The position numbers were made by a program, and so were the translations under genes. The notes under the pieces were generated by a model. It was given only the letters and a program-made list of their open reading frames with translations. It was not told the origin of the DNA and ran no database searches. Below are positions 1-64,000 of a stretch of 64,000 bases of DNA, piece by piece. Every line of letters begins with the position of its first letter. Positions within the stretch are counted from its first letter, which is position 1. The stretch is from a bacterium (GTDB lineage Bacteria; JAUVQV01; DATDCY01): assembly GCA_036524115.1 (NCBI GenBank), contig DATDCY010000012.1, forward strand, positions 22,396-86,395, in the 5' to 3' direction.

Positions 1-158
1 GCTCCACCTTCGCGCGCCGCGGCGGCCGCTGGTACTTCGTCGACGGCCGGGAGGTCAAGCCGAAACCGGTGGTGCGCGAGAGCCCGAAGATCGGGCGCAA
101 CGATCCGTGCCCCTGCGGCAGCGGGAAGAAGCACAAGAAGTGTTGCGGGGCGGCCTGA
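1..158 (+). CDS. 3' end of a SEC-C motif protein, probably the SecA C-terminal zinc-binding tail (partial; start lies outside the window)
   Basis: Frame 3 reads ...[26 protein letters not shown] and stops with TGA at 156-158. CPCGSGKK(H/Y)K.CCG is the classic SEC-C metal-binding motif found at the SecA C-terminus and in YchJ. Confidence 0.5.
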
Positions 159-160
159 CC

Positions 161-724
161 GTGGAGCTCGGCCAGGCGCTCCGCAGCCGCCGCTCCTGCC
201 GCCGCTACCTGCCGGACGCGGTGCCGCGCGCCGCGCTCGAGCGCGTGGTCGAGGCCGCGACGTGGGCGCCCTCGGGCAAGAACCGGCAGAACTGGCGGAT
301 CTTCGTCGTTCAGGGCGGGGCGCGCGACCGCCTCGCAGAGATCTCGGGCCGCTCGTTCGCCTTCCACGAGGATTCGCTGCGCCGGCTCTACCAGGAGAAG
401 ACGGTCGAGTTCACCCGCGGGTTCTTTCGCGACTTCGGCGGCGCGCCGGTCGTGCTCGTCTTCTACACGGAGCCGACGGAGGACGGGCCGTTCGTCGACC
501 TCCAGGCGGGCGCCGCCGCGGTCGAGAACGCCCTGCTCGCCTGCGTGGACGAGGGGCTGCAGGGGTGCTGGATGACGGCGCCGGTGCGGTTCGCCGACGA
601 GATCGCCGCGTTGCTCGACGCGCACGGCCTGGATCTGGTGGCCGTGGTGCCGGTCGGCTACCCGGCGCGCCAGGCGCCCGAGCCGCCCCGGCGCCCCGAC
701 CGCATCACCTGGGTCGGCTTCTAG
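161..724 (+). CDS. Nitroreductase family protein (NAD(P)H-flavin oxidoreductase-like)
   Basis: The ORF track entry 107..724 contains RSRRSCRRYLPDAVPRAALERVVEAATWAPSGKNRQNWRIFVV, the typical nitroreductase N-terminal signature (RRS.R.F ... A.WAPS..N.Q.W). The track's ATG at 107 lies inside the SEC-C gene in another frame. GTG 161, giving VELGQALRSRRSCRRY, is the more plausible start; it remains uncertain. Confidence 0.7.
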   Translation: MELGQALRSRRSCRRYLPDAVPRAALERVVEAATWAPSGKNRQNWRIFVVQGGARDRLAEISGRSFAFHEDSLRRLYQEKTVEFTRGFFRDFGGAPVVLVFYTEPTEDGPFVDLQAGAAAVENALLACVDEGLQGCWMTAPVRFADEIAALLDAHGLDLVAVVPVGYPARQAPEPPRRPDRITWVGF

Positions 725-869
725 CCGGCCGCCGATACGGGGCCATCGGCGGCTCCTTGCCCGTGCGAGCCGCGCGAGTGCGGGAATCCCTGCGGCGGCC
801 ACCAGGCCGCCTCAGTCGCCGGATCGTCAGGCTCCTTGCATCTGACCCCTTCTCGGCGGCCGGCAACCC

Positions 870-1451
870 TCAGCGGTCCCCGGGTTGAGCGAGCGATGAC
901 TTACCCGGGCGGGCGGCGCGGTCCATCAAGGCGGTGAGAGTGCGCCAGTCGCAGGCCATCAGGTTCACGGCGAGGGCATCGACGAGCCTGCGCTGCAGCC
1001 ACTGCTCCTGGTCGGCGGGCTCCGTCACCCCGTGGAAGGGGAGCATCTCGCGGTAGGCCCGCGCGAGCAGGCCGGCGGGCGGCGTGAGCAGATCCGCGCG
1101 GCGGACGTGGAACGGGTCCTCACCCTCGGCGCACGGCCGTCCGAAGACCGTGAAGAGACGGCAGGCGAGGGGACGCACCGGGTGCACGGCGCAGGAGTCG
1201 TCGACGAGGAAGGGGCAGGGGCCGCCGCGCGCGTGGGCCGCGAGCCTGGCGCGCACGGCTTCGCGGCTGGCGCCGGTCAGCCCCTCGGCGCAGTGCCAGG
1301 AGATGCCGGTCAGCTCGATCGGCAAAGCCGGGACGTCGCTCTGGTGGCGGCAGCAGACCGAGCAACCGCGCCGGCACGCGCGCCGCGCACCCCGGCGCCG
1401 CTCCTCGGCGCGCACCGCCTTCTCGATGCCGGCGTCCGCGACCGCGTGCAT
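870..1451 (-). CDS. YkgJ/UPF0153-family CxxCxxCC putative Fe-S or zinc cluster protein
   Basis: This is the C-terminal 193 codons of the artefactual 618-aa track ORF 870..2726. It reads MHAVADAGIEKAVRAEERRRGARRACRRGCSVCCRH...CPFLVDDSCAVHPVRPLACRLF. The C..C..CC plus CPFL...C.IY..RP..CR.F pattern is that of PF03692. The start codon (cat on the plus strand at 1449-1451) was checked. Confidence 0.55.
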   Translation of the reverse strand: MHAVADAGIEKAVRAEERRRGARRACRRGCSVCCRHQSDVPALPIELTGISWHCAEGLTGASREAVRARLAAHARGGPCPFLVDDSCAVHPVRPLACRLFTVFGRPCAEGEDPFHVRRADLLTPPAGLLARAYREMLPFHGVTEPADQEQWLQRRLVDALAVNLMACDWRTLTALMDRAARPGKSSLAQPGDR

Positions 1452-1492
1452 GCGCCGCAGCAGCGGCAGCCACGGCGGCTGCGCCCCGCCGG

Positions 1493-2719
1493 TCACGTCC
1501 CGTGACGTTTCCGGTAATTCTGGAGGAAGTTCGCGATCCGGCCGATCGCCTCGGTCAGGTCGTCGACGTTCGGCAGGAAGACGACGCGCGCGTGGTTCAC
1601 ATCCGGCCAGTTGAAGCCCGAGCCCTGCACGAGCAGGACCCGCTCCTCGTTGAGCAGCTCGAGGATGAACTGCCGGTCGTCCTCGATCGGGTAGATCTGC
1701 GGGTCGAAGCGCGGGAACATGTAGAGCGCCGCCTGCGGCTTGAAGCACGTGACCCCGGGGATGGCCGTGAGCAGCCGGTGGGCCGCGTCGCGCTGGCGGC
1801 AGAGGCGCCCCTCGGGCTTCACGAGGTCGTCGATGCTCTGGTAGCCGCCGAGGGCCGTCTGGATGCCGTACTGCGCCGGGACGTTGGCGCAGAGGCGCAT
1901 CGAGGCGAGGATGTTCAGCCCGTCGATGTAGTCCGCGGCGTGGCGCTTCTCGCCCGAGACGATCATCCAGCCGGCGCGGTAGCCGCAGGCGCGGTAGTTC
2001 TTCGAGAGGCCGTTGAGCGTGACGAAGAAGACGTCGTCGGCGAGCGACGCGATCGAGGTGTGGGTGCGCCCGTCGTAGAGGACCTTGTCGTAGATCTCGT
2101 CGGAGAAGACGATGAGCTGGTTGCGGCGGGCGATCTCGACGATCTCCTGCAGCAGGGCGTCGGGATAGAGCGCGCCGGTCGGGTTGTTCGGGTTGATGAG
2201 CACGATCGCGCGCGTCCTCGGCGTGACCTTCGCGCGGATGTCCTCGAGGTCCGGCAGCCACCCGGCCTGCTCGTCGCAGCGGTAGTGGCGCGGCTGGCCG
2301 CCGCCGAGGCTCACCGCCGCGGTCCAGAGCGGATAGTCCGGCGAGGGGACGAGCACCTCGTCGCCGTTGTTGAGCAGGCCCTGCATCGCCATGACGATCA
2401 GCTCGGAGACGCCATTGCCGATGTAGATGTCCTCGAGCTGCACGTCGCGGATGCGCTTCTGCTGCGTGTAGTGCATCACGGCCTTGCGCGCGGCGAAGAG
2501 CCCCTTGGAGTCGCAGTACCCGGACGCCGCGGGCAGGTTGTAGATCACGTCCTGGAGGATCTCCTCCGGCGCCTCGAAGCCGAACGCGGCGGGGTTGCCG
2601 ATGTTCAGCTTGATGATGCGGTGCCCCTCCTCCTCGAGCCGGCGGGCGTGCTCGAGGACCGGGCCGCGGATGTCGTAACAGACGTCCGCCAGCTTGTTCG
2701 ACTTGAGTACCGGCTGCAT
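1493..2719 (-). CDS. Class I/II PLP-dependent aminotransferase, AlaA/YfbQ-like (glutamate-pyruvate type)
   Basis: KLADVCYDIRGPVLEHARRLEEEGHRIIKLNIGNPAAFGFEAPEEI...NGDEVLVPSPDYPLWTAAV aligns by eye with E. coli AlaA. The proposed start is MQPVLKSNKL at 2719, preceded by AAGGAG 8 nt upstream. The track's extra 65 N-terminal residues are Arg/Pro-rich read-through. Confidence 0.8.
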   Translation of the reverse strand: MQPVLKSNKLADVCYDIRGPVLEHARRLEEEGHRIIKLNIGNPAAFGFEAPEEILQDVIYNLPAASGYCDSKGLFAARKAVMHYTQQKRIRDVQLEDIYIGNGVSELIVMAMQGLLNNGDEVLVPSPDYPLWTAAVSLGGGQPRHYRCDEQAGWLPDLEDIRAKVTPRTRAIVLINPNNPTGALYPDALLQEIVEIARRNQLIVFSDEIYDKVLYDGRTHTSIASLADDVFFVTLNGLSKNYRACGYRAGWMIVSGEKRHAADYIDGLNILASMRLCANVPAQYGIQTALGGYQSIDDLVKPEGRLCRQRDAAHRLLTAIPGVTCFKPQAALYMFPRFDPQIYPIEDDRQFILELLNEERVLLVQGSGFNWPDVNHARVVFLPNVDDLTEAIGRIANFLQNYRKRHGT

Positions 2720-2916
2720 TGCGCACTCCTTTGCGGCAGGGGCGCCGGCCACCCGGCGCGTTTTTCCCCGCTTTTCCCTACTATGCTGCCAGTTGATCCT
2801 CCCGTCAACGCCCCGCGGCGCCGGGAGGGGCGCGCCCGGCGACGGCGGCGCCCCGGACCGGGCCCGGACCGGCCGGGTTGACACGGCCCCGGCCGCGCCG
2901 GAGAATTCCCCCAATC

Positions 2917-3669
2917 ATGCCCGAGACTGTCGCTGAGAGCGTGCTCGTCGGTGTCGGCGTCGACGCGGAGGATGTGCGGCGCTTCGCGAAGATCGCGGCC
3001 GGGGCCCCGCGCTGGCGGCTGGTCTTCACCGAGAGAGAGGCCGAGCATCTCGCGGCGCAGCCCCGCCCCGCGCTCGCGTTCTGCGCGGCGTTCTGCGCGA
3101 AGGAGGCGGTGTGCAAGGCGCTCGGGGAGCGCTACCCCTTCGTCGAGTGCGAGTGCCGCTTCCCCGGCGGGGGGCGCAGCCTGGAGGTCATCGCGGCGCC
3201 CGCGCTGCTCGAGAGCCGCGGCATCGCGGGCATCCGGGTGCACCTGCGCGAGCACTATCCCGACGAGCGCGGGGAGTGCGTCGTCGAGGCCTACCTCTAC
3301 CGGGGCGCGCCGGAGGGGGCCGAGGCGCTCCCGGCAGCCCGCTCCCGGCTCAAGTCGCTCGCGGTCGCGGCGGCCGCGCGGGGCAGGGCGCAGATCGAGG
3401 CCCGGCACTTCTCTCCGGCGGAGCTGGCCGACCTCGGCGAGCGCTCCGTGCAGAGTGTGGCCGGCTTCCTCGCCCTCAAGAGCGCCCTGGTCGTGCTCTG
3501 GGCCGACGCGGGCGCCCCGCTCCCCGTGCCCCGCGACTTCGAGCTTCGCCACCAGCCCGGCGGCGCACCCGTCGTCGTGAGCGCGCCGCCCGGCCCCGGG
3601 GGGGTCCATGTGTCGATCTCGCACACGCGGGCATGGGCGTACGGACTGGCGGCGCTGTGTCCCGCGTGA
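2917..3669 (+). CDS. 4'-phosphopantetheinyl transferase superfamily protein (Sfp/AcpS-like)
   Basis: VLVGVGVDAEDVRRF (GxD-containing PPTase motif), later FLALKSALVVLW (the W/FxxKEA motif) and SISHTRAWA. The first in-frame ATG is 2917 (MPETVAES). The track ORF starts at TTG 2878. Confidence 0.5.
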   Translation: MPETVAESVLVGVGVDAEDVRRFAKIAAGAPRWRLVFTEREAEHLAAQPRPALAFCAAFCAKEAVCKALGERYPFVECECRFPGGGRSLEVIAAPALLESRGIAGIRVHLREHYPDERGECVVEAYLYRGAPEGAEALPAARSRLKSLAVAAAARGRAQIEARHFSPAELADLGERSVQSVAGFLALKSALVVLWADAGAPLPVPRDFELRHQPGGAPVVVSAPPGPGGVHVSISHTRAWAYGLAALCPA

Positions 3670-3701
3670 GCGCGCGGGCGGGTGCGGGCCGAGCACGCGG
3701 C

Positions 3702-4538
3702 GTGACGGACCGGGGGCCGATCGGCATCTTCGATTCCGGCTTCGGCGGCCTGACGGTCTTCAAGGGGATCCGCCGGCTGCTGCCGGAGTACGACTACGTC
3801 TACCTCGGCGACAACGCGCGGACGCCGTACGGCAACCGCTCCTTCGAGGCGGTGCTGCGCTTCACGCTCGAGGGCGTCGCGCGCCTCTTCGCGCTCGGCT
3901 CCCCGCTGGTGATCATCGCCTGCAACACCGCCTCGGCCAAGGCGCTGCGCACGATCCAGCAGGGGTACCTCGCGGCCAGGCACCCCGACCGGCGCGTCCT
4001 CGGCGTGATCCGCCCCACCGTCGAGGCGGTGGACGAGCACTCGACGTCCGGCGCGGTGGCGCTCTGGGCGACGCAGGGGACGGTGCAGTCCGGCAGCTTC
4101 GCCATCGAGCTGGCGAAGCACGCGCCGCGGGTGCGCCTGACGCAGCAGGCCTGCCCGCTGCTCGTTCCCCTGATCGAAGCCGGCGAGCTGGAGGGGCCGG
4201 GCCTCGAGCACTTCATCCGCACGTACTGGGAGGCGACGCTGGCGCAGGACGGCGGGGTCGACACCCTGCTGCTCGGCTGCACGCACTACCCGCTCATCCG
4301 CGGGCGGATCGAGGCGCTGATCGCGCCGGGGGTGAAGGTGCTCTCGCAGGACGAGCTGGTCGCCCCGCGGCTGGCGGACTACCTGCGGCGGCACCCGGAG
4401 ATGGACGCGCGCCTCGCCCGCCACGGCCGCTGCCGCTTCCTGACCACCGATTCGAGCGCGCACTTCGACCACCTCGCGGAGATCTTCATGGGGCACCCGA
4501 TCGCCTCCGAGAGCGTGGAGCTCGCGCCCGTCCGCTGA
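3702..4538 (+). CDS. murI: Glutamate racemase
   Basis: PIGIFDSGFGGLTVFKGIRRLLPEYDYVYLGDNARTPYGNRS...VIIACNTASA...LLGCTHYPLI carries the canonical MurI motifs, including both catalytic Cys regions. Start is uncertain. GTG 3702 sits 6 residues before PIGIFDSG. GTG 3666 overlaps the upstream stop as GTGA, and ATG 3633 is also in frame. The track ORF start at 3111 is read-through across the PPTase gene. Confidence 0.8.
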   Translation: MTDRGPIGIFDSGFGGLTVFKGIRRLLPEYDYVYLGDNARTPYGNRSFEAVLRFTLEGVARLFALGSPLVIIACNTASAKALRTIQQGYLAARHPDRRVLGVIRPTVEAVDEHSTSGAVALWATQGTVQSGSFAIELAKHAPRVRLTQQACPLLVPLIEAGELEGPGLEHFIRTYWEATLAQDGGVDTLLLGCTHYPLIRGRIEALIAPGVKVLSQDELVAPRLADYLRRHPEMDARLARHGRCRFLTTDSSAHFDHLAEIFMGHPIASESVELAPVR

Positions 4539-4555
4539 AGCGGGACGCCTGACGT

Positions 4556-4575
4556 GCCCGCGCCCCCGCGCGGGC
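4556..4575. terminator. GC-rich hairpin between convergent murI and plsC-like genes (terminator-like, no U-tract)
   Basis: gcccgcgc-cccc-gcgcgggc forms a perfect 8-bp stem with a 4-nt loop. It lies in the 43-nt gap between convergent 3' ends. Confidence 0.3.
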
Positions 4576-4581
4576 GGCGCT

Positions 4582-5202
4582 TCACGTGGCCAGGAGCGAG
4601 CCGATCCGCTCCATGAGGAGGGCCGCCGCCTCGTCGAGGTGGCCCCTGCCGCGGTGTTCCGCCCAGGCGGCGGGGAAGGCCAGCGGCGGGCCGATGCGGA
4701 CCGCGATCGGTCCCGGACGCGGCACGCGGTGGTGCCGGGAGTACGCCCTGAAGGAGCCGGCGATCGCGACCGGTAGGAGCGGGACGCCGGCGCGCAGGGC
4801 CAGCAGCGCGGCCCCGGGCCTGGCGGCCTTGAGCGAGCCGTCGTCCGACCGTCCTCCCTCGGGGAAGATGCCGAGGACCGATCCCGCCCGCAGGGCCTCC
4901 AGCGCGCGGCGCAGCGAGCCGAGGTCGCGCGGCGCGTTCTCGACGGGGATGGCGCCGGTGCGCGTGGCGATCCAGTGCACCAGCGGCCGCACGTACTGCG
5001 CGCGGTCGACGATGAACCGGACCGGCCGCGGGCAGGCGATGGCGAGCACGATGGGGTCGACGTAGCTCGCGTGGTTCGCGGCGAGGATGCAGGGGCCGGC
5101 GGCCGGCACGTGGCCGGCGCCCTCCACCCGGAGGCGGAAGTACCACCGGGGCAGCATGGAGAGCGCCCGCAGCGCCCGGTAGAAGGGCGTCTCGTCGATC
5201 AC
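4582..5202 (-). CDS. 1-acyl-sn-glycerol-3-phosphate acyltransferase (PlsC/LPLAT family)
   Basis: NHASYVDP (HX4D acyltransferase motif), GIFPEGGRS (FPEG motif) and PGAALLA. Confidence 0.75.
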   Translation of the reverse strand: MIDETPFYRALRALSMLPRWYFRLRVEGAGHVPAAGPCILAANHASYVDPIVLAIACPRPVRFIVDRAQYVRPLVHWIATRTGAIPVENAPRDLGSLRRALEALRAGSVLGIFPEGGRSDDGSLKAARPGAALLALRAGVPLLPVAIAGSFRAYSRHHRVPRPGPIAVRIGPPLAFPAAWAEHRGRGHLDEAAALLMERIGSLLAT

Positions 5203-5325
5203 GAGCCAACGCTACCAGATGGCGCCGCCCCGGGCCAGACGCCGCCGGCAGACGCGCGGGGACCGTGCCCTGCGGGGCGGCGCGCCTCGCGCGGAGGAGC
5301 CGAAAAGGGGTATGCTCCCCGGACC

Positions 5326-6264
5326 ATGACGGCGGCCAATACTTCGCGGCGGGCGACGCTGCTCGGCGTCGGCTCGATCCTGTTCTGGTGCTGGAGCGGC
5401 GCGTGCTTCGCGCGGGGCGGACGCATCTTCGGCCCCGGGGTCTACCTGACCCTGATGACGGCCACCGGCGCAGCGACCGACGCGCTGCTGCACGTGCTGC
5501 GCGGGCGCCCCCTGGCGGCGCTGTATCGCCTTCCCGTCCGCTTCATCGCCGCGGGGGCTGTCGGCGTGGCGGTCTACACGGTGCTGCTGGCGCTGGCGCT
5601 CTTCGCGGCCGCCCCCGCGGACCTCGGGCAGGTGAACCTGCTGAACTATCTCTGGCCGATCTGGATCGTGGTCTTCTCCAACGTGCTGCTGCCCGAGCGC
5701 GGCGGCCGGGCCGCGCTCTTCGGCGCGCTCCTCGGCTTCGCCGGCGTGCTCGCCGCGCGCGGGCCGGAAGGGCTCCTGCGCCTGCCCGAGCGCTGGCTCC
5801 CGCACCTGCTCGCGCTCGCGGCCGGCGCCCTCTTCGCGCTCTACTGCGTCCTCATCCGGCGCTGGCGCATCCCCGCGGAGCAGGAGGGCACGGCGCTGAA
5901 CTTCGGCCTCTGCGCCGCGATGTCCGCCGCGCTGGCCGGCTGGCGCGGCGAGTGGTCAGCGCCCATCGCCTTCAGCCCCGAAGGGCTCTTCTGGGTCGTC
6001 TTCGGCGGCGTCGGTCCGGTTGCGCTCGGCTACCACTGGTGGGAGGCCGGGATGAAGCTCGGCAACGCGCGCCTGCTCGGCACCCTGGCGTACCTGATCC
6101 CCGTCGGCTCCAGCGTCATCCTCGGCCTGCTCTACCGGGAGGCGCTCGGCCCGGGGCTCTTCGCCGGCGCGGCGCTCATCGCGCTGGGCGCCTGGGCCGG
6201 CAACCGCACCCCGATCCGCGCGCACGTGCGGATCCAGCGGAACAGACCTGGTGATATGCCCTGA
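5326..6264 (+). CDS. EamA/DMT-superfamily transporter
   Basis: About ten hydrophobic helices in two EamA-like halves (LGVGSILFWCWSG..., ...GYHWWEAGMKLGNARLLGTLAYLIPVGS). The real start is probably ATG 5326 (MTAANTS). The track ORF 4975.. is upstream read-through. Confidence 0.6.
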   Translation: MTAANTSRRATLLGVGSILFWCWSGACFARGGRIFGPGVYLTLMTATGAATDALLHVLRGRPLAALYRLPVRFIAAGAVGVAVYTVLLALALFAAAPADLGQVNLLNYLWPIWIVVFSNVLLPERGGRAALFGALLGFAGVLAARGPEGLLRLPERWLPHLLALAAGALFALYCVLIRRWRIPAEQEGTALNFGLCAAMSAALAGWRGEWSAPIAFSPEGLFWVVFGGVGPVALGYHWWEAGMKLGNARLLGTLAYLIPVGSSVILGLLYREALGPGLFAGAALIALGAWAGNRTPIRAHVRIQRNRPGDMP

Positions 6265-6390
6265 CCCGAGGTGATTGCACCGCACGTCGACACGGAAGGA
6301 CTTGTCAGGAACCACCCGCAGCAGGCGCCAAGGTCGAAGCACGGCGAAATGCGGGATGAACCGAAGCACGATAACAAGTCTGCTTTTCCG

Positions 6391-6410
6391 ATCCGCGCCT
6401 GCGCGCGGAT
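6391..6410. terminator. Hairpin between convergent EamA and peptidase genes
   Basis: atccgcgc-ctgc-gcgcggat, an 8-bp stem. Only a short T-run flanks it on either strand. Confidence 0.25.
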
Positions 6411-6423
6411 TTCGCGGCGGGGA

Positions 6424-9400
6424 TCAGCGCGGGACGAGCTGAGCCTCGGCGGTCCGCTCCTCCCCGCCGCGGGTGAACCGCAGTGCGACCTTTCCCGGCT
6501 GCAGTGCCTTGAGCTCGGCCGAGAGCGCCTTGAGCCCGGCCAGCGCCCTGCCGTCGATCGCCAGCAGGATGTCGCCGGCGTGCAGGCCGGCGGCCTCCGC
6601 GGGGGAGCCGGAGACGACGCCGTCGAGGCGCACGCCGGGCCCGGTGAACGCGAAGTCGGGCACGACGCCGAGGCTGACCTTGCGCTCGCCCTCGCCGGCG
6701 GGCCCTGGCTGCGGGCCTGCCGCGGGCGGCGCGGCAGTGTCCGGCGGCGTCAGGCGCGCCTCCGCGCCGGCGAGGTGGCCGACGACTTCGGCCGCCAGCC
6801 CCGCGATCTTCACGAGGCCCGCCCCGTCGATCCTGTCCGCGGTGTCGCCCGGGCGGTGGTAGTCCGGGCTCGGCCCGCCGAAGATCTGCACGGCCGGCAC
6901 GCCCGCGGCGCGCCACGTCACGTCGTCGCTCGCGTCGAGGTCGCCTGCGGCAAGCGCGGTCTCCACGCCCGCGAGGTAGCCGGCGCCGCGGAAGATGTGC
7001 ACCCACTCGCGCGCAGACGCGCCCCCGAGGATCAGCGCCTTGCGGCCCTCGAGGCGCCCGACGGTGTCGAGGTTGACCATCGCGAACGTCCGGTCCGCGC
7101 CGTATTCCGGCCGGGAGAGGAAGTGCTTCGAGCCGAGTCGTCCCTGCTCCTCGCCCGCGAACGCGACGAAGACAACGGTGCGCGCGGGCGGCGCCTCCTT
7201 CCAGAGGGTGCGCGCCAGCTCGAGCATCACGGCCACGCCGCTGGCGTTGTCGTCCGCGCCGGGGTGGGTCCGGCCGCGGTTCTCGGGGAGACAGCCGGGA
7301 TCGCCGAGGCCGAGGTGGTCGTAGTGCGCGCCGATCACCAGCAGGGCCCGCGGCAGCTCGGGGCGCGAGCCCGGGAGCACGCCGACGACGTTCTTGAGCG
7401 ACGCCTCGCGCGCCGGGGCGCCGCCGCTCGCCGCGAAGGCCTGGAACCACGTCCCGCCGTCGCCCCCGGGGCGCAGGCCGGCGGCGGCAAACGCCGCAGC
7501 GATCAGCTCCGCGGCCCGGTCCAGCTCCGGCGCGCCGAAGCCCCGGCCGCACAGCCCCGGGTCGGCAAGCGCCCGCACGTCGCCGAGCATCCGCTCCTGG
7601 GAAAAGCGCGGCGGCAGCGTTGCCAGCGGCGTGCGCGGCGGCAGCTTCCCGGGCGCGGGCGGCGCCCCGCCCGGAGCAAGAACGCGCGTCAGGGGCGAGC
7701 CCGACGTCGGCCACAGCCCCTTGGCGATGTTCGCGGGCTCGGCGCCCTCGAAGGCGAGGAACCCGTACTTCCCGTAGTGCGGCAGCTTGCGCCCGAGCCC
7801 CTCGGCGGCTGCCGGGACGTCGAGCGCCGCCCAGGAGAGAGTGAGCGCGGGGTCCGCGGGGTGGCGCGCGCACAGCACGAAGGCGTTGCCGCGCCGTGCG
7901 ATGGGCGCCTGCTCGAGCCGCACGTCGTTCTCGCCGAAGACGGCGCCGAGCGCGGCCGCGGCGTCCCGCGCCGCCGGGAAGAAGCGGTTCTCCCAGCCGA
8001 GGACGAACACCGCGCGGTCGCGGGGCAGCTCGGCGAGCGCGGCGTCCTCCACCGTCTCGACGCGCCCCGGCCCCGAGTGCTCCAGCAGGCCGGCGAGCGT
8101 GCGGTACGCGGCGGCGAGGTCGGGTGGCGCCGCGGCGGGGAGGACGACGAGCGCCTGTTCCGCGCCGAACGCGCGGCTGAGGGACGGCGGCGTCTCGTGC
8201 ACGTCGAGGCGCCGAAAGACGTCGAACGCCGGGTCCACGTCGACGCGCACCGGCTTTCCGGGGAGGTCGCGGACCGTCGTCTCCGCCGTGCGGCCGGTCA
8301 TCTCGACGACCGCGGTGACCGCCTGCGCCGAGCCCTCGACCGTGACCGCCAGCGGCACGCGCATCCGGTAGGGCGCGCCCTCCTGCGCCTGCTCGATGAC
8401 CACGGCCAGGTCGCGGTCCCCGGCGCCCGCGGGCCGAGCTTCCCGCAGTCGCAGCTGTGGCGCGCCCGTGCGGGTCACCCACTGGTCGAAGAACCAGCCG
8501 AGGTCGCGTCCGGCCGCGCGCTCGAAGGCGGCCCGCACGTCCGCGAACGACGCCGTGCTGAAGCGCTTCTCGCGCCAGAACCCCCGCAACCCCGCGACGA
8601 AGGCGTCGTCGCCGATCTCGAGGCGCAGCATGTGAAAGAGCATCAGCGTCTTGCCGTAGCCGACCGCCTCGGTCACCGAGCCGTGCCGCGAGCGGAACGC
8701 GGTGAGGGGCAGGTCGCGCCCCGCGAGGACGAAGTCCGCGTACTTCTGCAGCGTCGTCCGCCGGTACTCGGCCCCCTCGCCGCGCTGCTCCTTGTCGAGA
8801 TGGTCGGCGAGGTACGCCGTGAGTCCCTCCGACCAGTTGCCGGACCCGTAGTCGACGAAGACGCCGTTGCCCCACCAGGAGTGCAGGATCTCGTGCGGGA
8901 ACGAGGTGTGCAGGATGAACGGGAAGCGGATGACCTTCGGGCCCAGCAGCGTGAACGAGGGCATGCCGTAGCCGGTCTCCCAGAAGTTCTCGACGGTCGA
9001 CCAGGTGCCGTAGGGGTAGGGGCCGATGAGCTTCGCGTACAGGTCGAGGTAGCCGGTGGTCGCATCCAGGTACTGGCGCGCAAGGGCGCCGTCAGGCTCT
9101 CGCAGGAAGACCAGCGCCTCCACGTCGCCCGCCCGGTCGCGATACTCTGTCCAGCGGTCGGCGACGAGGGCGATGTCGTCCTGCGGCACCTCGCACGCCC
9201 AGCGCACCCGCCGCCGCCCCGCTTCGACCGCGTGCGCCGTGCGGCTCCCCTGGCTCACGGCGTCCCAGCCCTCGGGGAGGTCGACGGCGAGCGAGAACGT
9301 CACGGTGCCCCCCGCCTCGAGCGCCGGGTACCAGCCCGAGGCGCCCGTGAGGAAGACGCCGGCGTCCGAGATCGTCCCGCGCGTTTCCTTCTGCCCCCGG

Positions 9401-9840
9401 GCGTACTCCTCGCCGACCTGCTCGATCGGGTGGTCGATCGCGCCGCGGTAGGCGAGCGTGGCGACCGCCGCGCCCGCCGGGAGCACGAGCCGGTAGCGCG
9501 CGAACTCCGCGTCGGAGCCGGCCTCCTCGAGCCGGGCGCCCGCCTCCGCGACCGCGGGCTGCATTCCAGGGTGCAGTCTGATGACAACGGGCGCCGTCGG
9601 CGGCGCCGGGAACGTCAGCGTGTCGCGCACGGCAATGGTGTGCGCCGCCGGCTCGATGGTCACCGCCAGCTCGTGCCGCACGGCCGGCTCGGCGCGCACC
9701 GCAGCGGACGCAGTGAGGAGCATGGACAAGGCCGCGATCCCGAGCACGCGCGGGGGTGACAGCGGCGTAAGCCGCGCCAGAGGGGGCGCAGCCCCCATGG
9801 GAGCGCCCGCAAGCCAGCGTTGCCGGGCGAACAACTTCAT
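6424..9840 (-). CDS. Secreted multidomain peptidase: N-terminal M1 (gluzincin) domain, central M28 aminopeptidase domain, C-terminal PDZ
   Basis: Signal peptide at the N-terminus. HEILHSWWGNGV...NWSEGLTAY is an HEXXH-X18-E M1 zinc site. GAHYDHLGLG...DDNASGVAVMLELAR...FVAFAGEEQG is an M28 metal site. The C-terminus GVVSGSPAEAAGLHAGDILLAIDGRAL is a PDZ domain. The overlapping track ORFs 6271..9759(+) and 6305..8875(-) are rejected. Confidence 0.75.
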   Translation of the reverse strand: MKLFARQRWLAGAPMGAAPPLARLTPLSPPRVLGIAALSMLLTASAAVRAEPAVRHELAVTIEPAAHTIAVRDTLTFPAPPTAPVVIRLHPGMQPAVAEAGARLEEAGSDAEFARYRLVLPAGAAVATLAYRGAIDHPIEQVGEEYARGQKETRGTISDAGVFLTGASGWYPALEAGGTVTFSLAVDLPEGWDAVSQGSRTAHAVEAGRRRVRWACEVPQDDIALVADRWTEYRDRAGDVEALVFLREPDGALARQYLDATTGYLDLYAKLIGPYPYGTWSTVENFWETGYGMPSFTLLGPKVIRFPFILHTSFPHEILHSWWGNGVFVDYGSGNWSEGLTAYLADHLDKEQRGEGAEYRRTTLQKYADFVLAGRDLPLTAFRSRHGSVTEAVGYGKTLMLFHMLRLEIGDDAFVAGLRGFWREKRFSTASFADVRAAFERAAGRDLGWFFDQWVTRTGAPQLRLREARPAGAGDRDLAVVIEQAQEGAPYRMRVPLAVTVEGSAQAVTAVVEMTGRTAETTVRDLPGKPVRVDVDPAFDVFRRLDVHETPPSLSRAFGAEQALVVLPAAAPPDLAAAYRTLAGLLEHSGPGRVETVEDAALAELPRDRAVFVLGWENRFFPAARDAAAALGAVFGENDVRLEQAPIARRGNAFVLCARHPADPALTLSWAALDVPAAAEGLGRKLPHYGKYGFLAFEGAEPANIAKGLWPTSGSPLTRVLAPGGAPPAPGKLPPRTPLATLPPRFSQERMLGDVRALADPGLCGRGFGAPELDRAAELIAAAFAAAGLRPGGDGGTWFQAFAASGGAPAREASLKNVVGVLPGSRPELPRALLVIGAHYDHLGLGDPGCLPENRGRTHPGADDNASGVAVMLELARTLWKEAPPARTVVFVAFAGEEQGRLGSKHFLSRPEYGADRTFAMVNLDTVGRLEGRKALILGGASAREWVHIFRGAGYLAGVETALAAGDLDASDDVTWRAAGVPAVQIFGGPSPDYHRPGDTADRIDGAGLVKIAGLAAEVVGHLAGAEARLTPPDTAAPPAAGPQPGPAGEGERKVSLGVVPDFAFTGPGVRLDGVVSGSPAEAAGLHAGDILLAIDGRALAGLKALSAELKALQPGKVALRFTRGGEERTAEAQLVPR

Positions 9841-9846
9841 CGGGCG

Positions 9847-10911
9847 CTACGGTATCCAGTCGGCGATGAAGATGTTGAACTCGTGCGGCCCCGCCGCCCC
9901 GCGCGTCGAGCACCACAGAAGCTTCTTCCCGTCCGGGCTGAACATCGGAAAACTGTCGAAGCGCGCCCCGTACGTCACCCGCTCGACGCCGCTGCCGTCC
10001 GTGTTGACCAGGTACAGCGAGAACGTCCGCTTCTGCGCATCGTGCATGTTCGACGCGTAGATGATCTGCCGCCCGTTCGGGTGCATGAACGGACTCCAGT
10101 TGGCGTCGCCCGAGCGCGTCACCTGCGTCTGCCCGCTGCCGTCCGCGTTCATGTAGTAGATCTCGGCGCGGGTCGGCCGCATCAGGTTCTTCGCCAGCAG
10201 CTCCCGGTACTCCGCGATCTCCTCGGGCTTCTCGAGGTAGTTGCTGCGGTAGACGATCTTCGTCCCGTCCCAGGAGTAGAACGGCCCGCCGTCGAAGCCG
10301 ACGCGGTTGGTCAGCCGCTTCACGTCGCTGCCGTCCGGCTTCATCGTGTACAGCTCCAGGTCGCCGTCGCGCACGGAAGTGAAGACGATGCGCGAGCCGT
10401 CGGGCGAGACCGCGGCCTCGGCGTCATAGCCGGGCGTGTCCGTGAGGCGCACGGGCGTCCCGCCATCCAGGGCGCGGGCGAAGATGTCGTAGTCGGGGTA
10501 GAGCGGCCAGACGTAGCCGAGGCTGCGGTCGGCCGGCGGCGGGCAGGCGGGGCTGCCGAGGTGCGTCGAGGCGTAGACGAAGCGTTTGCCGTCCGGGAAG
10601 AAGAACGAGCACGTCGCCCGCCCCTCGCCGGTGGAGACGAGCCGCACGTCGGAGCCGTCGGGGTTCATGGTGAAGATCTGGTCGCACTCGAAGGGCGGCC
10701 GCGTGGACTGGAAGACGATGCGGCCGCCGTCGAGCGAGAAGTACGCCTCCGCGTTCTGGCCGCCGGCGGTGAGCTGGCGCACGTTGGCCAGGTGCCGCTC
10801 CTGCGGGTCTCGCAGCCCCGAGGGCTTCGAAGCCTGGGTGGAGGCACAACCCGCGCATGCCGCAACTGCAGCGAGCATGAGCGCCGACTGCCCGAGCCGT
10901 TTCCCTGTCAT
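9847..10911 (-). CDS. TolB-like WD40/beta-propeller lipoprotein
   Basis: Repeated PDGSRIVFTS...DGDLELYTMKPDGSDVKRLT-type TolB propeller blades. The real start is MTGKRLGQSALMLAAVAACAGCAS, a lipobox, at 10911 (cat at 10909-10911 checked). The 132 upstream residues in the track are Arg/Gly-rich read-through. Confidence 0.7.
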   Translation of the reverse strand: MTGKRLGQSALMLAAVAACAGCASTQASKPSGLRDPQERHLANVRQLTAGGQNAEAYFSLDGGRIVFQSTRPPFECDQIFTMNPDGSDVRLVSTGEGRATCSFFFPDGKRFVYASTHLGSPACPPPADRSLGYVWPLYPDYDIFARALDGGTPVRLTDTPGYDAEAAVSPDGSRIVFTSVRDGDLELYTMKPDGSDVKRLTNRVGFDGGPFYSWDGTKIVYRSNYLEKPEEIAEYRELLAKNLMRPTRAEIYYMNADGSGQTQVTRSGDANWSPFMHPNGRQIIYASNMHDAQKRTFSLYLVNTDGSGVERVTYGARFDSFPMFSPDGKKLLWCSTRGAAGPHEFNIFIADWIP

Positions 10912-10988
10912 CTTCCGAATCCTCCTCCTCTCGACCTGTCCCAGGGCAGGCTGCGGGAGTCCTGCCGCTGCGCACCCCCGTCGGTGGC

Positions 10989-12323
10989 CTATTTCTTGTG
11001 CATGCCCGGCGGCGGCTCCGGCGGGGCCGCCAGGGTCGGCGTCACCGTGACTTCGGCGTCGCCGCGCTTGAGCACCACCGTCGCCGTGTCCCCCGCCTTC
11101 TTGCCGTTGATCACGATGATCACGTCGCCCTGCTCGGCGATCGGGAAGCCGTCGATCGAGACGAAGGCGTCCCCGGCCTGGACGCCCGCCGCGGCGGCGG
11201 CCGAGCCCGGGACGACCTTGTCGACGTACACCGTCTTGTCCTCCGCGCGCAGCACGACGCCGAGCCGCACCCGCTTCTTCTCGACGTCCTCGTACGGCAC
11301 CAGCCACGCGAAGTCCCCGGGCAGCAGCGGGATCTCGGGGACGTCGACGTCCATCGTCAGCTCCTCGCGCAGCTCCTCGGGGATCGAGATCTCCTCCGGG
11401 AGGACGATGACCTGCGGCCAGGCGGCGCGGCGCAGCACCCGGCGCGGGATGCCCAGGCCGTAGCGCACGTGGAAGCCGCCGGCGACGACCACCATCTTCT
11501 TCCCCTCGCCGGCCGGGCTCCTGAGGTAGTCGACCACCCGCGAGGCCATCGTCTCGTCCCAGAGGACCTGCGTCCGGAAGAAGCTCTCGAACATCTTCTC
11601 CTTCGCGGCCTCGGAGCGCCGCTCCCGGGCCGTCGCCTCCATCCAGTCCTCATCGGGGTTCGCGGCGCGCGCGGCCGTGCCGTGCCCGGCGTCGTGCCCC
11701 CCGAACACCGCCTCGAGCAGGGCGCGCTGGTAGGGGTCGGAGAAGTCCGTCTCCGGCACCTTGGCGGCCAGCTCCGGCGGCAGCGGGCCGGATCCCGCGG
11801 CGGCGAACTGCTTCTGGGTCTCCTTCGCCGGGTCCAGCGCGATCACGTCCAGCCGGCGGTCGCGCGCGAGCTCGAGGATGCCGCGGTAGTTGCCGAAGTC
11901 GGAGCCCCAGTTGTCGAACCACTGGGACTCCTTGAGGAACTGCGGCTCGGTCAGCTCGCCGCGCACCCAGCGGTCGAGCGCGGGCTGCTGCGGCACGCGG
12001 AACATCTCCATGCCGATCGCGACCTTCCCGGGGTGGCGTCGCTCCAGCTCGGCGATGATGCGCCGCTGCGCCTCGTGCGCCTGGAAGTTGCTGTGCATCT
12101 CGCCGATGTAGACGACCTTGGCGGCGTCGACGATGTCCATCATCTGCTCGAAGCTCATGAGCAGGCCGGTCGGCATGTGGACGATGTCGCCGGCCTGTGG
12201 GGCGCGTGCGAGGGGGTAGGGCGAGAGCCCGCTGCCTGCCTCGGGTACCCGCGCGCCCGCGCAGCCGGCCAGGAGGGCGGCGCCGAACGAGAGCACAAGA
12301 AGGGCCATGGATCGTGACGTCAT
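10989..12323 (-). CDS. ChaN-family (Tiki-like, haem-binding) lipoprotein with C-terminal PDZ domain
   Basis: VVYIGEMHSNFQAHEAQRRIIAELERRHPGKVAIGMEMF...WFDNWGSDFGNYRGIL matches PF04187 by recollection. The C-terminus GDAFVSIDGFPIAEQGDVIIVINGKKAGD is a PDZ domain. Start MTSRSMALLVLSFGAALLAGCAG is a lipoprotein signal at 12323. Confidence 0.6.
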   Translation of the reverse strand: MTSRSMALLVLSFGAALLAGCAGARVPEAGSGLSPYPLARAPQAGDIVHMPTGLLMSFEQMMDIVDAAKVVYIGEMHSNFQAHEAQRRIIAELERRHPGKVAIGMEMFRVPQQPALDRWVRGELTEPQFLKESQWFDNWGSDFGNYRGILELARDRRLDVIALDPAKETQKQFAAAGSGPLPPELAAKVPETDFSDPYQRALLEAVFGGHDAGHGTAARAANPDEDWMEATARERRSEAAKEKMFESFFRTQVLWDETMASRVVDYLRSPAGEGKKMVVVAGGFHVRYGLGIPRRVLRRAAWPQVIVLPEEISIPEELREELTMDVDVPEIPLLPGDFAWLVPYEDVEKKRVRLGVVLRAEDKTVYVDKVVPGSAAAAAGVQAGDAFVSIDGFPIAEQGDVIIVINGKKAGDTATVVLKRGDAEVTVTPTLAAPPEPPPGMHKK

Positions 12324-12415
12324 GTCGTTCACCTCGTCGTGGGTTGCGTCCTGCGATCCTACGCCAGATTTGAGCGTCGGGGCTGCGAAAAGTTCCGCCG
12401 GGGGCGGACGGGGGG

Positions 12416-13252
12416 CTAGCCGGAGGAGCGGCCCCCGGGCCGGTGCGCGAGCTTCTCCCGCCTCAGCCAGTCGAGCCACTCGCGCTGCTCGTCCGAGAGC
12501 AGGCCCTTCTGCGCCGCGACGAAGGCCGCCCAGGCCTCCGCGCTCTCGAACCGGACGCCGTAGTACCCGCTCGCGAAGGAGCCGCGGCCGGTGAAGTAGA
12601 TCTCGCCGCCGGGGGAGACGTCGACCATGAGATCGTGGTTCTTGTAGATCACCGACTCGCCGACCTGCGAGACCGTCCCCTCGCGCTGGCGACGCAGCTC
12701 GTCGTACACCAGGTAGGAGGCGCCGAGCAGCAGGAGCAGGGCCGCCGCCGTGCTGAGCTTGGCGACGCTCCGGTACGCCTGGGGGCTGAAGAGGTCCTGG
12801 ATCGAGAAGGCCACGCGCCTGCCGATCGCGCGCTGGATGTCGCCGACGCGGGCGAGGGCCGGGCGGACCGCCCGTCCCGTGTAGTTCTCCACCTCGCGGA
12901 TAGCCAGGTCGTCGAGGGGGTCGGCCATGGCCAGCCGCAGGACGTTGTTCTCCTCGAAGGCGAGGGGGATCACGGCGTAGCGGTGGCAGATGTGCCGCGG
13001 GAGGACGCGCCGGACATCGGCGGCGGTCTCCTCATCCGGCCGTACGACGGGGAGGTCCAGCTGCTGCGAGAGCGCCTTGAGGAGCTGCTCGTCGCTGATG
13101 AGCTTCATGCGCACGAGGAGGTAGCCCAGCCGGCGCAGGCCGCCGGCCTGGACGCGCAGCGCCCGGTCGAGCTGGTCCCTGGCGATCAGCCCCTGTCCCA
13201 CGAGCAGCTCGCCGAGATACGGTCTGCCGCCGCGGTCCCTCGGTGCCGCCAT
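12416..13252 (-). CDS. MshEN (T2SS protein E N-terminal) domain protein with one TM helix; putative c-di-GMP receptor
   Basis: PYLGELLVGQGLIARDQLDRALRVQ...LGYLLVRMKLISDEQLLKALSQQLDLP matches the tandem RLGxxLLxxGLIxxxQLxxAL motifs of the GspE_N/MshEN domain. A TM segment AALLLLLGASYLV follows. Start MAAPRDRGG at 13252. The upper part of track ORF 12416..14287 is read-through over the neighbouring gene. Confidence 0.6.
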   Translation of the reverse strand: MAAPRDRGGRPYLGELLVGQGLIARDQLDRALRVQAGGLRRLGYLLVRMKLISDEQLLKALSQQLDLPVVRPDEETAADVRRVLPRHICHRYAVIPLAFEENNVLRLAMADPLDDLAIREVENYTGRAVRPALARVGDIQRAIGRRVAFSIQDLFSPQAYRSVAKLSTAAALLLLLGASYLVYDELRRQREGTVSQVGESVIYKNHDLMVDVSPGGEIYFTGRGSFASGYYGVRFESAEAWAAFVAAQKGLLSDEQREWLDWLRREKLAHRPGGRSSG

Positions 13253-13320
13253 GCTCGTACGCCTCCTCTCCCCGCGTTCCCGCCGGACGAGGGCGGGACC
13301 CTGCGTTCTCCGTCCCCCGG

Positions 13321-15111
13321 CTAGGGGAGCGCGCGCGCGTCCCAGGCGCGATAGTCGTCGAAGTGCGCGACCGACTTCTCGGCCAGGCAGCCGATGCCGC
13401 CGGCCGTCGCGTCCCCGAAGCGGTAGGTCACGACCGGCCGCGTCTCCCTGCCGAAGAAGACGGCGACCCGGCCGCCCGGGTGGATGTCGGCGCGCAGCTG
13501 GTACCACTGGTCCGCCCGGAGGCGGCGGGCCGCCGACGCCTTGATGCCGGCCTTCTCGCCGGGCGAGTCCCCCGCCTGGCCGATGACGACCCGCGAGTCC
13601 CGGAGAGCGACATAGCGGTAGTGCTGCGCATCCGTCACGGCGAAGAGGATGCCCGTTCTGTTCGCCAGCGAGCGCGCGCTCAGCCTGAGTTTCGTCACGA
13701 TTCTGCCGGCGGCGAACGCCGGCAGCGCGCTGACGACCGCGCGGTTGACGAGCGTCATGCTGCCGGAGGTGAACGTCCGGTCGGCCCCGACCAGCCATTT
13801 CCCCGAGAGCGTCCGCCACTGCGGGTCGCCGGCGGCGGTGCCGTCCGAGAAGGAGTCCGCGAGCAGCAGCGAGGCGCCGCCCGCGATCGAGACCGCGGTC
13901 GGGCCGGAGACCGCCGGGACGCTTGGGTGCAGGGCGCAGCGCGCCTCGGCGCTGACGAAGTAGACGCCCTCCGCGGGCCAGGACTTCCACGCGGCGACGG
14001 CCCCGGAGCCTCCCGGCGTCAGCCACGGCGAGGCCGTGCCGTCGCCCCACTGCAGGCGATACTGGACCGGGTCTCCCGTGCTCGATGCTGCATTCCCGGC
14101 GGTGTACCCGTAGACCACCCCGGTGAGGCCGTCGCCCGGCCCCTGCGGAGGGGCCGGCGGCGAGACCGTCTCGCCGGGCGCAGTGGCCACGGTTACCTCC
14201 AGGGGAGGTGACGGAGACGAGTGGACGCCCGGGTGGAGCACGCAGCGCGCCTCGCTCCTGACGGCATAGGTCCCCGGCAGGAGCCACGACTTGTCCGCGG
14301 AGGAGGCGCCGGCGGCGAGCCAGGGCGAGACCGTCCCGTCGGCCCAGAGGAAGCGGTACTGCACGGGGTGCCCCGCGCTCGAGAGGCTCCCGCCCGTCGC
14401 ATAGCTGTGGGGCTGCGTTCCCGTGACCGTCGTTGGGCCGTCGGGCGCGGCCGGCGCGGCGATCGTTTCCGCCGGCGCCGCCGCGACCGTCACCGCGATG
14501 GGGTCGGAGAGCGCAGACACGACGCTCGTGTGCGCCGCACAGCGGGCCTGCACGCGCACGTCCGTGTACGTCGCTGCGACGTCCCAGCTCTTGGTCGCCT
14601 CGATGACGCCGACCGGCAGCCAGTCGGAGTCCGTGCCGTCCGACCAGAAGAAGCGGTACTGCACCGGGTCGCCGGCGCTGGACGCCGCGCCCCGCGCGGT
14701 GAAGACGTACGGCGTCCCGGCCTGGAGATCGGTCGGGCCGGCAGGCGGGGAAGGCTGGGAGACGGTCTCGGGAGCGGGAATGCAGGGAGGCATGTAGGAG
14801 ACCTCGTTGGAGTACCCGCTCTCGCCTTTCGCGTCGTACGCGGTGACGGCGAAATAGTAGGTCAAGCAGGGGGACAGTCCATCGACCGTCGCCGTGACGA
14901 CGCCGTTCGTGACCACGTTGGCCACGACGGTCGGCGTCGGGTTGTAGGCCCCGCTCGAGAGTCCCCGGTAGAGGTGGTAGCCCGCCACGGTTTCCGTGTT
15001 GGCGTCCCAGGCGAGGGTGACGTTAGCGCCCCTGGCGAGGCCGGGGAACACGGCGAGCAAGACGACCGCGGCGACAAGCGTCCACCGCCATCCCGGCGAT
15101 GGCCCCGACAT
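13321..15111 (-). CDS. Secreted protein: signal peptide, FN3 domain, three roughly 95-aa repeats, shared C-terminal roughly 175-aa domain (LamG-like?)
   Basis: Signal MSGPSPGWRWTLVAAVVLLAVFPGLARG. FN3-like ANVTLAWDANTETVAGYHLYRG...YYFAVTAYDAKGESGYSNEV. Three repeats of PVQYRF.W.DGT.S.WL......KSW...G.Y.V...ARC..H. The C-terminus carries DSFSDGTAAGDP.W...HYRY...IGQAG...AGIK...WYQLRADI, shared with genes 15336 and 18277. An alternative start MRRM lies at 15147. Confidence 0.7.
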   Translation of the reverse strand: MSGPSPGWRWTLVAAVVLLAVFPGLARGANVTLAWDANTETVAGYHLYRGLSSGAYNPTPTVVANVVTNGVVTATVDGLSPCLTYYFAVTAYDAKGESGYSNEVSYMPPCIPAPETVSQPSPPAGPTDLQAGTPYVFTARGAASSAGDPVQYRFFWSDGTDSDWLPVGVIEATKSWDVAATYTDVRVQARCAAHTSVVSALSDPIAVTVAAAPAETIAAPAAPDGPTTVTGTQPHSYATGGSLSSAGHPVQYRFLWADGTVSPWLAAGASSADKSWLLPGTYAVRSEARCVLHPGVHSSPSPPLEVTVATAPGETVSPPAPPQGPGDGLTGVVYGYTAGNAASSTGDPVQYRLQWGDGTASPWLTPGGSGAVAAWKSWPAEGVYFVSAEARCALHPSVPAVSGPTAVSIAGGASLLLADSFSDGTAAGDPQWRTLSGKWLVGADRTFTSGSMTLVNRAVVSALPAFAAGRIVTKLRLSARSLANRTGILFAVTDAQHYRYVALRDSRVVIGQAGDSPGEKAGIKASAARRLRADQWYQLRADIHPGGRVAVFFGRETRPVVTYRFGDATAGGIGCLAEKSVAHFDDYRAWDARALP

Positions 15112-15335
15112 CCCGTGGCGTGTTGCCTCGCTGTGCATGCGGCGCACTATCTCTTGCGGCGCGGTCCCCTCTTATTATCGTTCCCGCCGCTCGCGGCGGC
15201 ATCGGGTTTCCACACCAGTCCCGCAGATCCTGAACATTTCGCCGACAACGGCACGATTTGTCAAGAGTTTCCGGCCAAGTGGCTCGGCGCAAGGGGCGCC
15301 GGGGGGCCGGTGTCGGACCCCCGGTTTCGCCTGCG

Positions 15336-16649
15336 CTACCGCAGGACTGCGTCGGTGAAGACGGCCGTGTTGTCGAAGAGGCTCCTCGCGCCCTCCGTGC
15401 GATAGCCGACGCGGCCCGAGGAGTTGACCACGAAGGTGTACGAGAGCACGGGCGCCGCGCTGCCGTTGAGGTAGACGCGCACCTTCGTGCCGCCCTCGAT
15501 GTCGACGCGCACCCGGTAGCCGGTGCCGGGACTGAGCCGGCGCCGCAGGGACGCCTTCAAACCGGCGCGCTCGACGGGAGTGGCGCCGACCTGTCCGATC
15601 GAGAGTCCGGTGGCGGTCAGCCGGAGGTAGCGGTAGTGCGTCGCATCCTGGTAGTGGAAGACGATCCGCGCATCCGGCGCGGCGGTGTAGGTGCGGGTCA
15701 GGCTGACCCAGCTCTCGATCCGCCCCGAACGCACGTCGCGAACGTTCGGGTCGGCGATCAGCGCCATGCTGACCGGCACGTTCGCCGAGGCGAAGCGCTT
15801 CGCCGTCCCGGTGACGGCCCACGCGCCCAGAACCCTCCGCCAGGACGGATCGCCCTTGGCCGTCCCGTCGCTGAAGTCGTCGACGAAGAGCCTGGGGTTG
15901 TCGGCGACGTTCGGGTCGGTCTCGCCGGCATCGACGCGTCCGTTGGCGTTGAGGTCCTCGCGGCCGTCGGCCAGGCCGTCGCCGTCCGTGTCGGCGGCGA
16001 GCGGGTCGGTGGCGGTGGCCGGATCGAGGTCGGGGCGGAAGACCGCCAGGTCGGTGTCCGGGCCCGCCATCGCCAGCGCGTACGCGAGCTCGGTGCCATC
16101 CTGGAGGCCGTCACCGTCGGTGTCGGCGACGCACGGATTGCTCTCGCCGGCGCCGGCCTGGCCGTCGTGGTCGGCATCCTCCAATCCGTCGGGGATGCCG
16201 TCGTCGTCGGTGTCCGCGTCGGTCGGGCTGGTGCAGCCGGCCGTCTCGAGCGTGTCGGCCAGGCCGTCGCCGTCCGAGTCGCCGCCCGCGTCCGCCTTGG
16301 GGTTGTAGACCACCTCGGCCGAGAGCGGGCTCTCCTGCCCGAGGAGGTCGTAGGCGGTGACAGCGGCGTGGTAGGCGACGGAGGCATCGAGGCCCGTCAG
16401 CGTGTAGGAGGAGACGTTGCCGACGTCGATGACCGACGAGAACGGCTGGCCCGAGAGCCCGTTGTGGACCATGTAGCCGACAGTGGTCTCCGCGGGATCG
16501 GGGTCCCACGAGATGGTGATCTGTCCGGCGAACGCCAGCGAGGGGGCGAGAAGAACCAGCGCCGCGCACAGCAGCCGGGTCACGCCGCCGTGCGGAAAGG
16601 CCCGCGTCTTCAGGGACCCGTTACCGTCGCCGAGACCGTGCCGTGCCAT
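15336..16649 (-). CDS. Secreted protein: FN3 domain, thrombospondin type-3-like Ca-binding Asp repeats, shared C-terminal domain
   Basis: Signal MARHGL...RLLCAALVLLAPSLAFA. FN3 (QITISWDPDPAETTVGYMVHNG...YHAAVTAYDLLGQESP). DxDxDGxxDxxE repeats (DSDGDGLADTLE, DTDDDGIPDGLEDADHDG, DTDGDGLQDGTE, DTDGDGLADGRED). C-terminus DDFSDGTAKGDPSW...HYRYLRL...IGQVG...AGLK...YRVRVDI. Confidence 0.7.
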   Translation of the reverse strand: MARHGLGDGNGSLKTRAFPHGGVTRLLCAALVLLAPSLAFAGQITISWDPDPAETTVGYMVHNGLSGQPFSSVIDVGNVSSYTLTGLDASVAYHAAVTAYDLLGQESPLSAEVVYNPKADAGGDSDGDGLADTLETAGCTSPTDADTDDDGIPDGLEDADHDGQAGAGESNPCVADTDGDGLQDGTELAYALAMAGPDTDLAVFRPDLDPATATDPLAADTDGDGLADGREDLNANGRVDAGETDPNVADNPRLFVDDFSDGTAKGDPSWRRVLGAWAVTGTAKRFASANVPVSMALIADPNVRDVRSGRIESWVSLTRTYTAAPDARIVFHYQDATHYRYLRLTATGLSIGQVGATPVERAGLKASLRRRLSPGTGYRVRVDIEGGTKVRVYLNGSAAPVLSYTFVVNSSGRVGYRTEGARSLFDNTAVFTDAVLR

Positions 16650-16988
16650 GAGAGCGCTCCTCCGCTGCTCCGGGCAATCCGCACCGGCGGAGGGGCGCAC
16701 CGCGGAGAGAGCACCCCGCGATGGCATCCCTTCGACTGGCAGCCCTGCCGCCGTATTCCCGCGCCGCGGGAAGCAGGCCGTCGGCTTTGCGTCCCACCCT
16801 TTCGGATGGTTTGCCCTGAGCAGTCCCGTTGTTGCCGTTCATCGTCTTCACCCGCGGAAAATCTAGAAGAGGGGGCGCGAAAAATAAGTGACGGGCGTCA
16901 CGCCGCACCGGGAATGTGACGGATGACCGAAAAAGCGATCGCCCCCACCTTCCCGCGGGGGACGATGGGGGCGATCGGACGAATGCGG

Positions 16989-18134
16989 CTAGTTGCTGCG
17001 GACGTTCTTCGGCGCGCCAGGCGGCGCCACGCCGATGCCTTGGACCGCGAAGTCGTAGGGGTTCTTGCCGGCGTCGTTGTTCGCGATGCTGAGCGTGGCC
17101 GTGCGCGTGCCGGCGACGCTCGGGTCGAAGCTCACGGTAAAGGTGGTGCTGGCCCCGGCCGCGATCGTTGCGGAGGGCTGCACGGTCACGGTGAAGTCGG
17201 CGGCGTTCGCGCCGGAAACGGCGACCAGCGGCGCGCCGGAGAGTGTCAGAGCGGCGGTGCCGGTATTTCGGATCGTGAAGGTGTGCGTCATGACGCCGCC
17301 CGTCAGCTTCGTCTTGCCGAAATCGGTGTCGTCGGTGCTGGAAGGCGCGACATCGCCGTCGGGAATCGCCGTGCCCTTGCCGAGCACGCTCATCGCGGGA
17401 GCGGTCGCGCCGGCGCCCTGGATCGCGAAGTCGTAGGGGTTCTTCGCCGCGACGTTGGTGGCGATCGAGATCGTCGCCGAGCGGGTGCCGGCGGCCCCGG
17501 CAACGAAGCTCACGGTGAAGGTGGTGCTGGCGCCCGCGGCGACCGGGGTCGTCGGCTGCGCCGTCACCGTGAAGTCCGCGGCGTTGGCGCCGCCGATGGC
17601 GACGAGCGGCGTCCCCGAGAGCGTCAGCGGGCCGGTGCCGACGTTCCGGATGGTGTAGGTGCGCGTCACCGCGGCGCCGCCGACGCCGGCCGTGCCGAAG
17701 TCGGTCTGGTCGGCCGCGGAGGGCGTGGTGTCGCCGTCGACGATCACGACCGCGTTGCCCAGGACGTTGACGTCCGGGACCCCGGGCACCGTGTACGGCA
17801 CCTCGTTGGAATAGCCGCTCTCGTTGCCGACGCTGTCGTAGGCGGTCGCGGCGAAGTAGTACGTCGTGCCGTCGGTCAGGCCGGTCACGGTGTAGGTCGT
17901 CACGTTGCCGGCGTCGATCGGCGTGCCGTAGACGCCGGATGCCGTCCCGTAATAGACCTTGTACCCTGTGACGTCAGGCTCGGTGTTCGCGTCCCACGCG
18001 AGCGTCACCTGGGCGGCGAGCGCCTGGCCCGCGCCGAGGATCAGGACCAATGCCAGGGCGATCCCGCCGCAGAGACGCGCCCGCCAGCGCGCGCCGTTGT
18101 TGTTTCTCCCGATCTCCCTGCTGACCGCTGCCAT
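16989..18134 (-). CDS. Secreted protein: FN3 domain plus two tandem roughly 115-aa ASH/'choice-of-anchor D'-like beta-sandwich domains
   Basis: Signal MAAVSREIG...LALVLILGAGQALA. FN3 (AQVTLAWDANTEPDVTGYKVYYG...YYFAATAYDSVGNESGYSNEV). Two copies of DG...DFG...TFTIRN.GT..LTLSG.PLV...G.NAADFTV...P...I.AGASTTFTVSF.....GTR.AT.SIA.N...KNPYDF..QG. It lacks the C-terminal domain shared by its three neighbours. Confidence 0.7.
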   Translation of the reverse strand: MAAVSREIGRNNNGARWRARLCGGIALALVLILGAGQALAAQVTLAWDANTEPDVTGYKVYYGTASGVYGTPIDAGNVTTYTVTGLTDGTTYYFAATAYDSVGNESGYSNEVPYTVPGVPDVNVLGNAVVIVDGDTTPSAADQTDFGTAGVGGAAVTRTYTIRNVGTGPLTLSGTPLVAIGGANAADFTVTAQPTTPVAAGASTTFTVSFVAGAAGTRSATISIATNVAAKNPYDFAIQGAGATAPAMSVLGKGTAIPDGDVAPSSTDDTDFGKTKLTGGVMTHTFTIRNTGTAALTLSGAPLVAVSGANAADFTVTVQPSATIAAGASTTFTVSFDPSVAGTRTATLSIANNDAGKNPYDFAVQGIGVAPPGAPKNVRSN

Positions 18135-18276
18135 CGCCGTCCCCTCCGTCGCGTGTCGCCCGGCGAGCCGTTCGCCGCCCGGTGCGGTGCCGTTCGCCGG
18201 AGAGAGAATGCACCCAAGCGGCAGCGGGGCGCTGTGATTGCGGTCACAGGGCGCGGAGGCGCAGGAGGGGACCCCT

Positions 18277-21261
18277 CTAGGGGAAGACGGTCGCCTCCTC
18301 GCAGTAGAAGTTGTCGAAGAAGGTCTCCACCTGGGAGGCGCCGAGCCCGAGCCAGCCGGCGACCGCCCTCTTGAACTTGAAGGCGCCCTTCAGCCTGCCG
18401 TCGAGGTAGACCCGCACGTACCCGGCGGAGTCCAGGTCGGCGCGCAGCCGGTACCACCTGCCGACGACCGTCGGCACGAAAATCGTCTTCTTGATCCCGC
18501 CGGCTTCCGTCCCGAGATACCCGGCCTGCCCGACGACGATCCTGCCGGGCAGCAGCTTCACGTACCGGTAGCGCTGGTGGTCACTCTGGTACGCGAAGAG
18601 GAGGCTGGCGTTGGCCGCGGAGCCCCCGCCCGAGAGCTTCGTCTTTATCTCGAACTTGCCCGTCAGGAACGCGCTGAAGTTGTTGTTGACGACGCGGTTG
18701 TCCACGTTCGCCGTGGACGCCAGCTGCTTGGCGCTGTTCACGCGCCAGCTCGCGTACCGGTAAGGGAGCCAGTCCGGGTCGCCGGCGTCGCTGCCGTCGG
18801 TGAAGTCGTCGCGGTGGATGATCGGCGCGGCGATGAACGAGAACCAGGTGAACGGGCCCGGGACCGGTCCGCCCGGCGTCAACGCGACCACCCGCCAGTA
18901 GTACGTGTTGCCGGCGACCTTCTCCGGGAAGATGCGCGAGTTCGTCGCGATCGTGTCCAGCAGCGTCAGCGGCGCCAGCGGGTCCGTGCCGTAGTAAAGC
19001 TCGTAGCCGGTCGCGCCGGCGACGGCGTCCCACATGAACTTTGTCTCCGAGGTCACCACGGACGAGCCCTGCGGCGGGAATGCGTTGTAGATGCCCGGGG
19101 CAGGGGAGGCGGCGGACGTCGAGAAGACCACCGAGTAATAGCCGGTCGAATCCAGGTTGTTGTCGCTCACGACGAGTGTGTAGAGCCCCCGCTGCAGGAG
19201 CGTGTGACTCAGCTTCTGCGGCATCAGCGACCCGGTGGCGGACGCCTCGATTGCCCCGCCGCCGGGGGGGTAGAGGTAGATCTCCGGCTGCACGCTCGAG
19301 TAGGCATAGGCCGCAGCCGTGAGGGTGATCCGGTCGCCGGGGCGGCCGTAGAAGTGGTAGACATCCTGGTCCGCGCCATAGTGGAACGCGCCGACCTTCA
19401 CTTCCTTGTGCGCGATCATGCCGCCGTCGTTGTCATCCGCGTTGTCCGACGGGGAGATGCCCCCGGGGATCTGAACCAGCGAGAAGGCGTACGTGCCCGA
19501 AGCGTTCAGGCCGGCGTCGCTGATCACCACCGAGTAGACGCCGGTCTCCTGCAGCTGCCAATTCTCGCGCGTCGCCCTCGTCACCGGCAGAGAGGACTGC
19601 TCGAGGTTGCCTCCGGGCGCGTACAGGCGTATCTGCGGCTCGAGACCGGAGGAAGGCGACGAGGCGGCCACGGCGACCGTGGTCCCTGCCGTGCCGTAGA
19701 AGAGATAGACGTCGGTGTCCGCCTGATAGCTGAGCACTCCGGCCTTGGTTCCGCCGGACATGATCGTGCCGCCGTCCGCATCGCCCGCCGAGGTGACGGC
19801 CCCCGGTATCGTCACGAGCGCGATCGCGTACCACCCTTCGGCGTCGAGGTTGAAGTCGCTCACAACGGCCGTGTAGGTTCCGCTCTGCGCGGGCAACCGC
19901 TGCTCCAGCCACTGCGAGTCCTTGCTGCCGATTGCCTGCGCGACAAAGGACCCGTCGGGCGCATAGAATCGAATCTCGGGCTGCACGCCGCCGGTGTTCT
20001 CGGCCGTCGTCAGGATCACCATCTCACCGCCCTGGGCGTCGAACTGGAAGATGTCGGTGTCGGAGCGGTTCGAAAGGTACCCGAGCTTCGTCTCGCCCGA
20101 GGCGATGATCCCGCCGTCGGCGTCGTCCGCCGAAGCGGCCGCGCCCGGGATCTTCGCCAGGGACAGCGAGTACCACCCCTCGGCGTTCAAGCCGTAGTCG
20201 CTCACGAGGATCGTGTAGGTCCCGCTCGCTGCGGCGACCGCGTCAAGCAGATGACCGGACGTGCTGCCGAGACTCGAGGCCTCGAGTGCGCCCCCCGCCG
20301 GCGGGTACAGGTAGAACTCCGGCTGGACACCGCTCCCCGAGAGTGGCGCTGTCGTGATGACGATCCGGTCGCCGGCGGTCGCCGCGAACTGAAAGAGGTC
20401 GCTGTCCACCGCGGGCGAGAGGTAGCCGAGCTTCGTCTCGCCCGAAGCGATCGGGCCGCCATCGCCGTCCGTCGCCGACGCGGCGTCGCCGGGGATCTTG
20501 GCGAACGAAAGCGTATAGCTGCCGTAATTGTTCATGCCATAGTCGCTGACGAGCAGCGTGTACTTCGTGCCGCCGGCGGCTGGCCCGAGGCGGTAATCCA
20601 CGCGGCGGGTGCTGAGGTTCCCGGTTCCGGGAAAGTCCGCCGCGGGGCCACCGCCGCCGGGGGGGAACAGGTACAGCTCCGGCTGCGGACCGGAGCCGGA
20701 AACGGTGACGACGATGCGATCATCGGGCGATCCGTCGAACTGGAAGCAGTCCATGTCGGCGTTCCCCGTGATCGACCCGCCGACACTCTGGCCCGAGGAG
20801 ACGGGACCGCCGTCGGGATCCACGGCCGAGGCGAGCAGACCGGGGTCGATGGCGGCCGCGCTCACGTTCGTGAAGGCGATCGAGTAATACCCGTCGTTGT
20901 TGGCGCCGTTGTCGCGCACGGTGATTGTGTACTCGCCGTCCGCCGGGAGCTGGTGCGTCAAGCGGAACATGCTGAACGAGCCCGTCGCGGACGCGATGGC
21001 CGGCGCCGGGCCCGGCCCTGCGAGGACGATCTCCGGCTGCACGCCGCCGCTGCCGTCCTGGGCCGTGGCGACCACGACCCGGTCCCCGGCGGAGCCGGTG
21101 AACGTCCAGGTCTCCTCCCGGTTGTTCCCTCCGGTGCCGCCCAGGAGAAGGCCGGAGCGGGTCTCGCCCGAGGCGATGCCCGCCGCCTCGGCGCTGGCGG
21201 GGCCCAAGGTGCCCAGGACGGCGATGACGGCGATCAGCCGGAACGGGACGCGGTGCAGCAT
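18277..21261 (-). CDS. Large secreted repeat protein: at least 7 PPC-like (pre-peptidase C-terminal-type) roughly 95-aa repeats, one FN3, shared C-terminal domain
   Basis: Start MLHRVPFRLIAVIAVLGTLGPASAEA at 21261, with GGGAGG about 13 nt upstream. Repeats read ...DGG.I.SGETK.G.LS...D.D.FQF.A.AGD.IVI.TA...SGVQPE..LY.P.GG.LE.S.LG... in the D.D.Y.F style of the PPC domain. A late FN3 (PPQGSSVVTSETKFMWDAVAGATGYELYYG...YYWRVVAL) is present. C-terminus DDFTDGSDAGDPDW...HQRYRYVKL...VGQAG...GGIK...WYRLRADL...YVRVYLDG. The 82 N-terminal residues of the track ORF are rejected. Confidence 0.7.
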   Translation of the reverse strand: MLHRVPFRLIAVIAVLGTLGPASAEAAGIASGETRSGLLLGGTGGNNREETWTFTGSAGDRVVVATAQDGSGGVQPEIVLAGPGPAPAIASATGSFSMFRLTHQLPADGEYTITVRDNGANNDGYYSIAFTNVSAAAIDPGLLASAVDPDGGPVSSGQSVGGSITGNADMDCFQFDGSPDDRIVVTVSGSGPQPELYLFPPGGGGPAADFPGTGNLSTRRVDYRLGPAAGGTKYTLLVSDYGMNNYGSYTLSFAKIPGDAASATDGDGGPIASGETKLGYLSPAVDSDLFQFAATAGDRIVITTAPLSGSGVQPEFYLYPPAGGALEASSLGSTSGHLLDAVAAASGTYTILVSDYGLNAEGWYSLSLAKIPGAAASADDADGGIIASGETKLGYLSNRSDTDIFQFDAQGGEMVILTTAENTGGVQPEIRFYAPDGSFVAQAIGSKDSQWLEQRLPAQSGTYTAVVSDFNLDAEGWYAIALVTIPGAVTSAGDADGGTIMSGGTKAGVLSYQADTDVYLFYGTAGTTVAVAASSPSSGLEPQIRLYAPGGNLEQSSLPVTRATRENWQLQETGVYSVVISDAGLNASGTYAFSLVQIPGGISPSDNADDNDGGMIAHKEVKVGAFHYGADQDVYHFYGRPGDRITLTAAAYAYSSVQPEIYLYPPGGGAIEASATGSLMPQKLSHTLLQRGLYTLVVSDNNLDSTGYYSVVFSTSAASPAPGIYNAFPPQGSSVVTSETKFMWDAVAGATGYELYYGTDPLAPLTLLDTIATNSRIFPEKVAGNTYYWRVVALTPGGPVPGPFTWFSFIAAPIIHRDDFTDGSDAGDPDWLPYRYASWRVNSAKQLASTANVDNRVVNNNFSAFLTGKFEIKTKLSGGGSAANASLLFAYQSDHQRYRYVKLLPGRIVVGQAGYLGTEAGGIKKTIFVPTVVGRWYRLRADLDSAGYVRVYLDGRLKGAFKFKRAVAGWLGLGASQVETFFDNFYCEEATVFP

Positions 21262-21527
21262 GACAGACAGTTCCTCCCTGGCGTTGGGACGCTCTAGGCC
21301 GAAACGACGCAAAGATCCCTCGATTCTCGCGTTTCCTATTAACGCAATAATCATGTGGCCGGCCTCGCATGTCAAGGGGACGCTCTTGATCGATGCCCGG
21401 ACTTCACCGGGGCGAACCCGCATTTGCCGCGCTGGAGCGTCGCGCTTCATGATAAGAGAGTGAACAAAGTTGATATCAGGGGACCGATTTGGTAAGAATG
21501 TCCGCAAATCAATTCAGAGGAGCAATC

Positions 21528-23810
21528 ATGCACGGTCAGGTGCGGAAGGTTTCGCTGTGTCTCCTCGTCGCGATGGCATTCTCTCTCCTTCCGGGGTGCA
21601 GTTCAGAGCAGAAGAAGGCGAAGCATCTCAAGCGGGGCGAGGCCTACCTGGCGGAGTCGAAGGTGCGCGAGGCGATCATCGAGTTCCGGAACATGCTGCA
21701 GATCGACTCCCGGGACGCACTCGCGTACTACAAGCTCGGCCTGGCGTATCTCATGACCGGACAGGTCAAGGAGGCGTACGCCGATCTCTCGCGGAGCGTG
21801 GAATTGAACGCGGAGAACGTCGACGCGCAGCTCAAGCTCGCGGGCATTCTGCTCTCCGCCGGAGAGACCGGAAAGGCCAGAGAGAAGGTGACGCTCGTGC
21901 TGGCGAAGGAGCCGGGCAACGTCGAAGGGCACCTGCTGATGAGCGGGGTCGACGCCGCCTCAAAGGACATCGACGGCGCGATCGCCGAGGCGAAGAAGGC
22001 AGTCGAGCTCGACCCCAAGCGGATGCAGTCCTCCATACGGCTGGCCGAGCTGTATGCGGCCGCGCGCCAGACGGCCAAGGCCGAGGAGACGCTGAAGGCC
22101 GCGCTCGGCGTCGACGCGAACTCGCCGGAGGCGCACGCCGCTTACGGCGAGTTTCTGCGGGTCACGGGTCGCGTGGACGAAGCCGAGACGCAGTTCAAAC
22201 GCGTGGTGGAACTTCAGCCCCAGAAGGCCGAGTCGCACGTCCTGCTCGCACGTTTCTACATCGCGACGCGGCGGCCCGAGCCGGCGGGAAAGGCGCTGGC
22301 CGCGGCCATCGCGGCCGAGCCGAAGAACCCGATGCCCTACTTCACCCTCGCCGACTTCCAGCGCGCGCAGGGAAGCAGCGCCGAAGCCGAGGCGACGCTG
22401 CGCAAGGTCCTGGAATTCGACGCGGGGAACGCCCGCGCTCTCGGGACGATCGGGGAGGCCGCCCTGCTGCGCGGGAGGCCCGACGAGGCCGCCGCCACGG
22501 TCGAGGAGCTGCTCAAGCGCAACCCGAGCGACCCCCAGGGGCTGCTGCTCAAGGGCAGGATCGCCATGGGACGCGGCCAGTACCGGGAGGCCTTGGACAC
22601 GTTCCAGGCTGCCACCAAGGCCGCGCCGAACTTTGCGCCCGGGTGGTACTCGCTGGCGCTGGCCCACTTCGCGAACAAGGATGCGGAGCAGGGGAGGGCA
22701 GCGCTGCAGGAGGCGCTCAAGGTCGCGCCCGACTACCGCGAGGCGCGGTTGACTCTCGCGGATCTCGCGCTCAAGTCGAAGAACTTCGACGCGGCGCTCG
22801 AGGAAAGCAGCAGAGTCCTCGAGAAGGACCCCGACAACTACCAGGCGCGGTTGATCGCGGGCAGCGCCGCCTATTGGAAGAAGGACCTGGTCACGGCCGA
22901 GCGGCACTTTCAGGAGCTGTTGCGGATCGACCCGAAGAACCCGAACGGATTCCAGCTGATGGGCAGGCTGGCCGTCGCGAAGGGAAGGCTCGACGAGGCC
23001 GCTGCGCAGATGGAGAAGGCGCTCGCGCTCTCACCCGACTTCCTCCCGGCGCTCCAGGACCTCGCGATGCTGGCGATGATGCAGAAGCAGCCCGAGAAGG
23101 CGCTCGCCCGCGTGCAAAAGCAGGTCGAGGCGTCGCCGAGGAACCCGGCGTACCACCAGCTTCTCTTCCAGCTCTACGAGCGCGCCGGCAAGCTCGATCT
23201 CGCCGAGGCCAGCCTGAGGAAGGCCATGGACCTGGCGCCGGGGAACAACGGTCTCTACGTCGCCCTCGGCTCCTTCTACGGGCGGCACGGCATGATCGAC
23301 AAGGCGTTGCGGGAGGGGCAGACGGCCGTGGAGAAGCAGCCGGACTCGCTGCAGGCGCGTATGCTGCTTGGCGTCCTGTATGACTCGCGCGGGGAGACGG
23401 CCAAGGCCAAGGAGCAGTACGAGGCGGTCCTGCGGATCGACCCGAAGTTCGGTCCGGCGGCGAACAATCTCGCCTGGATCGAGGCCGAGCACGGCGGCAG
23501 CCTGGATCGGGCCATGCAGCTTGCGCAGATCGCGCAGGACAAGCTGCCGCAGGACCCGAACGTCGCCGACACCCTCGGCTGGGTCTTCTACAAGATGAAC
23601 ATGTTCTCGCGCGCCGTGACCTCCCTGGAGGAGGCCCGCGAGAAGATCGGCGACAACCCGGTCGTCCGCTATCACCTCGGCATGGCCTACTTCAAGAGCG
23701 GCAAGAACGCGCAGGCCGCCGCGGAGTTGAAGAAGGCGCTGGAGCTGAGTTCGGCCTTCGGCGGCGCGGACGAGGCGCGAAAGACACTGGGGGAGATCGG
23801 GAGCAAGTAG
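21528..23810 (+). CDS. prsT: PEP-CTERM system TPR-repeat lipoprotein (PrsT-like)
   Basis: Lipoprotein signal MHGQVRKVSLCLLVAMAFSLLPGCSS, with GAGGAG 7 nt upstream of ATG 21528. About 760 aa of back-to-back TPR repeats (AYYKLGLAYLMTGQVKEA...), the architecture of the TIGR02917 family. It is located immediately upstream of the PrsR-like gene. Confidence 0.7.
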   Translation: MHGQVRKVSLCLLVAMAFSLLPGCSSEQKKAKHLKRGEAYLAESKVREAIIEFRNMLQIDSRDALAYYKLGLAYLMTGQVKEAYADLSRSVELNAENVDAQLKLAGILLSAGETGKAREKVTLVLAKEPGNVEGHLLMSGVDAASKDIDGAIAEAKKAVELDPKRMQSSIRLAELYAAARQTAKAEETLKAALGVDANSPEAHAAYGEFLRVTGRVDEAETQFKRVVELQPQKAESHVLLARFYIATRRPEPAGKALAAAIAAEPKNPMPYFTLADFQRAQGSSAEAEATLRKVLEFDAGNARALGTIGEAALLRGRPDEAAATVEELLKRNPSDPQGLLLKGRIAMGRGQYREALDTFQAATKAAPNFAPGWYSLALAHFANKDAEQGRAALQEALKVAPDYREARLTLADLALKSKNFDAALEESSRVLEKDPDNYQARLIAGSAAYWKKDLVTAERHFQELLRIDPKNPNGFQLMGRLAVAKGRLDEAAAQMEKALALSPDFLPALQDLAMLAMMQKQPEKALARVQKQVEASPRNPAYHQLLFQLYERAGKLDLAEASLRKAMDLAPGNNGLYVALGSFYGRHGMIDKALREGQTAVEKQPDSLQARMLLGVLYDSRGETAKAKEQYEAVLRIDPKFGPAANNLAWIEAEHGGSLDRAMQLAQIAQDKLPQDPNVADTLGWVFYKMNMFSRAVTSLEEAREKIGDNPVVRYHLGMAYFKSGKNAQAAAELKKALELSSAFGGADEARKTLGEIGSK

Positions 23811-23861
23811 GATCCGCGCCGGCCTCCATCCATTCGGTGTTGAGAAACAGGGACGTGGTTC

Positions 23862-25253
<1,392 letters not shown>

Positions 25254-25271
25254 TCTCGCTCTTCTTTGAAC

Positions 25272-25288
25272 TGTAAAACTGTCTTACA
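25272..25288 (+). promoter_or_regulatory. Imperfect palindrome TGTAAaactgtcTTACA, a candidate enhancer (UAS) for the sigma-54 activator
   Basis: 14 of 17 positions are self-complementary (TGT-N11-ACA). It is centred about 116 bp upstream of the -24 element, a typical bEBP enhancer distance, and sits in the AT-richer intergenic region just after the prsR stop. Confidence 0.3.
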
Positions 25289-25395
25289 TGTTGCCAGACG
25301 GTCGCAGCACCACAAAGGACCTGCATTCTGGCGTCGATCATTTAAAAAGCAATATAATCAATGTGTTAGATTCGCAGATGCCCTACATTTCGGTT

Positions 25396-25411
25396 TGGCA
25401 CAACTCATGCA
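25396..25411 (+). promoter_or_regulatory. Sigma-54 (RpoN) -24/-12 promoter
   Basis: TGGCACaactcaTGCA compared with consensus TGGCACG-N4-TTGCA. The GG and GC dinucleotides are exactly 10 bp apart and the -24 hexamer is perfect. It lies 80 nt upstream of ATG 25491 and just downstream of the sigma-54 activator gene. Confidence 0.55.
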
Positions 25412-25490
25412 AACATGATTCAGGCAGAGAGCGATGATGACGAAAATGGGACGGTTGGTCTTCGGCGAGCACAGCGAAAGGAGATTGGTT

Positions 25491-25979
25491 ATGAAGAAGA
25501 AATGGATGGTGTTGGTGGTGGCCGCCCTGGTCCTGACGCTAGTACCGGTGGGACGCGCGCTGGCGACTACGATAACGCTGGACCTCCACAATAACGATGC
25601 TCCGATCTGCGCTCCCGGGACGGAGGGGTGCCCGAATGACGGCACCTATTGGCATTTCGTGATCGCTCCGGACAATGATTGGGCGACCTTCGTCCAGGTG
25701 CATCTCAATCTTGGCACCTCGTTCTACGACACATCGCTGTGGATTCAGCCACAGGTCGATCAGGTGTATGTGGCGGTGCCGACGGGGTTCCACTACGACG
25801 ACCTTCTTGTGAGTGGCAGCACCGCGACCGTTACCTATGCCGGGGATCTTCCTAAGAATGCCAAGTTCGTCCTGAGTCATGTCTGCGTGGCGAGTCAGGT
25901 TCCCGAGCCTTCTTCGCTGTTGCTTCTCGGCAGCGGAATCCTCGGCCTGGGCCTGATCCGCCGCCGGCGCCGCGCCTAG
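25491..25979 (+). CDS. PEP-CTERM sorting-domain protein (putative exosortase substrate), 163 aa
   Basis: Signal peptide MKKKWMVLVVAALVLTLVPVGRALA, with AGGAGA 8 nt upstream of ATG 25491. The C-terminus ...SQVPEPSSLLLLGSGILGLGLIRRRRRA has the PEP motif, a hydrophobic helix and an Arg-rich tail, which is the canonical PEP-CTERM tripartite signal. Confidence 0.8.
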   Translation: MKKKWMVLVVAALVLTLVPVGRALATTITLDLHNNDAPICAPGTEGCPNDGTYWHFVIAPDNDWATFVQVHLNLGTSFYDTSLWIQPQVDQVYVAVPTGFHYDDLLVSGSTATVTYAGDLPKNAKFVLSHVCVASQVPEPSSLLLLGSGILGLGLIRRRRRA

Positions 25980-26004
25980 ATTCGCCGGCCGCTCCGCAGC
26001 AACG

Positions 26005-26042
26005 CCGCCGCCCCTCGCAAGACGGGGCGGCGGTTTCTTTTT
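26005..26042 (+). terminator. Rho-independent terminator of the PEP-CTERM gene
   Basis: ccgccgcccc-tcgcaagac-ggggcggcgg is a perfect 10-bp GC stem. It is followed by tttcttttt. Confidence 0.7.
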
Positions 26043-26082
26043 GTCTCCCGTCACTTGGATGGCGCTCTCTCCTGATCAGCGC

Positions 26083-26664
26083 TCAATCCAAACGGACGTC
26101 GTCCAGGTAAATGGTCACTGGGGCCCGGGGATTCGCGACGAAGATGAACACGCGGCGGATGGACTCCCGGCGCAGGGGGCGGTGCGAGCCCGAGGTCACG
26201 AGCGAGGGCAGGGGGACAGCGATCCGATTGGCCCCCGGAACCAGTGAGAAGGTCCTGTTGAAGCGCTCCGGGAAGTCGGGGTACTCGGCGTCGTCGATGC
26301 GAAGCGTCAAGGGGACGTTGTTCGCGGCCGGGTTATACGCGTCGAATCGGAGCAGCCTCCGCCGGGACCAGTCCGGATCGAACGAGGCGAAGGTGATCCC
26401 AGGATAGGGCCGCGGATTGCCCGCGCTCGCCGGATAGAGCGTCATTTCCAGACTCGACCGGCCCGATGTTGCGTGCGAGGCAGAGAGGCGATAGATGGCG
26501 CCGCACTGCCACTGCAACTCGTCAAGAATGTCGCGCCTCTCGAACTCGTACTCGAATGGCCGTGTACGCTGACAGGCGACCAGGCCGATCGCGACGGTGA
26601 GAGCCGTCGCGGTTCGGCGGGTCGTACCTGACGACATGAGGCGACGGACAGCCGGGGCAATCAC
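26083..26664 (-). CDS. Hypothetical lipoprotein (possible beta-sandwich / carbohydrate-binding-like); function unknown
   Basis: Signal plus lipobox ...TATALTVAIGLVACQ. I recognise no catalytic motifs. It is convergent with the PEP-CTERM gene. Confidence 0.45.
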   Translation of the reverse strand: MIAPAVRRLMSSGTTRRTATALTVAIGLVACQRTRPFEYEFERRDILDELQWQCGAIYRLSASHATSGRSSLEMTLYPASAGNPRPYPGITFASFDPDWSRRRLLRFDAYNPAANNVPLTLRIDDAEYPDFPERFNRTFSLVPGANRIAVPLPSLVTSGSHRPLRRESIRRVFIFVANPRAPVTIYLDDVRLD

Positions 26665-26665
26665 G

Positions 26666-27505
26666 CTACGGCCTCCTGAACTCGAAGAGCACGATTTCCG
26701 GTGGAGCGCCGAGGCGAAATGGCAGACGAGATGTGCCGATTCCCCGCGTCACGTAGAGGAACTTCTTGTCTTCCCGATACAGACCGGACGGGTGCGACGG
26801 GTCCGGCAGCAACCGCAGAAGGCGCCAGGCCCACGTGGGGAGCCAGACTTGGCCGCCGTGGGTGTCGCCGGAGAGGACGAGGATCTCGCGGGCGGCCGCA
26901 ATTTCCGCAAAACTGGTGGAAGAGTGCGAGAGGACAATTGTCGGACCAGACCCTCGAATCAGGCTACGGAGCCTCGCATCGGGGTGCGAGTGGGCCTTCG
27001 GATCGAGTCCCGCAATCCTCAGGGTTCCCGTCCTGGCTGGAATTTCCGCCGCCTGGTCGCGGAGGAAGGTCACGTCATGGCGCGACGTCCGGTCGGGCTC
27101 CCCAGGTTCATGACAGAACTCGCAGGACCGGCGCGCGCCGGTCGCATCGGCGTCGCCGAGCACTGCAAAAACCCCTAGGGGGGCGTGCAACCCGGCCAGG
27201 AAGGCGAGCGCCTGGTCGTAGGCCCTTCCGCGCGCGCCCCATTCCACGAAATCACCCCCCAGGAGTATCAGGTCGGGCTGGATCTCGTCCAACTGGCGCA
27301 GAACCAGGTTGGGCGCCGGGCCTCCGGCATCGCGGAAGTGGAGATCGCTCAAGAAGGCGACCCGGCAGCCGTCGAGTGCCTTGGACAGATCTCCCTCATT
27401 GAAGACGATGTTGGTGACACTGATCTGGGTTGGCTCGATAGCCGTCGCGTAGAGGAGGATGGACGCCGCACCGACACCCGCCGCCCATTTCACCCGTGAG
27501 CCCAT
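26666..27505 (-). CDS. Calcineurin-like metallophosphoesterase (YkuE-like) with N-terminal TM anchor
   Basis: VAFLSDLHF (DxH motif), LILLGGDFV (GDxxD), VFAVLGDAD (GNH/D-like) and LVLSGDTHGGQV (GDxHxGQ). Start MGSRVKWAAGVGAASILLYA at 27505. The 100 upstream residues in the track are read-through. Confidence 0.7.
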   Translation of the reverse strand: MGSRVKWAAGVGAASILLYATAIEPTQISVTNIVFNEGDLSKALDGCRVAFLSDLHFRDAGGPAPNLVLRQLDEIQPDLILLGGDFVEWGARGRAYDQALAFLAGLHAPLGVFAVLGDADATGARRSCEFCHEPGEPDRTSRHDVTFLRDQAAEIPARTGTLRIAGLDPKAHSHPDARLRSLIRGSGPTIVLSHSSTSFAEIAAAREILVLSGDTHGGQVWLPTWAWRLLRLLPDPSHPSGLYREDKKFLYVTRGIGTSRLPFRLGAPPEIVLFEFRRP

Positions 27506-27595
27506 CGCAGCCTGAGGATGCCCGATTCTCCGAGGCAAGGCCAGCAGGCCGCCCGTCTCCAGCGGTGCGCGAGACCCGGAACCGTTGGCGTAACC

Positions 27596-27624
27596 TTGAC
27601 TTCCCTTACGCAATTGTCTATTTT
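27596..27624 (+). promoter_or_regulatory. Candidate sigma-70-type promoter for the XrtA-locus operon (TTGACT-N17-TATTTT)
   Basis: The -35 TTGACT (5/6), a 17-bp spacer and the -10 TATTTT (4/6) lie in the 290-bp AT-richer divergent intergenic region, about 170 nt upstream of the deacetylase start. This is pattern matching only. Confidence 0.25.
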
Positions 27625-27797
27625 GTTTGCGGTTTTGCTTCGGACAGACAGCCATTATTGGGTACCGGGCGGCCGAGGCTCTTGAGCGTCGGCCTGCGGC
27701 GGTAGCCCGTCTCGGTTTTCCTTGATCGACTCTGGGCTTACCTTTCAGAACCTCAGCCAGACTCTGATCCGCGCGCTCAGGACAGGAGTCACGCCCT

Positions 27798-28631
27798 ATG
27801 ATCAACGCACTCAGTGTCGACGTCGAAGACTACTTCCACGTCAGTGCGTTCGAACACAATGTCAATCGATCCGACTGGGATAGGTATCCGCTCCGCGTGG
27901 AGAAGAACACCGAGGTTCTTCTCGACCTCTTCGACAGCCACCAGGTGCGGGCTTCGTTCTTTGTGCTCGGTTGGGTCGCGGAACGGGTGCCGGGCCTGGT
28001 CAAACGCATTCAGGGCAGGGGGCACGAGATTGCCTGCCACGGATTCGGCCACGAGCGGCTGGACGTCATTGGCCCCCATCGCTTCCGGGAGGATCTGCGC
28101 CGCGCCAAGCACGTCCTCGAGGATCAGTGCGGGGCACCCGTCCTTGGCTATCGGGCGCCGAGCTTCTCGATCACGCCCAAGTCGGTCTGGGCCGTCGACA
28201 TCTTGATCGAAGAGGGCTTTGTCTACGACTCGAGCATCTTCCCCATCCACCACGATGTCTACGGGATGCCTGGGGCCGACCCGGGCATTCACAGTATCAG
28301 GCGGGAAGCCGGCATTCTGCGGGAATTCCCGCCGACGACGGTGCCCCTTCTTGGCGGGAAGGTCCGCCTGCCCGCAGCCGGAGGCGGGTACCTGCGGTTG
28401 TTCCCCCTTTGGGTGACGCGTCTCGCCATCGACCGCGTCAACGAAGGAGGGCGGCCCGCGGTGCTGTACATGCATCCCTGGGAGTTCGATCCCGAGCAGC
28501 CGCGGATCAAGGCGCGCATGAAGTCGCGGTTCCGTCACTACTGCAATTTGCGCACCACCATCCACAAGATGAGATCATTGCTCGGTTCCTATGCCTTCGC
28601 CCCGCTGAGACAGGTCCTCGGGTTGAGCTGA
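27798..28631 (+). CDS. Polysaccharide deacetylase (NodB/CE4 fold), PEP-CTERM/XrtA-locus type
   Basis: MINALSVDVEDYFHVSAF...RASFFVLGWVAER...GHEIACHGFGHERLD are the NodB-homology motifs DxD, and H..H. It is the first gene of the long plus-strand operon. Confidence 0.8.
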   Translation: MINALSVDVEDYFHVSAFEHNVNRSDWDRYPLRVEKNTEVLLDLFDSHQVRASFFVLGWVAERVPGLVKRIQGRGHEIACHGFGHERLDVIGPHRFREDLRRAKHVLEDQCGAPVLGYRAPSFSITPKSVWAVDILIEEGFVYDSSIFPIHHDVYGMPGADPGIHSIRREAGILREFPPTTVPLLGGKVRLPAAGGGYLRLFPLWVTRLAIDRVNEGGRPAVLYMHPWEFDPEQPRIKARMKSRFRHYCNLRTTIHKMRSLLGSYAFAPLRQVLGLS

Positions 28632-28639
28632 CGTTCGCC

Positions 28640-30619
28640 ATGTGCGGCATCGCGGGTGTCCTGAACGGCGTTTCGAGAGAGCCGGTGCGCCGTGAACAGC
28701 TCCAACACATGATCGGCGTGTTGCGTCACCGGGGGCCGGATGGTTTCGGGTTCTTCCAGGGGGAGGGCGTCGGCCTGGCGCACGCACGCCTGAGCATCAT
28801 CGACCTCGAGGGAGGCTGGCAGCCGATCCACAACGAGGACAAGAGGGTCTGGATCGTCTTCAACGGTGAGATCTTCAACTACCTCGAGCTGCGGGAAGCC
28901 CTGGTGAAACTCGGGCACGTCTTTTACACGCGCTCGGACACGGAGGTGATCGTCCACCTCTACGAGGAGTACGGCATCGATTGCGTGCAGCACCTCAACG
29001 GCCAGTTTGCGTTTGCGGTCTGGGACAAGGGGCGGGAGCGACTCTTTCTCGCTCGCGACAGGGTCGGCATCCGGCCGCTCTTCTACACGCGCGTCGGAGG
29101 CTCCCTTCTTTTCGCCTCCGAGGTCAAGTCCCTCTTCACGGATCCGCGCGTCAGCCGGACGATCGAGCCGCGCGCGCTCGACCAGGTCTTCACGTTCTGG
29201 ATGACGGTGCCGCCGCAGACGGCCTTCGCCGGCGTCCAGGAGCTGCCGGCCGGCCACGTCATGGTGGTCGAGAAGGACGTCGAGACGACGGCGTGCTACT
29301 GGGACCCGGACTTCCGCCAGGAACAGCCCCCTCGCCGCGAGGCCGAGTACGCCGAGGAGTTGCGGGCGCTGCTCCTCGATGCGACCCGGCTCCAGCTCCG
29401 GGCGGACGTGCCCGTGGGCGCCTACCTCAGCGGCGGGCTCGATTCCTCCGTGATCGCCACGCTCGTGCGGAGGTTCAGCGACACGCCCGTGCGCACGTTC
29501 TCGGTGAACTTCAGCGATGAAGCCTTCGACGAGCGGGGATACCAGCAGGAGGTCGTCGACCACCTCGGCACGGATCACAGCAGCATCACCTGCACCGGGC
29601 GGGACATCGGCGCAGCGTTTCCCGACGTCATCTGGCACGCGGAAAAGCCCATCCTCAGGACAGCGCCGACGCCGCTCATGCTCCTCTCGCGGCTGGTGCG
29701 CGAGAGCGGCTACAAGGTGGTGCTCACCGGCGAAGGTTCCGACGAGATTCTGGCCGGCTACGACATCTTCAAGGAAGCAAAGATCCGTCGTTTCCTGGCA
29801 AGGGCGCCCGAGTCGACGTTCCGCCCCCTGATCCTCAAGCGCCTGTACCCCTACCTGGAAAAGTCGCCGGTGCGCTCCGTGCGCTACGGGGAGGCCTTCT
29901 TCAATGCCGACGTCTCGGGCTACCCGGAGGCCTTCTACGCGCACGTGCCCCGCTGGAACACCACGCGGAAGACCAAGGTCTTCTTCTCCGACCCGCTGAA
30001 GTCCGCGCTCCACGGCTACGACAACCTCCAGGCCCTTGCGCCCCTCCTGCACGAGAGATTGCCGCAGTACGATTACCTCTCCCAGGCTCAGTACCTGGAG
30101 ATCAAGACGCTCCTCTCGGGATACCTGCTCTGCTCCCAGGGGGATCGGATGGCGATGGCGAACTCCGTGGAGGGCCGGTTCCCGTTCCTGGACCACCGGG
30201 TCATGGAGTTCTGTTTCGCCCTGCCGCCTGGCCTGCGCATGCGGGCCCTCACGGAAAAGTACCTCCTGAAGAAGAGCGTGCGCGACCTGCTTCCGCAATC
30301 GATCACGCGCCGCACGAAGCAACCCTACATGGCGCCGGACGCCCAGAGCTTCTTCCACGCGCAGCCGCTGGACTACGTGGACGATCTCCTTTCCGAGAAC
30401 CGCCTGCGGCGGGCCGGGTACTTCAATCCAACGGCGGTCGCGATGCTGGCCAAGAAGTGCCGGCAGAGCCAGGTGCTTGGGTTCAAGGACAACATGGCGC
30501 TCGTGGGAATTCTCTCGACGATGCTCCTGCACGATCAATTCGTCGAGAACTTCGCCCCGCGCATCAGCCGGATGCAGGGGAATCTCAGGGAGGAGACCCG
30601 GTATGCCGTTGAGGTGTAG
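28640..30619 (+). CDS. Asparagine synthetase (glutamine-hydrolysing) family amidotransferase, exosortase-A-system associated type
   Basis: MCGIAGVLNG (Met-Cys N-terminal nucleophile of class II GATase), RLSIIDL, YLSGGLDSS (PP-loop SGGxDS) and C-terminal AsnB-like regions. ATG 28640 was checked in frame. The track ORF 27971.. is read-through across the deacetylase gene. Confidence 0.85.
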   Translation: MCGIAGVLNGVSREPVRREQLQHMIGVLRHRGPDGFGFFQGEGVGLAHARLSIIDLEGGWQPIHNEDKRVWIVFNGEIFNYLELREALVKLGHVFYTRSDTEVIVHLYEEYGIDCVQHLNGQFAFAVWDKGRERLFLARDRVGIRPLFYTRVGGSLLFASEVKSLFTDPRVSRTIEPRALDQVFTFWMTVPPQTAFAGVQELPAGHVMVVEKDVETTACYWDPDFRQEQPPRREAEYAEELRALLLDATRLQLRADVPVGAYLSGGLDSSVIATLVRRFSDTPVRTFSVNFSDEAFDERGYQQEVVDHLGTDHSSITCTGRDIGAAFPDVIWHAEKPILRTAPTPLMLLSRLVRESGYKVVLTGEGSDEILAGYDIFKEAKIRRFLARAPESTFRPLILKRLYPYLEKSPVRSVRYGEAFFNADVSGYPEAFYAHVPRWNTTRKTKVFFSDPLKSALHGYDNLQALAPLLHERLPQYDYLSQAQYLEIKTLLSGYLLCSQGDRMAMANSVEGRFPFLDHRVMEFCFALPPGLRMRALTEKYLLKKSVRDLLPQSITRRTKQPYMAPDAQSFFHAQPLDYVDDLLSENRLRRAGYFNPTAVAMLAKKCRQSQVLGFKDNMALVGILSTMLLHDQFVENFAPRISRMQGNLREETRYAVEV

Positions 30620-30657
30620 GCGCAGGTCCGGCATCGAGCTTCGTCGGGAGAGCGGGC

Positions 30658-31512
30658 ATGTATGACCATCTGTGCGAGATCTACGCCCGCTTCAAGGCAG
30701 CGGGGGTTGCGGAGCCCTTCAGGGAGGCCGTGCACCTGCTGGACCTTCTGGGCGACGGTTCCCTCCGGAGGATCGACGCGACGGCGGCCGACGGGATGAG
30801 CGAATGCCTGGCCGCAATCGAGCAGAGAGGCAAGGGGACCGTGCCCCTGGAGTACCTCGTCGGCAGGGCGGTGTTCATGGGAAACGTGTTCCACTGCACG
30901 CCGGACACCCTCATTCCGACCGAGGACACCGATCTGCTTGTCCGGGTGGTCAGCGAACACGCCCGGGGCGCGACGGCACCCGGCAGGCGCCCGACGATCA
31001 TCGAGATCGGCACCGGCAGCGGGAACATCGCGATCACTCTGGCGCTGGGGCTGGAAGGCGCGAGGATCCTGGCTTCCGACATCAGCGCCGGCGCGGTCGA
31101 GGTGGCGCGGCGCAACGTGGCGAAGCATGGGGTCCAGGACCGCGTCAGCCTGTTCTGCGGAGACATGTTTGCCCCTTTCGCCGATCTGGATTGCCGGGGC
31201 GCAGTCGATGTGGTGGTCAGCAATCCCCCCTACATTCCCACATCGTCGCTTGCCAGGCTTTCTTCCGAGATCGTGGATCACGAGCCGCTCGTTGCGCTGG
31301 ACGGCGGACCCTACGGCATCGACATCTACCGGAAGCTGATCGCCGGTGCCCGGGAATTCCTGTCGCCGCAGGGCGTGCTCGTGTTCGAGATCGGGGAGCG
31401 GCAGGAGAAGCTGGTGGAGCGATTGCTCAAGAAGACCGGGGGCTACGGGGACATCGCCTGCCACGAGCGGCAGGGCAGCGTCCGCGTGATGAGCGCCCGG
31501 AAGAAAACCTAG
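30658..31512 (+). CDS. HemK/PrmC-like SAM-dependent methyltransferase (NPPY motif; N5-glutamine / N6-adenine class)
   Basis: IIEIGTGSGNIAITLA (SAM motif I), VVSNPPYIP (the (D/N)PPY catalytic motif) and EPLVALDGG. GGGAGA lies 8 nt upstream of ATG 30658. Confidence 0.6.
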   Translation: MYDHLCEIYARFKAAGVAEPFREAVHLLDLLGDGSLRRIDATAADGMSECLAAIEQRGKGTVPLEYLVGRAVFMGNVFHCTPDTLIPTEDTDLLVRVVSEHARGATAPGRRPTIIEIGTGSGNIAITLALGLEGARILASDISAGAVEVARRNVAKHGVQDRVSLFCGDMFAPFADLDCRGAVDVVVSNPPYIPTSSLARLSSEIVDHEPLVALDGGPYGIDIYRKLIAGAREFLSPQGVLVFEIGERQEKLVERLLKKTGGYGDIACHERQGSVRVMSARKKT

Positions 31513-31522
31513 GAGATCGCAC

Positions 31523-31771
31523 ATGCCCGTCAAGGAGGCGCTTCGCACGTTCATCCTCGAGAACTTTCTGTTCGGCCAGGAGAATCCGGACTTCACGGAC
31601 GGCGCGTCGCTGCTCGAGAACGGCCTGATCGACTCGACGGGCGTACTGGAGCTCGTGGCCTTCGTCGAGGAGAAGTACGGCATCTCGGTGGCCGACGAGG
31701 AGCTGCTCCCCGAGAACTTCGACTCCGTCGACAACCTCGCCAACTACGTCGGCAGGAAGAGTGCGGCCTGA
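31523..31771 (+). CDS. Acyl carrier protein
   Basis: 82 aa. GLIDSTGVLELVAFVEEKYGI has a DS(T/L) phosphopantetheine-attachment Ser. AGGAGA RBS. Confidence 0.7.
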   Translation: MPVKEALRTFILENFLFGQENPDFTDGASLLENGLIDSTGVLELVAFVEEKYGISVADEELLPENFDSVDNLANYVGRKSAA

Positions 31772-31802
31772 CCGGACCGGGGCGGGCCAGGGAGCAGTCG
31801 GC

Positions 31803-33380
31803 GTGAGACAGACCCTCGTCAACCATTTCCTCGAGCACAGCGCCGGGAAGTTCCCGGAGAAGGTCGCGCTGCTCTGTCATGGGCAGCGGCTCACGTACGC
31901 GGAGCTGAACGGCAGGGCGGATGCCCTTGCCGCGGCGCTGGCGGGGGCCGGCGTCGTCCGCGGCGACAGGGTCGCGGTGTTCATGGACAACTCCGTCGAG
32001 GCCGTGGTGTCCATCTTCGCCACGATGAAAGCCGGGGCGGCCTTCATGGTCGTCAACCCCACGACGAAGGCCGAGAAGCTCGAGTACATCCTGAACAACA
32101 GCCGGGCGCGTGTCCTCGTCACGCAGACGCCGCGGCGGGCCGTCGCCAGCCGCGTTTCCAGCCCGCACCTCGAGACGGTCATCCTCGCGGGGAAGGCCGG
32201 CGCGGACGTGGCCGCCTTTGCCGGGGCGAGACTCCTTTCCTTCGAGGATGCAGTGGCCGCAGCTCCGGCGGGTGGCCTCGTGTCGCCCTGCATCGATCTC
32301 GACCTCGCCGGCGTCATCTACACCTCGGGTTCGACGGGGAACCCGAAGGGGGTGATGCTCTCGCACCTGAACATGGTCTCGGCGGCGGATTCCATCACGA
32401 CCTATCTCGAGAACACACCCGACGACGTCATCGTCAACGTGCTGCCGCTGGCCTTCGACTACGGCCTCTACCAGGTGCTCATGGCCTTCAAGATCGGCGG
32501 CACGGTCGTGCTGGAGAGGTCCTTCACGTACCCGTACGAGATCATCGAGCTCATGATCCGGGAGAAGGTCACGGGCTTCCCGGGAGTTCCCACCATCTTT
32601 GCCATCCTTCTCGGACTGAAGGACCTGCCGAAGTGGGACCTCAGCTCTCTGCGCTACATGACCAACACCGCGGCCGCGCTGCCCGCGAGTCACATCAGGC
32701 GGCTGCGGGAACTGTTCCCGGCCGTGCGGCTCTACTCGATGTACGGTCTCACCGAGTGCAAGCGGGTGTCGTATCTGCCGCCCGCGGAGCTGGACCGCCG
32801 GCCGCACTCCGTTGGCCGGGGAATGCCGAACGAGGAGGTGTACATCGTCGACGAGCAGGGAAACCGCGTCGGGCCCGGCGTGGTCGGCGAACTGGTCGTC
32901 AGGGGCGCCAACGTCATGCTCGGCTACTGGGAGCTGCCCGAGGAGACGGCGGCCTGCATCCGGCCGGGCAAGTACCCCGGGGAGCGCGTCCTGTACACCG
33001 GCGATCTCTTCAAGACCGACGAGGAGGGTTTCCTCTACTTCGTCGCGCGGAAGGACGACATCATCAAGAGCCGCGGCGAGAAGGTGAGCCCCAAGGAGGT
33101 CGAGAACGCGCTGTACGGGCTCGATGGGGTCCTCGAGGCGGCCGTCATCGGTGTCCCGGACGACATCCTCGGCGAGGCGGTCAAGGCGTTCGTCGTCCCC
33201 GAGGCCGGTGCCGCGCTGACCGAGAGGGACGTCCTCAAGCACTGCGCCGCGCATCTCGAGAACTTCATGGTTCCAAAGGCGGTCGAGATCATGAAGTCGC
33301 TGCCGAAGACCTCGACCGGCAAGATCAGCAAGAAGGAACTCAAATCAGGAGACTTCGCCCGCCATGAAAATCTGCACTAA
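31803..33380 (+). CDS. Acyl-CoA ligase / acyl-ACP synthetase (AMP-forming), exosortase-A-associated type
   Basis: IYTSGSTGNPKGV (AMP-binding P-loop), YGLTE, YTGDL...DDIIKSRGEKVSP...KTSTGKISKKEL. GTG 31803 has AGGGAG 8 nt upstream. The track start GTG 31761 lies inside the ACP gene. Confidence 0.8.
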   Translation: MRQTLVNHFLEHSAGKFPEKVALLCHGQRLTYAELNGRADALAAALAGAGVVRGDRVAVFMDNSVEAVVSIFATMKAGAAFMVVNPTTKAEKLEYILNNSRARVLVTQTPRRAVASRVSSPHLETVILAGKAGADVAAFAGARLLSFEDAVAAAPAGGLVSPCIDLDLAGVIYTSGSTGNPKGVMLSHLNMVSAADSITTYLENTPDDVIVNVLPLAFDYGLYQVLMAFKIGGTVVLERSFTYPYEIIELMIREKVTGFPGVPTIFAILLGLKDLPKWDLSSLRYMTNTAAALPASHIRRLRELFPAVRLYSMYGLTECKRVSYLPPAELDRRPHSVGRGMPNEEVYIVDEQGNRVGPGVVGELVVRGANVMLGYWELPEETAACIRPGKYPGERVLYTGDLFKTDEEGFLYFVARKDDIIKSRGEKVSPKEVENALYGLDGVLEAAVIGVPDDILGEAVKAFVVPEAGAALTERDVLKHCAAHLENFMVPKAVEIMKSLPKTSTGKISKKELKSGDFARHENLH

Positions 33381-34380
33381 CTGTATCCTCCCCGAGACGT
33401 TCCCCGGCATCCGGTTCGACGAGCAGGGGGTCTGCACGCACTGCCAGCAGTTCGTCGGGCGGTCCGGCAAGCTCGGCGAGGACAAGGCGAAGTACGCGCT
33501 CAAGTTCGCGCAGCTGCTGGAGCAGCTCGGCCGGGACGGCAGGCGCGAGCGGCGCACCCACGACGTCCTCATGGCCTTCAGCGGCGGCAAGGACTCGACA
33601 TACACGCTGGCGCTCCTCAAGGAGAAGTACGGTCTGCGCATCCTCGCGGTCAGCTACGACAACGGCTTCATCGCGCCGCGGGCCGTGGAGAATATCAGGA
33701 ACGTCACCGAGCGGCTCGGCGTCGACCACGTCCTCTTTAAGCCGCGGTGGGACCTGCTGCGCACGATCTTCGCGGCCGCGGCAGAGGAGGAGCTCTACTC
33801 GAAGAAGACGCTCGAGCGCGCGAGCACGATCTGCACCTCGTGCATCGGGCTGGTGAAGACCGCGTGCCTGAAGATGGCGATCGAGCAGGACATCCCGATG
33901 ATCGGCTTCGGCTGGTCCCCGGGGCAGGCGCCCGTGCAGTCGTCGATCATGCAGACGAACCCGGCGCTGCTGCGGATGACCCAGCAGGCGATCGTCGGAC
34001 CGCTGAAGCGGGTGGCGGGGGAGGACGTCGGCGCCTACTTCCTGAGCGAGAAGCACTTCGCGGCGCCGGAGAAGTTCCCGTGGAACGTGCACCCGCTGGC
34101 CTGGGAGGAGTACGACGAGGGCAAGATCTTCGCGGCGATCGGCAAGCTCGGCTGGCAGGCGCCGCGGGACACCGACAGCAACTCGACGAACTGCCTCCTG
34201 AATGCCTTCGCCAACGACATCCACCTGCGGCGGTACGGCTTCCACCCCTACATCTGGGAGATCGCCAACATGGTGCGCGAGGGGGTCATCCCGCGGGCCG
34301 AGGGGCTGCGCAAGTTCGAGGAGCCGGTGCCGCCGGAGTGGATCCGCGCCGCCAGGGAGAAGCTCGGGCTGCCGGCCTGA
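33364..34380 (+). CDS. N-acetyl-sugar amidotransferase (PP-loop ATP pyrophosphatase; WbuX/WbpG/PseA-like)
   Basis: An N-terminal Cys cluster C..C...C..C (CTNCILPETF...CTHCQQF) followed by a PP-loop MAFSGGKDST. This architecture is typical of the acetamidino-sugar amidotransferases found in O-antigen and pseudaminic-acid loci. Confidence 0.55.
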   Translation: MKICTNCILPETFPGIRFDEQGVCTHCQQFVGRSGKLGEDKAKYALKFAQLLEQLGRDGRRERRTHDVLMAFSGGKDSTYTLALLKEKYGLRILAVSYDNGFIAPRAVENIRNVTERLGVDHVLFKPRWDLLRTIFAAAAEEELYSKKTLERASTICTSCIGLVKTACLKMAIEQDIPMIGFGWSPGQAPVQSSIMQTNPALLRMTQQAIVGPLKRVAGEDVGAYFLSEKHFAAPEKFPWNVHPLAWEEYDEGKIFAAIGKLGWQAPRDTDSNSTNCLLNAFANDIHLRRYGFHPYIWEIANMVREGVIPRAEGLRKFEEPVPPEWIRAAREKLGLPA

Positions 34381-34407
34381 GCCGCGCGGCCAAGGCCCGA
34401 GGTTGCC

Positions 34408-35439
34408 GTGGAGGTCCGCGCCGCGGTCGCCGACGACGCAGAGCGATGGGACTGCTATGTCGACGGGAGCCCCGCGGCGGCGGCCTACCACCGGTTCGGC
34501 TGGAAGGGCGTCGTCGAAAGGAGCTTCGGCCACAGGACGCACTACCTCCTCGCCGAAAGTGGGGGCGGCGTGGCGGGAGTGCTCCCGCTGGTTCGGCTCA
34601 AGAGCAGGCTCTTCGGCAACTTCCTGGTGTCGATGCCGTTCGTCACCTACGGTGGCGTCTGCGCCGACGACCAGGAGGCGAGGGTCGCACTGCTCCGGGA
34701 GGCTGTGAACATCGCCCGGCGGGAGAACGCCTCTCACATCGAGCTGCGGCACAGGGAACCGCTCGACCTCGGGCTGCCGGCCAAGACTGCAAAAGTGTCG
34801 ATGCACCTCGGGCTCCCCGACAGCGCCGACCACCTGCTGAAGTCTTTCGACGCGAAACTCAGGAGCCAGATCCGCAGGCCGGCAAAGGACGGGATGACGG
34901 TCCGCTCCGGCCGCGCCGACGAGTTGGACGCCTTCTACGACGTATTTGCGGCCAACATGCGCGACCTGGGAACCCCGGTCTATGCGAAGGACTTCTTCAG
35001 GAACATCCTCGAGGAGTTCCCCGACAGCACCTGGATCCGTACGGTCTACACCAGGGACGGGGAGCCGGCGGCGTCGGGCTTTCTTCTCGGCTTCAAGGAC
35101 ACCCTGGAGATACCCTGGGCCTCCTCCGTGCGGCGGTTCAACAGGAGCAGCCCGAACACCCTTCTCTACTGGAGCGTCCTGGCGTTCGCCTGCGAGCAGG
35201 GGTATGCAACGTTCGATTTCGGGCGCTCGACGCCGGGCGAGGGCACGTACCGTTTCAAGGAGCAATGGGGCGCCCGTCCCGTTCAGCTCTATTGGCATTA
35301 CTGGCTCGACGGCGGCGGGGCGCTGCCCGAGATCAATCCGAGGAACCCGAAGTACCGGGCCGCCATTGCCTGTTGGAAGCGGCTCCCCGTGGGCCTCACC
35401 ACGCTGCTGGGGCCGAGGATCGTGAAGAACTTGCCGTGA
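34408..35439 (+). CDS. FemAB-related acyltransferase, PEP-CTERM-system associated (GNAT fold; N-acyl amino acid synthase-like)
   Basis: AERWDCYVDGSPAAAAYHRFGWKGVVERSFGH...LPLVRLKSRLFGNFLVSMPFVTYGG... has a FemAB/BioF2-like layout and no other catalytic signature. GTG start. Confidence 0.65.
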   Translation: MEVRAAVADDAERWDCYVDGSPAAAAYHRFGWKGVVERSFGHRTHYLLAESGGGVAGVLPLVRLKSRLFGNFLVSMPFVTYGGVCADDQEARVALLREAVNIARRENASHIELRHREPLDLGLPAKTAKVSMHLGLPDSADHLLKSFDAKLRSQIRRPAKDGMTVRSGRADELDAFYDVFAANMRDLGTPVYAKDFFRNILEEFPDSTWIRTVYTRDGEPAASGFLLGFKDTLEIPWASSVRRFNRSSPNTLLYWSVLAFACEQGYATFDFGRSTPGEGTYRFKEQWGARPVQLYWHYWLDGGGALPEINPRNPKYRAAIACWKRLPVGLTTLLGPRIVKNLP

Positions 35440-35446
35440 GGTGGAC

Positions 35447-35695
35447 ATGAGCGACGCCGTGCAGACACAGGTGGTGGACGTGGTCGTGGGCACCGTCGGG
35501 AGCGGGCTGAAGCGCGAGACGGTCACGCCCGAGACGAAGTTGGTCGGCAACGTGCTCGACTCCATGGCGGTCATGAACCTGATCATGTCCCTCGAAGATC
35601 ATTTCGGATTTTCGTTCCGGGACGAAGAACTCTCCGCCGAGGCGTTCGAGACCGTCGCGACGTTGACAGCGCTCGTCAGGAGCAAGCTGGCCTAG
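35447..35695 (+). CDS. Acyl carrier protein (second copy)
   Basis: NVLDSMAVMNLIMSLEDHFGFSF has a DSM Ser attachment site. AGGTGG lies just upstream. GTG 35441 is an alternative start. Confidence 0.65.
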   Translation: MSDAVQTQVVDVVVGTVGSGLKRETVTPETKLVGNVLDSMAVMNLIMSLEDHFGFSFRDEELSAEAFETVATLTALVRSKLA

Positions 35696-35700
35696 CCGGC

Positions 35701-36528
35701 ATGGGCGAGAGTCTGGAAAAGATCTTCTTCTTTCGGGGGAGCGAGCGCCGCCGGCTGCTCGGCGTTCTCTACCGGCCGCCCGGCGGCCAGTCCCGGGCCA
35801 CGGGCATCGTGTACTGCCACCCGTTCGCCGAGGAACAGAACATGGCCCACGCCGTGGCGGTGAAGGCGTGCCGGTCGTTCAGCGAGCAGGGCTTCCCCGT
35901 GCTGCGGTTCGACATGAGCGGCTCCGGCGACAGCGAGGGGACGCTCGAGGACGTGACGGTCTCCTCTTGGATGGAGGACCTCCAGGCGGCGGTCAAGGTT
36001 CTCAAGGCCGAGGCGAACGTCGACCGGGTCGCGCTGTGGGGGCTCAGGCTCGGCGGCGGCCTGGCCCGGCTGCACGCGTGCGACGATGACTCCGTGCACT
36101 CGCTGATCTTGTGGGAGCCGGTGCTCGATCTCTCCCTCCACATCAGGCAGTTCCTGCGCAGGAGCACGGTTTCGAGAATCATGGCAAACGATGCCGGGGG
36201 GAGCGCTCCCGTTCCGACCGACGGTCAGTTCGCCAAGGGGCATACGATGTCGGTCATCGGCTACCCGGTCGCGCCGGCATTGTTCGACAGCTTCTGTGCC
36301 GTCGGGCAACAGCCCCTGCGCTGTCCGACCGACCGGCCGACCCTGGTCCTTTCAATCTCGTTGTTCGACAAACCGAGCGCGACGATGGCGGGGATGATGG
36401 GCGTCCTCGGTTCAGGCGCCGCCGTCCGGTGCGATCACATCGAGGCGGAACCGTTCTGGGACCGCTATTTCCGCTGGGAGTGCCCCGCGCCGATTCAGCA
36501 CTCCCTGCAGTGGCTCGGGGAACGGTAG
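35701..36528 (+). CDS. Alpha/beta-fold hydrolase, exosortase-A-system associated (type 2)
   Basis: GIVYCHPFAEEQNMAHA...VLRFDMSGSGDSEG...LWGLRLGGGLA (GxSxG-like nucleophile elbow). Confidence 0.6.
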   Translation: MGESLEKIFFFRGSERRRLLGVLYRPPGGQSRATGIVYCHPFAEEQNMAHAVAVKACRSFSEQGFPVLRFDMSGSGDSEGTLEDVTVSSWMEDLQAAVKVLKAEANVDRVALWGLRLGGGLARLHACDDDSVHSLILWEPVLDLSLHIRQFLRRSTVSRIMANDAGGSAPVPTDGQFAKGHTMSVIGYPVAPALFDSFCAVGQQPLRCPTDRPTLVLSISLFDKPSATMAGMMGVLGSGAAVRCDHIEAEPFWDRYFRWECPAPIQHSLQWLGER

Positions 36529-36536
36529 CGCAGGAG

Positions 36537-37406
36537 ATGGAGCAGCCGGTTCAGTTCTCGGCCAACGGCAGGCAGTTGTTCGGCATCCTTCACATCCCCG
36601 ACGGACCCGCCTCCCCGGTCGACACGGTCGTCATGGTGACCGGGGGACCGCAGACGAGGTACGGCAGCCACAGGTTGTACGTGCTCCTCGCGAGGTACCT
36701 CTGCGAACGCGGCGTGGCGGTCCTGCGATTCGACTACGAGGGCATGGGGGACAGCGAGGGGGAATTCGTTGGGGCCGCCGGCGCGGCCGGTTCGATCGAG
36801 GCGGCCCTTGCCTACATCGACTCGGCGGTCGTCAACCGCGGCCGGAAGATCGTCTGGTCGCTGTGCGACGGCGCCTCCGCAAGCGCGCACTTCGTTGCTG
36901 TGCGCCCCCGGGCGGCGGATGGGGCGGTTCTCTGCAACCCCTATATCCAGAAGGAACTCGTTCAGTATCGCCGGCATTACTACAAGCGGAGATTGCTGCA
37001 GAGGGACTTCTGGCGCGACCTGCTGAGAGTCAGGGTGAACGTCGCGGGTGCCTTGTTGGAGGTGTTGACCATTCTTCGCACGGGTGTGTCTCAGCGCATC
37101 CGCAAACTGCTTGCCGCAAGGAGCTGGACGAACGAGCCCTTCTCCCTGGATTCGCTGCTCCTGAGCCTGCAGAACATCGAGGTTCCGACGTGGTGCGTGC
37201 TCAGCGCGCACGATGACGTGGCCCAGGAGTTTCTCGAAGGGATCTCGTCCGGATTCGGGAAGACGGTGGTCGAAAAGAACCCGAACATACGCATCACCAC
37301 GATTGCGGCGGCCGATCACACGTTCAGTCTGCCCGGAAACAGCGCTGCCCTGAACGCCGCCACCGTTGCGGCGCTTCAGGCGATGGGATGTCGAACCCTC
37401 TCGTGA
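36537..37406 (+). CDS. Alpha/beta-fold hydrolase, exosortase-A-system associated (type 1)
   Basis: VVMVTGGPQTRYGSHRLYVLLARYL...VLRFDYEGMGDSEGE...VWSLCDGASASAHF. ATG 36537 lies 8 nt after the upstream stop. The track ORF 36111.. is read-through. Confidence 0.6.
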   Translation: MEQPVQFSANGRQLFGILHIPDGPASPVDTVVMVTGGPQTRYGSHRLYVLLARYLCERGVAVLRFDYEGMGDSEGEFVGAAGAAGSIEAALAYIDSAVVNRGRKIVWSLCDGASASAHFVAVRPRAADGAVLCNPYIQKELVQYRRHYYKRRLLQRDFWRDLLRVRVNVAGALLEVLTILRTGVSQRIRKLLAARSWTNEPFSLDSLLLSLQNIEVPTWCVLSAHDDVAQEFLEGISSGFGKTVVEKNPNIRITTIAAADHTFSLPGNSAALNAATVAALQAMGCRTLS

Positions 37407-37428
37407 ACGGCCGGGCCGCTGTGAAGAG

Positions 37429-39054
37429 ATGGCGAACCACCGAGGCTTCCGGATGCCGGTGATCAGGGTCGTCGGCGATCTGGCGATACACGCCGGCGAG
37501 GCGTGCCCGGACAAGGCCGCAGCGTTCATGCGCGACGACAGCATCACCTACGCGGACGTCCTCGAGCGCAGCCTCAGGCTCGGCGACTTCCTCAGTCGGA
37601 CGGGCGTCGCGAAGGGCGACAGGGTGTGCTTGTTCCTCGAGAAGCGCTTCGAGAAGGTGATCGCCATCTTCGGGACTGCCCTTGCCGGCGCAGTGGTCGT
37701 CCCGATCAGGCGTCTTTCCAGACCCGCACAGGTGCTGCACGTTCTCGGGGACTCCGGGGCGAAGGTGCTCATCACGACCGCTGCCGGCGTCGCGAGTCTC
37801 GGGAACCTGCCCGATGGCGCCACCGGCCTCGAGACCGTCGTCAGCATCGGCAAGGTCCCGGATGCCGGGCTTCCCGCCAGGCTCCGGCTCGTCGAATGGG
37901 ACGACGTCATGCGAAACGCAGCGTGCCCGGGACCGCGGGCGCGCGTGACCGACCGGGACCTTGCCGCGATCCTGTACACGTCCGGCTCGACCGGCAAGCC
38001 GAAGGGTGTCGTGCTCAGCCACTTGAACGTCATTGCGGGGACCCAGAAGGTCTCGGAGTATCTGGGGATCAACCCGGACGACCGCCTGCTGAGCATTCTG
38101 TCGTTCGGGTTCGACTACGGGTTGAACCAACTGACCACGGCCTTCTTCAACCGGGCGCAGATCGTCTTGCTCGACCATCTCTTTCCGCAGGACATCCTGA
38201 ATGCGGTCGCGAAGCACCGAGTGACGGGACTGGCGGCGGTGGCGGCGACCTGGATCCAGCTGGTGCAGGCGTCTTGGGAGTCGACCGCGATGCCCCGGCT
38301 GCGATACGTCACGAATTCCGGCGGCGCGATACCGCCCCGGATTGTCCAGGAGATCCGGAGGCGCCTCCCGCGGACCAAGATGTTCCTGATGTACGGCCTC
38401 ACGGAGGCCTTCCGCTCGACGTATCTCGATCCGGACCTCGTCGACCAATACCCGGGCTCCATCGGCAAGGCGATCCCGGGGGAGGAAGTGATGGTCCTCG
38501 ACGCGAGCGGCGAGCCTGTCGGACCCAACGAGGTCGGCGAACTGGTCCACCGGGGTGTCCTCGTGGCGCAGGGCTACTGGAATGACCCGGAGCTGACAGG
38601 CCGCAGGTTTCGCGACAACCCGCGGCAACCCGGCGAGGTGCCGCTGCGCGAAAAGGTGGTGTACTCCGGGGACCGGGTCAGAGTCGATGAACAGGGATAT
38701 TTGTATTTCGTCGGCAGGGACGACGACATGATCAAGTGCGCGGGCAACAGGATCAGCCCGACGGAAGTGGAAGACGTCCTCTACCGGTGTCACGGCGTCG
38801 CCGAGGCCGTGGCCTTCGGCATTCCGCACGAAACGTACGGCCAGACCGTCTATGCGGTGATCGCCCTGACCGGCGAAGGCACCGTCGCGATCGCCGACGT
38901 GCTGAAGCACTGCAGGGAGCAGCTGCCGCCCTACATGGTGCCGAGCGGGATCGAGGTCCGACAGAGCCTTGCAAGAAACGACAACGGCAAGATCGACCGG
39001 TCCGGGATCCAAAGAGAAGTCCGATCACGCGCCGCGACCGTGGGAGCCCGATGA
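37429..39054 (+). CDS. Acyl-CoA ligase / acyl-ACP synthetase (AMP-forming), second copy
   Basis: LYTSGSTGKPKGV, MYGLTEAF, YSGDRVRVDEQGYLYFVGRDDDMIKCAGNRISP and KIDRSGI. Start ATG 37429 (MANHRGF). Alternatives are GTG 37366 and ATG 37453. Confidence 0.8.
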   Translation: MANHRGFRMPVIRVVGDLAIHAGEACPDKAAAFMRDDSITYADVLERSLRLGDFLSRTGVAKGDRVCLFLEKRFEKVIAIFGTALAGAVVVPIRRLSRPAQVLHVLGDSGAKVLITTAAGVASLGNLPDGATGLETVVSIGKVPDAGLPARLRLVEWDDVMRNAACPGPRARVTDRDLAAILYTSGSTGKPKGVVLSHLNVIAGTQKVSEYLGINPDDRLLSILSFGFDYGLNQLTTAFFNRAQIVLLDHLFPQDILNAVAKHRVTGLAAVAATWIQLVQASWESTAMPRLRYVTNSGGAIPPRIVQEIRRRLPRTKMFLMYGLTEAFRSTYLDPDLVDQYPGSIGKAIPGEEVMVLDASGEPVGPNEVGELVHRGVLVAQGYWNDPELTGRRFRDNPRQPGEVPLREKVVYSGDRVRVDEQGYLYFVGRDDDMIKCAGNRISPTEVEDVLYRCHGVAEAVAFGIPHETYGQTVYAVIALTGEGTVAIADVLKHCREQLPPYMVPSGIEVRQSLARNDNGKIDRSGIQREVRSRAATVGAR

Positions 39055-40283
39055 TCGGCAACAGTGCTCTCCAGTCGGCGCTGGCCCACCACGGGCGGAA
39101 GGGGCGGACGCTCCTGATCGGCGGCCTGCCGGCGGAGGAGATCGCCGCCAGGTACGGCACCCCGGTCTACGTGTACAGCCGCGAGGCCATGGTCGCCCGG
39201 CGGAACAGCCTCCGGGAGGCGCTGCCCGGGGACGTTCGCATTCTCTACGCGGTGAAGGCAAACCCCCACCCGGAGCTGCTCAGCCTGATGGGGGAGCTGT
39301 ACGACGGCTTCGACGTGTCTTCGCTTGGCGAGATCCGGAAGGCGCTTGACGCGGGCGTGTCGGCCGCGCGGCTGAGCTTTGCGGGTCCCGGGAAGCTCAG
39401 GGAGGAACTCGATTTCGCCGTCGGCGCGGGTGTCGGGAGCATCAGCGTCGAAAGCCGCGATGAGATCGAGGCGGTACGGGACATCTGCCGGTGCCAGGGC
39501 AGGATGGCCAACATCATGGTCCGCGTCAATCCCATCTTCAGCCTGGCGCAGTCGGGGATGGGCATGGGCGGGCCACGCCAGTTCGGGATAGACGCCGATC
39601 AGGTTCCGCCCGTGCTCGATGACATTCGGGGCGACCGCCACCTGAACTTTCAGGGCATCCACGTCTTCTCCGGATCGCAGAACCTCAGCGCGGCCGTCCT
39701 CGCCGAACACTTCGCCAATATCGTCCGCTATGCCCTCGATATCTGCGCGGAGAAGGGCATGCCGCTCGCTGCGGTCAATGCCGGCGGAGGCTTCGGCATT
39801 CCCTACTTCGCGGGCGACACCGACCTCGACCTCGGCGCGGTCGGGACGGCTATCGGAGCCACGATCGCCGAGGAGAAGGCGCGGTTGGGGAAGACGACGA
39901 TCACCCTGGAACTGGGCAGGTATCTCGTCGGGGAATGCGGCGTCTATCTCTGCCGGGTGCTCTACCGCAAGGTGTCGCAAGGCACGGTGTTCCTTGTCCT
40001 CGATGGCGGCATGCACCACCACCTCGCCGCGTCGGGCAACCTGGGCCAGGGCCTCCGGCGGCGGCCGATGCCCGTCGTGACCGCGAACGACCTGGATGGC
40101 GCGGGGGAGAAAGTGACGCTCGTCGGCCCGCTCTGCACCCCATTGGATACCTTCGGGACCGTGGAGATCCCGCGCGCGGACGTCGGGGACCTGGTGGCCG
40201 TGATGAATTCCGGCGCGTACGGGCTGTCGGCCAGCCCGGTCAACTTCCTGAGCCGCAGGCCTCCTGTGGAGGCGCTCGTCTGA
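39051..40283 (+). CDS. PLP-dependent decarboxylase (fold III; DapDC/ornithine-decarboxylase-like), exosortase-A-associated type
   Basis: PVYVYSREAM...ILYAVKANPHPELL (PLP-Lys region AVKAN), GFDVSSLGE, VFSGSQ and CTPLD. ATG 39051 overlaps the ligase stop as ATGA. Confidence 0.8.
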   Translation: MIGNSALQSALAHHGRKGRTLLIGGLPAEEIAARYGTPVYVYSREAMVARRNSLREALPGDVRILYAVKANPHPELLSLMGELYDGFDVSSLGEIRKALDAGVSAARLSFAGPGKLREELDFAVGAGVGSISVESRDEIEAVRDICRCQGRMANIMVRVNPIFSLAQSGMGMGGPRQFGIDADQVPPVLDDIRGDRHLNFQGIHVFSGSQNLSAAVLAEHFANIVRYALDICAEKGMPLAAVNAGGGFGIPYFAGDTDLDLGAVGTAIGATIAEEKARLGKTTITLELGRYLVGECGVYLCRVLYRKVSQGTVFLVLDGGMHHHLAASGNLGQGLRRRPMPVVTANDLDGAGEKVTLVGPLCTPLDTFGTVEIPRADVGDLVAVMNSGAYGLSASPVNFLSRRPPVEALV

Positions 40284-41713
40284 TGATCTCCACGAGGACC
40301 GTGACCGATCCGGCAGAGATCGAGCGCTGGGTCCCGGCTTGTTCGGAGCTGGCGAGGACTACCCAAGCCTCCCTGTGTTCTCAGTACCTGGATGTCCCGC
40401 TGCTCTGGTGGAAGAGTTTCGCGAACGGAAGCGGGCAGGACACCTACACGGTTCGGGGCGCCAACTTCCTCGGGACGCGCAGTTGGCTCGAAGACATGTT
40501 CGTGATACTGGCGTTCGCGGGCGACGAGCTCCTCGGAGCGCTGCCGCTCGCCTCGCAGTCGGTGAAGGTGCGCGGCCGTGCCGTGCCGCGGCGCGTCGTC
40601 ACGCTTCCGGGAGACTTCCAGTTGATCCCCTACATGGACCTGACGGTCGCCGCGGGCAGGCGGCGGGAGGTCATAGGGGCGCTCCTCGACACCGCGATCG
40701 ACGGGCTGGGCGACGACGACCTGCTGATGCTGCAGTACCTCCCTGAAACGTCCCCGCACCTCGAGGAGATTGCCGCTCACTTGCGCGCGAAGGCGCCCGC
40801 CGGGGTTCGCTACACCGTTGCGACGACGGGGCGCAGGGGCGGCGTCTGGCCATGGAACCTGGAAATCATCGTTTCCTGCCTGAGGCAGCTGCGCGCCAGG
40901 GTGACAACGGCCGACCTCCGCGGGCATTTGGACGGGCTGCTCGAGGCGCTCGGCTCATGCCCCAGCACGTCGCTGATCCTCCCCCAGACAAGGAGGACCT
41001 TCGAAGAGAAGATTCGTGACGCCCTGGATTGCGTCAGCGCGGACGTCGGTCCGGGCGACGCGACGAGGGTTCTCCAATCTCACCTTGCGGATGCGCCGGA
41101 TTACTACGGGCGCATCTCCTTGCCGAAGGACGAGGACACGTACCGGGCGTCGCTCGGCAAGGATACACGACGGTATTTCCAGCGCTATGGCCAGGCATTC
41201 CGCGAAGCCGGGGGCTCCTTCGAGAAGATCGCGTCCGAGCGCGTGACCGAGCGTGACGTCGACGACTACCTGGCCCTGCACGACAGCCGCTGGCGCGGCG
41301 ACTCCGCCGTCTTGAAGAACGAGCGCTTGTATCGATTCCATCGCGATCTGTGCGCCCGGCTTGCAGCCAAAGGATTTCTCTCGCTCTTCTTCGCCGTGTA
41401 TCGCGGCGCGAGGATTGCCGTTCACTCCTGCATCGACATCTGCGGGCGGCGCGAGGGCTACATGATCGGCAGGGACCCGGGCTTCGAGGAAACGAGGGCC
41501 GGCCGCCTGCTGTATTTTGAGACGATTCGGGACGCCATCGCCAGCGGGTATCGCACCTACGAGATGGGGCGGGTCTGGTTTGCCTACAAGGCGAGTTTCA
41601 CCAGGGAGAGCGCCTTGACCAGGAACGTCTTCGTTTCGAAAGCGGGAACCGCACCCGATCTCAACGGGATATTTGGCGGCTACGAATGCATGCTGGCGGT
41701 GAGCGAGGCGTGA
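40283..41713 (+). CDS. FemAB/GNAT-like acyltransferase (Acetyltransf_6-like), second copy; candidate N-acyl amino acid synthase
   Basis: 476 aa. Its C-terminal half GFLSLFFAVYRGARIAVHSCIDICGRREGYMIGRDPGFEETRAGRLLYFETIRDAIASGYRTYEMG resembles the FemAB/BcsL-type GNAT. ATG 40283 sits in a TGATGA overlap with the decarboxylase stop. Confidence 0.5.
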   Translation: MISTRTVTDPAEIERWVPACSELARTTQASLCSQYLDVPLLWWKSFANGSGQDTYTVRGANFLGTRSWLEDMFVILAFAGDELLGALPLASQSVKVRGRAVPRRVVTLPGDFQLIPYMDLTVAAGRRREVIGALLDTAIDGLGDDDLLMLQYLPETSPHLEEIAAHLRAKAPAGVRYTVATTGRRGGVWPWNLEIIVSCLRQLRARVTTADLRGHLDGLLEALGSCPSTSLILPQTRRTFEEKIRDALDCVSADVGPGDATRVLQSHLADAPDYYGRISLPKDEDTYRASLGKDTRRYFQRYGQAFREAGGSFEKIASERVTERDVDDYLALHDSRWRGDSAVLKNERLYRFHRDLCARLAAKGFLSLFFAVYRGARIAVHSCIDICGRREGYMIGRDPGFEETRAGRLLYFETIRDAIASGYRTYEMGRVWFAYKASFTRESALTRNVFVSKAGTAPDLNGIFGGYECMLAVSEA

Positions 41714-41753
41714 CGCATTCCATGTGCCGAAGGGTATGCGCACGAGGAAGGTC

Positions 41754-42776
41754 ATGACCGGAAGCGGCGTGAGCGTGATCATGCCCACGTTCAACAGGGC
41801 GCAGTTCATCCCACGGGCCATCGCATCGTGCCTCGGTCAGCTCGAGGAAGGCGACGAGCTGATCATTGTCGATGATGGGTCCACGGATGAAACGGAGAGA
41901 GTGGTTGCGGAGTTCCGGAACCGATGTCGTTACATCAAGAGCGAGAACCGCGGGGCCGGGAGAGCGAGGAACATCGGGCTCGACGCGGCAAGCGGCAGCC
42001 TCGTGGGTTTCATTGACTCCGACGACGAGTGGACACCCGGCAAGTTGAAGATTCAACGCGAGTTCATGCGCCGAATGCCAGAGGTTGCGTACTGCTTCAG
42101 CGACTTTCGTGTTGTGGAGGAAGCGACGGGGCGCGAGCACGGAGCCGGCGTGGTGGCATGGTCGCTCGACCGCCGGCCTTGGGAGCAGATTCTCGGCGCG
42201 GGAAGGCCGGTCTCGTCGGTGATGGACCTCCCGCGGGGGGTGCCCGACTTCAGCTTCCATGTCGGCAGCATGTATCTGAACGAGTTGTCCGCCAACTACA
42301 TCAACGTAAACACCCTGCTCGTGCGAAGGGGCGCGAGGACCAGGGACGTTCGTTTCGCCGAGGATACGCCGACCTACGAGGACTGGGAGTACTTCGGGGC
42401 GCTCTCGGGGCGGGGCGCGGGGGCCTATCTCGACGTCGAGACTGCGTGCCAGCACAATCACGGCGGGCAACGGCTCACCGACGCCCACATCACGGAATGC
42501 GCGCGTGCCCGCGTCCGGATCATGCAGAGAGTCTGGGGCAGCGACCGCAGTTTCCTGGCGGACAATGGGCGAATCTACCAGAAGGTCCTGGACGAGCAGA
42601 ACCTCCTCGCGGCGAAGGGCCTCCTGGCGCGAGGCGAAGTCGCCGCGGCGAAAGCGCACCTTCGCTCGATGGAGCGGCCGCCCGTTGTGTATCGACTGAT
42701 TTCCCGGTTGCCGGACGCGACGGTGCGTGGGCTGACGCGCACCTACAAGTGCTCCAAGGGGTGGCTGTCCACGTGA
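41754..42776 (+). CDS. Glycosyltransferase family 2
   Basis: VSVIMPTFNRAQFI...IIVDDGSTDET...GFIDSDDEW has the GT-A DxD/DD motifs. Start is uncertain among GTG 41724, ATG 41736 and ATG 41754. Confidence 0.7.
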   Translation: MTGSGVSVIMPTFNRAQFIPRAIASCLGQLEEGDELIIVDDGSTDETERVVAEFRNRCRYIKSENRGAGRARNIGLDAASGSLVGFIDSDDEWTPGKLKIQREFMRRMPEVAYCFSDFRVVEEATGREHGAGVVAWSLDRRPWEQILGAGRPVSSVMDLPRGVPDFSFHVGSMYLNELSANYINVNTLLVRRGARTRDVRFAEDTPTYEDWEYFGALSGRGAGAYLDVETACQHNHGGQRLTDAHITECARARVRIMQRVWGSDRSFLADNGRIYQKVLDEQNLLAAKGLLARGEVAAAKAHLRSMERPPVVYRLISRLPDATVRGLTRTYKCSKGWLST

Positions 42777-44281
42777 GCGACGATCTGCGGCGGGCGAAGG
42801 TGGCGGCTCTCGCCGTTGTAGCGGCGTATCTGGCGACCGTTGCACCGGTTCTCGTCGGCCTGGTGCATACGTGGCTGAGCCAGGACGAGTATGCGCACGG
42901 TTTCCTGATCCCCTTGATCAGCGGCTACCTCGTCTACTCTCAGCGGGAGCGGCTGCGGTCGATCGGCATCAGGCCAATGCCGGTGGTCGGACTTGCCGCC
43001 CTTGTTGTCGGCTGCCTGGTCTTCCTGCTCGGACAACGGGGCGGCATCGTGACGGTGGAGCGCATCTCTGTCATCCTGATGCTCATGGCGTCGATCCTGC
43101 TGCTTCTCGGGTATGAGTTCTTCCGCGCGCTTCTTCTGCCGCTTCTGTACCTGTTCTTCATGATCCCGATTCTCGATCTCTCCGCCAATGCGATCCACTG
43201 GCCGTTCCAACTGGTCACCGCGACGATCGCCGCAAAGGCTCTCGCATTGTTCGGGGTCCCCGTCTTGCAGTCGCAGCAGTACCTGCACTTGCCAAGCATC
43301 ACGCTGGAAGTGGCGAATCTCTGCAGCGGCGCTCGGTTCTTCATCTCGATCGTCGCCATCGGCATTCCCCTGGCATACTTCACACAGCGGACCTTCCTGC
43401 GCCGGGCGGCCCTTCTGGGGTTTGCGATCTTGATCAGCATCGTCACCAACGGCGTCCGGGTCACCCTGATCGGGGTCTGGGCGTACTACTTCAATACGAC
43501 CGCCGATATTCACGGGCCGGCCCACGTTCTGCAAGGGCTCTTTGTCTCCGTCGTTGGGTACGTGGTCCTCTTCGCGGTGGCGATTGCGTATTCCGAGAGC
43601 CGCCCGCGAGAAGCCGGTTCGGCGAAGGCCGGGTTCAGCGCAAAGCCGACGAACGGCCGCATCAACGAGGTGGTCAGGGCAAGTGCCGCTGCCCTGGTTG
43701 CTCTTGGCTTCGTCTTCGTCTACGCCTACGTGGTTCCCCTGCGCGACGTTGCTGAGCCGAATGCCGGCAACCGACTGTCCCCGTCCTTCGGCACCTGGGA
43801 TATCCGCAGCGCAGAAAGCAGTCAGATGTTGCCGGGGGCCGACCATGAACTAAACGTCACGTATCGCAGCGAAGACGGGAGGAGCGTCGGTGTCTATCGG
43901 GGGTATTTCGCCTCCCAGAGGCAGGGGAAGGAATGCATCGAATCCGGGTCCAAGTGGGGCGCGCAGCGCGGCGAACTGTTGCGGCTTCGCCTGCCGGAAG
44001 GAGGAACCGCCGAGGTCAATGCGGCAACGTACATCGACGGGTCCCAGGAGTATCTCGCGCTGTACTGGTACGAGCTGGACGGCCGGACATTTGCCCGGAG
44101 AGGCGAGGTCAAGCTTCGGACGGCGCTCAACGGGGTGCTGCGCAACAGAAACAACGGCGCGGTCGTGGTCGTCTATCGTCACATCGACAATGCAGGGGAG
44201 CGCGCGCCGGCGACTGCGGAGCTCTCCGACTTTGTGAGCCGGTCGGGCCTCCTCCGCGCGCGGGCGGGTGAGACGTCATGA
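42773..44281 (+). CDS. xrtA: Exosortase A (XrtA/EpsH) with fused C-terminal EpsI domain
   Basis: GTG 42773 overlaps the GT2 stop as GTGA. N-terminus ...LVHTWLSQDEYAHGFLIPLISGYLVY is the exosortase E.YSHGFLIPL-type motif. There are about 8 TM helices including the conserved Arg region (NGVRVTLIGVWAYYF). The C-terminal roughly 170 aa (TM plus periplasmic domain) is EpsI-like. The track ORF 42029.. is read-through. Confidence 0.8.
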   Translation: MSDDLRRAKVAALAVVAAYLATVAPVLVGLVHTWLSQDEYAHGFLIPLISGYLVYSQRERLRSIGIRPMPVVGLAALVVGCLVFLLGQRGGIVTVERISVILMLMASILLLLGYEFFRALLLPLLYLFFMIPILDLSANAIHWPFQLVTATIAAKALALFGVPVLQSQQYLHLPSITLEVANLCSGARFFISIVAIGIPLAYFTQRTFLRRAALLGFAILISIVTNGVRVTLIGVWAYYFNTTADIHGPAHVLQGLFVSVVGYVVLFAVAIAYSESRPREAGSAKAGFSAKPTNGRINEVVRASAAALVALGFVFVYAYVVPLRDVAEPNAGNRLSPSFGTWDIRSAESSQMLPGADHELNVTYRSEDGRSVGVYRGYFASQRQGKECIESGSKWGAQRGELLRLRLPEGGTAEVNAATYIDGSQEYLALYWYELDGRTFARRGEVKLRTALNGVLRNRNNGAVVVVYRHIDNAGERAPATAELSDFVSRSGLLRARAGETS

Positions 44282-44479
44282 TCGTCGAGGCCTTGGCGCG
44301 TCACATGGATGCCCGCAAGGAACTCCGCCTTGCCCGCCTAATTGCTCTTGGCCTTAAAGTCCTCACGCACGTCTGTGTCGAAGGCCCTCCTGTGTGTCAT
44401 CCTGTCGCAGGATGCTTCAATGTTCTGCCAAGTGTGCCCGCGAAAGAGTCGAGATGCATCGTGACGGACGTCTAAGCCG

Positions 44480-45676
44480 ATGAAGAGAATCTTGTATATC
44501 GAGGGCAACCGGGACGGGACTGTTGGCGGCTCGTACTACAGTCTCCTCTATCTCATCCAGGGTCTCGATAGATCAAAGTATGAGCCTCACGTGCTCTTCT
44601 TCGAGTCGAATCGTTTGATTCCTGAGTTCGCGAAGGTTGCTGTCAGCGTCAGGGTCGAGGACCTACGGGCGTCGAACAGCGATTGCTGCGGCTCGCTTGT
44701 CGACGTTTTGAGGTGGCCTTATGAGTTGCTCGTTGACGTGATCGCCCGGCAGCCGCGGATAGGCCGAATCATAAGAGAGGTTCGGCCCGATCTAGTTCAC
44801 CTCAACAACGGCTACTCCGGCATGCACGATTGGATGCTCGCCTGTCGTCTCAATGGCCTGAGGATCATCGCGCACGACCGCGGGACGAGTTGCCCGTGCA
44901 GCCTGCGGACGAGGATGCTTGTGAGGTTGCTGGACGCGGTCATCTGCGTCAGCGAGAGCTTCCGAGACAACGCGGTGCGCCAGGGATTGAGGGTGCCATT
45001 CTATCGCGTCTACAATGGACTGGATGTGCATGTGTCGTCGTTAAAGCACGCCGATACCAGTTCCGCAGAGGTGCGGCGGAGCCTCGGTGTCTCTGAAGGA
45101 CGGGTGGTCCTCGGGATGGTGGGGAACATACTCAGGTGGAAGGGCCAAGCAGTAGTGCTGCGGGCGCTTCGCACCATCGTGAGAAATCATCCTGATGTGG
45201 TCTGTGTGTTCGTTGGGGACGTACCGCGGGGCGAAGAGGAATACAAACGCGAACTCGAGGAATATGTTCTAGCCCATGGTCTTCAAGATCACGTTGTCTT
45301 TGCCGGCTACAGGAAGGACGTGGCCGATGTCCTCCAGACTGTAAGCGTGTTGGTTCACGCGTCTATCTCGCCAGAGCCTTTTGGGCGCGTGATTCTCGAG
45401 GGTATGGCGGCAGGCAAACCTGTTGTCGGGACGGATGCGGGCGGTGCCGCGGAAATCATAGTGAATGGGCAGACGGGTCTATTAGTGCCGATGGACGACG
45501 CGCCGGCGCTGGCCGAGGCATTGGACAGCTTGCTGCGCGACCCTGCTAGGGCTATTGAGATGGGGAGAAGGGGCAGGAGGCGAGTGATCGAGGATTTCAG
45601 TGCCGCGCGAATGGTCGGGGAAACGGAGCGGGTGTACGACAAGGTGTTTGCGTCCCGGCGCAACGTCCTTCTCTAG
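44480..45676 (+). CDS. Glycosyltransferase family 4 (GT-B, group 1)
   Basis: GGAAEIIVNGQTGLLVP...E(x7)E-type GT4 C-terminal domain. This is the first gene of the lower-GC block. Confidence 0.75.
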   Translation: MKRILYIEGNRDGTVGGSYYSLLYLIQGLDRSKYEPHVLFFESNRLIPEFAKVAVSVRVEDLRASNSDCCGSLVDVLRWPYELLVDVIARQPRIGRIIREVRPDLVHLNNGYSGMHDWMLACRLNGLRIIAHDRGTSCPCSLRTRMLVRLLDAVICVSESFRDNAVRQGLRVPFYRVYNGLDVHVSSLKHADTSSAEVRRSLGVSEGRVVLGMVGNILRWKGQAVVLRALRTIVRNHPDVVCVFVGDVPRGEEEYKRELEEYVLAHGLQDHVVFAGYRKDVADVLQTVSVLVHASISPEPFGRVILEGMAAGKPVVGTDAGGAAEIIVNGQTGLLVPMDDAPALAEALDSLLRDPARAIEMGRRGRRRVIEDFSAARMVGETERVYDKVFASRRNVLL

Positions 45677-45853
45677 CGAAGGACCAGCGTCATGTGTCCG
45701 AGTCGGGTACGAGGCGCGAATCGGCGACGCGTACGCATCTGCATGATGAGTCCAATCCCGATGCGCGTCGTTCTTGGGTCGGCGCGTTCTTGGTGTCGAC
45801 TAAGGGAGCGGCACGGTGTGAAGCGCGCGGGCACGGCGTTAGGAGGCTGGTGA

Positions 45854-46441
45854 ATGTTTAGGCGAATTGCGAGATGCGTTAGGACTTATCGGAAGAGGCG
45901 GCATATCGAACTTCTGCAGCGCCGAGGAATGAAGCTGGGCACAAATGTTCAGATTGAAGGCGACTGCTTCTTCGATCCTTCTCACTGCTTTCTCATCGAG
46001 ATCGAAGATCATTGTGCGTTGGCGCCAAACGTCAAGCTCATAGCGCACGATGGCAGTATGTATCGGTTTCTTGGCGCGACAAGAATTGGACGGATCCGGC
46101 TGCGTCGAAATTGTCTAATTGGTGACTCCACGATCATATTGCCCGGCGTGACCATCGGCGAGAATTCTATAGTGGGGTCCGGTTCCGTTGTGGTGAAAGA
46201 TGTGCCGCCCAATGTAGTGGCAGCGGGAAATCCTGCCAAGGTAATTTGCGGTCTTGAGGAATTCCTCGCCAAGCACCGGCGAAATCTGGAAAGCTCTAGA
46301 AGGTTCGGCGAAGAAGAATACGGCATTCGGTTCATTACAGACGAGAAGCGAAACGAGATGCTTAGATATCTGGCGGATAACCCCATCGCCTACATGGAGG
46401 GATTCACACCAGACATCTCCATGCTCAACAAGCGGACATGA
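45854..46441 (+). CDS. Hexapeptide-repeat (LbH) O-acetyltransferase, maltose/galactoside acetyltransferase-like
   Basis: [49 protein letters not shown] lies 9 nt upstream. Confidence 0.75.
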
Positions 46442-46447
46442 AGTCCT

Positions 46448-47584
46448 TTGAGTCTGAGGCAAGGTGACTTGAGTCTTCGCATCATTCAGGTAAGCCACGA
46501 CCTAAACATAGGGGGTCTGCAACGGGTAGTTGTCAATCTCGCCAAGGCCTTTCGAGAGCGCGGCTGCAACGTGTCAGTGCTTGTCCTACGTGAGCGTGGA
46601 CCTCTTGCTGAGGAACTGAACCGGAGCGGCGTGGATGTCCTCACGTTGCCTGGGGGCCGTAGGGTCGACTACCTGTCCTTAATGAAGATTTCTCGAATCA
46701 TCAAGGAACAGAAACCGCACGTCGTACATACGCACAATACACAACCGTTCATAGAGGGAGGCTTAGCGGCCCTGATATGTAGAGTCCCAGTGATAGTTCA
46801 CACGGACCACGCCCGATGTTATCCGGACAAACGTCGTTACATGCTAATGGAGCGTCTGTTATCAAGACATGTGAACCGAATCGTTGCGGTGTCTGACCAC
46901 ACGAGGGACGATCTCATCCGCTACTGCGGAATATCGGGGAAGAACATTCGAGTTATTCACAATGGCATTGACGGGACATGGAGCAGCGGACCAGTGGGGC
47001 GACTACAGAAGCTGAACGAGCTTGGGCTTCGTCCCACGGATGGGCCCCTCATCGGTCTTGGGGTGAGGCTTTGCTCCCAGAAGGGCGTAGGCTACCTGAT
47101 CAAGGCGATGCAGTTAGTTGTCAAAGAGTTCCCAAAGGCGACACTCCTGATTGCCGGCGATGGGGAACTCCGAAGTCAGTTGGACTGTGAGGCGAAACAA
47201 TTGGACCTGGATGAGAATGTTCACTTTGTGGGTCCCCGACTGGACATGCCGGAGATTCTGCGAATTCTGGACATCTATGTGCTGCCTTCACTCTGGGAGG
47301 GTCTCCCTCTGGTCCTTCTTGAGGCGATGGCGGCAGCGTTGCCGGTCGTTGCCACCGATGTGGGAGGGAATCGTGAGGTGGTTCGCGATGGACGCAACGG
47401 TTTCCTTGTCCAGCCCTGTGATTCGCCCGCCCTGGCCAAGGCTCTCCTGAACTTAATAGCGGATGCAGACATGAGGGCATCATTTGGCGAGCAGTCTCGT
47501 GAGATCTTTGAATCGGAATTTGCGCTACCACGTATGGTCGAAAATTACGAGAAGCTCTACCTGGAATGCCTCGGGCGTCGCTAG
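46448..47584 (+). CDS. Glycosyltransferase family 4
   Basis: LRIIQVSHDLNIGGLQRVV...GGNREVVRDGRNGFLV. The start is a TTG (46448 or 46469); no ATG is available. Confidence 0.75.
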   Translation: MSLRQGDLSLRIIQVSHDLNIGGLQRVVVNLAKAFRERGCNVSVLVLRERGPLAEELNRSGVDVLTLPGGRRVDYLSLMKISRIIKEQKPHVVHTHNTQPFIEGGLAALICRVPVIVHTDHARCYPDKRRYMLMERLLSRHVNRIVAVSDHTRDDLIRYCGISGKNIRVIHNGIDGTWSSGPVGRLQKLNELGLRPTDGPLIGLGVRLCSQKGVGYLIKAMQLVVKEFPKATLLIAGDGELRSQLDCEAKQLDLDENVHFVGPRLDMPEILRILDIYVLPSLWEGLPLVLLEAMAAALPVVATDVGGNREVVRDGRNGFLVQPCDSPALAKALLNLIADADMRASFGEQSREIFESEFALPRMVENYEKLYLECLGRR

Positions 47585-47599
47585 GCAGAAGGTATTCTC

Positions 47600-49084
47600 G
47601 TGTCGATGACTCATCGGGCCTTGAAGGAAGGAGCCTGGTATGGCGGTCTCCGCGTAGTCTCTCAAGCGTGCTCGTGGGCGGTGACGATCGCCATAGCACG
47701 TATTCTTCGCCCAACAGACTATGGGCTGGTCGCAATGGCGACCGTCCTTACGGGGTACATCGAAATCTTTAACGAGATGGGACTTGGTGCGGCGATTGTT
47801 CAGCGAAAGCAGGTGACTGAGGAGGAACTCTCAAGTGTGTTCTGGTTCACCCTGCTCACCGGGTTCCTTTTCGCCTTGGCGGCGTGGCTTCTCGCCTACC
47901 CAACCGCCAAGTTATTCGCCGAGCCAAGGCTGGTTGCAATTACACGAACATGCGCGCTGTTGTTTGTCATAAGTTCGATGACGTCTGTTCCTTATAGCCT
48001 TCTTCAACGTGAAGTGCGGTTTCGAGAGATTGGACTAATTGGGTTGATAGCGTCCCTAGTCCAGACCTCGGCGATGCTTGCGATGGCGATCATGGGCTTT
48101 GGGGTATGGACGCTCGTCGGCGGTCAGGTCATCCAGCGGACGATGACTTCGGTCCTGAGCTTCTGGAGATCATCCTGGTGGCCTAAGCTTCATTTTCGGC
48201 TTATCGAGACGCGACAGATGCTATACTTTGGACTGAATATTGCAGCGTCGCGGTCGGTCTTCTATCTCTTTCAGCGATCAGACCAGTTCATCATAGGTAA
48301 AGTCTTCAACGCAATGCTGCTCGGTCTCTATTCACTTGCGTTTCAGTTGGCAAGCATTCCCACGGACAAGGTGGTATCCATCGTGCAGCAAGTGTCCTTT
48401 CCGGTATTCTCGAGGATGCAAGGCAATCCGGATGAGTCGAGGCGACTCTACTTGAAGCTGAATTACTACATCGCGCTGGGAGTCACACCCGTCTACGCCG
48501 CGGGGCTACTATTTGCGGATCCGCTCATTCCAATCTTGCTGGGCGAGAAGTGGCGGTCCATCATCCCGCTTTTTCGGATGCTGTGCGTTATGAACTTCTT
48601 TTTGAATATCAGCGATCTTAACAACACTGTTCATACGGCGCAGGGGAGGCCACGGTGGCGGCTCTACTATATGCTAGTATCGGTAACGGTAATGCCGGCG
48701 CTCATCCTGGTGGCGGCACTCTATGGGTTCGAATTTGTAGGGATTCCATGGATCACGGTCTTTCCGTTGATCTGTGTTGGCTGGATACTGATTAGCTTGA
48801 GAAAACTGGAGATCAGGTATGGAGAGTATCTGCGAATCTTTGCGGTTCCATCGGGCGCGACGATGGCCATGGCCACAGGCGTCTTTGTTCTTAGGAAGCT
48901 GCCGGGATGGCCTGGTTCGCGTCCTTACGGCGGCGCCGCTGTGTTGGCGATTGAGATACTTTTCGCCGGTGCTATCTTTTTGGTTACCGTTGCCGTTACC
49001 GATAGGCGGGCATTCGACGGGATGATGGCCCTCGTCCGTCCTAAGCTGGAACGAACGCCACCGGAAGAGGCCGACGCGGGCTAG
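47600..49084 (+). CDS. Wzx-type polysaccharide flippase (MOP superfamily, 'polysaccharide biosynthesis protein')
   Basis: About 14 TM helices, with N-terminus GAWYGGLRVVSQACSWAVTIAIARIL and the central GLGAAIVQ motif typical of Wzx/RfbX. Confidence 0.75.
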   Translation: MSMTHRALKEGAWYGGLRVVSQACSWAVTIAIARILRPTDYGLVAMATVLTGYIEIFNEMGLGAAIVQRKQVTEEELSSVFWFTLLTGFLFALAAWLLAYPTAKLFAEPRLVAITRTCALLFVISSMTSVPYSLLQREVRFREIGLIGLIASLVQTSAMLAMAIMGFGVWTLVGGQVIQRTMTSVLSFWRSSWWPKLHFRLIETRQMLYFGLNIAASRSVFYLFQRSDQFIIGKVFNAMLLGLYSLAFQLASIPTDKVVSIVQQVSFPVFSRMQGNPDESRRLYLKLNYYIALGVTPVYAAGLLFADPLIPILLGEKWRSIIPLFRMLCVMNFFLNISDLNNTVHTAQGRPRWRLYYMLVSVTVMPALILVAALYGFEFVGIPWITVFPLICVGWILISLRKLEIRYGEYLRIFAVPSGATMAMATGVFVLRKLPGWPGSRPYGGAAVLAIEILFAGAIFLVTVAVTDRRAFDGMMALVRPKLERTPPEEADAG

Positions 49085-49140
49085 TGTAGTGTTCCACAAC
49101 ACTGGCAGGAAGCAAGGATATAGGAAGAGCGGAGCGCTTC

Positions 49141-50247
49141 TTGGCACAGACCGTTCGCGATGACTTGATAGATTTCTTGCGAGGTCTGGCCATCTGTGAC
49201 ATGGTGCTTGTACATTATGCGAGGTATGGCCCACGGTTACTCAACAAGGTGGTTGTCTATCACGATAGCGCTCTGGAAGGTTTTCTCCTTTGCTCGGGGT
49301 ATAGCGTTGGTGTCTATGTCAGGACGGTCTATCTCAAATCGTCAGGGACCGCAACGAGGACTCTTCTCACGCAGGCTCTACGGCTGGTAAGCGTTCAATA
49401 CCTTCTTATCGTGACTGCAAGTCTACCCAACTGGCTCGTTCGCGAGTCGTCCACTCAGGGATCCGAGATTGTGCGCTTTCTTGCCCGCTCCGTCCTTTTC
49501 CAGAATCAGATCGGGCTCATGCACATACTACCGCTCTTTGTGCCGCTCTTCCTTGCGAGCCCAATTCTGCTGGCGCTCGAAAAGAGATGGCATTTCGGGC
49601 CAATTCTCGTAATCTCCGCCCTGCTATTTGTATGGGGTTCTGAACGGCCGATCGTGTACGGCGACCCGGCGATCTTTCCCGTGCTGCTATGGCAAACTTA
49701 CTTTGTCATCGGCTTCGGCGTTGGTGTTTGGGCCACGAGAGTAGCGAAGACGATACCGTGGAGTTCGCACAAGACGCCGTTCCATGCGTTCGGAGTCCTG
49801 ATGTTGGCCCTAGCTATAAGGCATCTTCGGGTCGCGCCACACCTCGTTGAATGGAAGTCACTTAGCGCTAGTTTAGGAGAGTTCAGCAGATTTCCGCTGA
49901 ATGTGACAGGGTTGCTCTATGGATGCGCCGTCTGGTTCTTCGTGGCGGCGATCGCATCCTGGGCATGGAGTGTGATCTCGGAGTATTCAGCTACCAAGGC
50001 CGTTGCCCTTGCTGGCAGATATAGTCTTTTGGTGTTCTTTATTCACGTTCTGTTTCTGAAGTACCTGGAATTGTTTCGGTTACGTTTGGACGATGGGAAT
50101 TCCTACCTTGCCTATTCATGGTTCGCCGCTAATTGTCTGGCGACCTTGCTGCTCCTCTACTGGTATGAGTCGCGGGGGCGGAGCGTCGCGGGAGGGATCT
50201 TTGCCTGGCTATTCGGCAAGCCAAAAATGCCAAGAATGGCACCGTGA
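49141..50247 (+). CDS. Integral membrane protein, acyltransferase-3/OpgC-like (putative)
   Basis: N-terminal IDFLRGLAICDMVLVHY resembles the acyltransferase_3 R.D.LRG.A...VV..H signature. The protein is polytopic. The start is TTG 49141; no in-frame ATG precedes the motif. Confidence 0.4.
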   Translation: MAQTVRDDLIDFLRGLAICDMVLVHYARYGPRLLNKVVVYHDSALEGFLLCSGYSVGVYVRTVYLKSSGTATRTLLTQALRLVSVQYLLIVTASLPNWLVRESSTQGSEIVRFLARSVLFQNQIGLMHILPLFVPLFLASPILLALEKRWHFGPILVISALLFVWGSERPIVYGDPAIFPVLLWQTYFVIGFGVGVWATRVAKTIPWSSHKTPFHAFGVLMLALAIRHLRVAPHLVEWKSLSASLGEFSRFPLNVTGLLYGCAVWFFVAAIASWAWSVISEYSATKAVALAGRYSLLVFFIHVLFLKYLELFRLRLDDGNSYLAYSWFAANCLATLLLLYWYESRGRSVAGGIFAWLFGKPKMPRMAP

Positions 50248-50434
50248 TCCATTGTCATCGGCAGGTTCGTCATATCGCTCACGTGTGCCTGGTGGCGAGG
50301 CCGAACCCGAGTCGGCGGAAGCGACTCGCCTCGCGCCAATAGGAGCGATGCCTTGGAGCGACTTGACGACTGCGATAGCCCGACCCCGGTGTGGTCTTGT
50401 CGGCCCGTCGCGGGGCCAATCTTGAGATAGATCC

Positions 50435-51679
50435 ATGGAAAAGGCCGTGCTTCTGTTGTGGCTGTTGCACCTATTCGATTTTCAGTGGCTAGTATGCCAC
50501 TGGATTCCGGGACTTTCCATACTGAAGTCAATCCCTACGATCTTCACCTTTCTGTTGCTAGCTTACATGTTCCTCAGTAGGGGCGTCAGCGTCGGAAGCA
50601 AGACCGTCCTCGCTTTCTTGGCTGTCATCTTAATGAGTTCATTCTTTGCGGAGAACACGGGACGTGCACGCGTGCTAATTCGACAGATGGCAGTAGTGTA
50701 CTCCCTTCTGATACTCGTGCTCACATACATTCAAAGCGAAACGAACATCAGGACATTCTTCCGTATCTATCATGCATACATCGCATATATGGCCTGCTGG
50801 GGTCTCTTCGCGGGGGGCAAAGTTCCCTGGCACTACCTGCTCAATGAGGAGGACTCGTTCGGCCCACTGATGTGCATCGGCGCATCCATATGCTTCAGTT
50901 CTGCCAGGGCGGCCCGGCCAGGCAATGAAAGAAGATTCCTTCAGTCATCTGCCCTTTTGTCGGTCGCCGGGGTTGTTGCATCGTTTGCCCGCGGGGCTTT
51001 TGTGTCGTTGGTACTGACGATGACGCTGTGGGTGCGAGGAGCGAGAAAGAAGTGGGCCGCATTGTCGTCCTTGGCGATCGCGGTCGCGACCATTCTACTT
51101 GCGGCAAGGCTCATATTCCCCAACAATGAATACTGGGAGGAGATGAAGACGATCAGTCATGGGACGTCTCAGGGGACTGGCCATGACAGAAAGGTGCTCT
51201 GGGGCGTTGCGTGGTTGGAGTTCATCGATCACCCGCTCTTGGGAGTGGGACCCTATAACTTCGGAGTCAGGGCGCCCGAGTACATTGTTCGTCTGGAGGA
51301 TGCCGGTCATTACACCGATCCGGGTCGCATTTGGGGGCGAGCCTTGCACAATGGATACTTTCAAGTTCTTTCGGAGTTGGGTGTCTTCGGGGTGATCGCA
51401 TTCTTGGGAATCCTTGTGGACTTCCTTCGATCAAACACTAAAGGGAGGGTTTGTGTCGCAACAACCGCCACGGACGGCGAAGAAGGCCACAGAATCGCCG
51501 GCTTCGAGGCGGTGTCGCTGCTTCGCGGCGCGCTTTTCGGCATGATCGCGCTTCTCTTGAACTTAGTCTTCTTTGACATTCTATATTATGGGTGGTTGTT
51601 TGACATCTATTTGCTGAACGCCGTGGTCACCAGACATTTGGGTGTTGACTCTTCGGCGGCAGATTCGGTTCCAGGATGA
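50435..51679 (+). CDS. O-antigen ligase / Wzy-like polymerase family (Wzy_C domain), exosortase-locus type
   Basis: Polytopic, with FARGAFVSLVLTMTLWV and a large periplasmic loop (...GVGPYNFGVRAPEY...). Confidence 0.6.
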   Translation: MEKAVLLLWLLHLFDFQWLVCHWIPGLSILKSIPTIFTFLLLAYMFLSRGVSVGSKTVLAFLAVILMSSFFAENTGRARVLIRQMAVVYSLLILVLTYIQSETNIRTFFRIYHAYIAYMACWGLFAGGKVPWHYLLNEEDSFGPLMCIGASICFSSARAARPGNERRFLQSSALLSVAGVVASFARGAFVSLVLTMTLWVRGARKKWAALSSLAIAVATILLAARLIFPNNEYWEEMKTISHGTSQGTGHDRKVLWGVAWLEFIDHPLLGVGPYNFGVRAPEYIVRLEDAGHYTDPGRIWGRALHNGYFQVLSELGVFGVIAFLGILVDFLRSNTKGRVCVATTATDGEEGHRIAGFEAVSLLRGALFGMIALLLNLVFFDILYYGWLFDIYLLNAVVTRHLGVDSSAADSVPG

Positions 51680-51802
51680 GCCTCGTTCAATCGCCACCAC
51701 GCATGCCTGACTGGTTCATCGTCCCTCACCGATGGACAAAGTGCTGGACTACGGTGTGCACCGGTTTCTGGGTACATCCGACTATGGCACCGGTGTGTTG
51801 AT

Positions 51803-52894
51803 GTGAACGACTCAAACACGGCTTCGCGGCTGCCAGCCTTTCGTGCTAACAGTCTTGATCTATTGCGGTTGCTGGCGGCGGGTCAGGTCGCGTTCATGCA
51901 CTCCACTGAATTGTTGGATCCACGGTTTGCTGATAGCCACCTGTGTAGACTGGTGAACTTATGGCCTGGCGTACCCGTCTTCTTCTTCATAAGCGGATTG
52001 TTAATCAGCAAGTCTTACGAGAGCGCGCAGAATGTTCGCCAATACGCGGTTAACCGTATTCTCAGAATATATCCCGCGCTGTTGATCTGTGTGTTGATCA
52101 ACCTAGTGATGGTAGGCTTTACAGGGTACTTTTCGCGACAGAGCGTTTCTTGGACTGCGCTGATGGTATTGGCGGCCGCGAAGACAACCGTCGTGCAATT
52201 CTACAATCCAGACTATATGCGAGGATTCGGCGACGGAGTACTTAACGGCAGCCTGTGGACGATAACCGTCGAACTGCAGTTCTACGCATTTGTGCCGATC
52301 TTCTATGAATGTGTCAAGAGAACGCGACTCCGCTTTGGCATTGCCAGTGCGATTGTGATATCAGCATCAGTGGTGGCGAATATTCTGCTGTATTGGCTGC
52401 GCTCGGGCTACTCGGACACCCTTCTATGGAAACTGGCGAGGGTCAGTTGTGCTCCTTGGGTGTACATGTTTGTCGTGGGGATGATGGGACAGAGGTACTT
52501 CTCCCGCATCATGCCAGTTCTGATGCGAATAAACATCTGGGCGCTAATCACGACTTACTTTGCTGTGGCATACCTTGCACGCGCTGGCGGTGTGTCCTTG
52601 GACAACAGTGTTCCACCATACATGTTCGCAGTGTTGTGTGTGACGGTTCTACGTGCAGCCTATTCCTTTGAAGGATTCACCCGCATGCTCTTGAGGGGGT
52701 ATGACCTTTCCTACGGACTGTACCTATGGCATATGCCCCTGGTCAACCAGTTCTTGTACCAGCAGGTCTTGGGGGGGGCGTCTGTTATCCTGTCATTATC
52801 GATATCGGTTCTGATTGCGATGCTTTCGTGGAGATTGCTCGAGAAGCCCATCCTTGGGCTAAAACGATATTCGATTCGGGCAAGTCATGCGTGA
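51803..52894 (+). CDS. Acyltransferase family 3 (membrane O-acyltransferase)
   Basis: LDLLRLLAAGQVAFMHS... polytopic, with S.SYGLYLWHMPL near the C-terminus. Confidence 0.65.
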   Translation: MNDSNTASRLPAFRANSLDLLRLLAAGQVAFMHSTELLDPRFADSHLCRLVNLWPGVPVFFFISGLLISKSYESAQNVRQYAVNRILRIYPALLICVLINLVMVGFTGYFSRQSVSWTALMVLAAAKTTVVQFYNPDYMRGFGDGVLNGSLWTITVELQFYAFVPIFYECVKRTRLRFGIASAIVISASVVANILLYWLRSGYSDTLLWKLARVSCAPWVYMFVVGMMGQRYFSRIMPVLMRINIWALITTYFAVAYLARAGGVSLDNSVPPYMFAVLCVTVLRAAYSFEGFTRMLLRGYDLSYGLYLWHMPLVNQFLYQQVLGGASVILSLSISVLIAMLSWRLLEKPILGLKRYSIRASHA

Positions 52895-52934
52895 TCAGGA
52901 TGGGGGTGTTTGCCGGACGGCGGGAGACGCTTCG

Positions 52935-53984
52935 GTGACCTTGGCCAAGACAAGAGCATCTCGGTGGATCTGGATTACCTGGGAAAGGCAGCGCCGGTCG
53001 GTTGAGATGGCAAGAGCCTTGGGCTGCAAGTTGTACGTCTTCGACTACAGCGGCAGCTTTCGGTATGTGAGATGCATCTTTTCCACCTTGTTTGCATGCT
53101 TGAGGGACAGGCCGAAGATTCTGTTCGTGCAGAATCCGTCGATGGTATTGGCGGTATTTGCCGCATGCATGAGACCGCTGGGCCGATTTGCGCTTGTGGT
53201 TGATCGGCACAGTTCCTTCCGGGTCGGCAAGCAATATGTCTGTGCCCGAGATCGAAACAGGGTTCTGCGAAGACTGGTCGAGGCATGCAATTCCTACTCG
53301 ATCCGAAGGGCTGATATTACGATCGTTACAAATGCATTTCTTGCGGATGTTGTGAAGCGCTATGGTGGAGTTCCTTTCATACTGCCTGACAAATTGCCGG
53401 ACATAGAGTGTGCGAATCCGTTTCAAGTTGCGGTTAGAGAAGGGGCCAGAGTCCTTCTAGTGTCGTCGTTTGGACGCGATGAACCCGTAGAGGAAGCCGT
53501 CGAGGCGATGAGGATGTTGCTGAACGAAGATGTCGTCATGCATGTTTCTGGCAATTGTCGGAAGCTGAGGGATTCGGTGCTGCGCGGAGCTCCTTCGAAT
53601 GTAGTCTTCACCGGCTTCATGGCAGAGGACGAATATCTCGCGACATTGTGCGCATCTGATGCCGTGATAGCGCTCACTACGTCGGACCACACGATGCTCT
53701 GTGGATGCTATGAAGCAGTGGCTGCCGGAAAGCCCCTCATTACGTCCGACAAGAAGGTGCTAGTAGACTATTTTTCAGGCGCGAGATTTGTATCTAATGA
53801 GGCGGACTCGATCCGAGAGGCGATCGTCGATGTCTTGTTCTTGAACAGGGAGAAGTATCTGGCGGAAACGAGGAAGATGCAGATAGCCCTCGCGAAGTCG
53901 TGGGGGGAACGATTCATAGGGCTGTGTCAAGTGCTGGAAGGATTACGCAGGAGCGACGAAGAGTTAGGGGATTGTGGCAACTGA
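52935..53984 (+). CDS. Glycosyltransferase (GT-B, GT4-like)
   Basis: C-terminal CYEAVAAGKPLITSD... The track start ATG 52887 overlaps the previous gene by 8 nt and has no RBS. GTG 52935 has GGGAGA upstream. The start is uncertain. Confidence 0.55.
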   Translation: MTLAKTRASRWIWITWERQRRSVEMARALGCKLYVFDYSGSFRYVRCIFSTLFACLRDRPKILFVQNPSMVLAVFAACMRPLGRFALVVDRHSSFRVGKQYVCARDRNRVLRRLVEACNSYSIRRADITIVTNAFLADVVKRYGGVPFILPDKLPDIECANPFQVAVREGARVLLVSSFGRDEPVEEAVEAMRMLLNEDVVMHVSGNCRKLRDSVLRGAPSNVVFTGFMAEDEYLATLCASDAVIALTTSDHTMLCGCYEAVAAGKPLITSDKKVLVDYFSGARFVSNEADSIREAIVDVLFLNREKYLAETRKMQIALAKSWGERFIGLCQVLEGLRRSDEELGDCGN

Positions 53985-53992
53985 TAGAGGGG

Positions 53993-55435
53993 GTGGGCGG
54001 CCTGCTCTACGAGCTATATTCACGATTTCCTGTCTGCATGCAAAACTTGGCAGTTTCGATGTACGGATATCGGGAATGTGTCGTTCGACATGGGAAATTC
54101 TTCGAATCTGCCCGGGGCCAGATCGCCGGCAGGATGTACGTTTCCGGTCGGGCTCTGCAAGAATACCAATCCCAAGCGCTTAGGAACCTTGTGATGAGGT
54201 GCAACGAAAAAGTCCCATATTACAGAAAGATCTTTCGGAAGATCGGACTCGAGCCTAGGCAGATTCGTGGCGTCGAGGATCTGCTGAGGCTCCCTATCCT
54301 TGAGAAATCTGAATTACGGGACAATCAGAGCACCTTGGTCGCTGATGATATTCGGAAGGCGGACTTAATCGTATTGGGGACGAGCGGAACGACAGGTACG
54401 CCGCTGAGGATTTGGTGCAATACGCGAACACGAAGGCTAAACTATGCCTATTATGATAGATTTCTAAGGCAAGCGGGCATAGATTATTCGGCGCCCAGGG
54501 CGACCTTTGGAGGAAGGCTGATTGTTCCGAGCGGGCAGCGGAAGCCCCCGTTCTGGCGGTATAGCGTCTTCCAAAAGAACCTTCTCTTTTCTTCATATCA
54601 CTTGAGCGATGATAATATTGGATATTATATCGACAAACTCATCCGCTATCGGCCAAGCTACATTGATGCTTATCCGTCAAGCTTGCACCAGATTGCCGCA
54701 TACGCGAGCAGACATGGGCTGGACCTGCGAGGGTGCACGGGAGGCATTACAACTTCCGCGGAGACACTGCTTGACGATCAGCGACGGATGATTGAAGACG
54801 TGTTTGGCGTGCAAGTGTATGATCAATACGGATCAGCGGAGATGTGCGCATTTATCGGCCAATGTAGAATGGGGAACTATCACATACATGGAGACTACGG
54901 GATAGTAGAGATTTTGCGGTCAGACGGCTCGCCGGCCAAACCTGGCGAGGAAGGCGAACTGGTATGCACCGGACTCATCAACGAAGTAATGCCTCTGCTT
55001 CGGTATCGAATTGGAGATATCGGAGTGTTATCGGACAGAACATGCTGCTGCGGCTCTCAGTTTCCGCTCTTGGATAGAATTCTGGGCCGCATGGACGACC
55101 TAATCACAACCCCCGAGGGCCATCGGGTCGGGAGGCTGAGCCCAGTCGCAAAGGGTCTCCCGGTGAGGGAAGTCCAGTATGTCCAGAGCAATGTCCATGG
55201 CGTAGTCGTGCTCGTGGTCCCAGATGCTGGATATTGCGAGGCTGCGGAGGCTACGCTTGTAGCCGAGCTGCAGAAGAGGTTGGGAAGATCTATGAAGATT
55301 GACGTTCAGCAGGTGGATGTTATACCGCGCTCAAAGAGCGGGAAGTTTAGGTCAACCGTTTCATCCGTTTGGAATGCTGGCCCCGAGGAGCGACGAGGTC
55401 AGCTCTCCCGACCAGGCGGTCATATCTGCCATTGA
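53993..55435 (+). CDS. Adenylate-forming enzyme, phenylacetate-CoA ligase / coenzyme F390 synthetase (CapK-like) family
   Basis: LVLGTSGTTGTPLRIWC (P-loop), SAE..., VPYYRKIF...EDLLRLPILEKSELR, and the C-terminal ACT-like region typical of PaaK/CapK. Start is GTG 53993 (GAGGGG upstream) or ATG 54038. The track start 53900 overlaps the GT gene. Confidence 0.65.
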   Translation: MGGLLYELYSRFPVCMQNLAVSMYGYRECVVRHGKFFESARGQIAGRMYVSGRALQEYQSQALRNLVMRCNEKVPYYRKIFRKIGLEPRQIRGVEDLLRLPILEKSELRDNQSTLVADDIRKADLIVLGTSGTTGTPLRIWCNTRTRRLNYAYYDRFLRQAGIDYSAPRATFGGRLIVPSGQRKPPFWRYSVFQKNLLFSSYHLSDDNIGYYIDKLIRYRPSYIDAYPSSLHQIAAYASRHGLDLRGCTGGITTSAETLLDDQRRMIEDVFGVQVYDQYGSAEMCAFIGQCRMGNYHIHGDYGIVEILRSDGSPAKPGEEGELVCTGLINEVMPLLRYRIGDIGVLSDRTCCCGSQFPLLDRILGRMDDLITTPEGHRVGRLSPVAKGLPVREVQYVQSNVHGVVVLVVPDAGYCEAAEATLVAELQKRLGRSMKIDVQQVDVIPRSKSGKFRSTVSSVWNAGPEERRGQLSRPGGHICH

Positions 55436-55556
55436 GAAGGAGATGGATGAGAAATGAGGATTGGGCCACGTTATGCGATTCAACCAGCCGGTTATTAATC
55501 GGAGCCATCCTCCGTTGTCGAGTCTCAAAGGCAGGGCACCGTGTTCATCGATCTTC

Positions 55557-55570
55557 GTGATGCGCATCAC
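55557..55570. promoter_or_regulatory. Perfect 14-bp palindrome GTGATGCGCATCAC upstream of the beta-helix gene (candidate operator)
   Basis: Exactly self-complementary. It lies about 105 bp upstream of ATG 55675 in a 240-bp intergenic region. Confidence 0.3.
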
Positions 55571-55674
55571 GGTGACTTCGCGACATTGGAGATAATGTCC
55601 GGACATGGATTGGCTGCTTTGCCGCGCGCAGAGGACGCGGACGGACGAATGGATCGGGTAAGCGAGGTGGTGGC

Positions 55675-57321
55675 ATGCCGAGATTGACGCTGAGTGCCTT
55701 GATGGCTGGCTTGGTGCTTCTGACGGTGAGCCCCGGACTATCCAGAGCTGCAAATATGTACGTTGACCCGACAATCGCTCAGAACATTACCACTGGCACG
55801 TATTCTGTCATCAATAGGAATTCGACCGGATCGAACGGGAACGCTTATAGGACGATCAAGGAAGCTATTGCCGCGATGAACGGAGGAGACGACATATATA
55901 TAAGGGGCGGGACATACAGGGAAGGCTATATTGAAATTCCTACTTCAAAGAACGGCACCGCGGGAGACTGGTCGTCCATTCAGTCATACCCCGGTGAATG
56001 GGCCATCCTTGACGGTGAAAGAGCTGCGCAGTATGGAGTCGTACTTGGAAACTACGGATACGGCGATTCGGCGCAACTGAAGTATTGGCGACTAGAAAGG
56101 CTGGAGTTGACCGGCGGGGGCACAAGATCTGGGAACGCCACGAGCACCTGTGCGGGGTTCTGGGGTAATGGAGGTCCTTTCCATATTCGGCAGTGCTATA
56201 TTCACGATAATCTTTCGTACACGTATATCAACAACCCGTCCGGTTTAACAGGCGCCGAATGGAAGGACTCGGTCGTTGAGTATTGTTTCTTTAGGAACAA
56301 TGGCTCTGATGGGCTACTGTCCGGTAATTGCGCGCATATCGCCATATATAGCGACTATTTGCACGACACGAATGCACAATATGGGTACGATGGCGTAAGA
56401 GGGACAAGGAATAACGCATTTCGGTACAACTACTTTGAAGACGGATATGTGGGCATAAAGCACAAGAGCGGGCAACTGCTCAGCGGCAGGAATGCGGGAG
56501 CCGGACATGGTTGGAATGATAATTATGTAGGTCAAGGTGACAAGATTCATCACAACATCTTTCGAAATCTAGGCAAGACTGCGATGTACATTTCGCAAGA
56601 TTTTGCACAGATATATAACAATATAGTTGACACGAGAGGGCTCCCCATCACCGTCCAATATGAACCGAGCCGATATGTGCTCTACAAGGTAGGCACCTAT
56701 AATAATACGATTCTTAATCCGGCTGGTGCAGCAATCACCCGCTATGGCAAGCAGTACTGGGCATTTGAAGAAGCTCAATACTATGGGTTCGACTTCAACA
56801 ATTTGATCGTCGGCGGGAATTCTAGCGCACCTTACGGGCAAGAAAGAATCATTAATGTCGTGCCGGATAGCAGTGGCGTGGTGCAATTTGGCTTCTCCAA
56901 CTATTCCGACAGCCATAACTACTTCTATCGGCCGATTTCGGCATATCTCTTCCGTTACTTTCGGACCGATTTTGATGCCGTCGGTGCTGGGGCGCAGACG
57001 CTTACACGTGCGCCGCGAGTAGTCTATACGAACACGGGCGGAGGCGGGCTCAATATTGCATACGAGAACGGATACTTTACCGACGGGGATCATGTATTGG
57101 GGACAGGGGTCACACTTAAGACCGGAGGGATTGGGGGCGTGCATCCGTATCTGCCGGATGTCAGGCTGCCCGGCTACGTTGGCGCGATTGATCCATCGGA
57201 CAGTCGATGGGTGAGACAGGTGCTTGATCTCAGCCAAGTCCAAAACTTGATGAATCCTGGTTACCTAGGAATCGGGGCGCCTTCGAACTTAAGGATTCAA
57301 GTCGGGAATCCTATTCCATGA
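55675..57321 (+). CDS. Secreted right-handed parallel beta-helix (pectate-lyase-fold) protein; candidate polysaccharide lyase/hydrolase or C5-epimerase
   Basis: Signal MPRLTLSALMAGLVLLTVSPGLSRA. NGGDDIYIRGGTYRE and repeated N-/G-rich beta-helix rungs (NNxxxxN.G...). Confidence 0.6.
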   Translation: MPRLTLSALMAGLVLLTVSPGLSRAANMYVDPTIAQNITTGTYSVINRNSTGSNGNAYRTIKEAIAAMNGGDDIYIRGGTYREGYIEIPTSKNGTAGDWSSIQSYPGEWAILDGERAAQYGVVLGNYGYGDSAQLKYWRLERLELTGGGTRSGNATSTCAGFWGNGGPFHIRQCYIHDNLSYTYINNPSGLTGAEWKDSVVEYCFFRNNGSDGLLSGNCAHIAIYSDYLHDTNAQYGYDGVRGTRNNAFRYNYFEDGYVGIKHKSGQLLSGRNAGAGHGWNDNYVGQGDKIHHNIFRNLGKTAMYISQDFAQIYNNIVDTRGLPITVQYEPSRYVLYKVGTYNNTILNPAGAAITRYGKQYWAFEEAQYYGFDFNNLIVGGNSSAPYGQERIINVVPDSSGVVQFGFSNYSDSHNYFYRPISAYLFRYFRTDFDAVGAGAQTLTRAPRVVYTNTGGGGLNIAYENGYFTDGDHVLGTGVTLKTGGIGGVHPYLPDVRLPGYVGAIDPSDSRWVRQVLDLSQVQNLMNPGYLGIGAPSNLRIQVGNPIP

Positions 57322-57460
57322 TTGGGGTTATCCCTAAGTAGCTTGTCGTTCGAACCTACCTCAAAGTCTGATTTCACGCCTAGGTCAGTTTTCAGCTCAT
57401 TAGGTGTGAGCTTCCACACCTTCCACGAGCGTTTGCCGACAGTAAAGGAAGGATGGCAAA

Positions 57461-58129
57461 GTGAGACTGCTGAAGAAAGTTGCATCGTGTCTTCCCCCAG
57501 CTTTACAGGCCGAGCTCAAGCGCATTCATTATGGGCGCCAAATCCGCAGGGCGAGCTTTCGCACATCCGAACCCGAATTTGAGATTCTCCCAAGACTTGT
57601 GAGGCCGGGAGATTGGGTCATCGATATTGGCGCTAACGTAGGGCACTATACCATGAGATTGTCCGAGTTGGTGGGCAGCCACGGTAGAGTTATTGCTTTG
57701 GAGCCGGTGCCGGCAACCTTCGCTCTACTTGCCGCGAACGTCCAACTCTTCCCATTCGCAAATGTTACGCTCATGAACGTTGCCGCATCGAACAGTCTCG
57801 GTGTGATTGGGATGAGCATTCCACGCCACTCGAGCGGATTGACGAACTACTACCAAGCGTACCTGTCATCCGAGGGGAAGACCGCTGTTTCTGTGCTCAT
57901 GATGCCGCTTGATTCCCTTCGTATTGCGAAGCGGGTCGGGCTTGTCAAGATTGACGCCGAAGGTCATGAGCTGTTCGTCCTCCGAGGGATGGATGATCTG
58001 CTGCGTGAGCATCACCCTACACTCATAGTCGAGACCGATTCCCGGGAGGTGGTCGACACTCTGGTGTCACTTGGCTATCGAGCGGAGAGGCTCGCGGATT
58101 CGCCTAATCTTCTATTTGTGGCCAACTGA
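57461..58129 (+). CDS. FkbM-family SAM-dependent methyltransferase
   Basis: VIDIGANVGHYT...VIALEPVPATFALLAANV...KIDAEGHELFVLRG. AGGAAGGA lies 9 nt upstream of GTG 57461. Confidence 0.75.
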   Translation: MRLLKKVASCLPPALQAELKRIHYGRQIRRASFRTSEPEFEILPRLVRPGDWVIDIGANVGHYTMRLSELVGSHGRVIALEPVPATFALLAANVQLFPFANVTLMNVAASNSLGVIGMSIPRHSSGLTNYYQAYLSSEGKTAVSVLMMPLDSLRIAKRVGLVKIDAEGHELFVLRGMDDLLREHHPTLIVETDSREVVDTLVSLGYRAERLADSPNLLFVAN

Positions 58130-58221
58130 CGCCGCCTGGCGCTCGACTGTGTCTGAATGGCGGGAGTGCCCCGCTGTCCGAAGAGTTGGTCTTGATTTCG
58201 TTGACAACCAGTAGGACCTTC

Positions 58222-59262
58222 ATGGGGGGGACGAATTCCAGGCTGCGCTCTGGCGTCTCAGATTCAGCCAACCTAGACATCTTGCGAAGCTTTGCGGTGA
58301 TGTCGGTGCTCTCGGATCACGTCTTGGAAGCAGCGGGCATAAAGACAGGCATGTGTTTCCATCCGCTCGACTGGTACCTGGGTCGCATGGGCGTCCTTAT
58401 GTTCTTCGTACATACCAGCCTGGTTCTCATGCATTCACTCGAGCGCCTTTCGGTAAGCAAACGGCGACTACTCGCGAGATTCTACGTAAGGAGAGTATTC
58501 CGGATCTATCCCCTCAGTATGGTGACCGTCCTTGGGGTTGTCGCGTTATCCCTGCCGCCGATGCCATGGGCCACGTTCCAGTGGCATGGATATGGCAATC
58601 TTGCATCGAATCTCATGCTAACTATGAACTTCACTCGAAGCACCCCGGTGCTCAATCCCCTTTGGAGCCTTCCGCTTGAGGTGCAGATGTACGTGGTTCT
58701 GCCTCTTGTGTTTCTCTGTCTTCGTGGCACTCGACCCGTACTCGCCGCATGTACTCTGTGGCTACTCGCCGTTGGTGTCGCAACGGTTCAGAGCGGGATC
58801 AGCGATCGCCTGAGCGTTGCGCAATTTGCCCCTTGCTTCATGGCTGGCGTAATTGCGTATACCGTGGGGCGAACGAATAATCTTCGACTAGTTGGCAGGC
58901 TTTGGCCTCTTGCCATCGTTGCACTGATCGGATTCTATCTGTTCTTCGAGGAGGTGGACTCCCAGATACATTCTCCGATGCTGGGATGGTTCTTCTGCTT
59001 GGCGCTCGGAAGTGCCATCCCTTTCTTCAAGGATCTACCTGGCGGACTCTTCGCTAAGGTTGGGCGCATCGTCGCAAGATATTCATATGGTATCTACCTT
59101 CTTCATATAGTCGCTTTGTGGGGGGGGCTGTTCGCCCTTCAGCATTCACCGTTGCTGCTCCAGGTTATCGTGAGTACTGTCCTGCTCGTAGCGTTGCCGG
59201 TGGCTAGCTATCATCTCGTGGAAGCGCCTCTCATTCGAGTTGGACGGAAGCTTTCGGATTGA
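58222..59262 (+). CDS. Acyltransferase family 3 (membrane O-acyltransferase)
   Basis: LDILRSFAVMSVLSDHVLE... polytopic. ATG 58222 is preferred over the track's TTG 58186. Confidence 0.65.
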   Translation: MGGTNSRLRSGVSDSANLDILRSFAVMSVLSDHVLEAAGIKTGMCFHPLDWYLGRMGVLMFFVHTSLVLMHSLERLSVSKRRLLARFYVRRVFRIYPLSMVTVLGVVALSLPPMPWATFQWHGYGNLASNLMLTMNFTRSTPVLNPLWSLPLEVQMYVVLPLVFLCLRGTRPVLAACTLWLLAVGVATVQSGISDRLSVAQFAPCFMAGVIAYTVGRTNNLRLVGRLWPLAIVALIGFYLFFEEVDSQIHSPMLGWFFCLALGSAIPFFKDLPGGLFAKVGRIVARYSYGIYLLHIVALWGGLFALQHSPLLLQVIVSTVLLVALPVASYHLVEAPLIRVGRKLSD

Positions 59263-59297
59263 CGGCATGAAGCAGTCACTTGGGTAGACGCCGTGGG

Positions 59298-60473
59298 ATG
59301 ACGGGACGACATTTGTCCCCAACGGCACCTCCACTCGGGATGGCGGATCTCTGGGGCGGGGTCTGCGGCCTGCTCAGGGGAAAAGAGACGGCACGTGTGG
59401 TCGAGGCGGAATTTGGGGCGGCTCTAGATTCGACGCACGCGTTCTTGACTTCGTCGGGCAAGGCGGCCCTGATCACTGCCCTGCGAGCGCTGTCACGAAT
59501 CGCGCCGGAACGCCGCCAGGTCGTCGTCCCCGCCTACACATGTTTCTCCCTCCCCGCGGCAGTCGCCAGAGCGGGGATGATCGCCGTGCCGGTCGACGTC
59601 GATCCCTCAACGCTGGACCTGGACCAAGAGGCTCTCAGGCGCGCAGTCAGCCCTGCGACGCTCTGCGTCATCCAAGTCCATCTCTTCGGGAGACCGGCGG
59701 ACACTGCGGCGATAGGGGAGGTGTGCAGGGAACAGGAAGTCTTCCACATCGAGGACGCTGCGCAGGCGCTCGGCACTACGCATGATGGGAAGATGCTCGG
59801 GACGAGGGGCGACATCGGGATCTTCAGTTTCGGGCGAGGGAAGACGGTCACGTGCGGTGCCGGGGGGGCGGTGGTTACGCAGTCGGGGCGCGTCGGCGCG
59901 CTCCTTCGCGACGAGGTTGTACATCTCAGAGCCCCGGCATGGCACCACGAGACCGCAGCGCTTGTCTCCGTCGGCCTGATGGCGCTCTTCATCCGGCCGG
60001 CGCTCTACTGGTTTCCAGCAAGCCTGCCGTTCCTCGGGCTGGGTGAGACGGTATACGACACCGAGTTTCCAATCGCCAGGCTCTCGGGAATGCGTGCCGG
60101 TCTTCTGGGGCGCTGGCGGCGGAACCTCGAGCGGGGGAACGCTGCGCGGCAGGAGAACGTGGCGTGGTACTCCCAGCGGGTTCGCTGCGCCGTAGCCAGC
60201 GGCGACGACGCACCGCTGCTGCGATTTCCCGTGCTCCTCGCGACCGCGGGGCAGAAGGATCGTGCCCTGGATGCGTCTCGGAGGATGGGGCTGGGAATCA
60301 GCGGGATGTACCCCGCGGCGATTGACGAATTGTCGCAGGTGCGGGCCGCGCTGGGCCGGCGTGTCGAATGCGCGCAGGCGCGGGATATTGCACGTCGACT
60401 CGTGACGCTGCCGACGCATCAGCATGTCCGGCCGAAGGACCGCGAGCGCATCGTGGGGGCGCTGTGCTCCTGA
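59298..60473 (+). CDS. DegT/DnrJ/EryC1/StrS-family PLP-dependent sugar aminotransferase
   Basis: AFLTSSGKAALITALRAL...DAAQALG...GDIGIFSFGRGKTVTCGAGGAVV are the DegT motifs, including the PLP-Lys region FSFxxxK. GC content returns to high here. Start is ATG 59298 or 59340. Confidence 0.75.
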   Translation: MTGRHLSPTAPPLGMADLWGGVCGLLRGKETARVVEAEFGAALDSTHAFLTSSGKAALITALRALSRIAPERRQVVVPAYTCFSLPAAVARAGMIAVPVDVDPSTLDLDQEALRRAVSPATLCVIQVHLFGRPADTAAIGEVCREQEVFHIEDAAQALGTTHDGKMLGTRGDIGIFSFGRGKTVTCGAGGAVVTQSGRVGALLRDEVVHLRAPAWHHETAALVSVGLMALFIRPALYWFPASLPFLGLGETVYDTEFPIARLSGMRAGLLGRWRRNLERGNAARQENVAWYSQRVRCAVASGDDAPLLRFPVLLATAGQKDRALDASRRMGLGISGMYPAAIDELSQVRAALGRRVECAQARDIARRLVTLPTHQHVRPKDRERIVGALCS

Positions 60474-61612
60474 CGATCGCGTTCTGGTCTGCTGCAGCCT
60501 TTGTCCTGTACGCCTACGCGGGGTATCCGTTGGCGTTGTGGCTCATCGGGTTGTGCCGGACGCGGTCCGAGCGGCGAGAGTTCCAGTCCGAGGCGTTCTG
60601 CCCGACGGTGACGTTCGTCATCGCGGCACACAACGAGGAGCGGCGTCTCCCGGAGAAGCTGCAAAACACGCTGACTTTGGAGTACCCGCGCTCACGCTTG
60701 CAGGTGATCGTGGCCTCGGACTGCTCCACGGACGCCACCGACGAGATCGCGAGATCCTACTCCTCGGACGGCGTCACGCTTGTCCGGGCGACAGAGCGCA
60801 AGGGGAAGGAAAATGCGCAACGGCTGGCGGTCGAGGCGGCAACAGGTGAGGTGATCGTGTTCTCCGATGTGGCTACGATACTGCAGCCGGACGGTGTCCA
60901 GCGGATTGTTCGGGGGTTCGCTGACCCAACGGTCGGCTGTGTCAGCAGCGTGGACCGGTTCATCGAGGCCGACGGCAAAGTCAGCGGCGAGGGTGCCTAT
61001 GTGCGGTACGAGATGCTCCTGCGCCGGCTCGAAACCCGCGCCAATACCCTTGTCGGCCTGAGCGGATCGTTCTTTGCGGCTCGGCGGGCTGTTTGCACGC
61101 CGTGGGCCACGGACCTGCCGAGTGACTTCAATACGGTGCTCAATTCCGTTCGCCATGGTCTGAGAGGAATTTCCGACCCGGAGAGCGTGGGGTACTACCG
61201 AAACATCGCGGATGAGAAGAAGGAGTACAGTCGAAAGGTGAGGACCGTTCTGAGGGGCATCTCGACGCTCATGAGAAGCCTCTCTCTCCTCAACCCGTGG
61301 ACGTATGGGCTTTTCTCGTGGCAGCTCTTCAGCCACAAGCTGTGCCGATGGCTGGTGCCGTTCGCGTTGCTGCTGGCACTCGTGTCAAACTCAGTTCTCG
61401 CGGCAAAGAATCCTCTGTATCTTGCGACATTGAGCGTTCAGGCGGTGTTCTACGCGGCGGGAGTGGTCGGAATTGCCGCGCCAATGGTGGCACGCGCAGC
61501 CCTCGTCAAGATTCCGGCCTTCTTTCTCATCGTCAACATGTCGATCGTGTCCGCCTGGTGGCGATACGCGAAAGGCGAACGTCGTACTCTCTGGACTCCG
61601 TCCCAGCGTTGA
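60464..61612 (+). CDS. Glycosyltransferase family 2 (membrane-anchored, polymerising-type?)
   Basis: N-terminal TM LLTIAFWSAAAFVLYAYAGYPLALWLIGL, then TVTFVIAAHNEE...ASDCSTD...VFSDVATIL (D, DxD), a QxxRW-less C-terminal region and C-terminal TM helices. GTG 60464 overlaps DegT by 10 nt. The track start 60368 is read-through. Confidence 0.65.
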   Translation: MLLTIAFWSAAAFVLYAYAGYPLALWLIGLCRTRSERREFQSEAFCPTVTFVIAAHNEERRLPEKLQNTLTLEYPRSRLQVIVASDCSTDATDEIARSYSSDGVTLVRATERKGKENAQRLAVEAATGEVIVFSDVATILQPDGVQRIVRGFADPTVGCVSSVDRFIEADGKVSGEGAYVRYEMLLRRLETRANTLVGLSGSFFAARRAVCTPWATDLPSDFNTVLNSVRHGLRGISDPESVGYYRNIADEKKEYSRKVRTVLRGISTLMRSLSLLNPWTYGLFSWQLFSHKLCRWLVPFALLLALVSNSVLAAKNPLYLATLSVQAVFYAAGVVGIAAPMVARAALVKIPAFFLIVNMSIVSAWWRYAKGERRTLWTPSQR

Positions 61613-61632
61613 GATCGGCGCAAGGTAGGCGT

Positions 61633-62679
61633 GTGAAGCTGCTTCTGCGTAGAGGAGTGGCGGGGCTTCTCCACGCGTCCGGGGCGCCGCTCAAGAGACT
61701 GCGCGGGAAGGTGTGCATTCTGGCCTACCATCGTGTGCTGAAGGACGGCCAGCTTCGGCCGCGTGCACTGCAGCCGGGCATGTACGTTCTGGAGGAAAGC
61801 TTTGACCGGCAGATGCGGTTCCTCTCCAAACACTGTGACGTGATCTCGTTTCCAGACCTGCTTGGACTCTGGGGGGAGCGCAGGTGGGATGGCAATGGAC
61901 GGTACTGCGTGATCACGTTCGACGACGGTTGGGTCGACAACTATCTCAACGCCTTGCCGATACTTGCAGACCATCGGTTGCCGGCAACCGTCTTCCTGAC
62001 CACCTCGCTGATCGGCACCAACCGCTGGTTCTGGCCGCAAAGACTCGGGCGGCTGCGCGAGCATTGTCTGGCCCAGGGTGTGAAGACTCAGTCGGGCGGT
62101 GGCCGAGAATCGATCGAGGACAGGGTCCTGTCGGAGATGAGCATCCTGCTCAACTACCAAGGCGCCGGCGACGCGGAGATGCTGGATCGTGCAGTGGAGA
62201 GCCTGAAGGATTGTCCCGAGCGCGTAATCGAGCAGGTACTCGGAGAGCTTGAGGAAAGAGCCGGAATGGCGGGAACTGACGAAAGGGCACTGCTGAATTG
62301 GGATGAAGTCCGCGAAATGTCCGAGAAGGGAATGAGCTTCGGCTCCCACGGCAGTTCGCACCGAATATTCACGCGACTCACCGTGCAGGAGATGGAGAAT
62401 GAACTGGTCGAGTCATGGGAAAGCCTCCAGAGCCCTGGAGTCGCAGCGGTGCCCGTCCTCGCGTATCCCAATGGCGACTGGAATCAGAAAGTTGAGGACA
62501 TGGCAGCCGAAGCCGGATATCGGGCGGCCGTCACTACGAGATTCGGACTTGAAGGATCAGCACCGAAGGACCTCTTCGCCCTGCGAAGGGTGTGTATTCA
62601 CGACGACATAACTTCCACCGTCCCGACGTTCGCGATGCGGATCTCCGGTTTGCTCTGCAAGCAGACCGCCGAGCCATAG
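61633..62679 (+). CDS. Polysaccharide deacetylase (CE4), second copy
   Basis: LLRRGVAGLLHASGAPLKRLRGKVCILAYHRV...CVITFDDGWVDNY...ATVFLTT...GSHGSSH are NodB motifs. GTG 61633 lies 21 nt after the GT2 stop. The track ORF 61297.. is read-through. Confidence 0.7.
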   Translation: MKLLLRRGVAGLLHASGAPLKRLRGKVCILAYHRVLKDGQLRPRALQPGMYVLEESFDRQMRFLSKHCDVISFPDLLGLWGERRWDGNGRYCVITFDDGWVDNYLNALPILADHRLPATVFLTTSLIGTNRWFWPQRLGRLREHCLAQGVKTQSGGGRESIEDRVLSEMSILLNYQGAGDAEMLDRAVESLKDCPERVIEQVLGELEERAGMAGTDERALLNWDEVREMSEKGMSFGSHGSSHRIFTRLTVQEMENELVESWESLQSPGVAAVPVLAYPNGDWNQKVEDMAAEAGYRAAVTTRFGLEGSAPKDLFALRRVCIHDDITSTVPTFAMRISGLLCKQTAEP

Positions 62680-62682
62680 ACA

Positions 62683-63807
62683 GTGCCGCTCTCGGTCCTT
62701 CAAGTATTTTCTGGTGATCTATGGGCCGGCGCCGAGGTGATGGTGTTCCACCTCATCGACCGCCTGGCGGCAGACCCCAATGCGCGCGTCACGGCCCTCG
62801 CCCAAAACGAAGGCGTTCTCGCGGCGAAGCTCAGAGAACGTGGCATTCAGGTGGTCGTTGTTCCGGAAGCCTCCACGTCTTTCGTGGGGGCTGTGCGGAA
62901 GGCCTTTTCGGCAATCCGTTCCCAACATTTCGATGTGGTGCACACGCATCGCTACAAAGAGAACCTCCTGGGCTTCTGTCTGAGCAAGTTGCTTCACGTC
63001 AAAGTCCTCGTCGCCACCATGCACGGGATGCCCGAGTCCCCGATTGCGCAGCGCGGACGCCCCCGGGGTCTCGGGGTGACCGCGAAAGGAAACCATCTGC
63101 TCCTGCGCCATGCCTTCAGCAAGGTCGTCGTGGTCTCCGACGATATGCGCAAGGTTCTTGTCGATCGCCACGGTTTCGCCTCGACGGATCTCGAGGTGAT
63201 CCACAATGGCATCACCGTTCCCGCTGCAGTCGAGTCGGCTGAGAAGCGCGAGGCCGGACCGCTCCGGATCGGTACTGTCGGACGGTTTGTCCCGGTCAAG
63301 GACTACGCGCTGTTTCTCGAAGTTGCGGCGGCGATCGCGCGCGAGGCGCCCGATGTCCGCTTTTCGCTGCTCGGCGATGGACCGCTCAAGGAGGATCTGC
63401 GGCGCAAAGCCGAGAATCTCGGCATCGGCGAACTCGTCGAGTTCCGGGAGCCGGTCCCTGATCCAATGTCGTATTACGGATCGCTGGACCTCTATCTGAG
63501 CACGTCGGTTCACGAGGGCATACCGCTCAGCATCCTGGAGGCGATGGCGTGCGGAAGGCCCGTGGTGGCGCCGAGAGTCGGCGGTATCCCCGAAATTGTA
63601 TCGAGCGATGCGGAGGGCTGCCTCGTGGACTCGCGGCGACCGGAAGACTTCGCCCGCGTGTGTCTGCAGCTCCTGGGCGACCGGCGACGAAGTATCGCAA
63701 TGGGCCGCGCGGCGCGCGAGCGCGTACAATCTGCGTTCAGCGACAGGGCGATGGCCGATGCGTATCGGGATCTGTATCGCGGTCTGTTGACGGGGGAGGT
63801 GCGATGA
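62683..63807 (+). CDS. Glycosyltransferase family 4
   Basis: MPLSVLQVFSGDLWAGAEVMVFHL... and the C-terminus VAPRVGGIPEIV...GCLVD. Confidence 0.8.
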   Translation: MPLSVLQVFSGDLWAGAEVMVFHLIDRLAADPNARVTALAQNEGVLAAKLRERGIQVVVVPEASTSFVGAVRKAFSAIRSQHFDVVHTHRYKENLLGFCLSKLLHVKVLVATMHGMPESPIAQRGRPRGLGVTAKGNHLLLRHAFSKVVVVSDDMRKVLVDRHGFASTDLEVIHNGITVPAAVESAEKREAGPLRIGTVGRFVPVKDYALFLEVAAAIAREAPDVRFSLLGDGPLKEDLRRKAENLGIGELVEFREPVPDPMSYYGSLDLYLSTSVHEGIPLSILEAMACGRPVVAPRVGGIPEIVSSDAEGCLVDSRRPEDFARVCLQLLGDRRRSIAMGRAARERVQSAFSDRAMADAYRDLYRGLLTGEVR

Positions 63808-64000
63808 AGCGGCTCGGAGCGCTGGCAGCGGTCGCCGTGATCGCCGCCTGCGGTGTACAAGGGGCCAGGGAGGTCAAGAGCGTGGCGTTGCCCTCGATGA
63901 AGGACGTATCTCCTGCGGCATGGGAGCGGCTGGCCGAGAGCAGGATCTACTTCGGGCATCAGTCCGTCGGTGACAATATCTTGAAGGGTGTCGCCGCCAT
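63804..64000 (+). CDS. Hypothetical lipoprotein, 5' part only (continues beyond the window)
   Basis: ATG 63804 overlaps the GT4 stop as ATGA, with GGGGGAGG upstream. MKRLGALAAVAVIAACG is a signal plus lipobox. Confidence 0.4.
   Translation, partial: MKRLGALAAVAVIAACGVQGAREVKSVALPSMKDVSPAAWERLAESRIYFGHQSVGDNILKGVAA

Follow-up and report, generated by a model that had tools for sequence, protein, structure and literature searches.

A putative non-covalent glycan anchor at the C-termini of three secreted modular proteins encoded beside an XrtA/PEP-CTERM exopolysaccharide locus

Matrix lectins and adhesins that bind the exopolysaccharide (EPS) of the producing cell include Bap1/RbmC of Vibrio cholerae, which bind VPS, and CdrA or LecB of Pseudomonas, which bind Psl. 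The proteins described here may follow a similar logic, in which a lectin module on a secreted protein, whose gene lies near, or shares its regulation with, an EPS locus and c-di-GMP signalling, keeps that protein in the matrix or lets it cross-link the matrix. However, the folds and families differ. At the domain level, the relevant comparison is carbohydrate-binding module family 66 of CAZy (CBM66), whose founder is BsCBM66 of the B. subtilis levanase SacC (PDB 4AZZ/4B1L/4B1M). Among CBM66 members, one has a bacterial EPS as its ligand, namely xanthan treated with a lyase (PMC11002231). A different beta-sandwich has fold similarity to CBM66 at the level observed below, and yet does not bind glycans on its own (PMC6560043). 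Another comparison is the C-terminal cassette of thrombospondins, in which type 3 Ca-binding repeats are followed by an L-lectin-like domain.

Within the window, that is, the whole 64-kb stretch of DNA analysed here, ORF calling yielded four adjacent minus-strand genes, A to D, with the coordinates given in the preliminary description (Table 1). All four proteins have hydrophobic, signal-peptide-like N-terminal leaders, as read from the sequence. The cluster is flanked on one side by a gene for a membrane protein with an MshEN domain (the MshEN partner), directly downstream of A, and on the other side by the genes for PrsT and PrsR, regulators of the XrtA/PEP-CTERM EPS system, which are divergent from D. 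A C-terminal domain (CTD) of ~185 residues is common to proteins A, B, and D. We propose, with a probability of about 0.5, that this domain is a putative non-covalent glycan anchor of Sec-exported matrix proteins.

Table 1. Genes and protein domains of the A–D cluster and its flanks; nucleotide positions are those of the window.
Feature	Nucleotides	Strand	Residues (aa)	Length (aa)	Basis
Putative lipoprotein with C-terminal PDZ domain	10989..12323	-			PDZ-region matches; LAGC lipobox read from sequence
MshEN partner gene	12416..13252	-		278	NF053729, 52.1 bits (cutoff 38)
Gene A	13321..15111	-		596	ORF
A: CBM66-like CTD	13324..13875	-	413-596		CTD family HMM, 204 bits
A: three PKD-like ~100-aa repeats	13876..14775	-	113-412		PKD_4, 31.8 bits; DNA period ~300 nt
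A: FN3	14782..15030	-	28-110		Pfam fn3, 30.7 bits
Gene B	15336..16649	-		437	ORF; identical protein NCBI HEY5997775.1, "hypothetical protein"
B: CBM66-like CTD	15339..15896	-	252-437		CTD HMM, 200 bits
B: Asp-rich TSP3-type Ca-binding repeats	15897..16292	-	120-251		TSP3_bac, CglD
B: FN3	16293..16529	-	41-119		subfamily FN3 HMM, 104 bits
Gene C	16989..18134	-		381	ORF
C: two choice-of-anchor D / HYDIN-type Ig domains	17019..17780	-	119-372		NF012200
C: FN3	17781..18017	-	40-118		Pfam fn3, 37.9 bits
Gene D	18277..21261	-		994	ORF
D: CBM66-like CTD	18280..18828	-	812-994		CTD HMM, 176 bits
D: weak FN3-like segment	18871..19053	-	737-797		iE 8e-4
D: six PPC-like repeats	19108..21183	-	27-718		Pfam PPC, 58.4 bits
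PrsT	21489..23810	+			TIGR02917, 387.5 bits (cutoff 312)
PrsR	23862..25253	+			TIGR02915, 617 bits (cutoff 503)

For A, B, and C, the earlier reading of the middle regions was borne out. The three repeats of A proved to be PKD-like. The Asp-rich region of B contains a CglD segment (E 3e-24), and TSP3_bac reaches 24 bits there (cutoff 25); the FN3 domain of the same protein scores 23.5 bits in Pfam, also against a cutoff of 25. Protein C matches NF012200 in two stretches (168.1 bits, cutoff 45) and the Pfam HYDIN_VesB_CFA65-like_Ig model (70.7 bits). The CTD family HMM gives no match in C, and hence this protein has no C-terminal lectin-like domain. Protein D departs from what had been described. 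All four proteins were thought to start with a signal peptide and an FN3 domain, which is correct for A, B, and C, while in D the PPC repeats directly follow the signal peptide. Instead of at least seven such repeats, jackhmmer counts six (iE 1e-39 to 1e-52; DNA period ~345 nt). The supposed second FN3 domain of D is the protein's one weak FN3-like segment, near the C-terminus; it was detected with an FN3 HMM built on A, B, C, and their homologues, and there is no Pfam fn3 match at E ≤ 0.1. Pfam and NCBIfam scans revealed no catalytic domain in A, B, or D.

The common C-terminal block of A, B, and D is well supported by BLASTP, with 38% identity for A/B (E 4.5e-31), 34% for A/D (E 6.9e-26), and 30% for B/D (E 2.6e-18). 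It contains the motifs listed previously, DDF[ST]DG..GDP.W, HYRY, IGQ.G, GIK, WY.LR.D, and V.VY. The CTD family HMM finds exactly three copies within the 64 kb, and the low identity among them indicates old paralogues. A recent local duplication is rejected by the same identity level and by the remaining DNA similarity, which is only motif-sized. Moreover, CTD homologues occur at six related loci (L003, L004, L007, L012, L013, and L014), and an exhaustive HMMER search defines a family of 835 clusters at 50% identity. Such a search was required, as a word-indexed homologue search with the three-copy profile returned only two matches. Pattern searches with one CTD alignment gave 250 matches in genomes, none of which was confirmed, and one 1.1-kb contig in metagenomes. 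The clusters come almost exclusively from uncultured bacteria, and all sampled members are metagenomic entries annotated as "hypothetical protein".

The block had been called unrecognised, and for existing models this holds. The isolated CTDs of A, B, and D have no Pfam match at E ≤ 10, including PF06439 and PF13385, and close relatives likewise do not match these two families at this threshold; NCBIfam models applied to the full-length proteins yield nothing over the CTD at E ≤ 0.1; and the three-copy profile, run against PDB sequences, returned nothing meaningful and no CBM66 match. It does not hold for broader profiles. A profile of 47 family sequences matches BsCBM66 with E 1e-9 over profile positions 21–179, and a profile of 116 sequences matches CBM66 with E 1.8e-7. 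When profiles are built from the 20, 40, and 60 closest members, the E values are 35, 8.5, and 0.27, with the register unchanged. hhalign gave probabilities of 6%, 41%, and 74%. Direct membership of the core subfamily in CBM66 is not supported by these comparisons. In addition, four of the 47 divergent family members reach PF06439 and six reach Laminin_G_3. One close homologue of BsCBM66 itself belongs to PF06439; a homologue search with BsCBM66 returned only five near-identical fragments. Judging from these profile comparisons, the CTD is a remote, transitive relative of CBM66/PF06439 (DUF1080).

The predicted structure of the CTD is very confident. It is a two-sheet curved beta-sandwich (jelly roll) of ~13–15 strands, superposable on known members of the concanavalin-A-like lectin/glucanase fold, and the modelled fold is thus concanavalin-A-like. 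The CTD is closest in structure to CBM66, the GALC lectin domain, DUF1080, GH16, and PL7, and significant sequence similarity is likewise confined to this set. All of these are carbohydrate-binding or carbohydrate-active, which argues against the CTD being a protein–protein interaction or self-assembly module of the LamG, pentraxin, or thrombospondin-C type, mediating oligomerisation or docking to a matrix or surface protein. As no conserved partner with extracellular domains is encoded beside distant family members, we consider this role rather unlikely. The likeness of B to the thrombospondin cassette is also limited by the lack of a Pfam TSP_C match and the subthreshold TSP3_bac score. It is probably due to convergent shuffling, since TSP3 repeats are frequent in bacteria and occur together with many different domains.

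There are clear differences from CBM66 as well. The CTD and BsCBM66 are 13% identical, and in the alignment BsCBM66 lacks the motifs DDFSDG..GDP.W, HYRY, IGQ.G, and GIK, which weighs against the glycan anchor. Unlike CBM66, which is found on GH32, GH43, or PL enzymes, the CTD is carried by adhesin-like arrays of Ig, PKD, cadherin, and FN3 domains. Compared with PF06439 (DUF1080 / 3-keto-disaccharide hydrolase) and PF13385 (Laminin_G_3), its sequence bears no sign of catalysis. With relatives such as DUF1080, GH16, and PL7, the CTD could be imagined as a small hydrolase, lyase, or transglycosylase acting on a polysaccharide. However, the near-invariant positions are mostly aromatic residues and glycines (F11, W22, G27, W29, F80, G161, and G164, plus R89 and D175), neither a conserved acidic pair nor a Lys/His/Tyr lyase set was identified, PF06439 finds no match in the window copies, and ~185 aa is at the small end for such enzymes. 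A catalytic function is therefore highly improbable.

The glycan-anchor reading agrees with the proteins that carry the domain. In 73 full-length CTD proteins, the partner domains include PKD, He_PIG, Big_9, fn3, cadherin-like, FG-GAP, CARDB, and DUF11, that is, arrays of the adhesin or surface type; among the 25 partner families listed of 49, none is a GH or PL catalytic domain. A hydrophobic N-terminal leader was found in 106 of 150 family representatives. The CTD ends at most 15 residues from the C-terminus in 136 of 153 family proteins, and C-terminal proline is frequent (63 of 132 proteins; VLP, ALP, LLP, FLP, ILP, or VFP tails in 38 of 132). Together with the high diversity of the passengers, this would fit a secretion or sorting domain that works on the same principle as the T9SS CTD or PEP-CTERM, recognised by a dedicated machine and perhaps removed or covalently processed. 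One relative (P0007) points in the same direction, as it joins C-like and A-like middle modules in a single protein before the CTD; choice-of-anchor D domains are thereby placed ahead of the CTD, and such domains are typically paired with alternative C-terminal anchors. Still, the CTD is a self-contained domain with a lectin fold and with homology to a CBM, some relatives have 3–7 tandem or internal copies, there is no TM helix or charged tail (the three copies end in ...ALP, ...VLR, and ...VFP), and no secretion-system genes recur beside family members. The NCBIfam sorting-signal models (PEP-CTERM TIGR02595, MYXO-CTERM, T9SS Por_Secre_tail, and LPXTG) do not match the C-termini of A–D, consistent with the initial impression that the block is not a named sorting or anchor signal; the same library detects PEP-CTERM in the gene at 25434 (27.3 bits, cutoff 16). 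The C-terminal position also fits an appended CBM, and a sorting function seems quite improbable. Nevertheless, a plain CBM role leaves both the extreme C-terminal preference and the conserved [VAL]-L-P end unexplained.

The genomic context bears on the possible ligand. The adjoining EPS locus was correctly noted before and is of the XrtA/PEP-CTERM type: PrsT, PrsR, the PEP-CTERM protein, and the XrtA-associated biosynthesis genes, including those for a FemAB-type protein (397.6 bits, cutoff 260) and an acyl-CoA ligase (631 bits, cutoff 592), score above the equivalog cutoffs. No gene for the exosortase was found for this locus. The neighbour thought to be a c-di-GMP receptor indeed has an MshEN c-di-GMP-binding domain at its N-terminus, in which the two 24-residue motifs lie in tandem (aa 10–35 and 40–65; RLG..LL..G.I....L..AL..Q), one predicted TM helix (~aa 163–183), and a ~90-aa C-terminal extracytoplasmic segment. 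An identical protein at locus L001 has a precomputed PF05157 assignment. These motif and domain matches make the MshEN partner a candidate c-di-GMP-binding protein.

An A-type gene followed by an MshEN gene is kept in four lineages (identity of the MshEN protein 60% in L003, 62% in L004-6, and 71% in L013). In two of the four, both with enough flanking sequence to judge, the FN3-led A-type gene and its MshEN neighbour edge an XrtA/PEP-CTERM EPS locus; at L004, the pair lies directly next to genes for the XrtA chain-length determinant and for EPS export, which both score above cutoff. The association of the CTD with XrtA/PEP-CTERM loci, which the preliminary description had raised, applies to the FN3-led A/B subfamily and not to the domain family as a whole: in the contexts covered, which came from 12 exact look-ups and a single genome scan based on MshEN, distant members had unrelated contexts without EPS genes, and no CTD gene was found within 10 kb of Desulfobulbales MshEN homologues. 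No sigma-54 (PrsR-type) promoter was found upstream of A–D either; the sole good site lies upstream of the PEP-CTERM gene, and the site matches total 11 versus 21 expected by chance. The contexts of distant members and the missing promoter count against the glycan anchor, and, along with the Desulfobulbales result, would agree with A–D being generic secreted repeat proteins that lie beside the EPS locus by chance and use the CTD to bind an environmental, prey, or host glycan. As the A–MshEN pair is preserved across the four lineages and borders XrtA/PEP-CTERM genes wherever the flanks suffice, an incidental association seems unlikely.

The glycan anchor is favoured by the profile link to CBM66 and the CBM66 precedent on bacterial EPS (PMC11002231), and by the adhesin-type partners, the secretion leaders, the position beside the XrtA/PEP-CTERM EPS locus, and the conserved A–MshEN pair. 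From these we infer glycan binding, the identity of the ligand, matrix tethering, and control by c-di-GMP. In this model, A, B, and D would be non-enzymatic modular proteins that leave the cell via Sec and reside in the extracellular matrix or on the cell surface. The ligand of the CTD would be a polysaccharide, most plausibly the EPS of the neighbouring XrtA/PEP-CTERM locus or a different envelope glycan; by binding it, the CTD would hold variable passengers (FN3, PKD-like, Ca-binding TSP3, and PPC) in the matrix, which several such proteins together might cross-link. Protein C would be a partner without an anchor, and the MshEN partner probably couples the system to c-di-GMP. A bolder version is doubtful at present. 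The CTDs might constitute a widespread family of lectins, so far without a model, that anchor proteins in the matrix. As the non-covalent equivalent of PEP-CTERM/exosortase sorting, they would place very diverse adhesin arrays on self-made EPS; in the FN3-led subfamily, retention or release could be set from the cytoplasm by c-di-GMP via the conserved MshEN/TM partner, in an inside-out circuit with a logic like that of LapD/LapG/LapA.

In biofilms and flocs of uncultured bacteria from the environment, the matrix consists of EPS and proteins that are mostly annotated as hypothetical. The CTD offers a handle on several hundred such proteins, for which it would predict glycan tethering, and a candidate non-covalent anchoring route in addition to the PEP-CTERM/exosortase systems. 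At ~185 aa and with a very confident model, it is also a module that lends itself to recombinant work. In addition, an uncharacterised MshEN membrane protein, also found in cultivable Desulfobulbus and Desulfogranum strains, becomes linked to EPS loci of the XrtA type. In practical terms, the family yields a new model of the Pfam or dbCAN type and improved annotation; conceptually, the advance stays modest as long as neither c-di-GMP coupling nor a new glycan specificity has been demonstrated.

Finally, a putative lipoprotein with a PDZ domain is encoded next to the MshEN partner (Table 1). It may or may not be a further member of the system: it is absent from the corresponding position in L004, and in the closest relative (L013) it is syntenic and 78% identical.

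All four adjacent minus-strand open reading frames of the preliminary description (A–D) are present where it placed them. Their N-termini, judged by eye, resemble Sec signal peptides, with basic residues followed by a hydrophobic stretch and a small-residue site. All four proteins had been described as FN3-initiated; this holds for A, B, and C, and is wrong for D, as its signal peptide leads straight into PPC-like repeats (each with iE of 1e-39 to 1e-52). We counted six such repeats rather than at least seven, and the supposed second FN3 of D is a single weak FN3-like segment (iE 8e-4) that gives no match to Pfam fn3. In public records, the window proteins are annotated as 'hypothetical protein' (NCBI HEY5997775, HEY5997777; MAG 'bacterium').

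Coordinates of the analyzed features (window positions unless a homologous locus, L, is named; CTD, shared C-terminal domain)
Feature	Position	Strand	Description
Gene A	13321..15111	-	596 aa; FN3 aa 28-110, three ~100-aa PKD-like repeats, CTD aa 413-596
Gene B	15336..16649	-	437 aa; FN3 aa 41-119, Asp-rich TSP3-type repeats, CTD aa 252-437
Gene C	16989..18134	-	381 aa; FN3 aa 40-118, two choice-of-anchor D / HYDIN-type Ig domains
Gene D	18277..21261	-	994 aa; six PPC-like repeats aa 27-718, weak FN3-like segment aa 737-797, CTD aa 812-994
MshEN partner	12416..13252	-	278 aa; NF053729, 52 bits (cutoff 38)
Acyl-CoA ligase paralogue 1	31761..33380	+	TIGR03098-related (exosortase-A-associated), 512 bits (under cutoff 592)
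Acyl-CoA ligase paralogue 2	37366..39054	+	TIGR03098 (exosortase-A-associated), 631 bits (over cutoff 592)
MshEN partner, L003	3181-3879		60% identical; A-type/MshEN pair preceded by C-like gene
MshEN partner, L004-L006	L004 11856-12698		62% identical; A-like protein just 46%
MshEN partner, L013	1922-2764		71% identical
FN3 protein after MshEN, L023	10955-13657
FN3 protein after MshEN, L025	10609-11943
FN3 protein after MshEN, L026	10972-13656
FN3 protein after MshEN, L030	3778-4998

Pairwise BLASTP confirmed that A, B, and D end in a shared block of ~185 aa, the CTD, with identities of 38%, 34%, and 30% and E-values of 4.5e-31, 6.9e-26, and 2.6e-18 for A/B, A/D, and B/D, respectively; the three-way alignment has 36 invariant columns. 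The family HMM detected no copy in the 64 kb beyond these three, and domain scans found no CTD in C. The copies are old paralogues rather than products of recent duplication, which is ruled out because the similarity at the DNA level is only motif-sized (families D13, D16, and D20). The block had been called unrecognised, and indeed the isolated window CTDs matched nothing in Pfam even at E<=10, an NCBIfam scan of the complete proteins at E<=0.1 gave no match in the CTD region, and a three-sequence profile had no meaningful match in PDB. An exhaustive HMMER search against 1.84 billion cluster representatives retrieved 835 family members at E<=1e-3, of which 232 reached E<=1e-10 and 59 reached E<=1e-30.

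AlphaFold produced a mediocre CTD model from five sequences (pLDDT 72.6) and a very confident one from a 47-sequence alignment (pLDDT 97.2, pTM 0.92). The predicted fold is a concanavalin-A-like two-sheet beta-sandwich, in agreement with the LamG/concanavalin-type jelly roll suspected earlier, and at the level of the modelled fold the CTD does belong to the ConA-like superfamily. The fold-level matches below the best one were the galactocerebrosidase lectin domain (20.6), DUF1080 structures (15-18), mycobacteriophage baseplate and receptor-binding lectin domains (17-18), YesU (17.2), and the thrombospondin-2 C-terminal domain (16.4), followed by ERGIC-53, legume lectins, GH16, and PL7. The 47-sequence profile matches BsCBM66, the founding CBM66 module from the B. 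subtilis levanase SacC (PDB 4azz, 4b1l, 4b1m), with E ~1e-9 over profile positions 21-179; model and sequence converge on one relative. This match is driven by divergent members: profiles of the closest 20, 40, 60, 80, 100, and all 116 members gave E of 35, 8.5, 0.27, 0.089, 0.0096, and 1.8e-7, the significance varying with profile breadth and the alignment register being identical for all. Similarly, hhalign against the single BsCBM66 sequence yielded probabilities of 6%, 41%, and 74% for the closest 20, 40, and 60 members. Pfam PF06439 (DUF1080), to which a close BsCBM66 homologue is itself assigned, was reached by four of the 47 aligned members and Laminin_G_3 by six, the window CTDs reaching neither. 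As the window copies fail these models, membership in CBM66, PF06439, or Laminin_G_3 is not demonstrable. Within the ConA-like lectin/glucanase superfamily, the CTD forms a separate clade that no model covers, and its nearest characterised relative appears to be CBM66/DUF1080, by remote and transitive homology short of family membership.

Among the 150 best family representatives, 106 have an N-terminal hydrophobic leader and 129 carry other passenger modules. The FN3-first plan occurs in ∼19, including three B-like FN3-TSP3-CTD proteins, several A-like FN3-(PKD-like)n-CTD proteins, and minimal FN3-CTD ones; two have the D-like order PPCn, FN3-like, CTD. In 73 full-length proteins, the leading Pfam domains were of adhesin type: PKD_4 (11), He_PIG (11), Big_9 (10), fn3 (10), Cadherin_4 (8), Cadherin_5 (7), and Beta_helix (5), then FG-GAP, CARDB, and DUF11. 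Canonical CBM66 modules are appended to GH32, GH43, and PL enzymes (PMC11002231), whereas none of the 25 families listed of the 49 in this census is a catalytic domain of a glycoside hydrolase or polysaccharide lyase. That the CTD is itself catalytic is very improbable. Its closest functional parallel would be a CBM or lectin anchor appended to a protein, with the caveat that its signature motifs differ from those of BsCBM66 and of known CBM66 generally. A protein-protein or self-assembly module is a less likely alternative. One family protein, P0007 (locus L003, 508-3111), unites FN3, two choice-of-anchor D domains, three PKD-like repeats, and the CTD. Since this 'Rosetta-stone' fusion, preceded by a separate C-like gene, joins C-like and A-like middle modules, it suggests that C and A may act together.

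Unlike known CBM66, the CTD is nearly always at the extreme C-terminus, ending within 15 residues of it in 136 of 153 examined proteins. Two to seven copies are present in 24 proteins. The terminal residue is Pro in 63 of 132 proteins, often as [VAL]-L-P-COOH; VLP, ALP, LLP, and VFP-COOH are common tails (window examples at 13324..13332 and 18280..18288), and a conserved tripeptide at the very C-terminus is unusual for a plain CBM. This position, the [VAL]LP tail, and the diversity of passengers would suit a C-terminal sorting or secretion domain, but such a role is improbable given the CTD's size, its CBM homology, and its tandem and internal copies; moreover, no dedicated secretion system or other machine recurs beside the CTD genes in the loci looked up. 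C-terminal tails are ligands of PDZ domains, and a gene for a putative PDZ-domain lipoprotein (10989..~12323), syntenic in locus L013, lies two genes from A; a link between it and the Pro tails is pure speculation.

The A–D cluster is flanked by the MshEN partner, directly downstream of A, and by the PrsT/PrsR EPS locus, divergent from D. The former, previously noted as c-di-GMP-receptor-type, combines a predicted MshEN c-di-GMP-binding domain with a single TM helix and an extracytoplasmic tail of ∼90 aa. The latter, also noted before, is of the canonical XrtA/PEP-CTERM type, with PrsT, PrsR, a PEP-CTERM protein, an amidotransferase, a FemAB-type protein, a hydrolase, a decarboxylase, and two acyl-CoA ligases; the exosortase (XrtA) gene was not located among the window ORFs scanned. 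We found a sigma-70-like site upstream of D, a terminator-like hairpin downstream of C, and no sigma-54 type promoter upstream of A–D. The single good sigma-54 (-24/-12) match in the window, TGGCACAACTCATGCA (25396..25411, plus strand, one mismatch), precedes the gene for the PepA-like PEP-CTERM protein (25434..25979) by 23 bp, as expected if PrsR, the sigma-54 activator encoded next to it, controls this gene.

Exact look-ups of homologues showed the A-type–MshEN gene order to be kept in four lineages (window/L001, L003, L004-L006, and L013). In L013, the order is B-like, A-like, MshEN, PDZ protein (78%), TolB-like (87%); in L004, the pair adjoins an XrtA-system chain-length determinant (TIGR03007, 336 bits, cutoff 279) and an XrtA/PEP-CTERM EPS export protein (TIGR03027, 226 bits, cutoff 180). 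The MshEN partner (278-280 aa, 60-71% identity across lineages) is more conserved than the secreted proteins preceding it. No equivalog model covers it, and it may be a c-di-GMP receptor, so far uncharacterised, that belongs to EPS loci of the PEP-CTERM type. Homologues sharing 40-46% identity with it were found in 17 genomes of Desulfobulbales (L015-L031), including those of two cultured strains, Desulfobulbus elongatus DSM 2908 and Desulfogranum marinum DSM 2058. There, PrsR-like regulators are 4-9 kb away, and no CTD gene lies within 10 kb. Therefore, the MshEN/TM protein looks like a general component of PEP-CTERM-type EPS loci, and the CTD proteins like a lineage-specific addition. In four of these loci an FN3 protein without the CTD directly follows, its FN3 being of the window's LAWD subtype (57 bits) in L025 and L030; the MshEN–FN3 association may predate that with the CTD.

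The best-supported reading, with a probability of about one half, is that A, B, and D leave the cell via Sec and serve as non-enzymatic proteins of the matrix or surface, whose ConA-like module would bind a glycan, most plausibly the EPS of its own locus, and so non-covalently retain the variable modules (FN3, PKD-like, TSP3, and PPC) in the matrix. C, which has no anchor, may work with A, and the conserved MshEN/TM neighbour suggests a possible c-di-GMP input. In contrast to CBM66 on enzymes, the CTD is attached to adhesin arrays, and one subfamily is consistently accompanied, at XrtA/PEP-CTERM loci, by a membrane protein of the MshEN type. Such co-occurrence holds for the FN3-led subfamily and not for distant CTD proteins, which lie beside an SpvB/TcdB/RHS giant protein, an FTP-propeptide protease, or signalling, ABC-transporter, or restriction genes. 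As these contexts are unrelated, EPS linkage is a property of the FN3-led subfamily rather than of the CTD itself. It is unlikely that the CTD is aimed at non-self glycans and is linked to the EPS locus only by coincidence. The CTD's fold and broad class of function are well known, while the CTD family is real, sizeable, and unmodelled, with a plausible, testable role.

In locus L011 (10001-15426), a non-EPS setting, the D-like protein P0059, with PPC repeats and the CTD, shares 38% identity with D across ∼1000 aa; the protein encoded next has 799 aa and carries a fungalysin/thermolysin propeptide (FTP) domain. PPC domains typically belong to secreted proteases, and D-type proteins may for these reasons be protease-associated. 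In the window, GC falls from 0.64-0.75 to 0.51-0.59 over ∼15 kb of plus-strand genes (~44000..59500), just downstream of a glycosyltransferase-type gene at 41724; this stretch probably represents an island for polysaccharide biosynthesis that the EPS locus gained by horizontal transfer.

Follow-up and report, generated by a model that had tools for sequence, protein, structure and literature searches.

We propose that positions 25254..26042 of a 64-kb stretch of DNA from an uncultured, Rokubacteria-like bacterium (64,000 nucleotides; "the window") form a complete PEP-CTERM box expression unit, and we consider it likely that this unit is driven by PrsR and sigma-54. In the first-pass annotation, the same region was read as a sigma-54/PrsR-controlled, monocistronic gene for an exosortase substrate. 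Our computational analysis supports that reading: the elements are present, and the statistics and the family assignments agree with it. The reading is correct and it is not new. The architecture was already published in 2006 (Haft et al., BMC Biol 4:29, PMC1569441), and genetic work in Zoogloea and Aquincola has validated it (PMC9012009, PMC9850573). The module is ordinary but well-formed, with small departures from the 2006 description. The support for its function in this organism is computational or by analogy throughout.

The features are collected in Table 1. The activator gene, the low-GC spacer, the -24/-12 element, the PEP-CTERM gene and the terminator were all found where the first-pass annotation had placed them. 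The reported drop in GC content after the activator gene is real: 25254..25490 (237 nt) is 46% GC, versus about 65-70% around it.

Table 1. Features of the putative PEP-CTERM box unit and of the associated genes in the window.
Feature	Position	Strand	Basis
prsT, TPR-repeat protein of the PEP-CTERM regulatory system	21489..23810	+	TIGR02917, 387.5 bits (cutoff 312.2)
prsR, NtrC-type sigma-54 enhancer-binding response regulator	23862..25253	+	TIGR02915, 617.3 bits (cutoff 502.6)
Motif 1 of the PEP-CTERM box, predicted PrsR binding site, 17-bp quasi-palindrome TGTAAAACTGTCTTACA	25272..25288	.	Top PWM match
IHF-like site AATCAATGTGTTA, perfect match to WATCAANNNNTTR	25356..25368	+	Consensus search
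Sigma-54 (-24/-12) promoter TGGCACaactcATGCA (TGGCAC-N5-ATGCA)	25396..25411	+	Consensus match, shuffles, conservation
Shine-Dalgarno AGGAG	25479..25483	+	Read in the sequence, 7 nt before the ATG
Gene for 162-aa predicted exosortase substrate	25491..25979	+	TIGR02595 and PF07589 above cutoffs
Intrinsic terminator, GC-rich hairpin then TTTCTTTTT	26004..26042	+	Stem 26004..26034, -28 to -31 kcal/mol
Exosortase with fused EpsI domain, XrtW type	42776..44281 (start approximate)	+	NF038142, 479.5 bits (cutoff 425)

The activator, which had been called PrsR-like, is a bona fide PrsR. Besides scoring above the TIGR02915 cutoff, its translation contains a receiver domain (with VVDDEE, and with the phospho-acceptor aspartate in VVILDLGLPP), an AAA+ domain (with GENGTGKE as Walker A, and GAFTGA), and a C-terminal Fis-type HTH, all of them intact. 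The gene ends with TGA at 25251-25253. It is preceded by prsT, with a gap of 51 nt, and the two genes are probably co-transcribed. (The start of prsT within its ORF is uncertain.)

As the first-pass annotation had noted, no PrsK-type kinase adjoins prsR. A screen of the large high-GC3 ORFs and of other selected ORFs across the 64-kb window yielded no histidine kinase, and tblastn with a sequence of PrsK, the TIGR02916 kinase, found no PrsK in the window or in the related loci L003, L004, and L075. Together with the window, these three are all the loci that have a PrsR at least 81% identical and sequence upstream of prsR; in all four, prsT directly precedes prsR and the flanks lack PrsK. In more distant relatives, prsK lies between prsT and prsR or, in convergent orientation, 1-2 kb downstream, and prsK and prsR were in tandem in 12 of the 13 genomes considered by Haft et al. 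(PMC1569441). Given this pattern, it is conceivable, though doubtful, that the unit works but that its PrsR is a true orphan in this lineage. It might then be served by a non-PrsK kinase, small-molecule phosphodonors, or PrsT, or it might act independently of phosphorylation, and the input logic would differ from that of a PrsK-PrsR pair. Against this, the receiver retains the acidic pocket, the phospho-acceptor aspartate, the serine, and the lysine, as expected of a kinase-dependent regulator. Also, the MAG contigs are short (6.8 kb for L003, and L004 is from a 17-kb contig), and prsK may lie elsewhere in these genomes. When the PrsK of the related locus L027 was used as a database query, 79 proteins came back, of which 0 were labelled Rokubacteria; the search is uninformative on taxonomy. 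A match on a long contig, P0041, was rejected as the lineage's PrsK: it belongs to an unrelated prsK-prsR-PEP-CTERM locus.

Haft et al. described a motif 1 and a sigma-54 motif (motif 2) before monocistronic PEP-CTERM genes, and they tied the pair to PrsK, PrsR, and PrsT. Their motif 1 is 17 nt long, ends in TTTACA, and is the predicted PrsR site (PMC1569441). In the window, an imperfect palindrome that had been proposed as a candidate enhancer, TGTAAaactgtcTTACA, occurs only at 25272..25288. Its minus-strand reading, TGTAAGACAGTTTTACA, ends in TTTACA as in the 2006 motif, and it carries the invariant G2, T3, A15, and C16. The palindrome by itself is not significant: if we count those whose arms are 5 bp long and 0-12 nt apart, the region contains 3 palindromes, versus 3.4 expected in shuffles. 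Because the palindrome statistics are at chance level, a comparison of motifs across loci was needed to carry the claim.

We used two position weight matrices (PWMs) that were built without the window. The first was built from 7 hand-picked sites and the second from 15 sites that were identified de novo by Gibbs sampling. The input for Gibbs sampling was a collection of sigma-54 sites preceding PEP-CTERM ORFs across 95 loci, collected without reference to motif 1; once redundant sites and the window were removed, 18 sites were left. For 15 of these 18, the sampler found CGTCGGAATTCTTTACA in the upstream region. Both PWMs have their top match in the whole window (both strands, or 128,000 positions) at 25272..25288, with P = 0.004 for the 7-site PWM and P = 0.014 for the 15-site PWM under an intergenic-composition null. 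We conclude that the candidate enhancer is the family's motif 1. A second motif-1-like site at 27615..27631 scored 13 bits with the 7-site PWM; we treated it as a chance match because there is no sigma-54 element nearby and because it was lost with the 15-site PWM.

It is unlikely that the sigma-54 promoter is functional but answers to another enhancer-binding protein encoded elsewhere, with 25272..25288 being coincidental or the site of some other factor. Besides the chance-level palindrome statistics, this explanation could draw on the divergence of this copy of motif 1, which scores 15 bits and has TGTAAR half-sites versus the consensus CGTCGG, and on the 8 of 100 whole-window shuffles that reach its score with the 7-site PWM. 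But the best PWM match in the window lies directly 3' of prsR, and the sole intergenic sigma-54 site follows it at the expected distance. Related TGTAAR-type variants precede other PEP-CTERM genes, in L001 (on the minus strand) and in L061. And prsR is the only gene for an enhancer-binding protein that we found in the 64-kb window.

The near-consensus -24/-12 promoter is statistically real. Its GG (25397-98) and GC (25409-10) are 12 nt apart, which is the consensus spacing. It is the sole match in 64 kb to TGGCAC-N5-WTGCW, even if one mismatch is allowed. If we search for TGGCAC-N5-TTGCW with up to two mismatches, then it is the sole intergenic site in 64 kb; six others are inside coding ORFs. 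In shuffled copies of the 237-nt region, such a site arises on the + strand with a probability of 0.0004. The promoter is also conserved: the corresponding promoter of L001, which precedes the gene for a 49%-identical orthologue, is TGGCACtgaatATGC, with the -24/-12 element kept, and 23 PEP-CTERM promoters from related loci keep the element as well. From its position, we predict that transcription starts near 25422. Sigma-54 control of the polysaccharide genes was considered and rejected, as the window has no second intergenic sigma-54 site.

It is highly improbable that the -24/-12 match is non-functional and that the gene is expressed chiefly through transcripts reading on from prsT-prsR or through a sigma-70 promoter. 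In favor of this alternative, the prsR stop is trailed only by a weak 5-bp hairpin and TCTTCTTT, and the -12 element is ATGCA instead of TTGCA. Against it, a search of 25254..25490 found no sigma-70-like promoter, conservation of the -24/-12 element is as described above, and RpoN dependence of such genes is known in two species (PMC9850573, and as summarised in PMC9012009). Because only the weak hairpin follows prsR, some read-through into the PEP-CTERM gene is possible, in addition to the sigma-54-dependent transcription that we favor.

The ATG of the PEP-CTERM gene lies 79 nt past the promoter element, or 80 by difference of the coordinates, which is how the first-pass annotation had counted. 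It had also described a 163-aa ORF. The ORF is there, and its product is 162 aa (163 codons including the stop); public gene calls agree with this length. The N-terminus of the product is a Sec signal peptide, MKKKWMVLVVAALVLTLVPVGRALA. The PEP-CTERM tail comprises residues 137-161 and scores above the cutoffs of both models (27.6 bits for TIGR02595, with a cutoff of 16, and 31.4 bits for PF07589, with a cutoff of 20.7). The product has both of the sorting signals that had been claimed for it. Between these signals is a passenger of about 110 aa that is predicted to be a beta-sandwich; the AlphaFold2 model is all-beta, with a mean pLDDT of 66. The fold did not suggest a function: Foldseek found no PDB match with E <= 0.001, and the resemblances were to generic beta-sandwich or CBM-like structures with TM < 0.4. 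Among 5.8 billion proteins, the protein has three relatives (identical, 49% identical, and 43% identical), and a fourth matched the PEP-CTERM tail only. The passenger domain has two detectable homologues in this collection. The identical protein has been deposited from a MAG, under the name of a PEP-CTERM protein.

The gene is followed by a strong terminator, whose stem is stable and is trailed by TTTCTTTTT, and the next gene (26083..26664) is convergent. Both of these observations bear out the claim of a single-gene operon. A structured leader or riboswitch was rejected, with no Rfam match in 25254..25490 at the gathering thresholds and a folding z-score of +0.7 for the predicted 5' UTR.

About 17 kb downstream, the window encodes an exosortase that we presume to be the processing enzyme for the PEP-CTERM protein. 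Besides the XrtW-type model, it matches TIGR02602 (168.6 bits, with a cutoff of 105.55) and TIGR02914 (EpsI; 75 bits). A deacetylase, a FemAB-type protein, and one acyl-CoA ligase pass the cutoffs of their models from the XrtA system; an amidotransferase, a hydrolase, a decarboxylase, and a second ligase match such models with scores below cutoff. The window also encodes glycosyltransferases and a flippase. Its gene content is that of a typical exosortase polysaccharide locus.

These elements suggest the following mechanism. PrsR, which is encoded immediately upstream, would be phosphorylated at its receiver aspartate, and a dimer or oligomer would bind the 17-bp quasi-palindrome. An IHF-type protein at the IHF-like site would bend the AT-rich 107-nt spacer, and the AAA+ ring of PrsR could then contact the sigma-54 holoenzyme in the closed complex at the -24/-12 element. 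ATP hydrolysis would open the promoter, and transcription would begin near 25422. The predicted mRNA is monocistronic, with a leader of about 69 nt, the AGGAG, and the ATG at 25491, and would end at the hairpin and T-tract. The product would be exported by Sec, and the XrtW-type exosortase would cleave the PEP-CTERM tail and transfer the protein. The outcome would presumably be a small beta-sandwich protein fixed to the exopolysaccharide or to the cell surface.

The order of elements is familiar from classical NtrC-family promoters that are assisted by IHF, such as nifH, glnHp2, and Pu: in these, the activator binds upstream, between about -100 and -150, IHF binds near -50 to -70, and the -24/-12 element is reached by DNA looping. 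The window has the same order of upstream activator site, IHF-like site, and -24/-12 element, but its activator and 17-bp site belong specifically to the PEP-CTERM system, and a role for IHF is suggested by the sequence. The IHF-like site is between the enhancer and the promoter and is centred near -60 from the predicted start. It is the single match to the IHF consensus in 64 kb, and the chance of a match in the shuffled intergenic region is 0.012. Of 19 related PEP-CTERM promoters, 5 also carry the consensus on the same strand, between -40 and -52 from TGGCA, where 0.27 were expected; 0 of 2000 simulated sets had five or more such promoters. We therefore infer that IHF may be involved at this promoter. 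No rpoN or ihf genes were seen within the 64-kb window.

The unit resembles the PEP-CTERM box regulon of 2006 (PMC1569441) in several ways. In both, a monocistronic PEP-CTERM gene is preceded by over 200 nt of non-coding DNA, with a 17-nt motif 1 ending in TTTACA and a sigma-54 motif 2; the distance from motif 2 to the ATG is 79 nt here versus a mean of 71 nt there; and PrsR and PrsT are encoded in an exopolysaccharide/exosortase locus. (The first-pass annotation was silent on the 2006 publication of the whole architecture.) There are also differences. The spacer between motif 1 and TGGCAC is 107 nt, versus 32-92 nt (mean 62.8) in the Proteobacteria of the 2006 study, and it holds an IHF consensus, while IHF is not mentioned there. 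The motif 1 of the window is a symmetrised variant of the TGTAAR type that fits best in the reverse orientation; prsR has no prsK beside it; and the exosortase is of the XrtW type instead of XrtA. Finally, the DNA motif was found only in Proteobacteria in 2006, and the lineage of the window is Rokubacteria-like: the closest relatives of its PrsR are 88-89% identical and are from MAGs labelled Candidatus Rokuibacteriota or Rokubacteria. The pair of motif 1 and the sigma-54 site is also found in MAGs labelled Verrucomicrobiota and Vicinamibacterales. This "Proteobacteria only" cis-element is more widespread than was described.

Other close counterparts of the unit are the pepA genes. According to the summary of Gao et al. 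2018 in PMC9012009, pepA of Zoogloea resiniphila MMB requires RpoN and PrsK-PrsR. In Aquincola tertiaricarbonis RN12, pepA depends on RpoN1, and its mapped start is downstream of TGGCAC/CTGCTT (PMC9850573). Like these genes, as they are described in the two sources, the predicted gene of the window encodes a small secreted PEP-CTERM protein and has a TGGCAC-type RpoN promoter with an upstream enhancer; control there is by PrsK/PrsR. Also, the genes for EPS biosynthesis are reportedly not under sigma-54 themselves (PMC9012009, PMC9850573), and the window has no other intergenic sigma-54 site. Unlike them, the window is from a different phylum, and its unit is known from sequence alone. The C-terminal 94 residues of its protein (68-161) align to positions 166-261 of the PepA model NF033554 (E = 5e-12); membership in the PepA family was rejected, with 46.1 bits versus a cutoff of 80. 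Because the mechanism class is established and was tested genetically in Zoogloea and Aquincola, the unit opens no new question. It does provide, from an uncultured, non-proteobacterial lineage of soil or sediment, a clean and fully annotated case of an exosortase substrate that is predicted to be controlled by PrsR and sigma-54.

The spacer may reflect a broader pattern. In related non-proteobacterial loci, it is 114-131 nt in 11 of 15 cases and 62-76 nt in the other 4. The 107-nt spacer of the window falls between these classes, and the nearest is that of L076, with 104 nt. L076 encodes a PrsR that is 90% identical, and its motif 1 is reverse-oriented, as in the window. The flanking prsR and orf193 are conserved in both L076 and L023; between them is a different PEP-CTERM gene in L076 and nothing in L023. 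Putting these observations together, we tentatively suggest that there is a non-proteobacterial, long-spacer class of PEP-CTERM boxes (about 100-130 nt, with an IHF site at a set position, near -50 from TGGCA), and that in a Rokubacteria-like clade whose PrsR lost its cognate PrsK, the box sits in a hot-swappable slot by prsR that exchanges PEP-CTERM cassettes. We regard this combined scenario as speculative. If it is true, then the signal input would differ, and the surface protein displayed on the exopolysaccharide could be changed in a modular way. Both the refined 17-nt consensus CGTCGGAATTCTTTACA, with its invariant GT-N11-AC, and the candidate site for IHF as a co-factor could guide reporter or EMSA work.

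The unit that follows prsR is a member, and a textbook instance, of the published PEP-CTERM box system. Haft et al. (PMC1569441) reported that over 65% of PEP-CTERM genes stand alone as single-gene operons and have upstream DNA longer than 200 nt. Among Proteobacteria, a 17-nt motif 1 is common to these upstream regions; it has TTTACA at its 3' end, is sometimes repeated, and is the predicted site of a response regulator. It is separated by 62.8 +/- 10.6 nt (range 32-92) from motif 2, another 17-nt element, which fits the sigma-54 -24/-12 consensus and lies a mean of 71 nt ahead of the start codon. PrsR, PrsK, and PrsT have exactly the phylogenetic profile of the DNA element. There is also genetic evidence. 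According to the summary of a study of Zoogloea resiniphila, the PEP-CTERM gene pepA is controlled by RpoN together with PrsK-PrsR, with no effect on exopolysaccharide synthesis (PMC9012009). Aquincola pepA depends on RpoN1, and its mapped start is downstream of TGGCAC/CTGCTT, with a predicted enhancer upstream (PMC9850573). Given the elements described in 2006 and the genetics from Zoogloea and Aquincola, the unit in the window is therefore of a known kind.

Features of the prsR-adjacent unit and of related genes in the window
Feature	Coordinates	Strand	Details
prsT	21489..23810		gene before prsR; TIGR02917, 387 bits vs 312
prsR	23862..25253	+	stop codon TGA at 25251-25253
Intergenic region	25254..25490		237 nt, 46% GC
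Quasi-palindrome (candidate enhancer, motif 1)	25272..25288		TGTAAaactgtcTTACA
IHF-like site	25356..25368		AATCAATGTGTTA; perfect consensus, in the enhancer-promoter spacer
Predicted sigma-54 element (motif 2)	25396..25411		TGGCACaactcATGCA; GG-GC separation 12 nt
AGGAG	25479..25483		precedes the ATG at 25491
PEP-CTERM gene	25491..25979		ATG to end of stop codon; product 162 aa
Terminator	26004..26034		GC-rich hairpin, then TTTCTTTTT
Exosortase/EpsI fusion	42776..44281	+	best model XrtW (NF038142), 479.5 bits vs 425

The first-pass annotation had read this unit as a single PEP-CTERM gene under sigma-54 and PrsR control. Direct reading confirms every string that it listed, and our comparisons support its interpretation. 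One detail changes: the product has 162 amino acids rather than 163, a length that public gene calls also assign to the identical protein (which is found in an NCBI deposit on a 90.9-kb contig and in a Logan contig from run DRR101456). We rejected an in-frame ATG at 25434 as the start codon: it lacks a ribosome-binding site and would leave a leader of only ~12 nt after the predicted transcription start. The intergenic region is much lower in GC than the window (mean 65%) or its upstream side (~70%). The terminator is canonical in form, and its hairpin folds at -28 kcal/mol (centroid) or -31 kcal/mol (MFE), with a z-score of only -1.7 against shuffles of the same GC-rich stretch.

Even with one mismatch allowed, TGGCAC-N5-WTGCW matches the window at 25396 and nowhere else. 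Six other sites match TGGCAC-N5-TTGCW with up to two mismatches, and all of them lie within coding ORFs. Such a site arose on the + strand in just 0.04% of dinucleotide shuffles of the 237-nt region. Also, the gene for a homolog of the 162-aa protein, from the related locus L001, has the promoter TGGCACtgaatATGC upstream, 72 nt from its ATG.

As a palindrome, the candidate enhancer is unremarkable: a naive test of rarity failed, with 3 palindromes with 5-bp arms observed in the intergenic region vs 3.4 expected. We therefore turn to comparison, using promoters gathered without regard to motif 1. To qualify, a sigma-54 site could have at most two mismatches and had to precede either a PEP-CTERM-tailed ORF or a truncated ORF with a signal peptide. 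This gave 23 sites, or 18 non-redundant ones with the window left out. Applied to the 200 nt ahead of each of the 18, Gibbs sampling found a 17-nt motif at 15 (consensus CGTCGGAATTCTTTACA; G2, T3, A15, and C16 are invariant). When we scanned both strands of the entire window with the resulting PWM, the best match was 25272..25288 (15.2 bits, minus-strand reading TGTAAGACAGTTTTACA; against a null of intergenic composition, P = 0.014). The same position came out on top with an earlier PWM, built from seven hand-picked sites, and its score there was attained by 8/100 whole-window shuffles and 0.4% of intergenic ones. Window-like TGTAAR variants of the half-site occur upstream of other PEP-CTERM genes, on the minus strand of L001 and in L061. 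In L076, whose PrsR is 90% identical, the motif 1 site is reverse-oriented and the spacer is 104 nt, vs 107 nt in the window. The proposed enhancer is therefore supported, by comparison and not by its palindromic character. A second, weak motif 1-like sequence, TGTCTATTTTGTTTGCG at 27615..27631, scores 13 bits with the small PWM and overlaps a sigma-70-like match (27596..27624). We rejected it as probably a chance match because there is no sigma-54 element nearby. It lies in a 292-nt divergent intergenic region (27506..27797) that separates genes for a metallophosphatase and an XrtA-type deacetylase.

The window departs from the box of Haft et al. in several ways. First, its spacer exceeds the published maximum of 92 nt. 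Spacers in our 15-site sample are bimodal, with 4/15 at 62-76 nt and 11/15 at 114-131 nt. Second, the spacer contains an IHF consensus, and IHF goes unmentioned in the 2006 paper. WATCAANNNNTTR occurs once in the 64 kb, at 25356..25368, and 1.2% of intergenic shuffles contain an IHF consensus match. The relaxed consensus WATCARNNNNTTR is present on the same strand in 5/19 related promoters vs 0.27 expected, and none of 2000 simulated sets attained five. Relative to TGGCA, four of these sites are at -50 to -52 and the window's is at -40. Third, the 2006 box was described in Proteobacteria, whereas the window is from a non-proteobacterial lineage and its exosortase is of the XrtW type, on which we found no literature.

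The regulator is a clear PrsR (TIGR02915, 617.3 bits vs 502.6), and the next-best model, AtoC, scores far under its own cutoff. The translation has the acidic pocket VVDDEE of the receiver, the phospho-acceptor Asp in VVILDLGLPP, the Walker A motif GENGTGKE, GAFTGA, and a C-terminal Fis-type HTH. The 162-aa protein is above the cutoffs for the PEP-CTERM domain models TIGR02595 and PF07589, and no other ORF in the window has such a tail. It resembles the C-terminal third of the flocculation protein PepA, although below cutoff (46 bits vs 80). Its passenger domain is small and all-beta (AlphaFold2 model, core pLDDT 70-80, mean 66), with just two sequence homologs and no significant structural neighbors in our search; by analogy to PepA, this domain may tether exopolysaccharide to cells. 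The downstream genes form a typical exosortase polysaccharide locus, with an XrtA-system deacetylase, an amidotransferase, acyl-CoA ligases, a FemAB-type protein, a hydrolase, a decarboxylase, glycosyltransferases, and a flippase. The exosortase, which matches the XrtW model rather than XrtA, is found alongside many accessory genes that match XrtA-system models (three above cutoff, others below), as well as PrsR and PrsT. From ~45000 to 59000, GC content falls from ~65-70% to ~50-55% across ~14 kb. This stretch encodes glycosyltransferases, an acetyltransferase, a MOP flippase, an O-antigen-ligase-like protein, and several ORFs without family matches, and was probably acquired horizontally or swapped in as a cassette inside the polysaccharide locus.

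Scanning one genome per species for PrsR gave 20 loci. The closest two of these (88-89% identity) are from MAGs labelled Candidatus Rokuibacteriota/Rokubacteria. Further loci share 51-68% identity and carry labels such as Deltaproteobacteria, Verrucomicrobiota/Opitutales, Vicinamibacterales, and Nitrospirota. Metagenomes gave 72 more loci. The first-pass annotation saw no PrsK-type kinase next to prsR, and indeed there is no histidine kinase among the ORFs screened across the 64-kb window. The window forms a clade with L003, L004, and L075 (PrsR identity of 81% or more), in which prsT is immediately upstream of prsR and the available flanks contain no prsK. Loci with PrsR 68-73% identical (L026, L027, L028, and L066) have a convergent prsK 1-2 kb downstream of prsR, and more distant relatives (L005, L007, L008, L010, L013, and L015) have the order prsT-prsK-prsR.

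L001 encodes the sole close homolog of the 162-aa protein (49% identity), in a syntenic locus with the 3' end of prsR, three PEP-CTERM genes, and an exosortase. Just past the ortholog's terminator, a short ORF (3281..3478, +) ends in EVPEPSTPLLIGCGFPSHAGMNRRKNSL, which resembles a degenerate PEP-CTERM tail; the ORF may be what is left of a PEP-CTERM gene that decayed or was duplicated. In L076 and L023, the flanking genes are kept (prsR on one side and a convergent 193-aa ORF and metallophosphatase on the other), and the content of the slot varies. The slot holds the gene for the 162-aa protein in the window (25254..26082); in L076 (497..1608) it contains an unrelated PEP-CTERM gene, for 246 aa, with a box of its own, and in L023 (1423..1542) it is ~120 nt long and has no gene. 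The unit occupies a variable slot, which supports its description as self-contained. Together, the IHF site, the spacer, the arrangement of prsK, the lineage and exosortase, and the variable slot are incremental additions to the known system.

We propose that phospho-PrsR would bind the 17-bp quasi-palindrome, centered ~142 nt upstream of the predicted start, and that IHF would bend the AT-rich spacer. The AAA+ ring would then remodel sigma-54 holoenzyme at the -24/-12 element. Transcription would begin near 25422, with a leader of ~69 nt ahead of the ATG; this leader has no notable structure on folding and no Rfam match. The monocistronic mRNA would end at the terminator, and the product would be exported by Sec and then processed by the XrtW exosortase.

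Adjoining the prsT-prsR locus is a minus-strand run of genes for large extracellular proteins (fn3, PKD, PPC, choice-of-anchor D). One of these genes, 15336..16727 (-), encodes 463 amino acids with fn3, TSP3, and CglD-like matches, and its product is probably secreted. Its leader contains a c-di-GMP-I riboswitch aptamer (16735..16825, -; RF01051, 58 bits vs a gathering score of 35), with no sigma-54 site ahead of it. The same riboswitch class (~74 bits) is found in two related prsR loci, at 86..176 (-) of L005 and 11529..11619 (-) of L008, with sigma-54-type promoters (TGGCATaacacTTGCT and TGGCATtcttgTTGCA) ~40-55 nt upstream. The L008 riboswitch is followed by a gene for an fn3 protein whose N-terminal region is like that of the window ORF 16989..18134. 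The sequences of L005 and L008 suggest tandem control of surface proteins by sigma-54 and c-di-GMP.

Follow-up and report, generated by a model that had tools for sequence, protein, structure and literature searches.

Operon extent and neighbouring genes

Thirteen co-directional open reading frames occupy positions 28640-41713 of the window (the whole 64,000-nucleotide stretch of DNA analysed here), as a preliminary description had proposed, and all were found in frame at their given positions and without internal stops (Table 1). Successive genes are separated by at most 38 nt or overlap (38, 10, 31, -17, 27, 7, 5, 8, 22, -4 and -1 nt), and the G+C content at third codon positions of these frames is 0.76-0.97. 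The genes for Lig1 and the PP-loop protein overlap by 17 nt, and the 4-nt ATGA overlap between Lig2 and the decarboxylase at 39051 is correct, while the junction at 40283, also taken for a 4-nt overlap, measures 1 nt. The run does not end at 41713 as supposed, but continues directly into a GT2 glycosyltransferase and an exosortase gene (start candidates GTG at 42773 or 42800). On the other side a polysaccharide deacetylase ends 8 nt before 28640, and the contiguous run reaches from this deacetylase (27798) through the glycosyltransferase and the exosortase (~44281). Terminator-like sites within it are as numerous as in shuffled sequence.

The locus had been labelled XrtA-linked. Its exosortase, however, passes the XrtW model and stays below the cut-off for XrtA (193 bits, cut-off 208); the fused EpsI domain scores 75 bits. 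Further upstream lie two PEP-CTERM regulators and a PEP-CTERM protein, the presumed substrate of the exosortase. A sigma-54-like element is found at 25396-25410, near the gene of the latter. Most of the families predicted for the run were recovered at the superfamily level, but TIGR03099, TIGR03101, TIGR03108, TIGR03573 and, for Lig1, TIGR03098 remained below their cut-offs. The motifs named beforehand are present: the AsnB-type enzyme starts with Met-Cys, the methyltransferase contains NPPY, and both acyl carrier proteins (ACPs) have Asp-Ser.

Table 1. Features of the locus, with positions in the window and the matches or residues that identify them.
Feature	Position	Strand	Match or residues
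PrsT TPR lipoprotein, PEP-CTERM regulator	21489-23810	+	TIGR02917 387.5 bits (cut-off 312)
PrsR sigma-54 response regulator, PEP-CTERM regulator	23862-25253	+	TIGR02915 617.3 bits (cut-off 503)
PEP-CTERM protein	25434..25979	+	TIGR02595 domain, residues 156-180, 27.3 bits (cut-off 16)
Polysaccharide deacetylase, first gene of the run	27798..28631	+	TIGR03006 378.3 bits (cut-off 276)
AsnB-type glutamine amidotransferase (module A)	28640..30619	+	TIGR01536 524 bits (pass); Cys2 nucleophile
HemK/PrmC-like N-methyltransferase (module A)	30658..31512	+	TIGR03534 200.2 bits (cut-off 199.1); NPPY residues 189-192
ACP1 (module A)	31523..31771	+	PF00550; Ser38 at 31634-31636
Lig1 (module A)	31803..33380	+	TIGR03098 512 bits (below 592)
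PP-loop ATP pyrophosphatase, N-terminal Cys4 (module A)	33364..34380	+	TIGR03573 151.5 bits (below 203)
Fem1, FemAB-family	34408..35439	+	TIGR03019 397.6 bits (cut-off 260)
ACP2 (module B)	35447..35695	+	PF00550 27.3 bits; Ser39 at 35561-35563
Hyd2, alpha/beta-fold (module B)	35701..36528	+	TIGR03101 133 bits (below 203)
Hyd1, alpha/beta-fold (module B)	36537..37406	+	TIGR03100 199.9 bits (cut-off 168)
Lig2 (module B)	37429..39054	+	TIGR03098 631.2 bits (cut-off 592)
BtrK-like fold-III PLP decarboxylase (module B)	39051..40283	+	TIGR03099 473.1 bits (cut-off 478.45); Lys69
Fem2, 476-aa tandem-GNAT (module B)	40283..41713	+	PF13480 64 bits; Acetyltransf_6 residues 294-436
GT2 glycosyltransferase	41724..42776	+	Partial matches, several GT2 families
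Exosortase W, fused EpsI domain	~42773..44281	+	NF038142 479.5 bits (cut-off 425)

Two conserved carrier-protein cassettes

The carrier-protein genes belong to two cassettes, modules A and B (Table 1). Module B is the known TIGR03098-03101 set; its synteny is kept in the loci L001 and L006-L009, with the position of ACP2 matched in L001, L006 and L007, and loci carrying it accompany XrtA or XrtW. Module A is found in the same synteny beside XrtW in L068-L070 and L083-L085, and neighbours XrtW in 4/4 loci with a visible exosortase. Within this cassette, the window and five other loci have the AsnB-type gene directly upstream of the ACP-ligase-PP-loop genes, methyltransferase paralogues occupy the equivalent position in L068, L069 and L070 (TIGR03534, 201-208 bits), and the ligase motif YGLTECKR recurs in all six loci with the long PP-loop protein. 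An Sfp-type phosphopantetheinyl transferase adjoins module A in L068; none was detected among the window ORFs scanned.

The paired genes had been read as a duplication. The ACP-ligase pairs of the two cassettes are no local duplication: they are 37-38% identical, and the cassettes are conserved separately in other genomes. Fem1 and Fem2 match each other only marginally (23% identity over 78 residues). The modifiable serine is present in both ACPs, and all 41 related ACPs keep the Asp-Ser motif.

Enzyme families and active-site residues

Neither ligase is of the FadD type, every FadD model being far below its cut-off. The pocket of Lig1 is of the VinN type (D219, Y220, T-N-T, K320-R321 and K507), and Lig2 has D229, Y230, T-N-S, F-R329 and K521. 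D230 of VinN is the residue that binds the amino group, K330 and R331 of the beta13-beta14 loop are key to substrate recognition, and F231 and S299 shape the pocket (PMC11253843). For the A4-A5 fragment of Lig1, VinN is by far the top solved relative (69 bits, followed by 4CL with 41), and the two have W/F-D-F/Y-G-L-Y, T-N-S/T-A-A-A-L-P and an identical T-E-C-K-R in common. Over its full length, Lig1 matches malonyl-CoA synthetase (240 bits) as well as VinN, so that a small dicarboxylate is a possible substrate too. In an alignment of 44 related ligases, most of which adjoin BtrK-like decarboxylases, F-D (GrsA 234-235), containing the amino-binding Asp, is kept in 43 with one gapped, T-N, M322 and the pocket residue R330 in all, and K517 in 42.

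The best solved relative of the decarboxylase is BtrK (276 bits and 39% identity across 379 residues), an L-glutamyl-[BtrI ACP] decarboxylase; diaminopimelate decarboxylases reach at most 151 bits and the lysA model 244 (cut-off 298). The enzyme presumably acts on an aminoacyl-ACP. Of 60 genome loci that encode a decarboxylase of this kind, 47 have an adjacent ligase and 32 an ACP no more than 5 kb away; the hydrolases were detected in five at the sensitivity used. In described pathways, the side-chain carboxyl of Glu or Asp is loaded onto an ACP and BtrK, CtaF or FlvO decarboxylates the unit to GABA or beta-alanine (PMC11350588).

The two alpha/beta-fold proteins had been described as thioesterase-like hydrolases, but at the nucleophile position, as set by motif alignment and not by structure, both lack Ser, with Cys in Hyd1 and Arg116 in Hyd2. 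The triad of Hyd1 (Cys110-Asp226-His261) is widely kept in its family (Cys in 150, Asp in 145 and His in 147 of 151 members), and the protein is presumably a thioester acyltransferase. Hyd2, whose family has no conserved His and keeps the Arg of G-L-R-x-G in 119 of 120 homologues, would be its non-nucleophilic partner; the two are fused in 48 of 150 representatives.

Fem1 resembles VimA-like aminoacyl transferases in sequence, and its PDB sequence matches are FemX and FmhB alone. The sole family match of Fem2 is the C-terminal PF13480; its start at 40283 is backed by an alignment with seven homologues, and its model (pLDDT 77.8) has FemX, MprF, Sbb17 and VipF as structural neighbours. Eight homologues of Fem2 were found, always after the decarboxylase where the context is visible and three in tandem in L001, and it is presumed to be the transferase of module B. 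Profile matches of the two proteins are confined to PF13480/PF02388 and TIGR03019, and their solved relatives in sequence or fold are FemX, FmhB, MprF and aminoacyl-tRNA-dependent peptide synthases, which use aminoacyl-tRNA or acyl-CoA and in no case acyl-ACP. What ties the GNAT proteins to the ACP modules is gene adjacency only. Exosortase-linked synthases of N-acyl amino acids are FeeM-like. Profile, PDB and fold comparison gave no match of Fem1 or Fem2 to FeeM, PF13444 or TIGR03694, and a FeeM-like gene was not found among the ~50 window ORFs scanned. Since both proteins group with FemX/VimA-type transferases, their proposed role as N-acyl amino acid synthases is not supported.

The AsnB-type enzyme contains Pfam GATase_7 and Asn_synthase domains and scores 490 bits with TIGR03108, below the cut-off of 817. 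The PP-loop protein is distantly related to N-acetyl sugar amidotransferases; its model (pLDDT 92.8) matches 8wex with a TM-score of 0.72-0.74 at 19-20% identity. It has more than 3000 homologues, with 61-80% identity among the 120 matches listed.

Proposed function and comparison with known systems

The gene families are known already, and the earlier idea of an exosortase-linked module centred on carrier proteins was right. Building on the observed gene content, families, residues and cassette conservation, we infer substrates, step order and acceptor as follows. Our reading as a whole, to which we give somewhat better than even confidence, has three groups of genes, a Vim/Wbp-like group and modules A and B, in the middle of the operon of an XrtW-type PEP-CTERM/exopolysaccharide locus. 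The BtrK-like decarboxylase and the VinN-like ligase pockets suggest that the carriers bear acidic amino acids, most likely of the aspartate or glutamate type, and not fatty acids. In module B, Lig2 would adenylate such an amino acid and join its side-chain carboxylate to holo-ACP2, and the decarboxylase would act on the carrier-bound unit, removing its free alpha-carboxylate to leave GABA- or beta-alanyl-S-ACP. Hyd1 with the Arg-bearing Hyd2, and/or Fem2, might then move the omega-aminoacyl group to an acceptor, most likely the repeat unit of the polysaccharide at one of its amines or hydroxyls. In module A, Lig1 would load an aspartate-type amino acid on ACP1, the AsnB-type and/or PP-loop amidotransferase would amidate the unit or turn it into an amidine, and the HemK-like enzyme would N-methylate it before transfer. 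The likely product, as judged from these sequences, is a substituent of an amino sugar, either of the beta-alanyl/GABA type or an aspartyl amide.

Alternatively, the carrier modules might build the acceptor of the exosortase itself, a sugar- or lipid-borne group with an amine (omega-aminoacyl or aspartyl-amide) that receives the cleaved PEP-CTERM C-terminus via XrtW, much as PorU in type IX secretion uses the Ser/Gly linking sugar. In several phyla both cassettes lie within exosortase operons, a free primary amine terminates the predicted module B product, and the literature names no exosortase acceptor so far; moreover, Veith et al. showed that T9SS cargo is attached to the VimA-made aminoacyl sugar and proposed an equivalent attachment point in PEP-CTERM systems (PMC7468200). 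We nevertheless consider this unlikely, as the literature gives no direct evidence of exosortase transpeptidase activity and an EPS or exosortase marker lies within 10 kb in just 32 of the 60 decarboxylase loci at the sensitivity used. That about half of these loci are without an EPS marker nearby would suit cassettes making a free small molecule (a beta-amino-acid polyamide, siderophore or signal), in the manner of closthioamide or macrolactam starter-unit pathways, with their place in the EPS locus reflecting co-regulation only. The butirosin, fluvirucin, vicenistatin and closthioamide pathways indeed employ the same logic of ligase, ACP and fold-III decarboxylase, but PKS, NRPS condensation and thioamide genes are absent from the window, the genes are flanked by the deacetylase and by glycosyltransferases and the exosortase with gaps of at most 38 nt, and genomes of Fibrobacterota, Nitrospirota and others show an equivalent placement, which makes this reading improbable.

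Still less probable are ligases that load fatty acids onto the ACPs for an N-acyl amino acid or amine lipid serving as anchor or decoration. ACPs and AMP-forming ligases are present, the long-chain fatty-acid-CoA ligase model NF004837 is second-best for the ligases (415 and 308 bits, below cut-off), and the top NCBIfam match of ACP1 is an ornithine-lipid ACP, though its 57 bits fall short of the cut-off of 130. Against this stand the conserved amino-binding Asp and pocket Arg, the VinN loop in Lig1, the requirement of BtrK-like decarboxylases for a carrier-bound amino acid, the FemX-type relatives of both Fem proteins and the lack of a FeeM-like gene among the ~50 window ORFs scanned. Chance-placed housekeeping genes for lysine (LysA), release-factor methylation (PrmC), fatty-acid activation (FadD) and asparagine (AsnB) are hardly credible: the general models TIGR01536 and TIGR03534 are passed, but the lysA and FadD models are missed, a methyltransferase paralogue with a similarly borderline score stands at the matching position in XrtW loci, and the genes are translationally coupled with the ACPs and EPS genes.

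The favoured aminoacyl-carrier explanation offers a testable idea for how the polysaccharide is decorated or the sorted protein anchored. In its third group, the deacetylase, Fem1 and the AsnB-type enzyme would, by analogy with VimE, VimA and WbpS, free an amine on an N-acetyl sugar, attach an aminoacyl group to it and convert a carboxylate to its amide; for the AsnB-type enzyme, amidation of the carrier-bound unit is the other option. A parallel is VimA, likewise a match to TIGR03019, which sets Ser versus Gly on a de-N-acetylated sugar within the linking sugar of the T9SS (PMC7468200).

An operon ending in an XrtW-class exosortase

The 13 genes of the run (28640-41713) were confirmed as open reading frames where the preliminary description had placed them, all on the plus strand, in frame and free of internal stops, and these reading frames are supported by a third-position G+C of 0.76-0.97 in a surrounding stretch of 65% G+C. 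They include two sets that we call module A (an AsnB-type enzyme, a HemK-like methyltransferase, the carrier protein ACP1, the ligase Lig1 and a PP-loop protein) and module B (ACP2, the alpha/beta-fold proteins Hyd2 and Hyd1, the ligase Lig2, a decarboxylase and the FemAB/GNAT-type protein Fem2), with a second FemAB/GNAT-type protein, Fem1, encoded between them. Neighboring genes are separated by at most 38 nt or overlap (Lig1/PP-loop by 17 nt, Lig2/decarboxylase by 4 nt, decarboxylase/Fem2 by 1 nt), and scans for promoters and terminators inside the run gave counts no higher than in shuffled sequence. The extent first ascribed to the run was too short: a deacetylase gene precedes it, and genes for a GT2 glycosyltransferase and then the exosortase continue it unbroken to 44281. 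This exosortase, which carries a fused EpsI domain, passes the XrtW model (479.5 bits, cut-off 425) and stays below the cut-off of the XrtA model TIGR03109 (193 bits against 208), so the locus is of the XrtW class and not, as had been thought, linked to XrtA.

Genes for PrsT, PrsR and a PEP-CTERM protein lie upstream of the run; a PrsK sensor kinase was not found among the window ORFs scanned, though PrsT and PrsR are both present. Just past the gene of the sigma-54 activator PrsR we observe a sigma-54-type -24/-12 element (TGGCAC-N5-ATGC, one mismatch), which lies 24 nt ahead of the gene for the PEP-CTERM protein. Its position fits the RpoN-dependent PEP-CTERM genes that have been reported from other systems; the count of this pattern in the window is not above chance. 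The low-G+C part downstream of the run is probably an exchanged, variable block. A third adenylate-forming enzyme, of the PaaK/F390-synthetase type and without an adjacent ACP, is encoded there among acyltransferases; it scores 135 bits against the DVU_1553 family, below the cut-off. Two further ORFs of coding-like composition gave no match in Pfam or NCBIfam.

Table. Features in and around the run, in window positions.
Feature	Position	Strand	Remark
Large putative secreted proteins	13321-21507	-	upstream of PrsT; PKD/fn3, CglD-like, choice-of-anchor D and PPC domains
Sigma-54-type element	25396-25410	+
ORF, 193 residues	26083-26664	-	coding-like composition
LpxG/YaeI-like metallophosphoesterase	26666-27805	-	opposite strand, between PEP-CTERM gene and operon
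TIGR03006 deacetylase	27798-28631		ends 8 nt before the first of the 13 genes
Low-G+C part	44000-58000		G+C falls from 0.65-0.75 to 0.51-0.59
GT4 glycosyltransferases			within low-G+C part
MOP flippase	47600		within low-G+C part
Wzy-like polymerase/ligase	50435		within low-G+C part
Acyl_transf_3 membrane acyltransferases (three)	49141, 51803, 58186		downstream of run
Third adenylate-forming enzyme	53900-55435	+	among acyltransferases
ORF, 548 residues	55675-57321	+	coding-like composition
FkbM methyltransferase	57461		low-G+C part of locus

Family membership and conserved context of the two modules

Lig2 reaches 631.2 bits against TIGR03098 (cut-off 592.35), a family whose ligases adjoin the TIGR03099 decarboxylase, as Lig2 itself does through its 4-nt gene overlap; Lig1 scores 512 bits, below the same cut-off, and adjoins the PP-loop gene instead. 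The decarboxylase falls 5 bits short of TIGR03099 (473.1 against 478.45), which is nevertheless by far its top family (lysA 244). Hyd1 passes TIGR03100 (199.9 bits, cut-off 168.45), and 8 nt upstream of its gene lies that of Hyd2, which remains below TIGR03101 (133 bits, cut-off 202.75); homologs of Hyd2 at 38-58% identity carry the JGI name exosortase A-associated hydrolase 2 and have a G-L-R-x-G motif in common. Fem1 passes TIGR03019 (397.6 bits, cut-off 260.35) and the deacetylase the curated cut-off of TIGR03006. No TIGR03019 match was obtained for Fem2, which is solely hit by Pfam PF13480 in its C-terminal third. The AsnB-type enzyme scores 490.4 bits on TIGR03108, under the cut-off of 816.9, and passes the generic asparagine synthase model with 524 bits, while the PP-loop protein is below the cut-off of the WbuX/PseA-type family TIGR03573 (151.5 bits against 203.2).

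The ACP, ligase and FemAB-like genes had been described as a duplication. The identity is 37% for Lig1/Lig2, 38% over 47 residues for ACP1/ACP2 and about 23% for the barely alignable Fem1/Fem2, and the surroundings of each half are conserved separately in other genomes; a recent tandem duplication is therefore rejected.

The order of module B is kept in the Logan contig L001 and largely kept in three Fibrobacterota genomes (L006-L008), where a pair of AsnB genes stands immediately before the gene for the ACP or for hydrolase 2. Downstream of its decarboxylase gene, L001 (5637-10010) carries three tandem paralogs of the long Acetyltransf_6 (Fem2) type, against one in the window. Of 60 genome loci found with the decarboxylase, 47 have an adenylating ligase as direct neighbor and 32 have an ACP no more than 5 kb away, and many also contain AsnB, deacetylase, glycosyltransferase, PrsR/PrsT or exosortase genes. 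These loci spread over phyla that include Acidobacteriota, Nitrospirota, Cyanobacteria, Planctomycetota and Proteobacteria, and the closest relatives of our decarboxylase (46-53% identity) come from Fibrobacterota genomes. The methyltransferase and PP-loop genes of module A are absent from all 60.

The PP-loop protein represents a separate, very conserved family with more than 3000 homologs; identities are 61-80% among the 120 matches listed, and all but a few of these 120 lack a Pfam match on record. Since a metagenome scan with this protein yielded 12 mostly short loci, its contexts were fetched by contig look-up, giving six long ones (L068-L070, L083-L085). In all six the PP-loop gene follows a ligase gene, directly or with the methyltransferase gene alone intervening, and the ligase is preceded by a small ACP-like gene and an AsnB gene in all five that extend upstream (L083 begins inside the ligase and is left out of this count). 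The HemK-like methyltransferase occurs in three of the six, and the exosortase is XrtW (506-647 bits) in four of the four contexts where one is visible. At the Massilia locus L013, which has the ligase and decarboxylase alone, it is XrtA. L068 reproduces the order of the window (deacetylase, AsnB, methyltransferase, ACP, ligase, PP-loop, FemAB-like). In this closest syntenic locus a gene for an Sfp-type phosphopantetheinyl transferase (10171-10956, minus strand) stands directly after module A; the window ORFs that were scanned include no such gene. L083 (1-3833), on a contig binned as Candidatus Methanoperedens (an archaeal MAG), encodes a ligase, a PP-loop protein 66-67% identical to that of the window and an XrtW-class exosortase (506 bits); the archaeal assignment could reflect misbinning or inter-domain transfer.

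Against the PrmC model TIGR03534 (cut-off 199.1) the HemK-like methyltransferase scores 200.2 bits, and its counterparts at three XrtW loci (L068-L070) score 201-208. It is thus a conserved EPS-locus paralog straddling the PrmC cut-off, which annotation pipelines will label as PrmC. The structural model of the PP-loop protein (pLDDT 92.8) has as its sole close match the Legionella N-acetyl sugar amidotransferase 8wex (TM 0.72-0.74, 19-20% identity); the protein thus has the fold of the WbuX/PseA group and probably also that group's ATP-dependent amidation chemistry.

Predicted chemistry of loading, decarboxylation and transfer

The top solved relative of the decarboxylase is BtrK, an L-glutamyl-[BtrI acyl-carrier-protein] decarboxylase (276 bits, 39% identity over 379 residues), and diaminopimelate decarboxylases all score at most 151 bits. 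By sequence it is a BtrK-like fold-III PLP enzyme and a putative aminoacyl-ACP decarboxylase, encoded, like BtrK, alongside an ACP and a loading enzyme (the adjacent ligase of 47 of the 60 loci). In such systems glutamate or aspartate is loaded onto the ACP through its side-chain carboxyl (BtrJ/CtaD/FlvN with BtrI/CtaE/FlvL) and decarboxylated on the carrier by BtrK, CtaF or FlvO to gamma-aminobutyrate or beta-alanine (reviewed in PMC11350588).

In an alignment of 44 ligases, most of them encoded beside BtrK-like decarboxylases, the Phe-Asp of the A4 motif (GrsA 234-235) is present in 43, the remaining one being gapped. The Asp of this motif binds the substrate amino group. T299-N300, M322 and R330 are invariant in all 44 sequences and K517 is found in 42. 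When the specificity region of Lig1 was compared with all solved chains, VinN was retrieved with 69 bits, the sole other match being a 4-coumarate ligase (41 bits). VinN W-D230-F231-G-L-Y aligns to F-D219-Y-G-L-Y of Lig1 and T-N-S299-A-A-A-L-P to T-N-T-A-A-A-L-P, and T-E-C-K-R is identical in both (K330, R331 in VinN; K320-R321 in Lig1). In VinN, D230, F231, S299 and K330-R331 are the residues that recognize aspartate or 3-methylaspartate as beta-amino acids, with activation at the carboxyl group of the side chain (PMC11253843). Lig1 therefore has the VinN-type set (D219, Y220, the T of T-N-T, K320-R321), and each of the six long PP-loop loci encodes a ligase with the motif YGLTECKR. Lig2 has this set in part (D, Y, S, F-R), and with F-R instead of K-R we would expect it to take a related but different acidic amino acid. 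The main alternative for Lig1 is a small dicarboxylate, as its full-length sequence scores equally against malonyl-CoA synthetase and VinN; the conserved Asp counts against such a substrate. Full-length ligase scores against LgrA were rejected as evidence of glycine activation, since the high score sums two A domains of one chain.

Hyd1 was compared with 150 family representatives clustered at 50% identity, and the nucleophile position of both hydrolase-like proteins was assigned by motif alignment. The elbow motif (G/S)-L-C-D-(G/A) has Cys in 150 of the 151 sequences, with an Asp (L-S-x-x-D) conserved in 145 and a His (D-H-T-F) in 147; Hyd1 is accordingly predicted to have a Cys-Asp-His triad and not to be a serine hydrolase. 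Among 120 Hyd2 homologs, Arg occupies the nucleophile position (G-L-R-x-G) in 119, and no conserved His was found across them. Fusions of at least 500 residues make up 48 of the 150 representatives (P0258, P0265, P0268 and 45 others), their N-terminal half matching the Hyd2 profile with Arg at the nucleophile position and their C-terminal part carrying the Cys-Asp-His of Hyd1. We read the two proteins as a putative two-part enzyme, in which the Cys of Hyd1 would take the acyl group from a thioester, while Hyd2 would assist without a nucleophile of its own and might serve in binding. The solved relatives of both proteins are generic esterases alone, aligned mostly over the N-terminal half (for Hyd1 over its N-terminal 115 residues at most), and give no functional lead.

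The solved sequence relatives of Fem1 are FemX and FmhB alone, and a sequence search of solved structures with Fem2 gave no match. The tandem-GNAT proteins that the Fem2 model (pLDDT 77.8) resembles include FemX (TM 0.43 on the query), MprF-type aminoacyl-phosphatidylglycerol synthases, VipF, and Sbb17 and Sba18, which are peptide synthases dependent on aminoacyl-tRNA. Gene adjacency points to a link of Fem1 and Fem2 with the ACP modules: 7 nt separate the Fem1 gene from that of ACP2, the Fem2 gene overlaps that of the decarboxylase, and an Acetyltransf_6 gene lies between ACP and ligase at three other loci (L042, L047, L052). The donor of both may be aminoacyl-tRNA or aminoacyl-ACP.

A proposed pathway and its likeness to known systems

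A precedent exists in Porphyromonas and Tannerella, where VimA, which matches TIGR03019, decides between Ser and Gly on the sugar amine exposed by the deacetylase VimE, and the AsnB-like WbpS, which matches TIGR03108, makes a uronamide; the type IX sortase joins cargo proteins to the product, a "linking sugar", and the authors of that work already suggested that PEP-CTERM loci might operate likewise (PMC7468200). The trio of deacetylase, FemAB-like and AsnB-like genes adjoins a sorting peptidase here as well. However, PorU sorts there and an exosortase in the window, our AsnB-type enzyme scores under the TIGR03108 cut-off, and the Vim pathway is without ACP, ligase and decarboxylase genes.

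We propose that the deacetylase, Fem1 and the AsnB-type enzyme would modify a sugar in the Vim/Wbp fashion, that module B would make GABA- or beta-alanyl-S-ACP2, to be passed on via Hyd1/Hyd2 and/or Fem2, and that module A would build an aspartate-type unit on ACP1 that is amidated or amidinated, and N-methylated. PrmC-like enzymes methylate a carboxamide nitrogen, such as an AsnB-type enzyme would create. We hold this overall mechanism to have slightly better than even chances; from the gene content, residue conservation and synteny observed we infer its substrates, order of steps and acceptor.

Overlapping with this pathway is the rather unlikely reading that the cassettes make the exosortase acceptor itself. 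The acceptor might then be a primary-amine aminoacyl group on a polysaccharide sugar or lipid-linked precursor, to which XrtW transfers PEP-CTERM proteins by transpeptidation, a speculation that we would not expect to hold. The units would be beta-alanyl or GABA from module B and amidated, N-methylated aspartyl from module A, the latter being an XrtW-specific version of the acceptor chemistry, and Hyd1 and Hyd2 would form a heterodimeric enzyme of a new kind, which transfers aminoacyl groups from ACP to acceptor in a Cys-dependent manner. A free small molecule as the product of these cassettes, set as they are in a polysaccharide operon, appears improbable. We regard as very improbable the fatty-acyl model of the preliminary description, in which Fem1 and Fem2 are N-acyl amino acid synthases contributing to a lipid: searches of Pfam, NCBIfam and PDB sequences and the 50 best Foldseek matches linked neither protein to that family. 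PF13444 and TIGR03694 match neither protein, nor any of the about 50 window ORFs scanned, and FeeM, the structurally characterized synthase of this kind, is unmatched by the Fem proteins and absent from the top 50 Foldseek matches of the Fem2 model. Coincident housekeeping genes in LysA, PrmC and FadD roles were considered and rejected as having next to no probability.

Many bacteria of environmental and wastewater origin have PEP-CTERM/exosortase systems, on which the formation of flocs and biofilms is based. To our knowledge, neither the attachment target of exosortases nor the product of the associated ligase, decarboxylase and hydrolase genes has found an answer since about 2006. What was a vague "acyl carrier module" now yields assayable predictions (Asp/Glu-type carrier loading, on-carrier decarboxylation with a loss of 44 Da, Cys-dependent transfer), and a second, undescribed cassette tied to XrtW is set apart, with a PP-loop enzyme that has thousands of close homologs and no family model. 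If the predictions are true, the origin of amino-acid substituents on these polysaccharides would be explained and the anchoring point of PEP-CTERM proteins might be identified. The finding is not categorically new, as the module B families have been catalogued for years as "exosortase A system-associated". Absent from the literature that could be searched are the XrtW-linked module A, an interpretation of the chemistry along BtrK/VinN lines, and the Cys and Arg of the two "hydrolases" together with their frequent fusion. The long-standing question is made directly testable; there is as yet no experimental surprise.

Module B, the deacetylase and Fem1 together correspond to the exosortase A accessory set (TIGR03098-03101, ACP, TIGR03006, TIGR03019, TIGR03108). 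The window differs in having XrtW, in AsnB, Hyd2 and Lig1 scores below cut-off, and in adding a 476-residue Acetyltransf_6 protein (Fem2) and the whole of module A. Literature searches found no publication on the function of this set or of the window cassettes, and the main text of Haft 2006 does not mention these cassette genes.

Hyd1 resembles the PHA synthase PhaC and other alpha/beta-fold enzymes with a Cys-Asp-His triad in its Cys at the nucleophile position and conserved Asp and His. In PhaC this triad accepts the acyl group of a thioester substrate, giving an acyl-enzyme that is itself a thioester. No sequence match of Hyd1 to PhaC was seen, however, and Hyd1 pairs or fuses with an Arg-bearing paralog.

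The Dlt system (the ligase DltA, the carrier DltC, the MBOAT protein DltB, and DltD) likewise leads from an adenylated amino acid through a small carrier protein to the decoration of a cell-surface glycopolymer, and Hyd2 weakly matches a DltD-domain protein (E 1.8e-4). But Dlt itself lacks a decarboxylase, and instead of an MBOAT, not found among the window ORFs scanned, the window has three Acyl_transf_3 membrane proteins downstream.

With the machinery for beta-amino-acid starter units of macrolactam polyketides (ligase VinN/FlvN, ACP VinL/FlvL) the locus shares the Asp, aromatic, Ser/Thr and Lys-Arg residues of Lig1 and an inventory of two ligases, ACP, decarboxylase and alpha/beta-fold proteins, there the VinO/FlvO decarboxylase, the second ligase VinM and the alpha/beta-fold peptidase VinJ. 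In contrast to that machinery the window is without a PKS, the VinN-like Lig1 is not the ligase paired with the decarboxylase (that is Lig2, with F-R and not K-R), and in its alpha/beta-fold proteins the nucleophile position is taken by Cys or Arg instead of Ser.

As in the pathway to the butirosin side chain (the ACP BtrI, the ligase BtrJ, the decarboxylase BtrK and the ACP:aminoglycoside acyltransferase BtrH), a fold-III PLP enzyme would decarboxylate an amino acid while it is tethered to a small ACP; butirosin biosynthesis then passes the aminoacyl group to the amine of an amino sugar. Loading in the window would fall to an ANL-family adenylating ligase and not to an ATP-grasp enzyme, the place of BtrH would be taken by candidates of other kinds (an alpha/beta-fold Cys enzyme, tandem-GNAT proteins), genes for hydroxylation and gamma-glutamyl deprotection are missing, and the setting is a polysaccharide operon rather than an antibiotic cluster.
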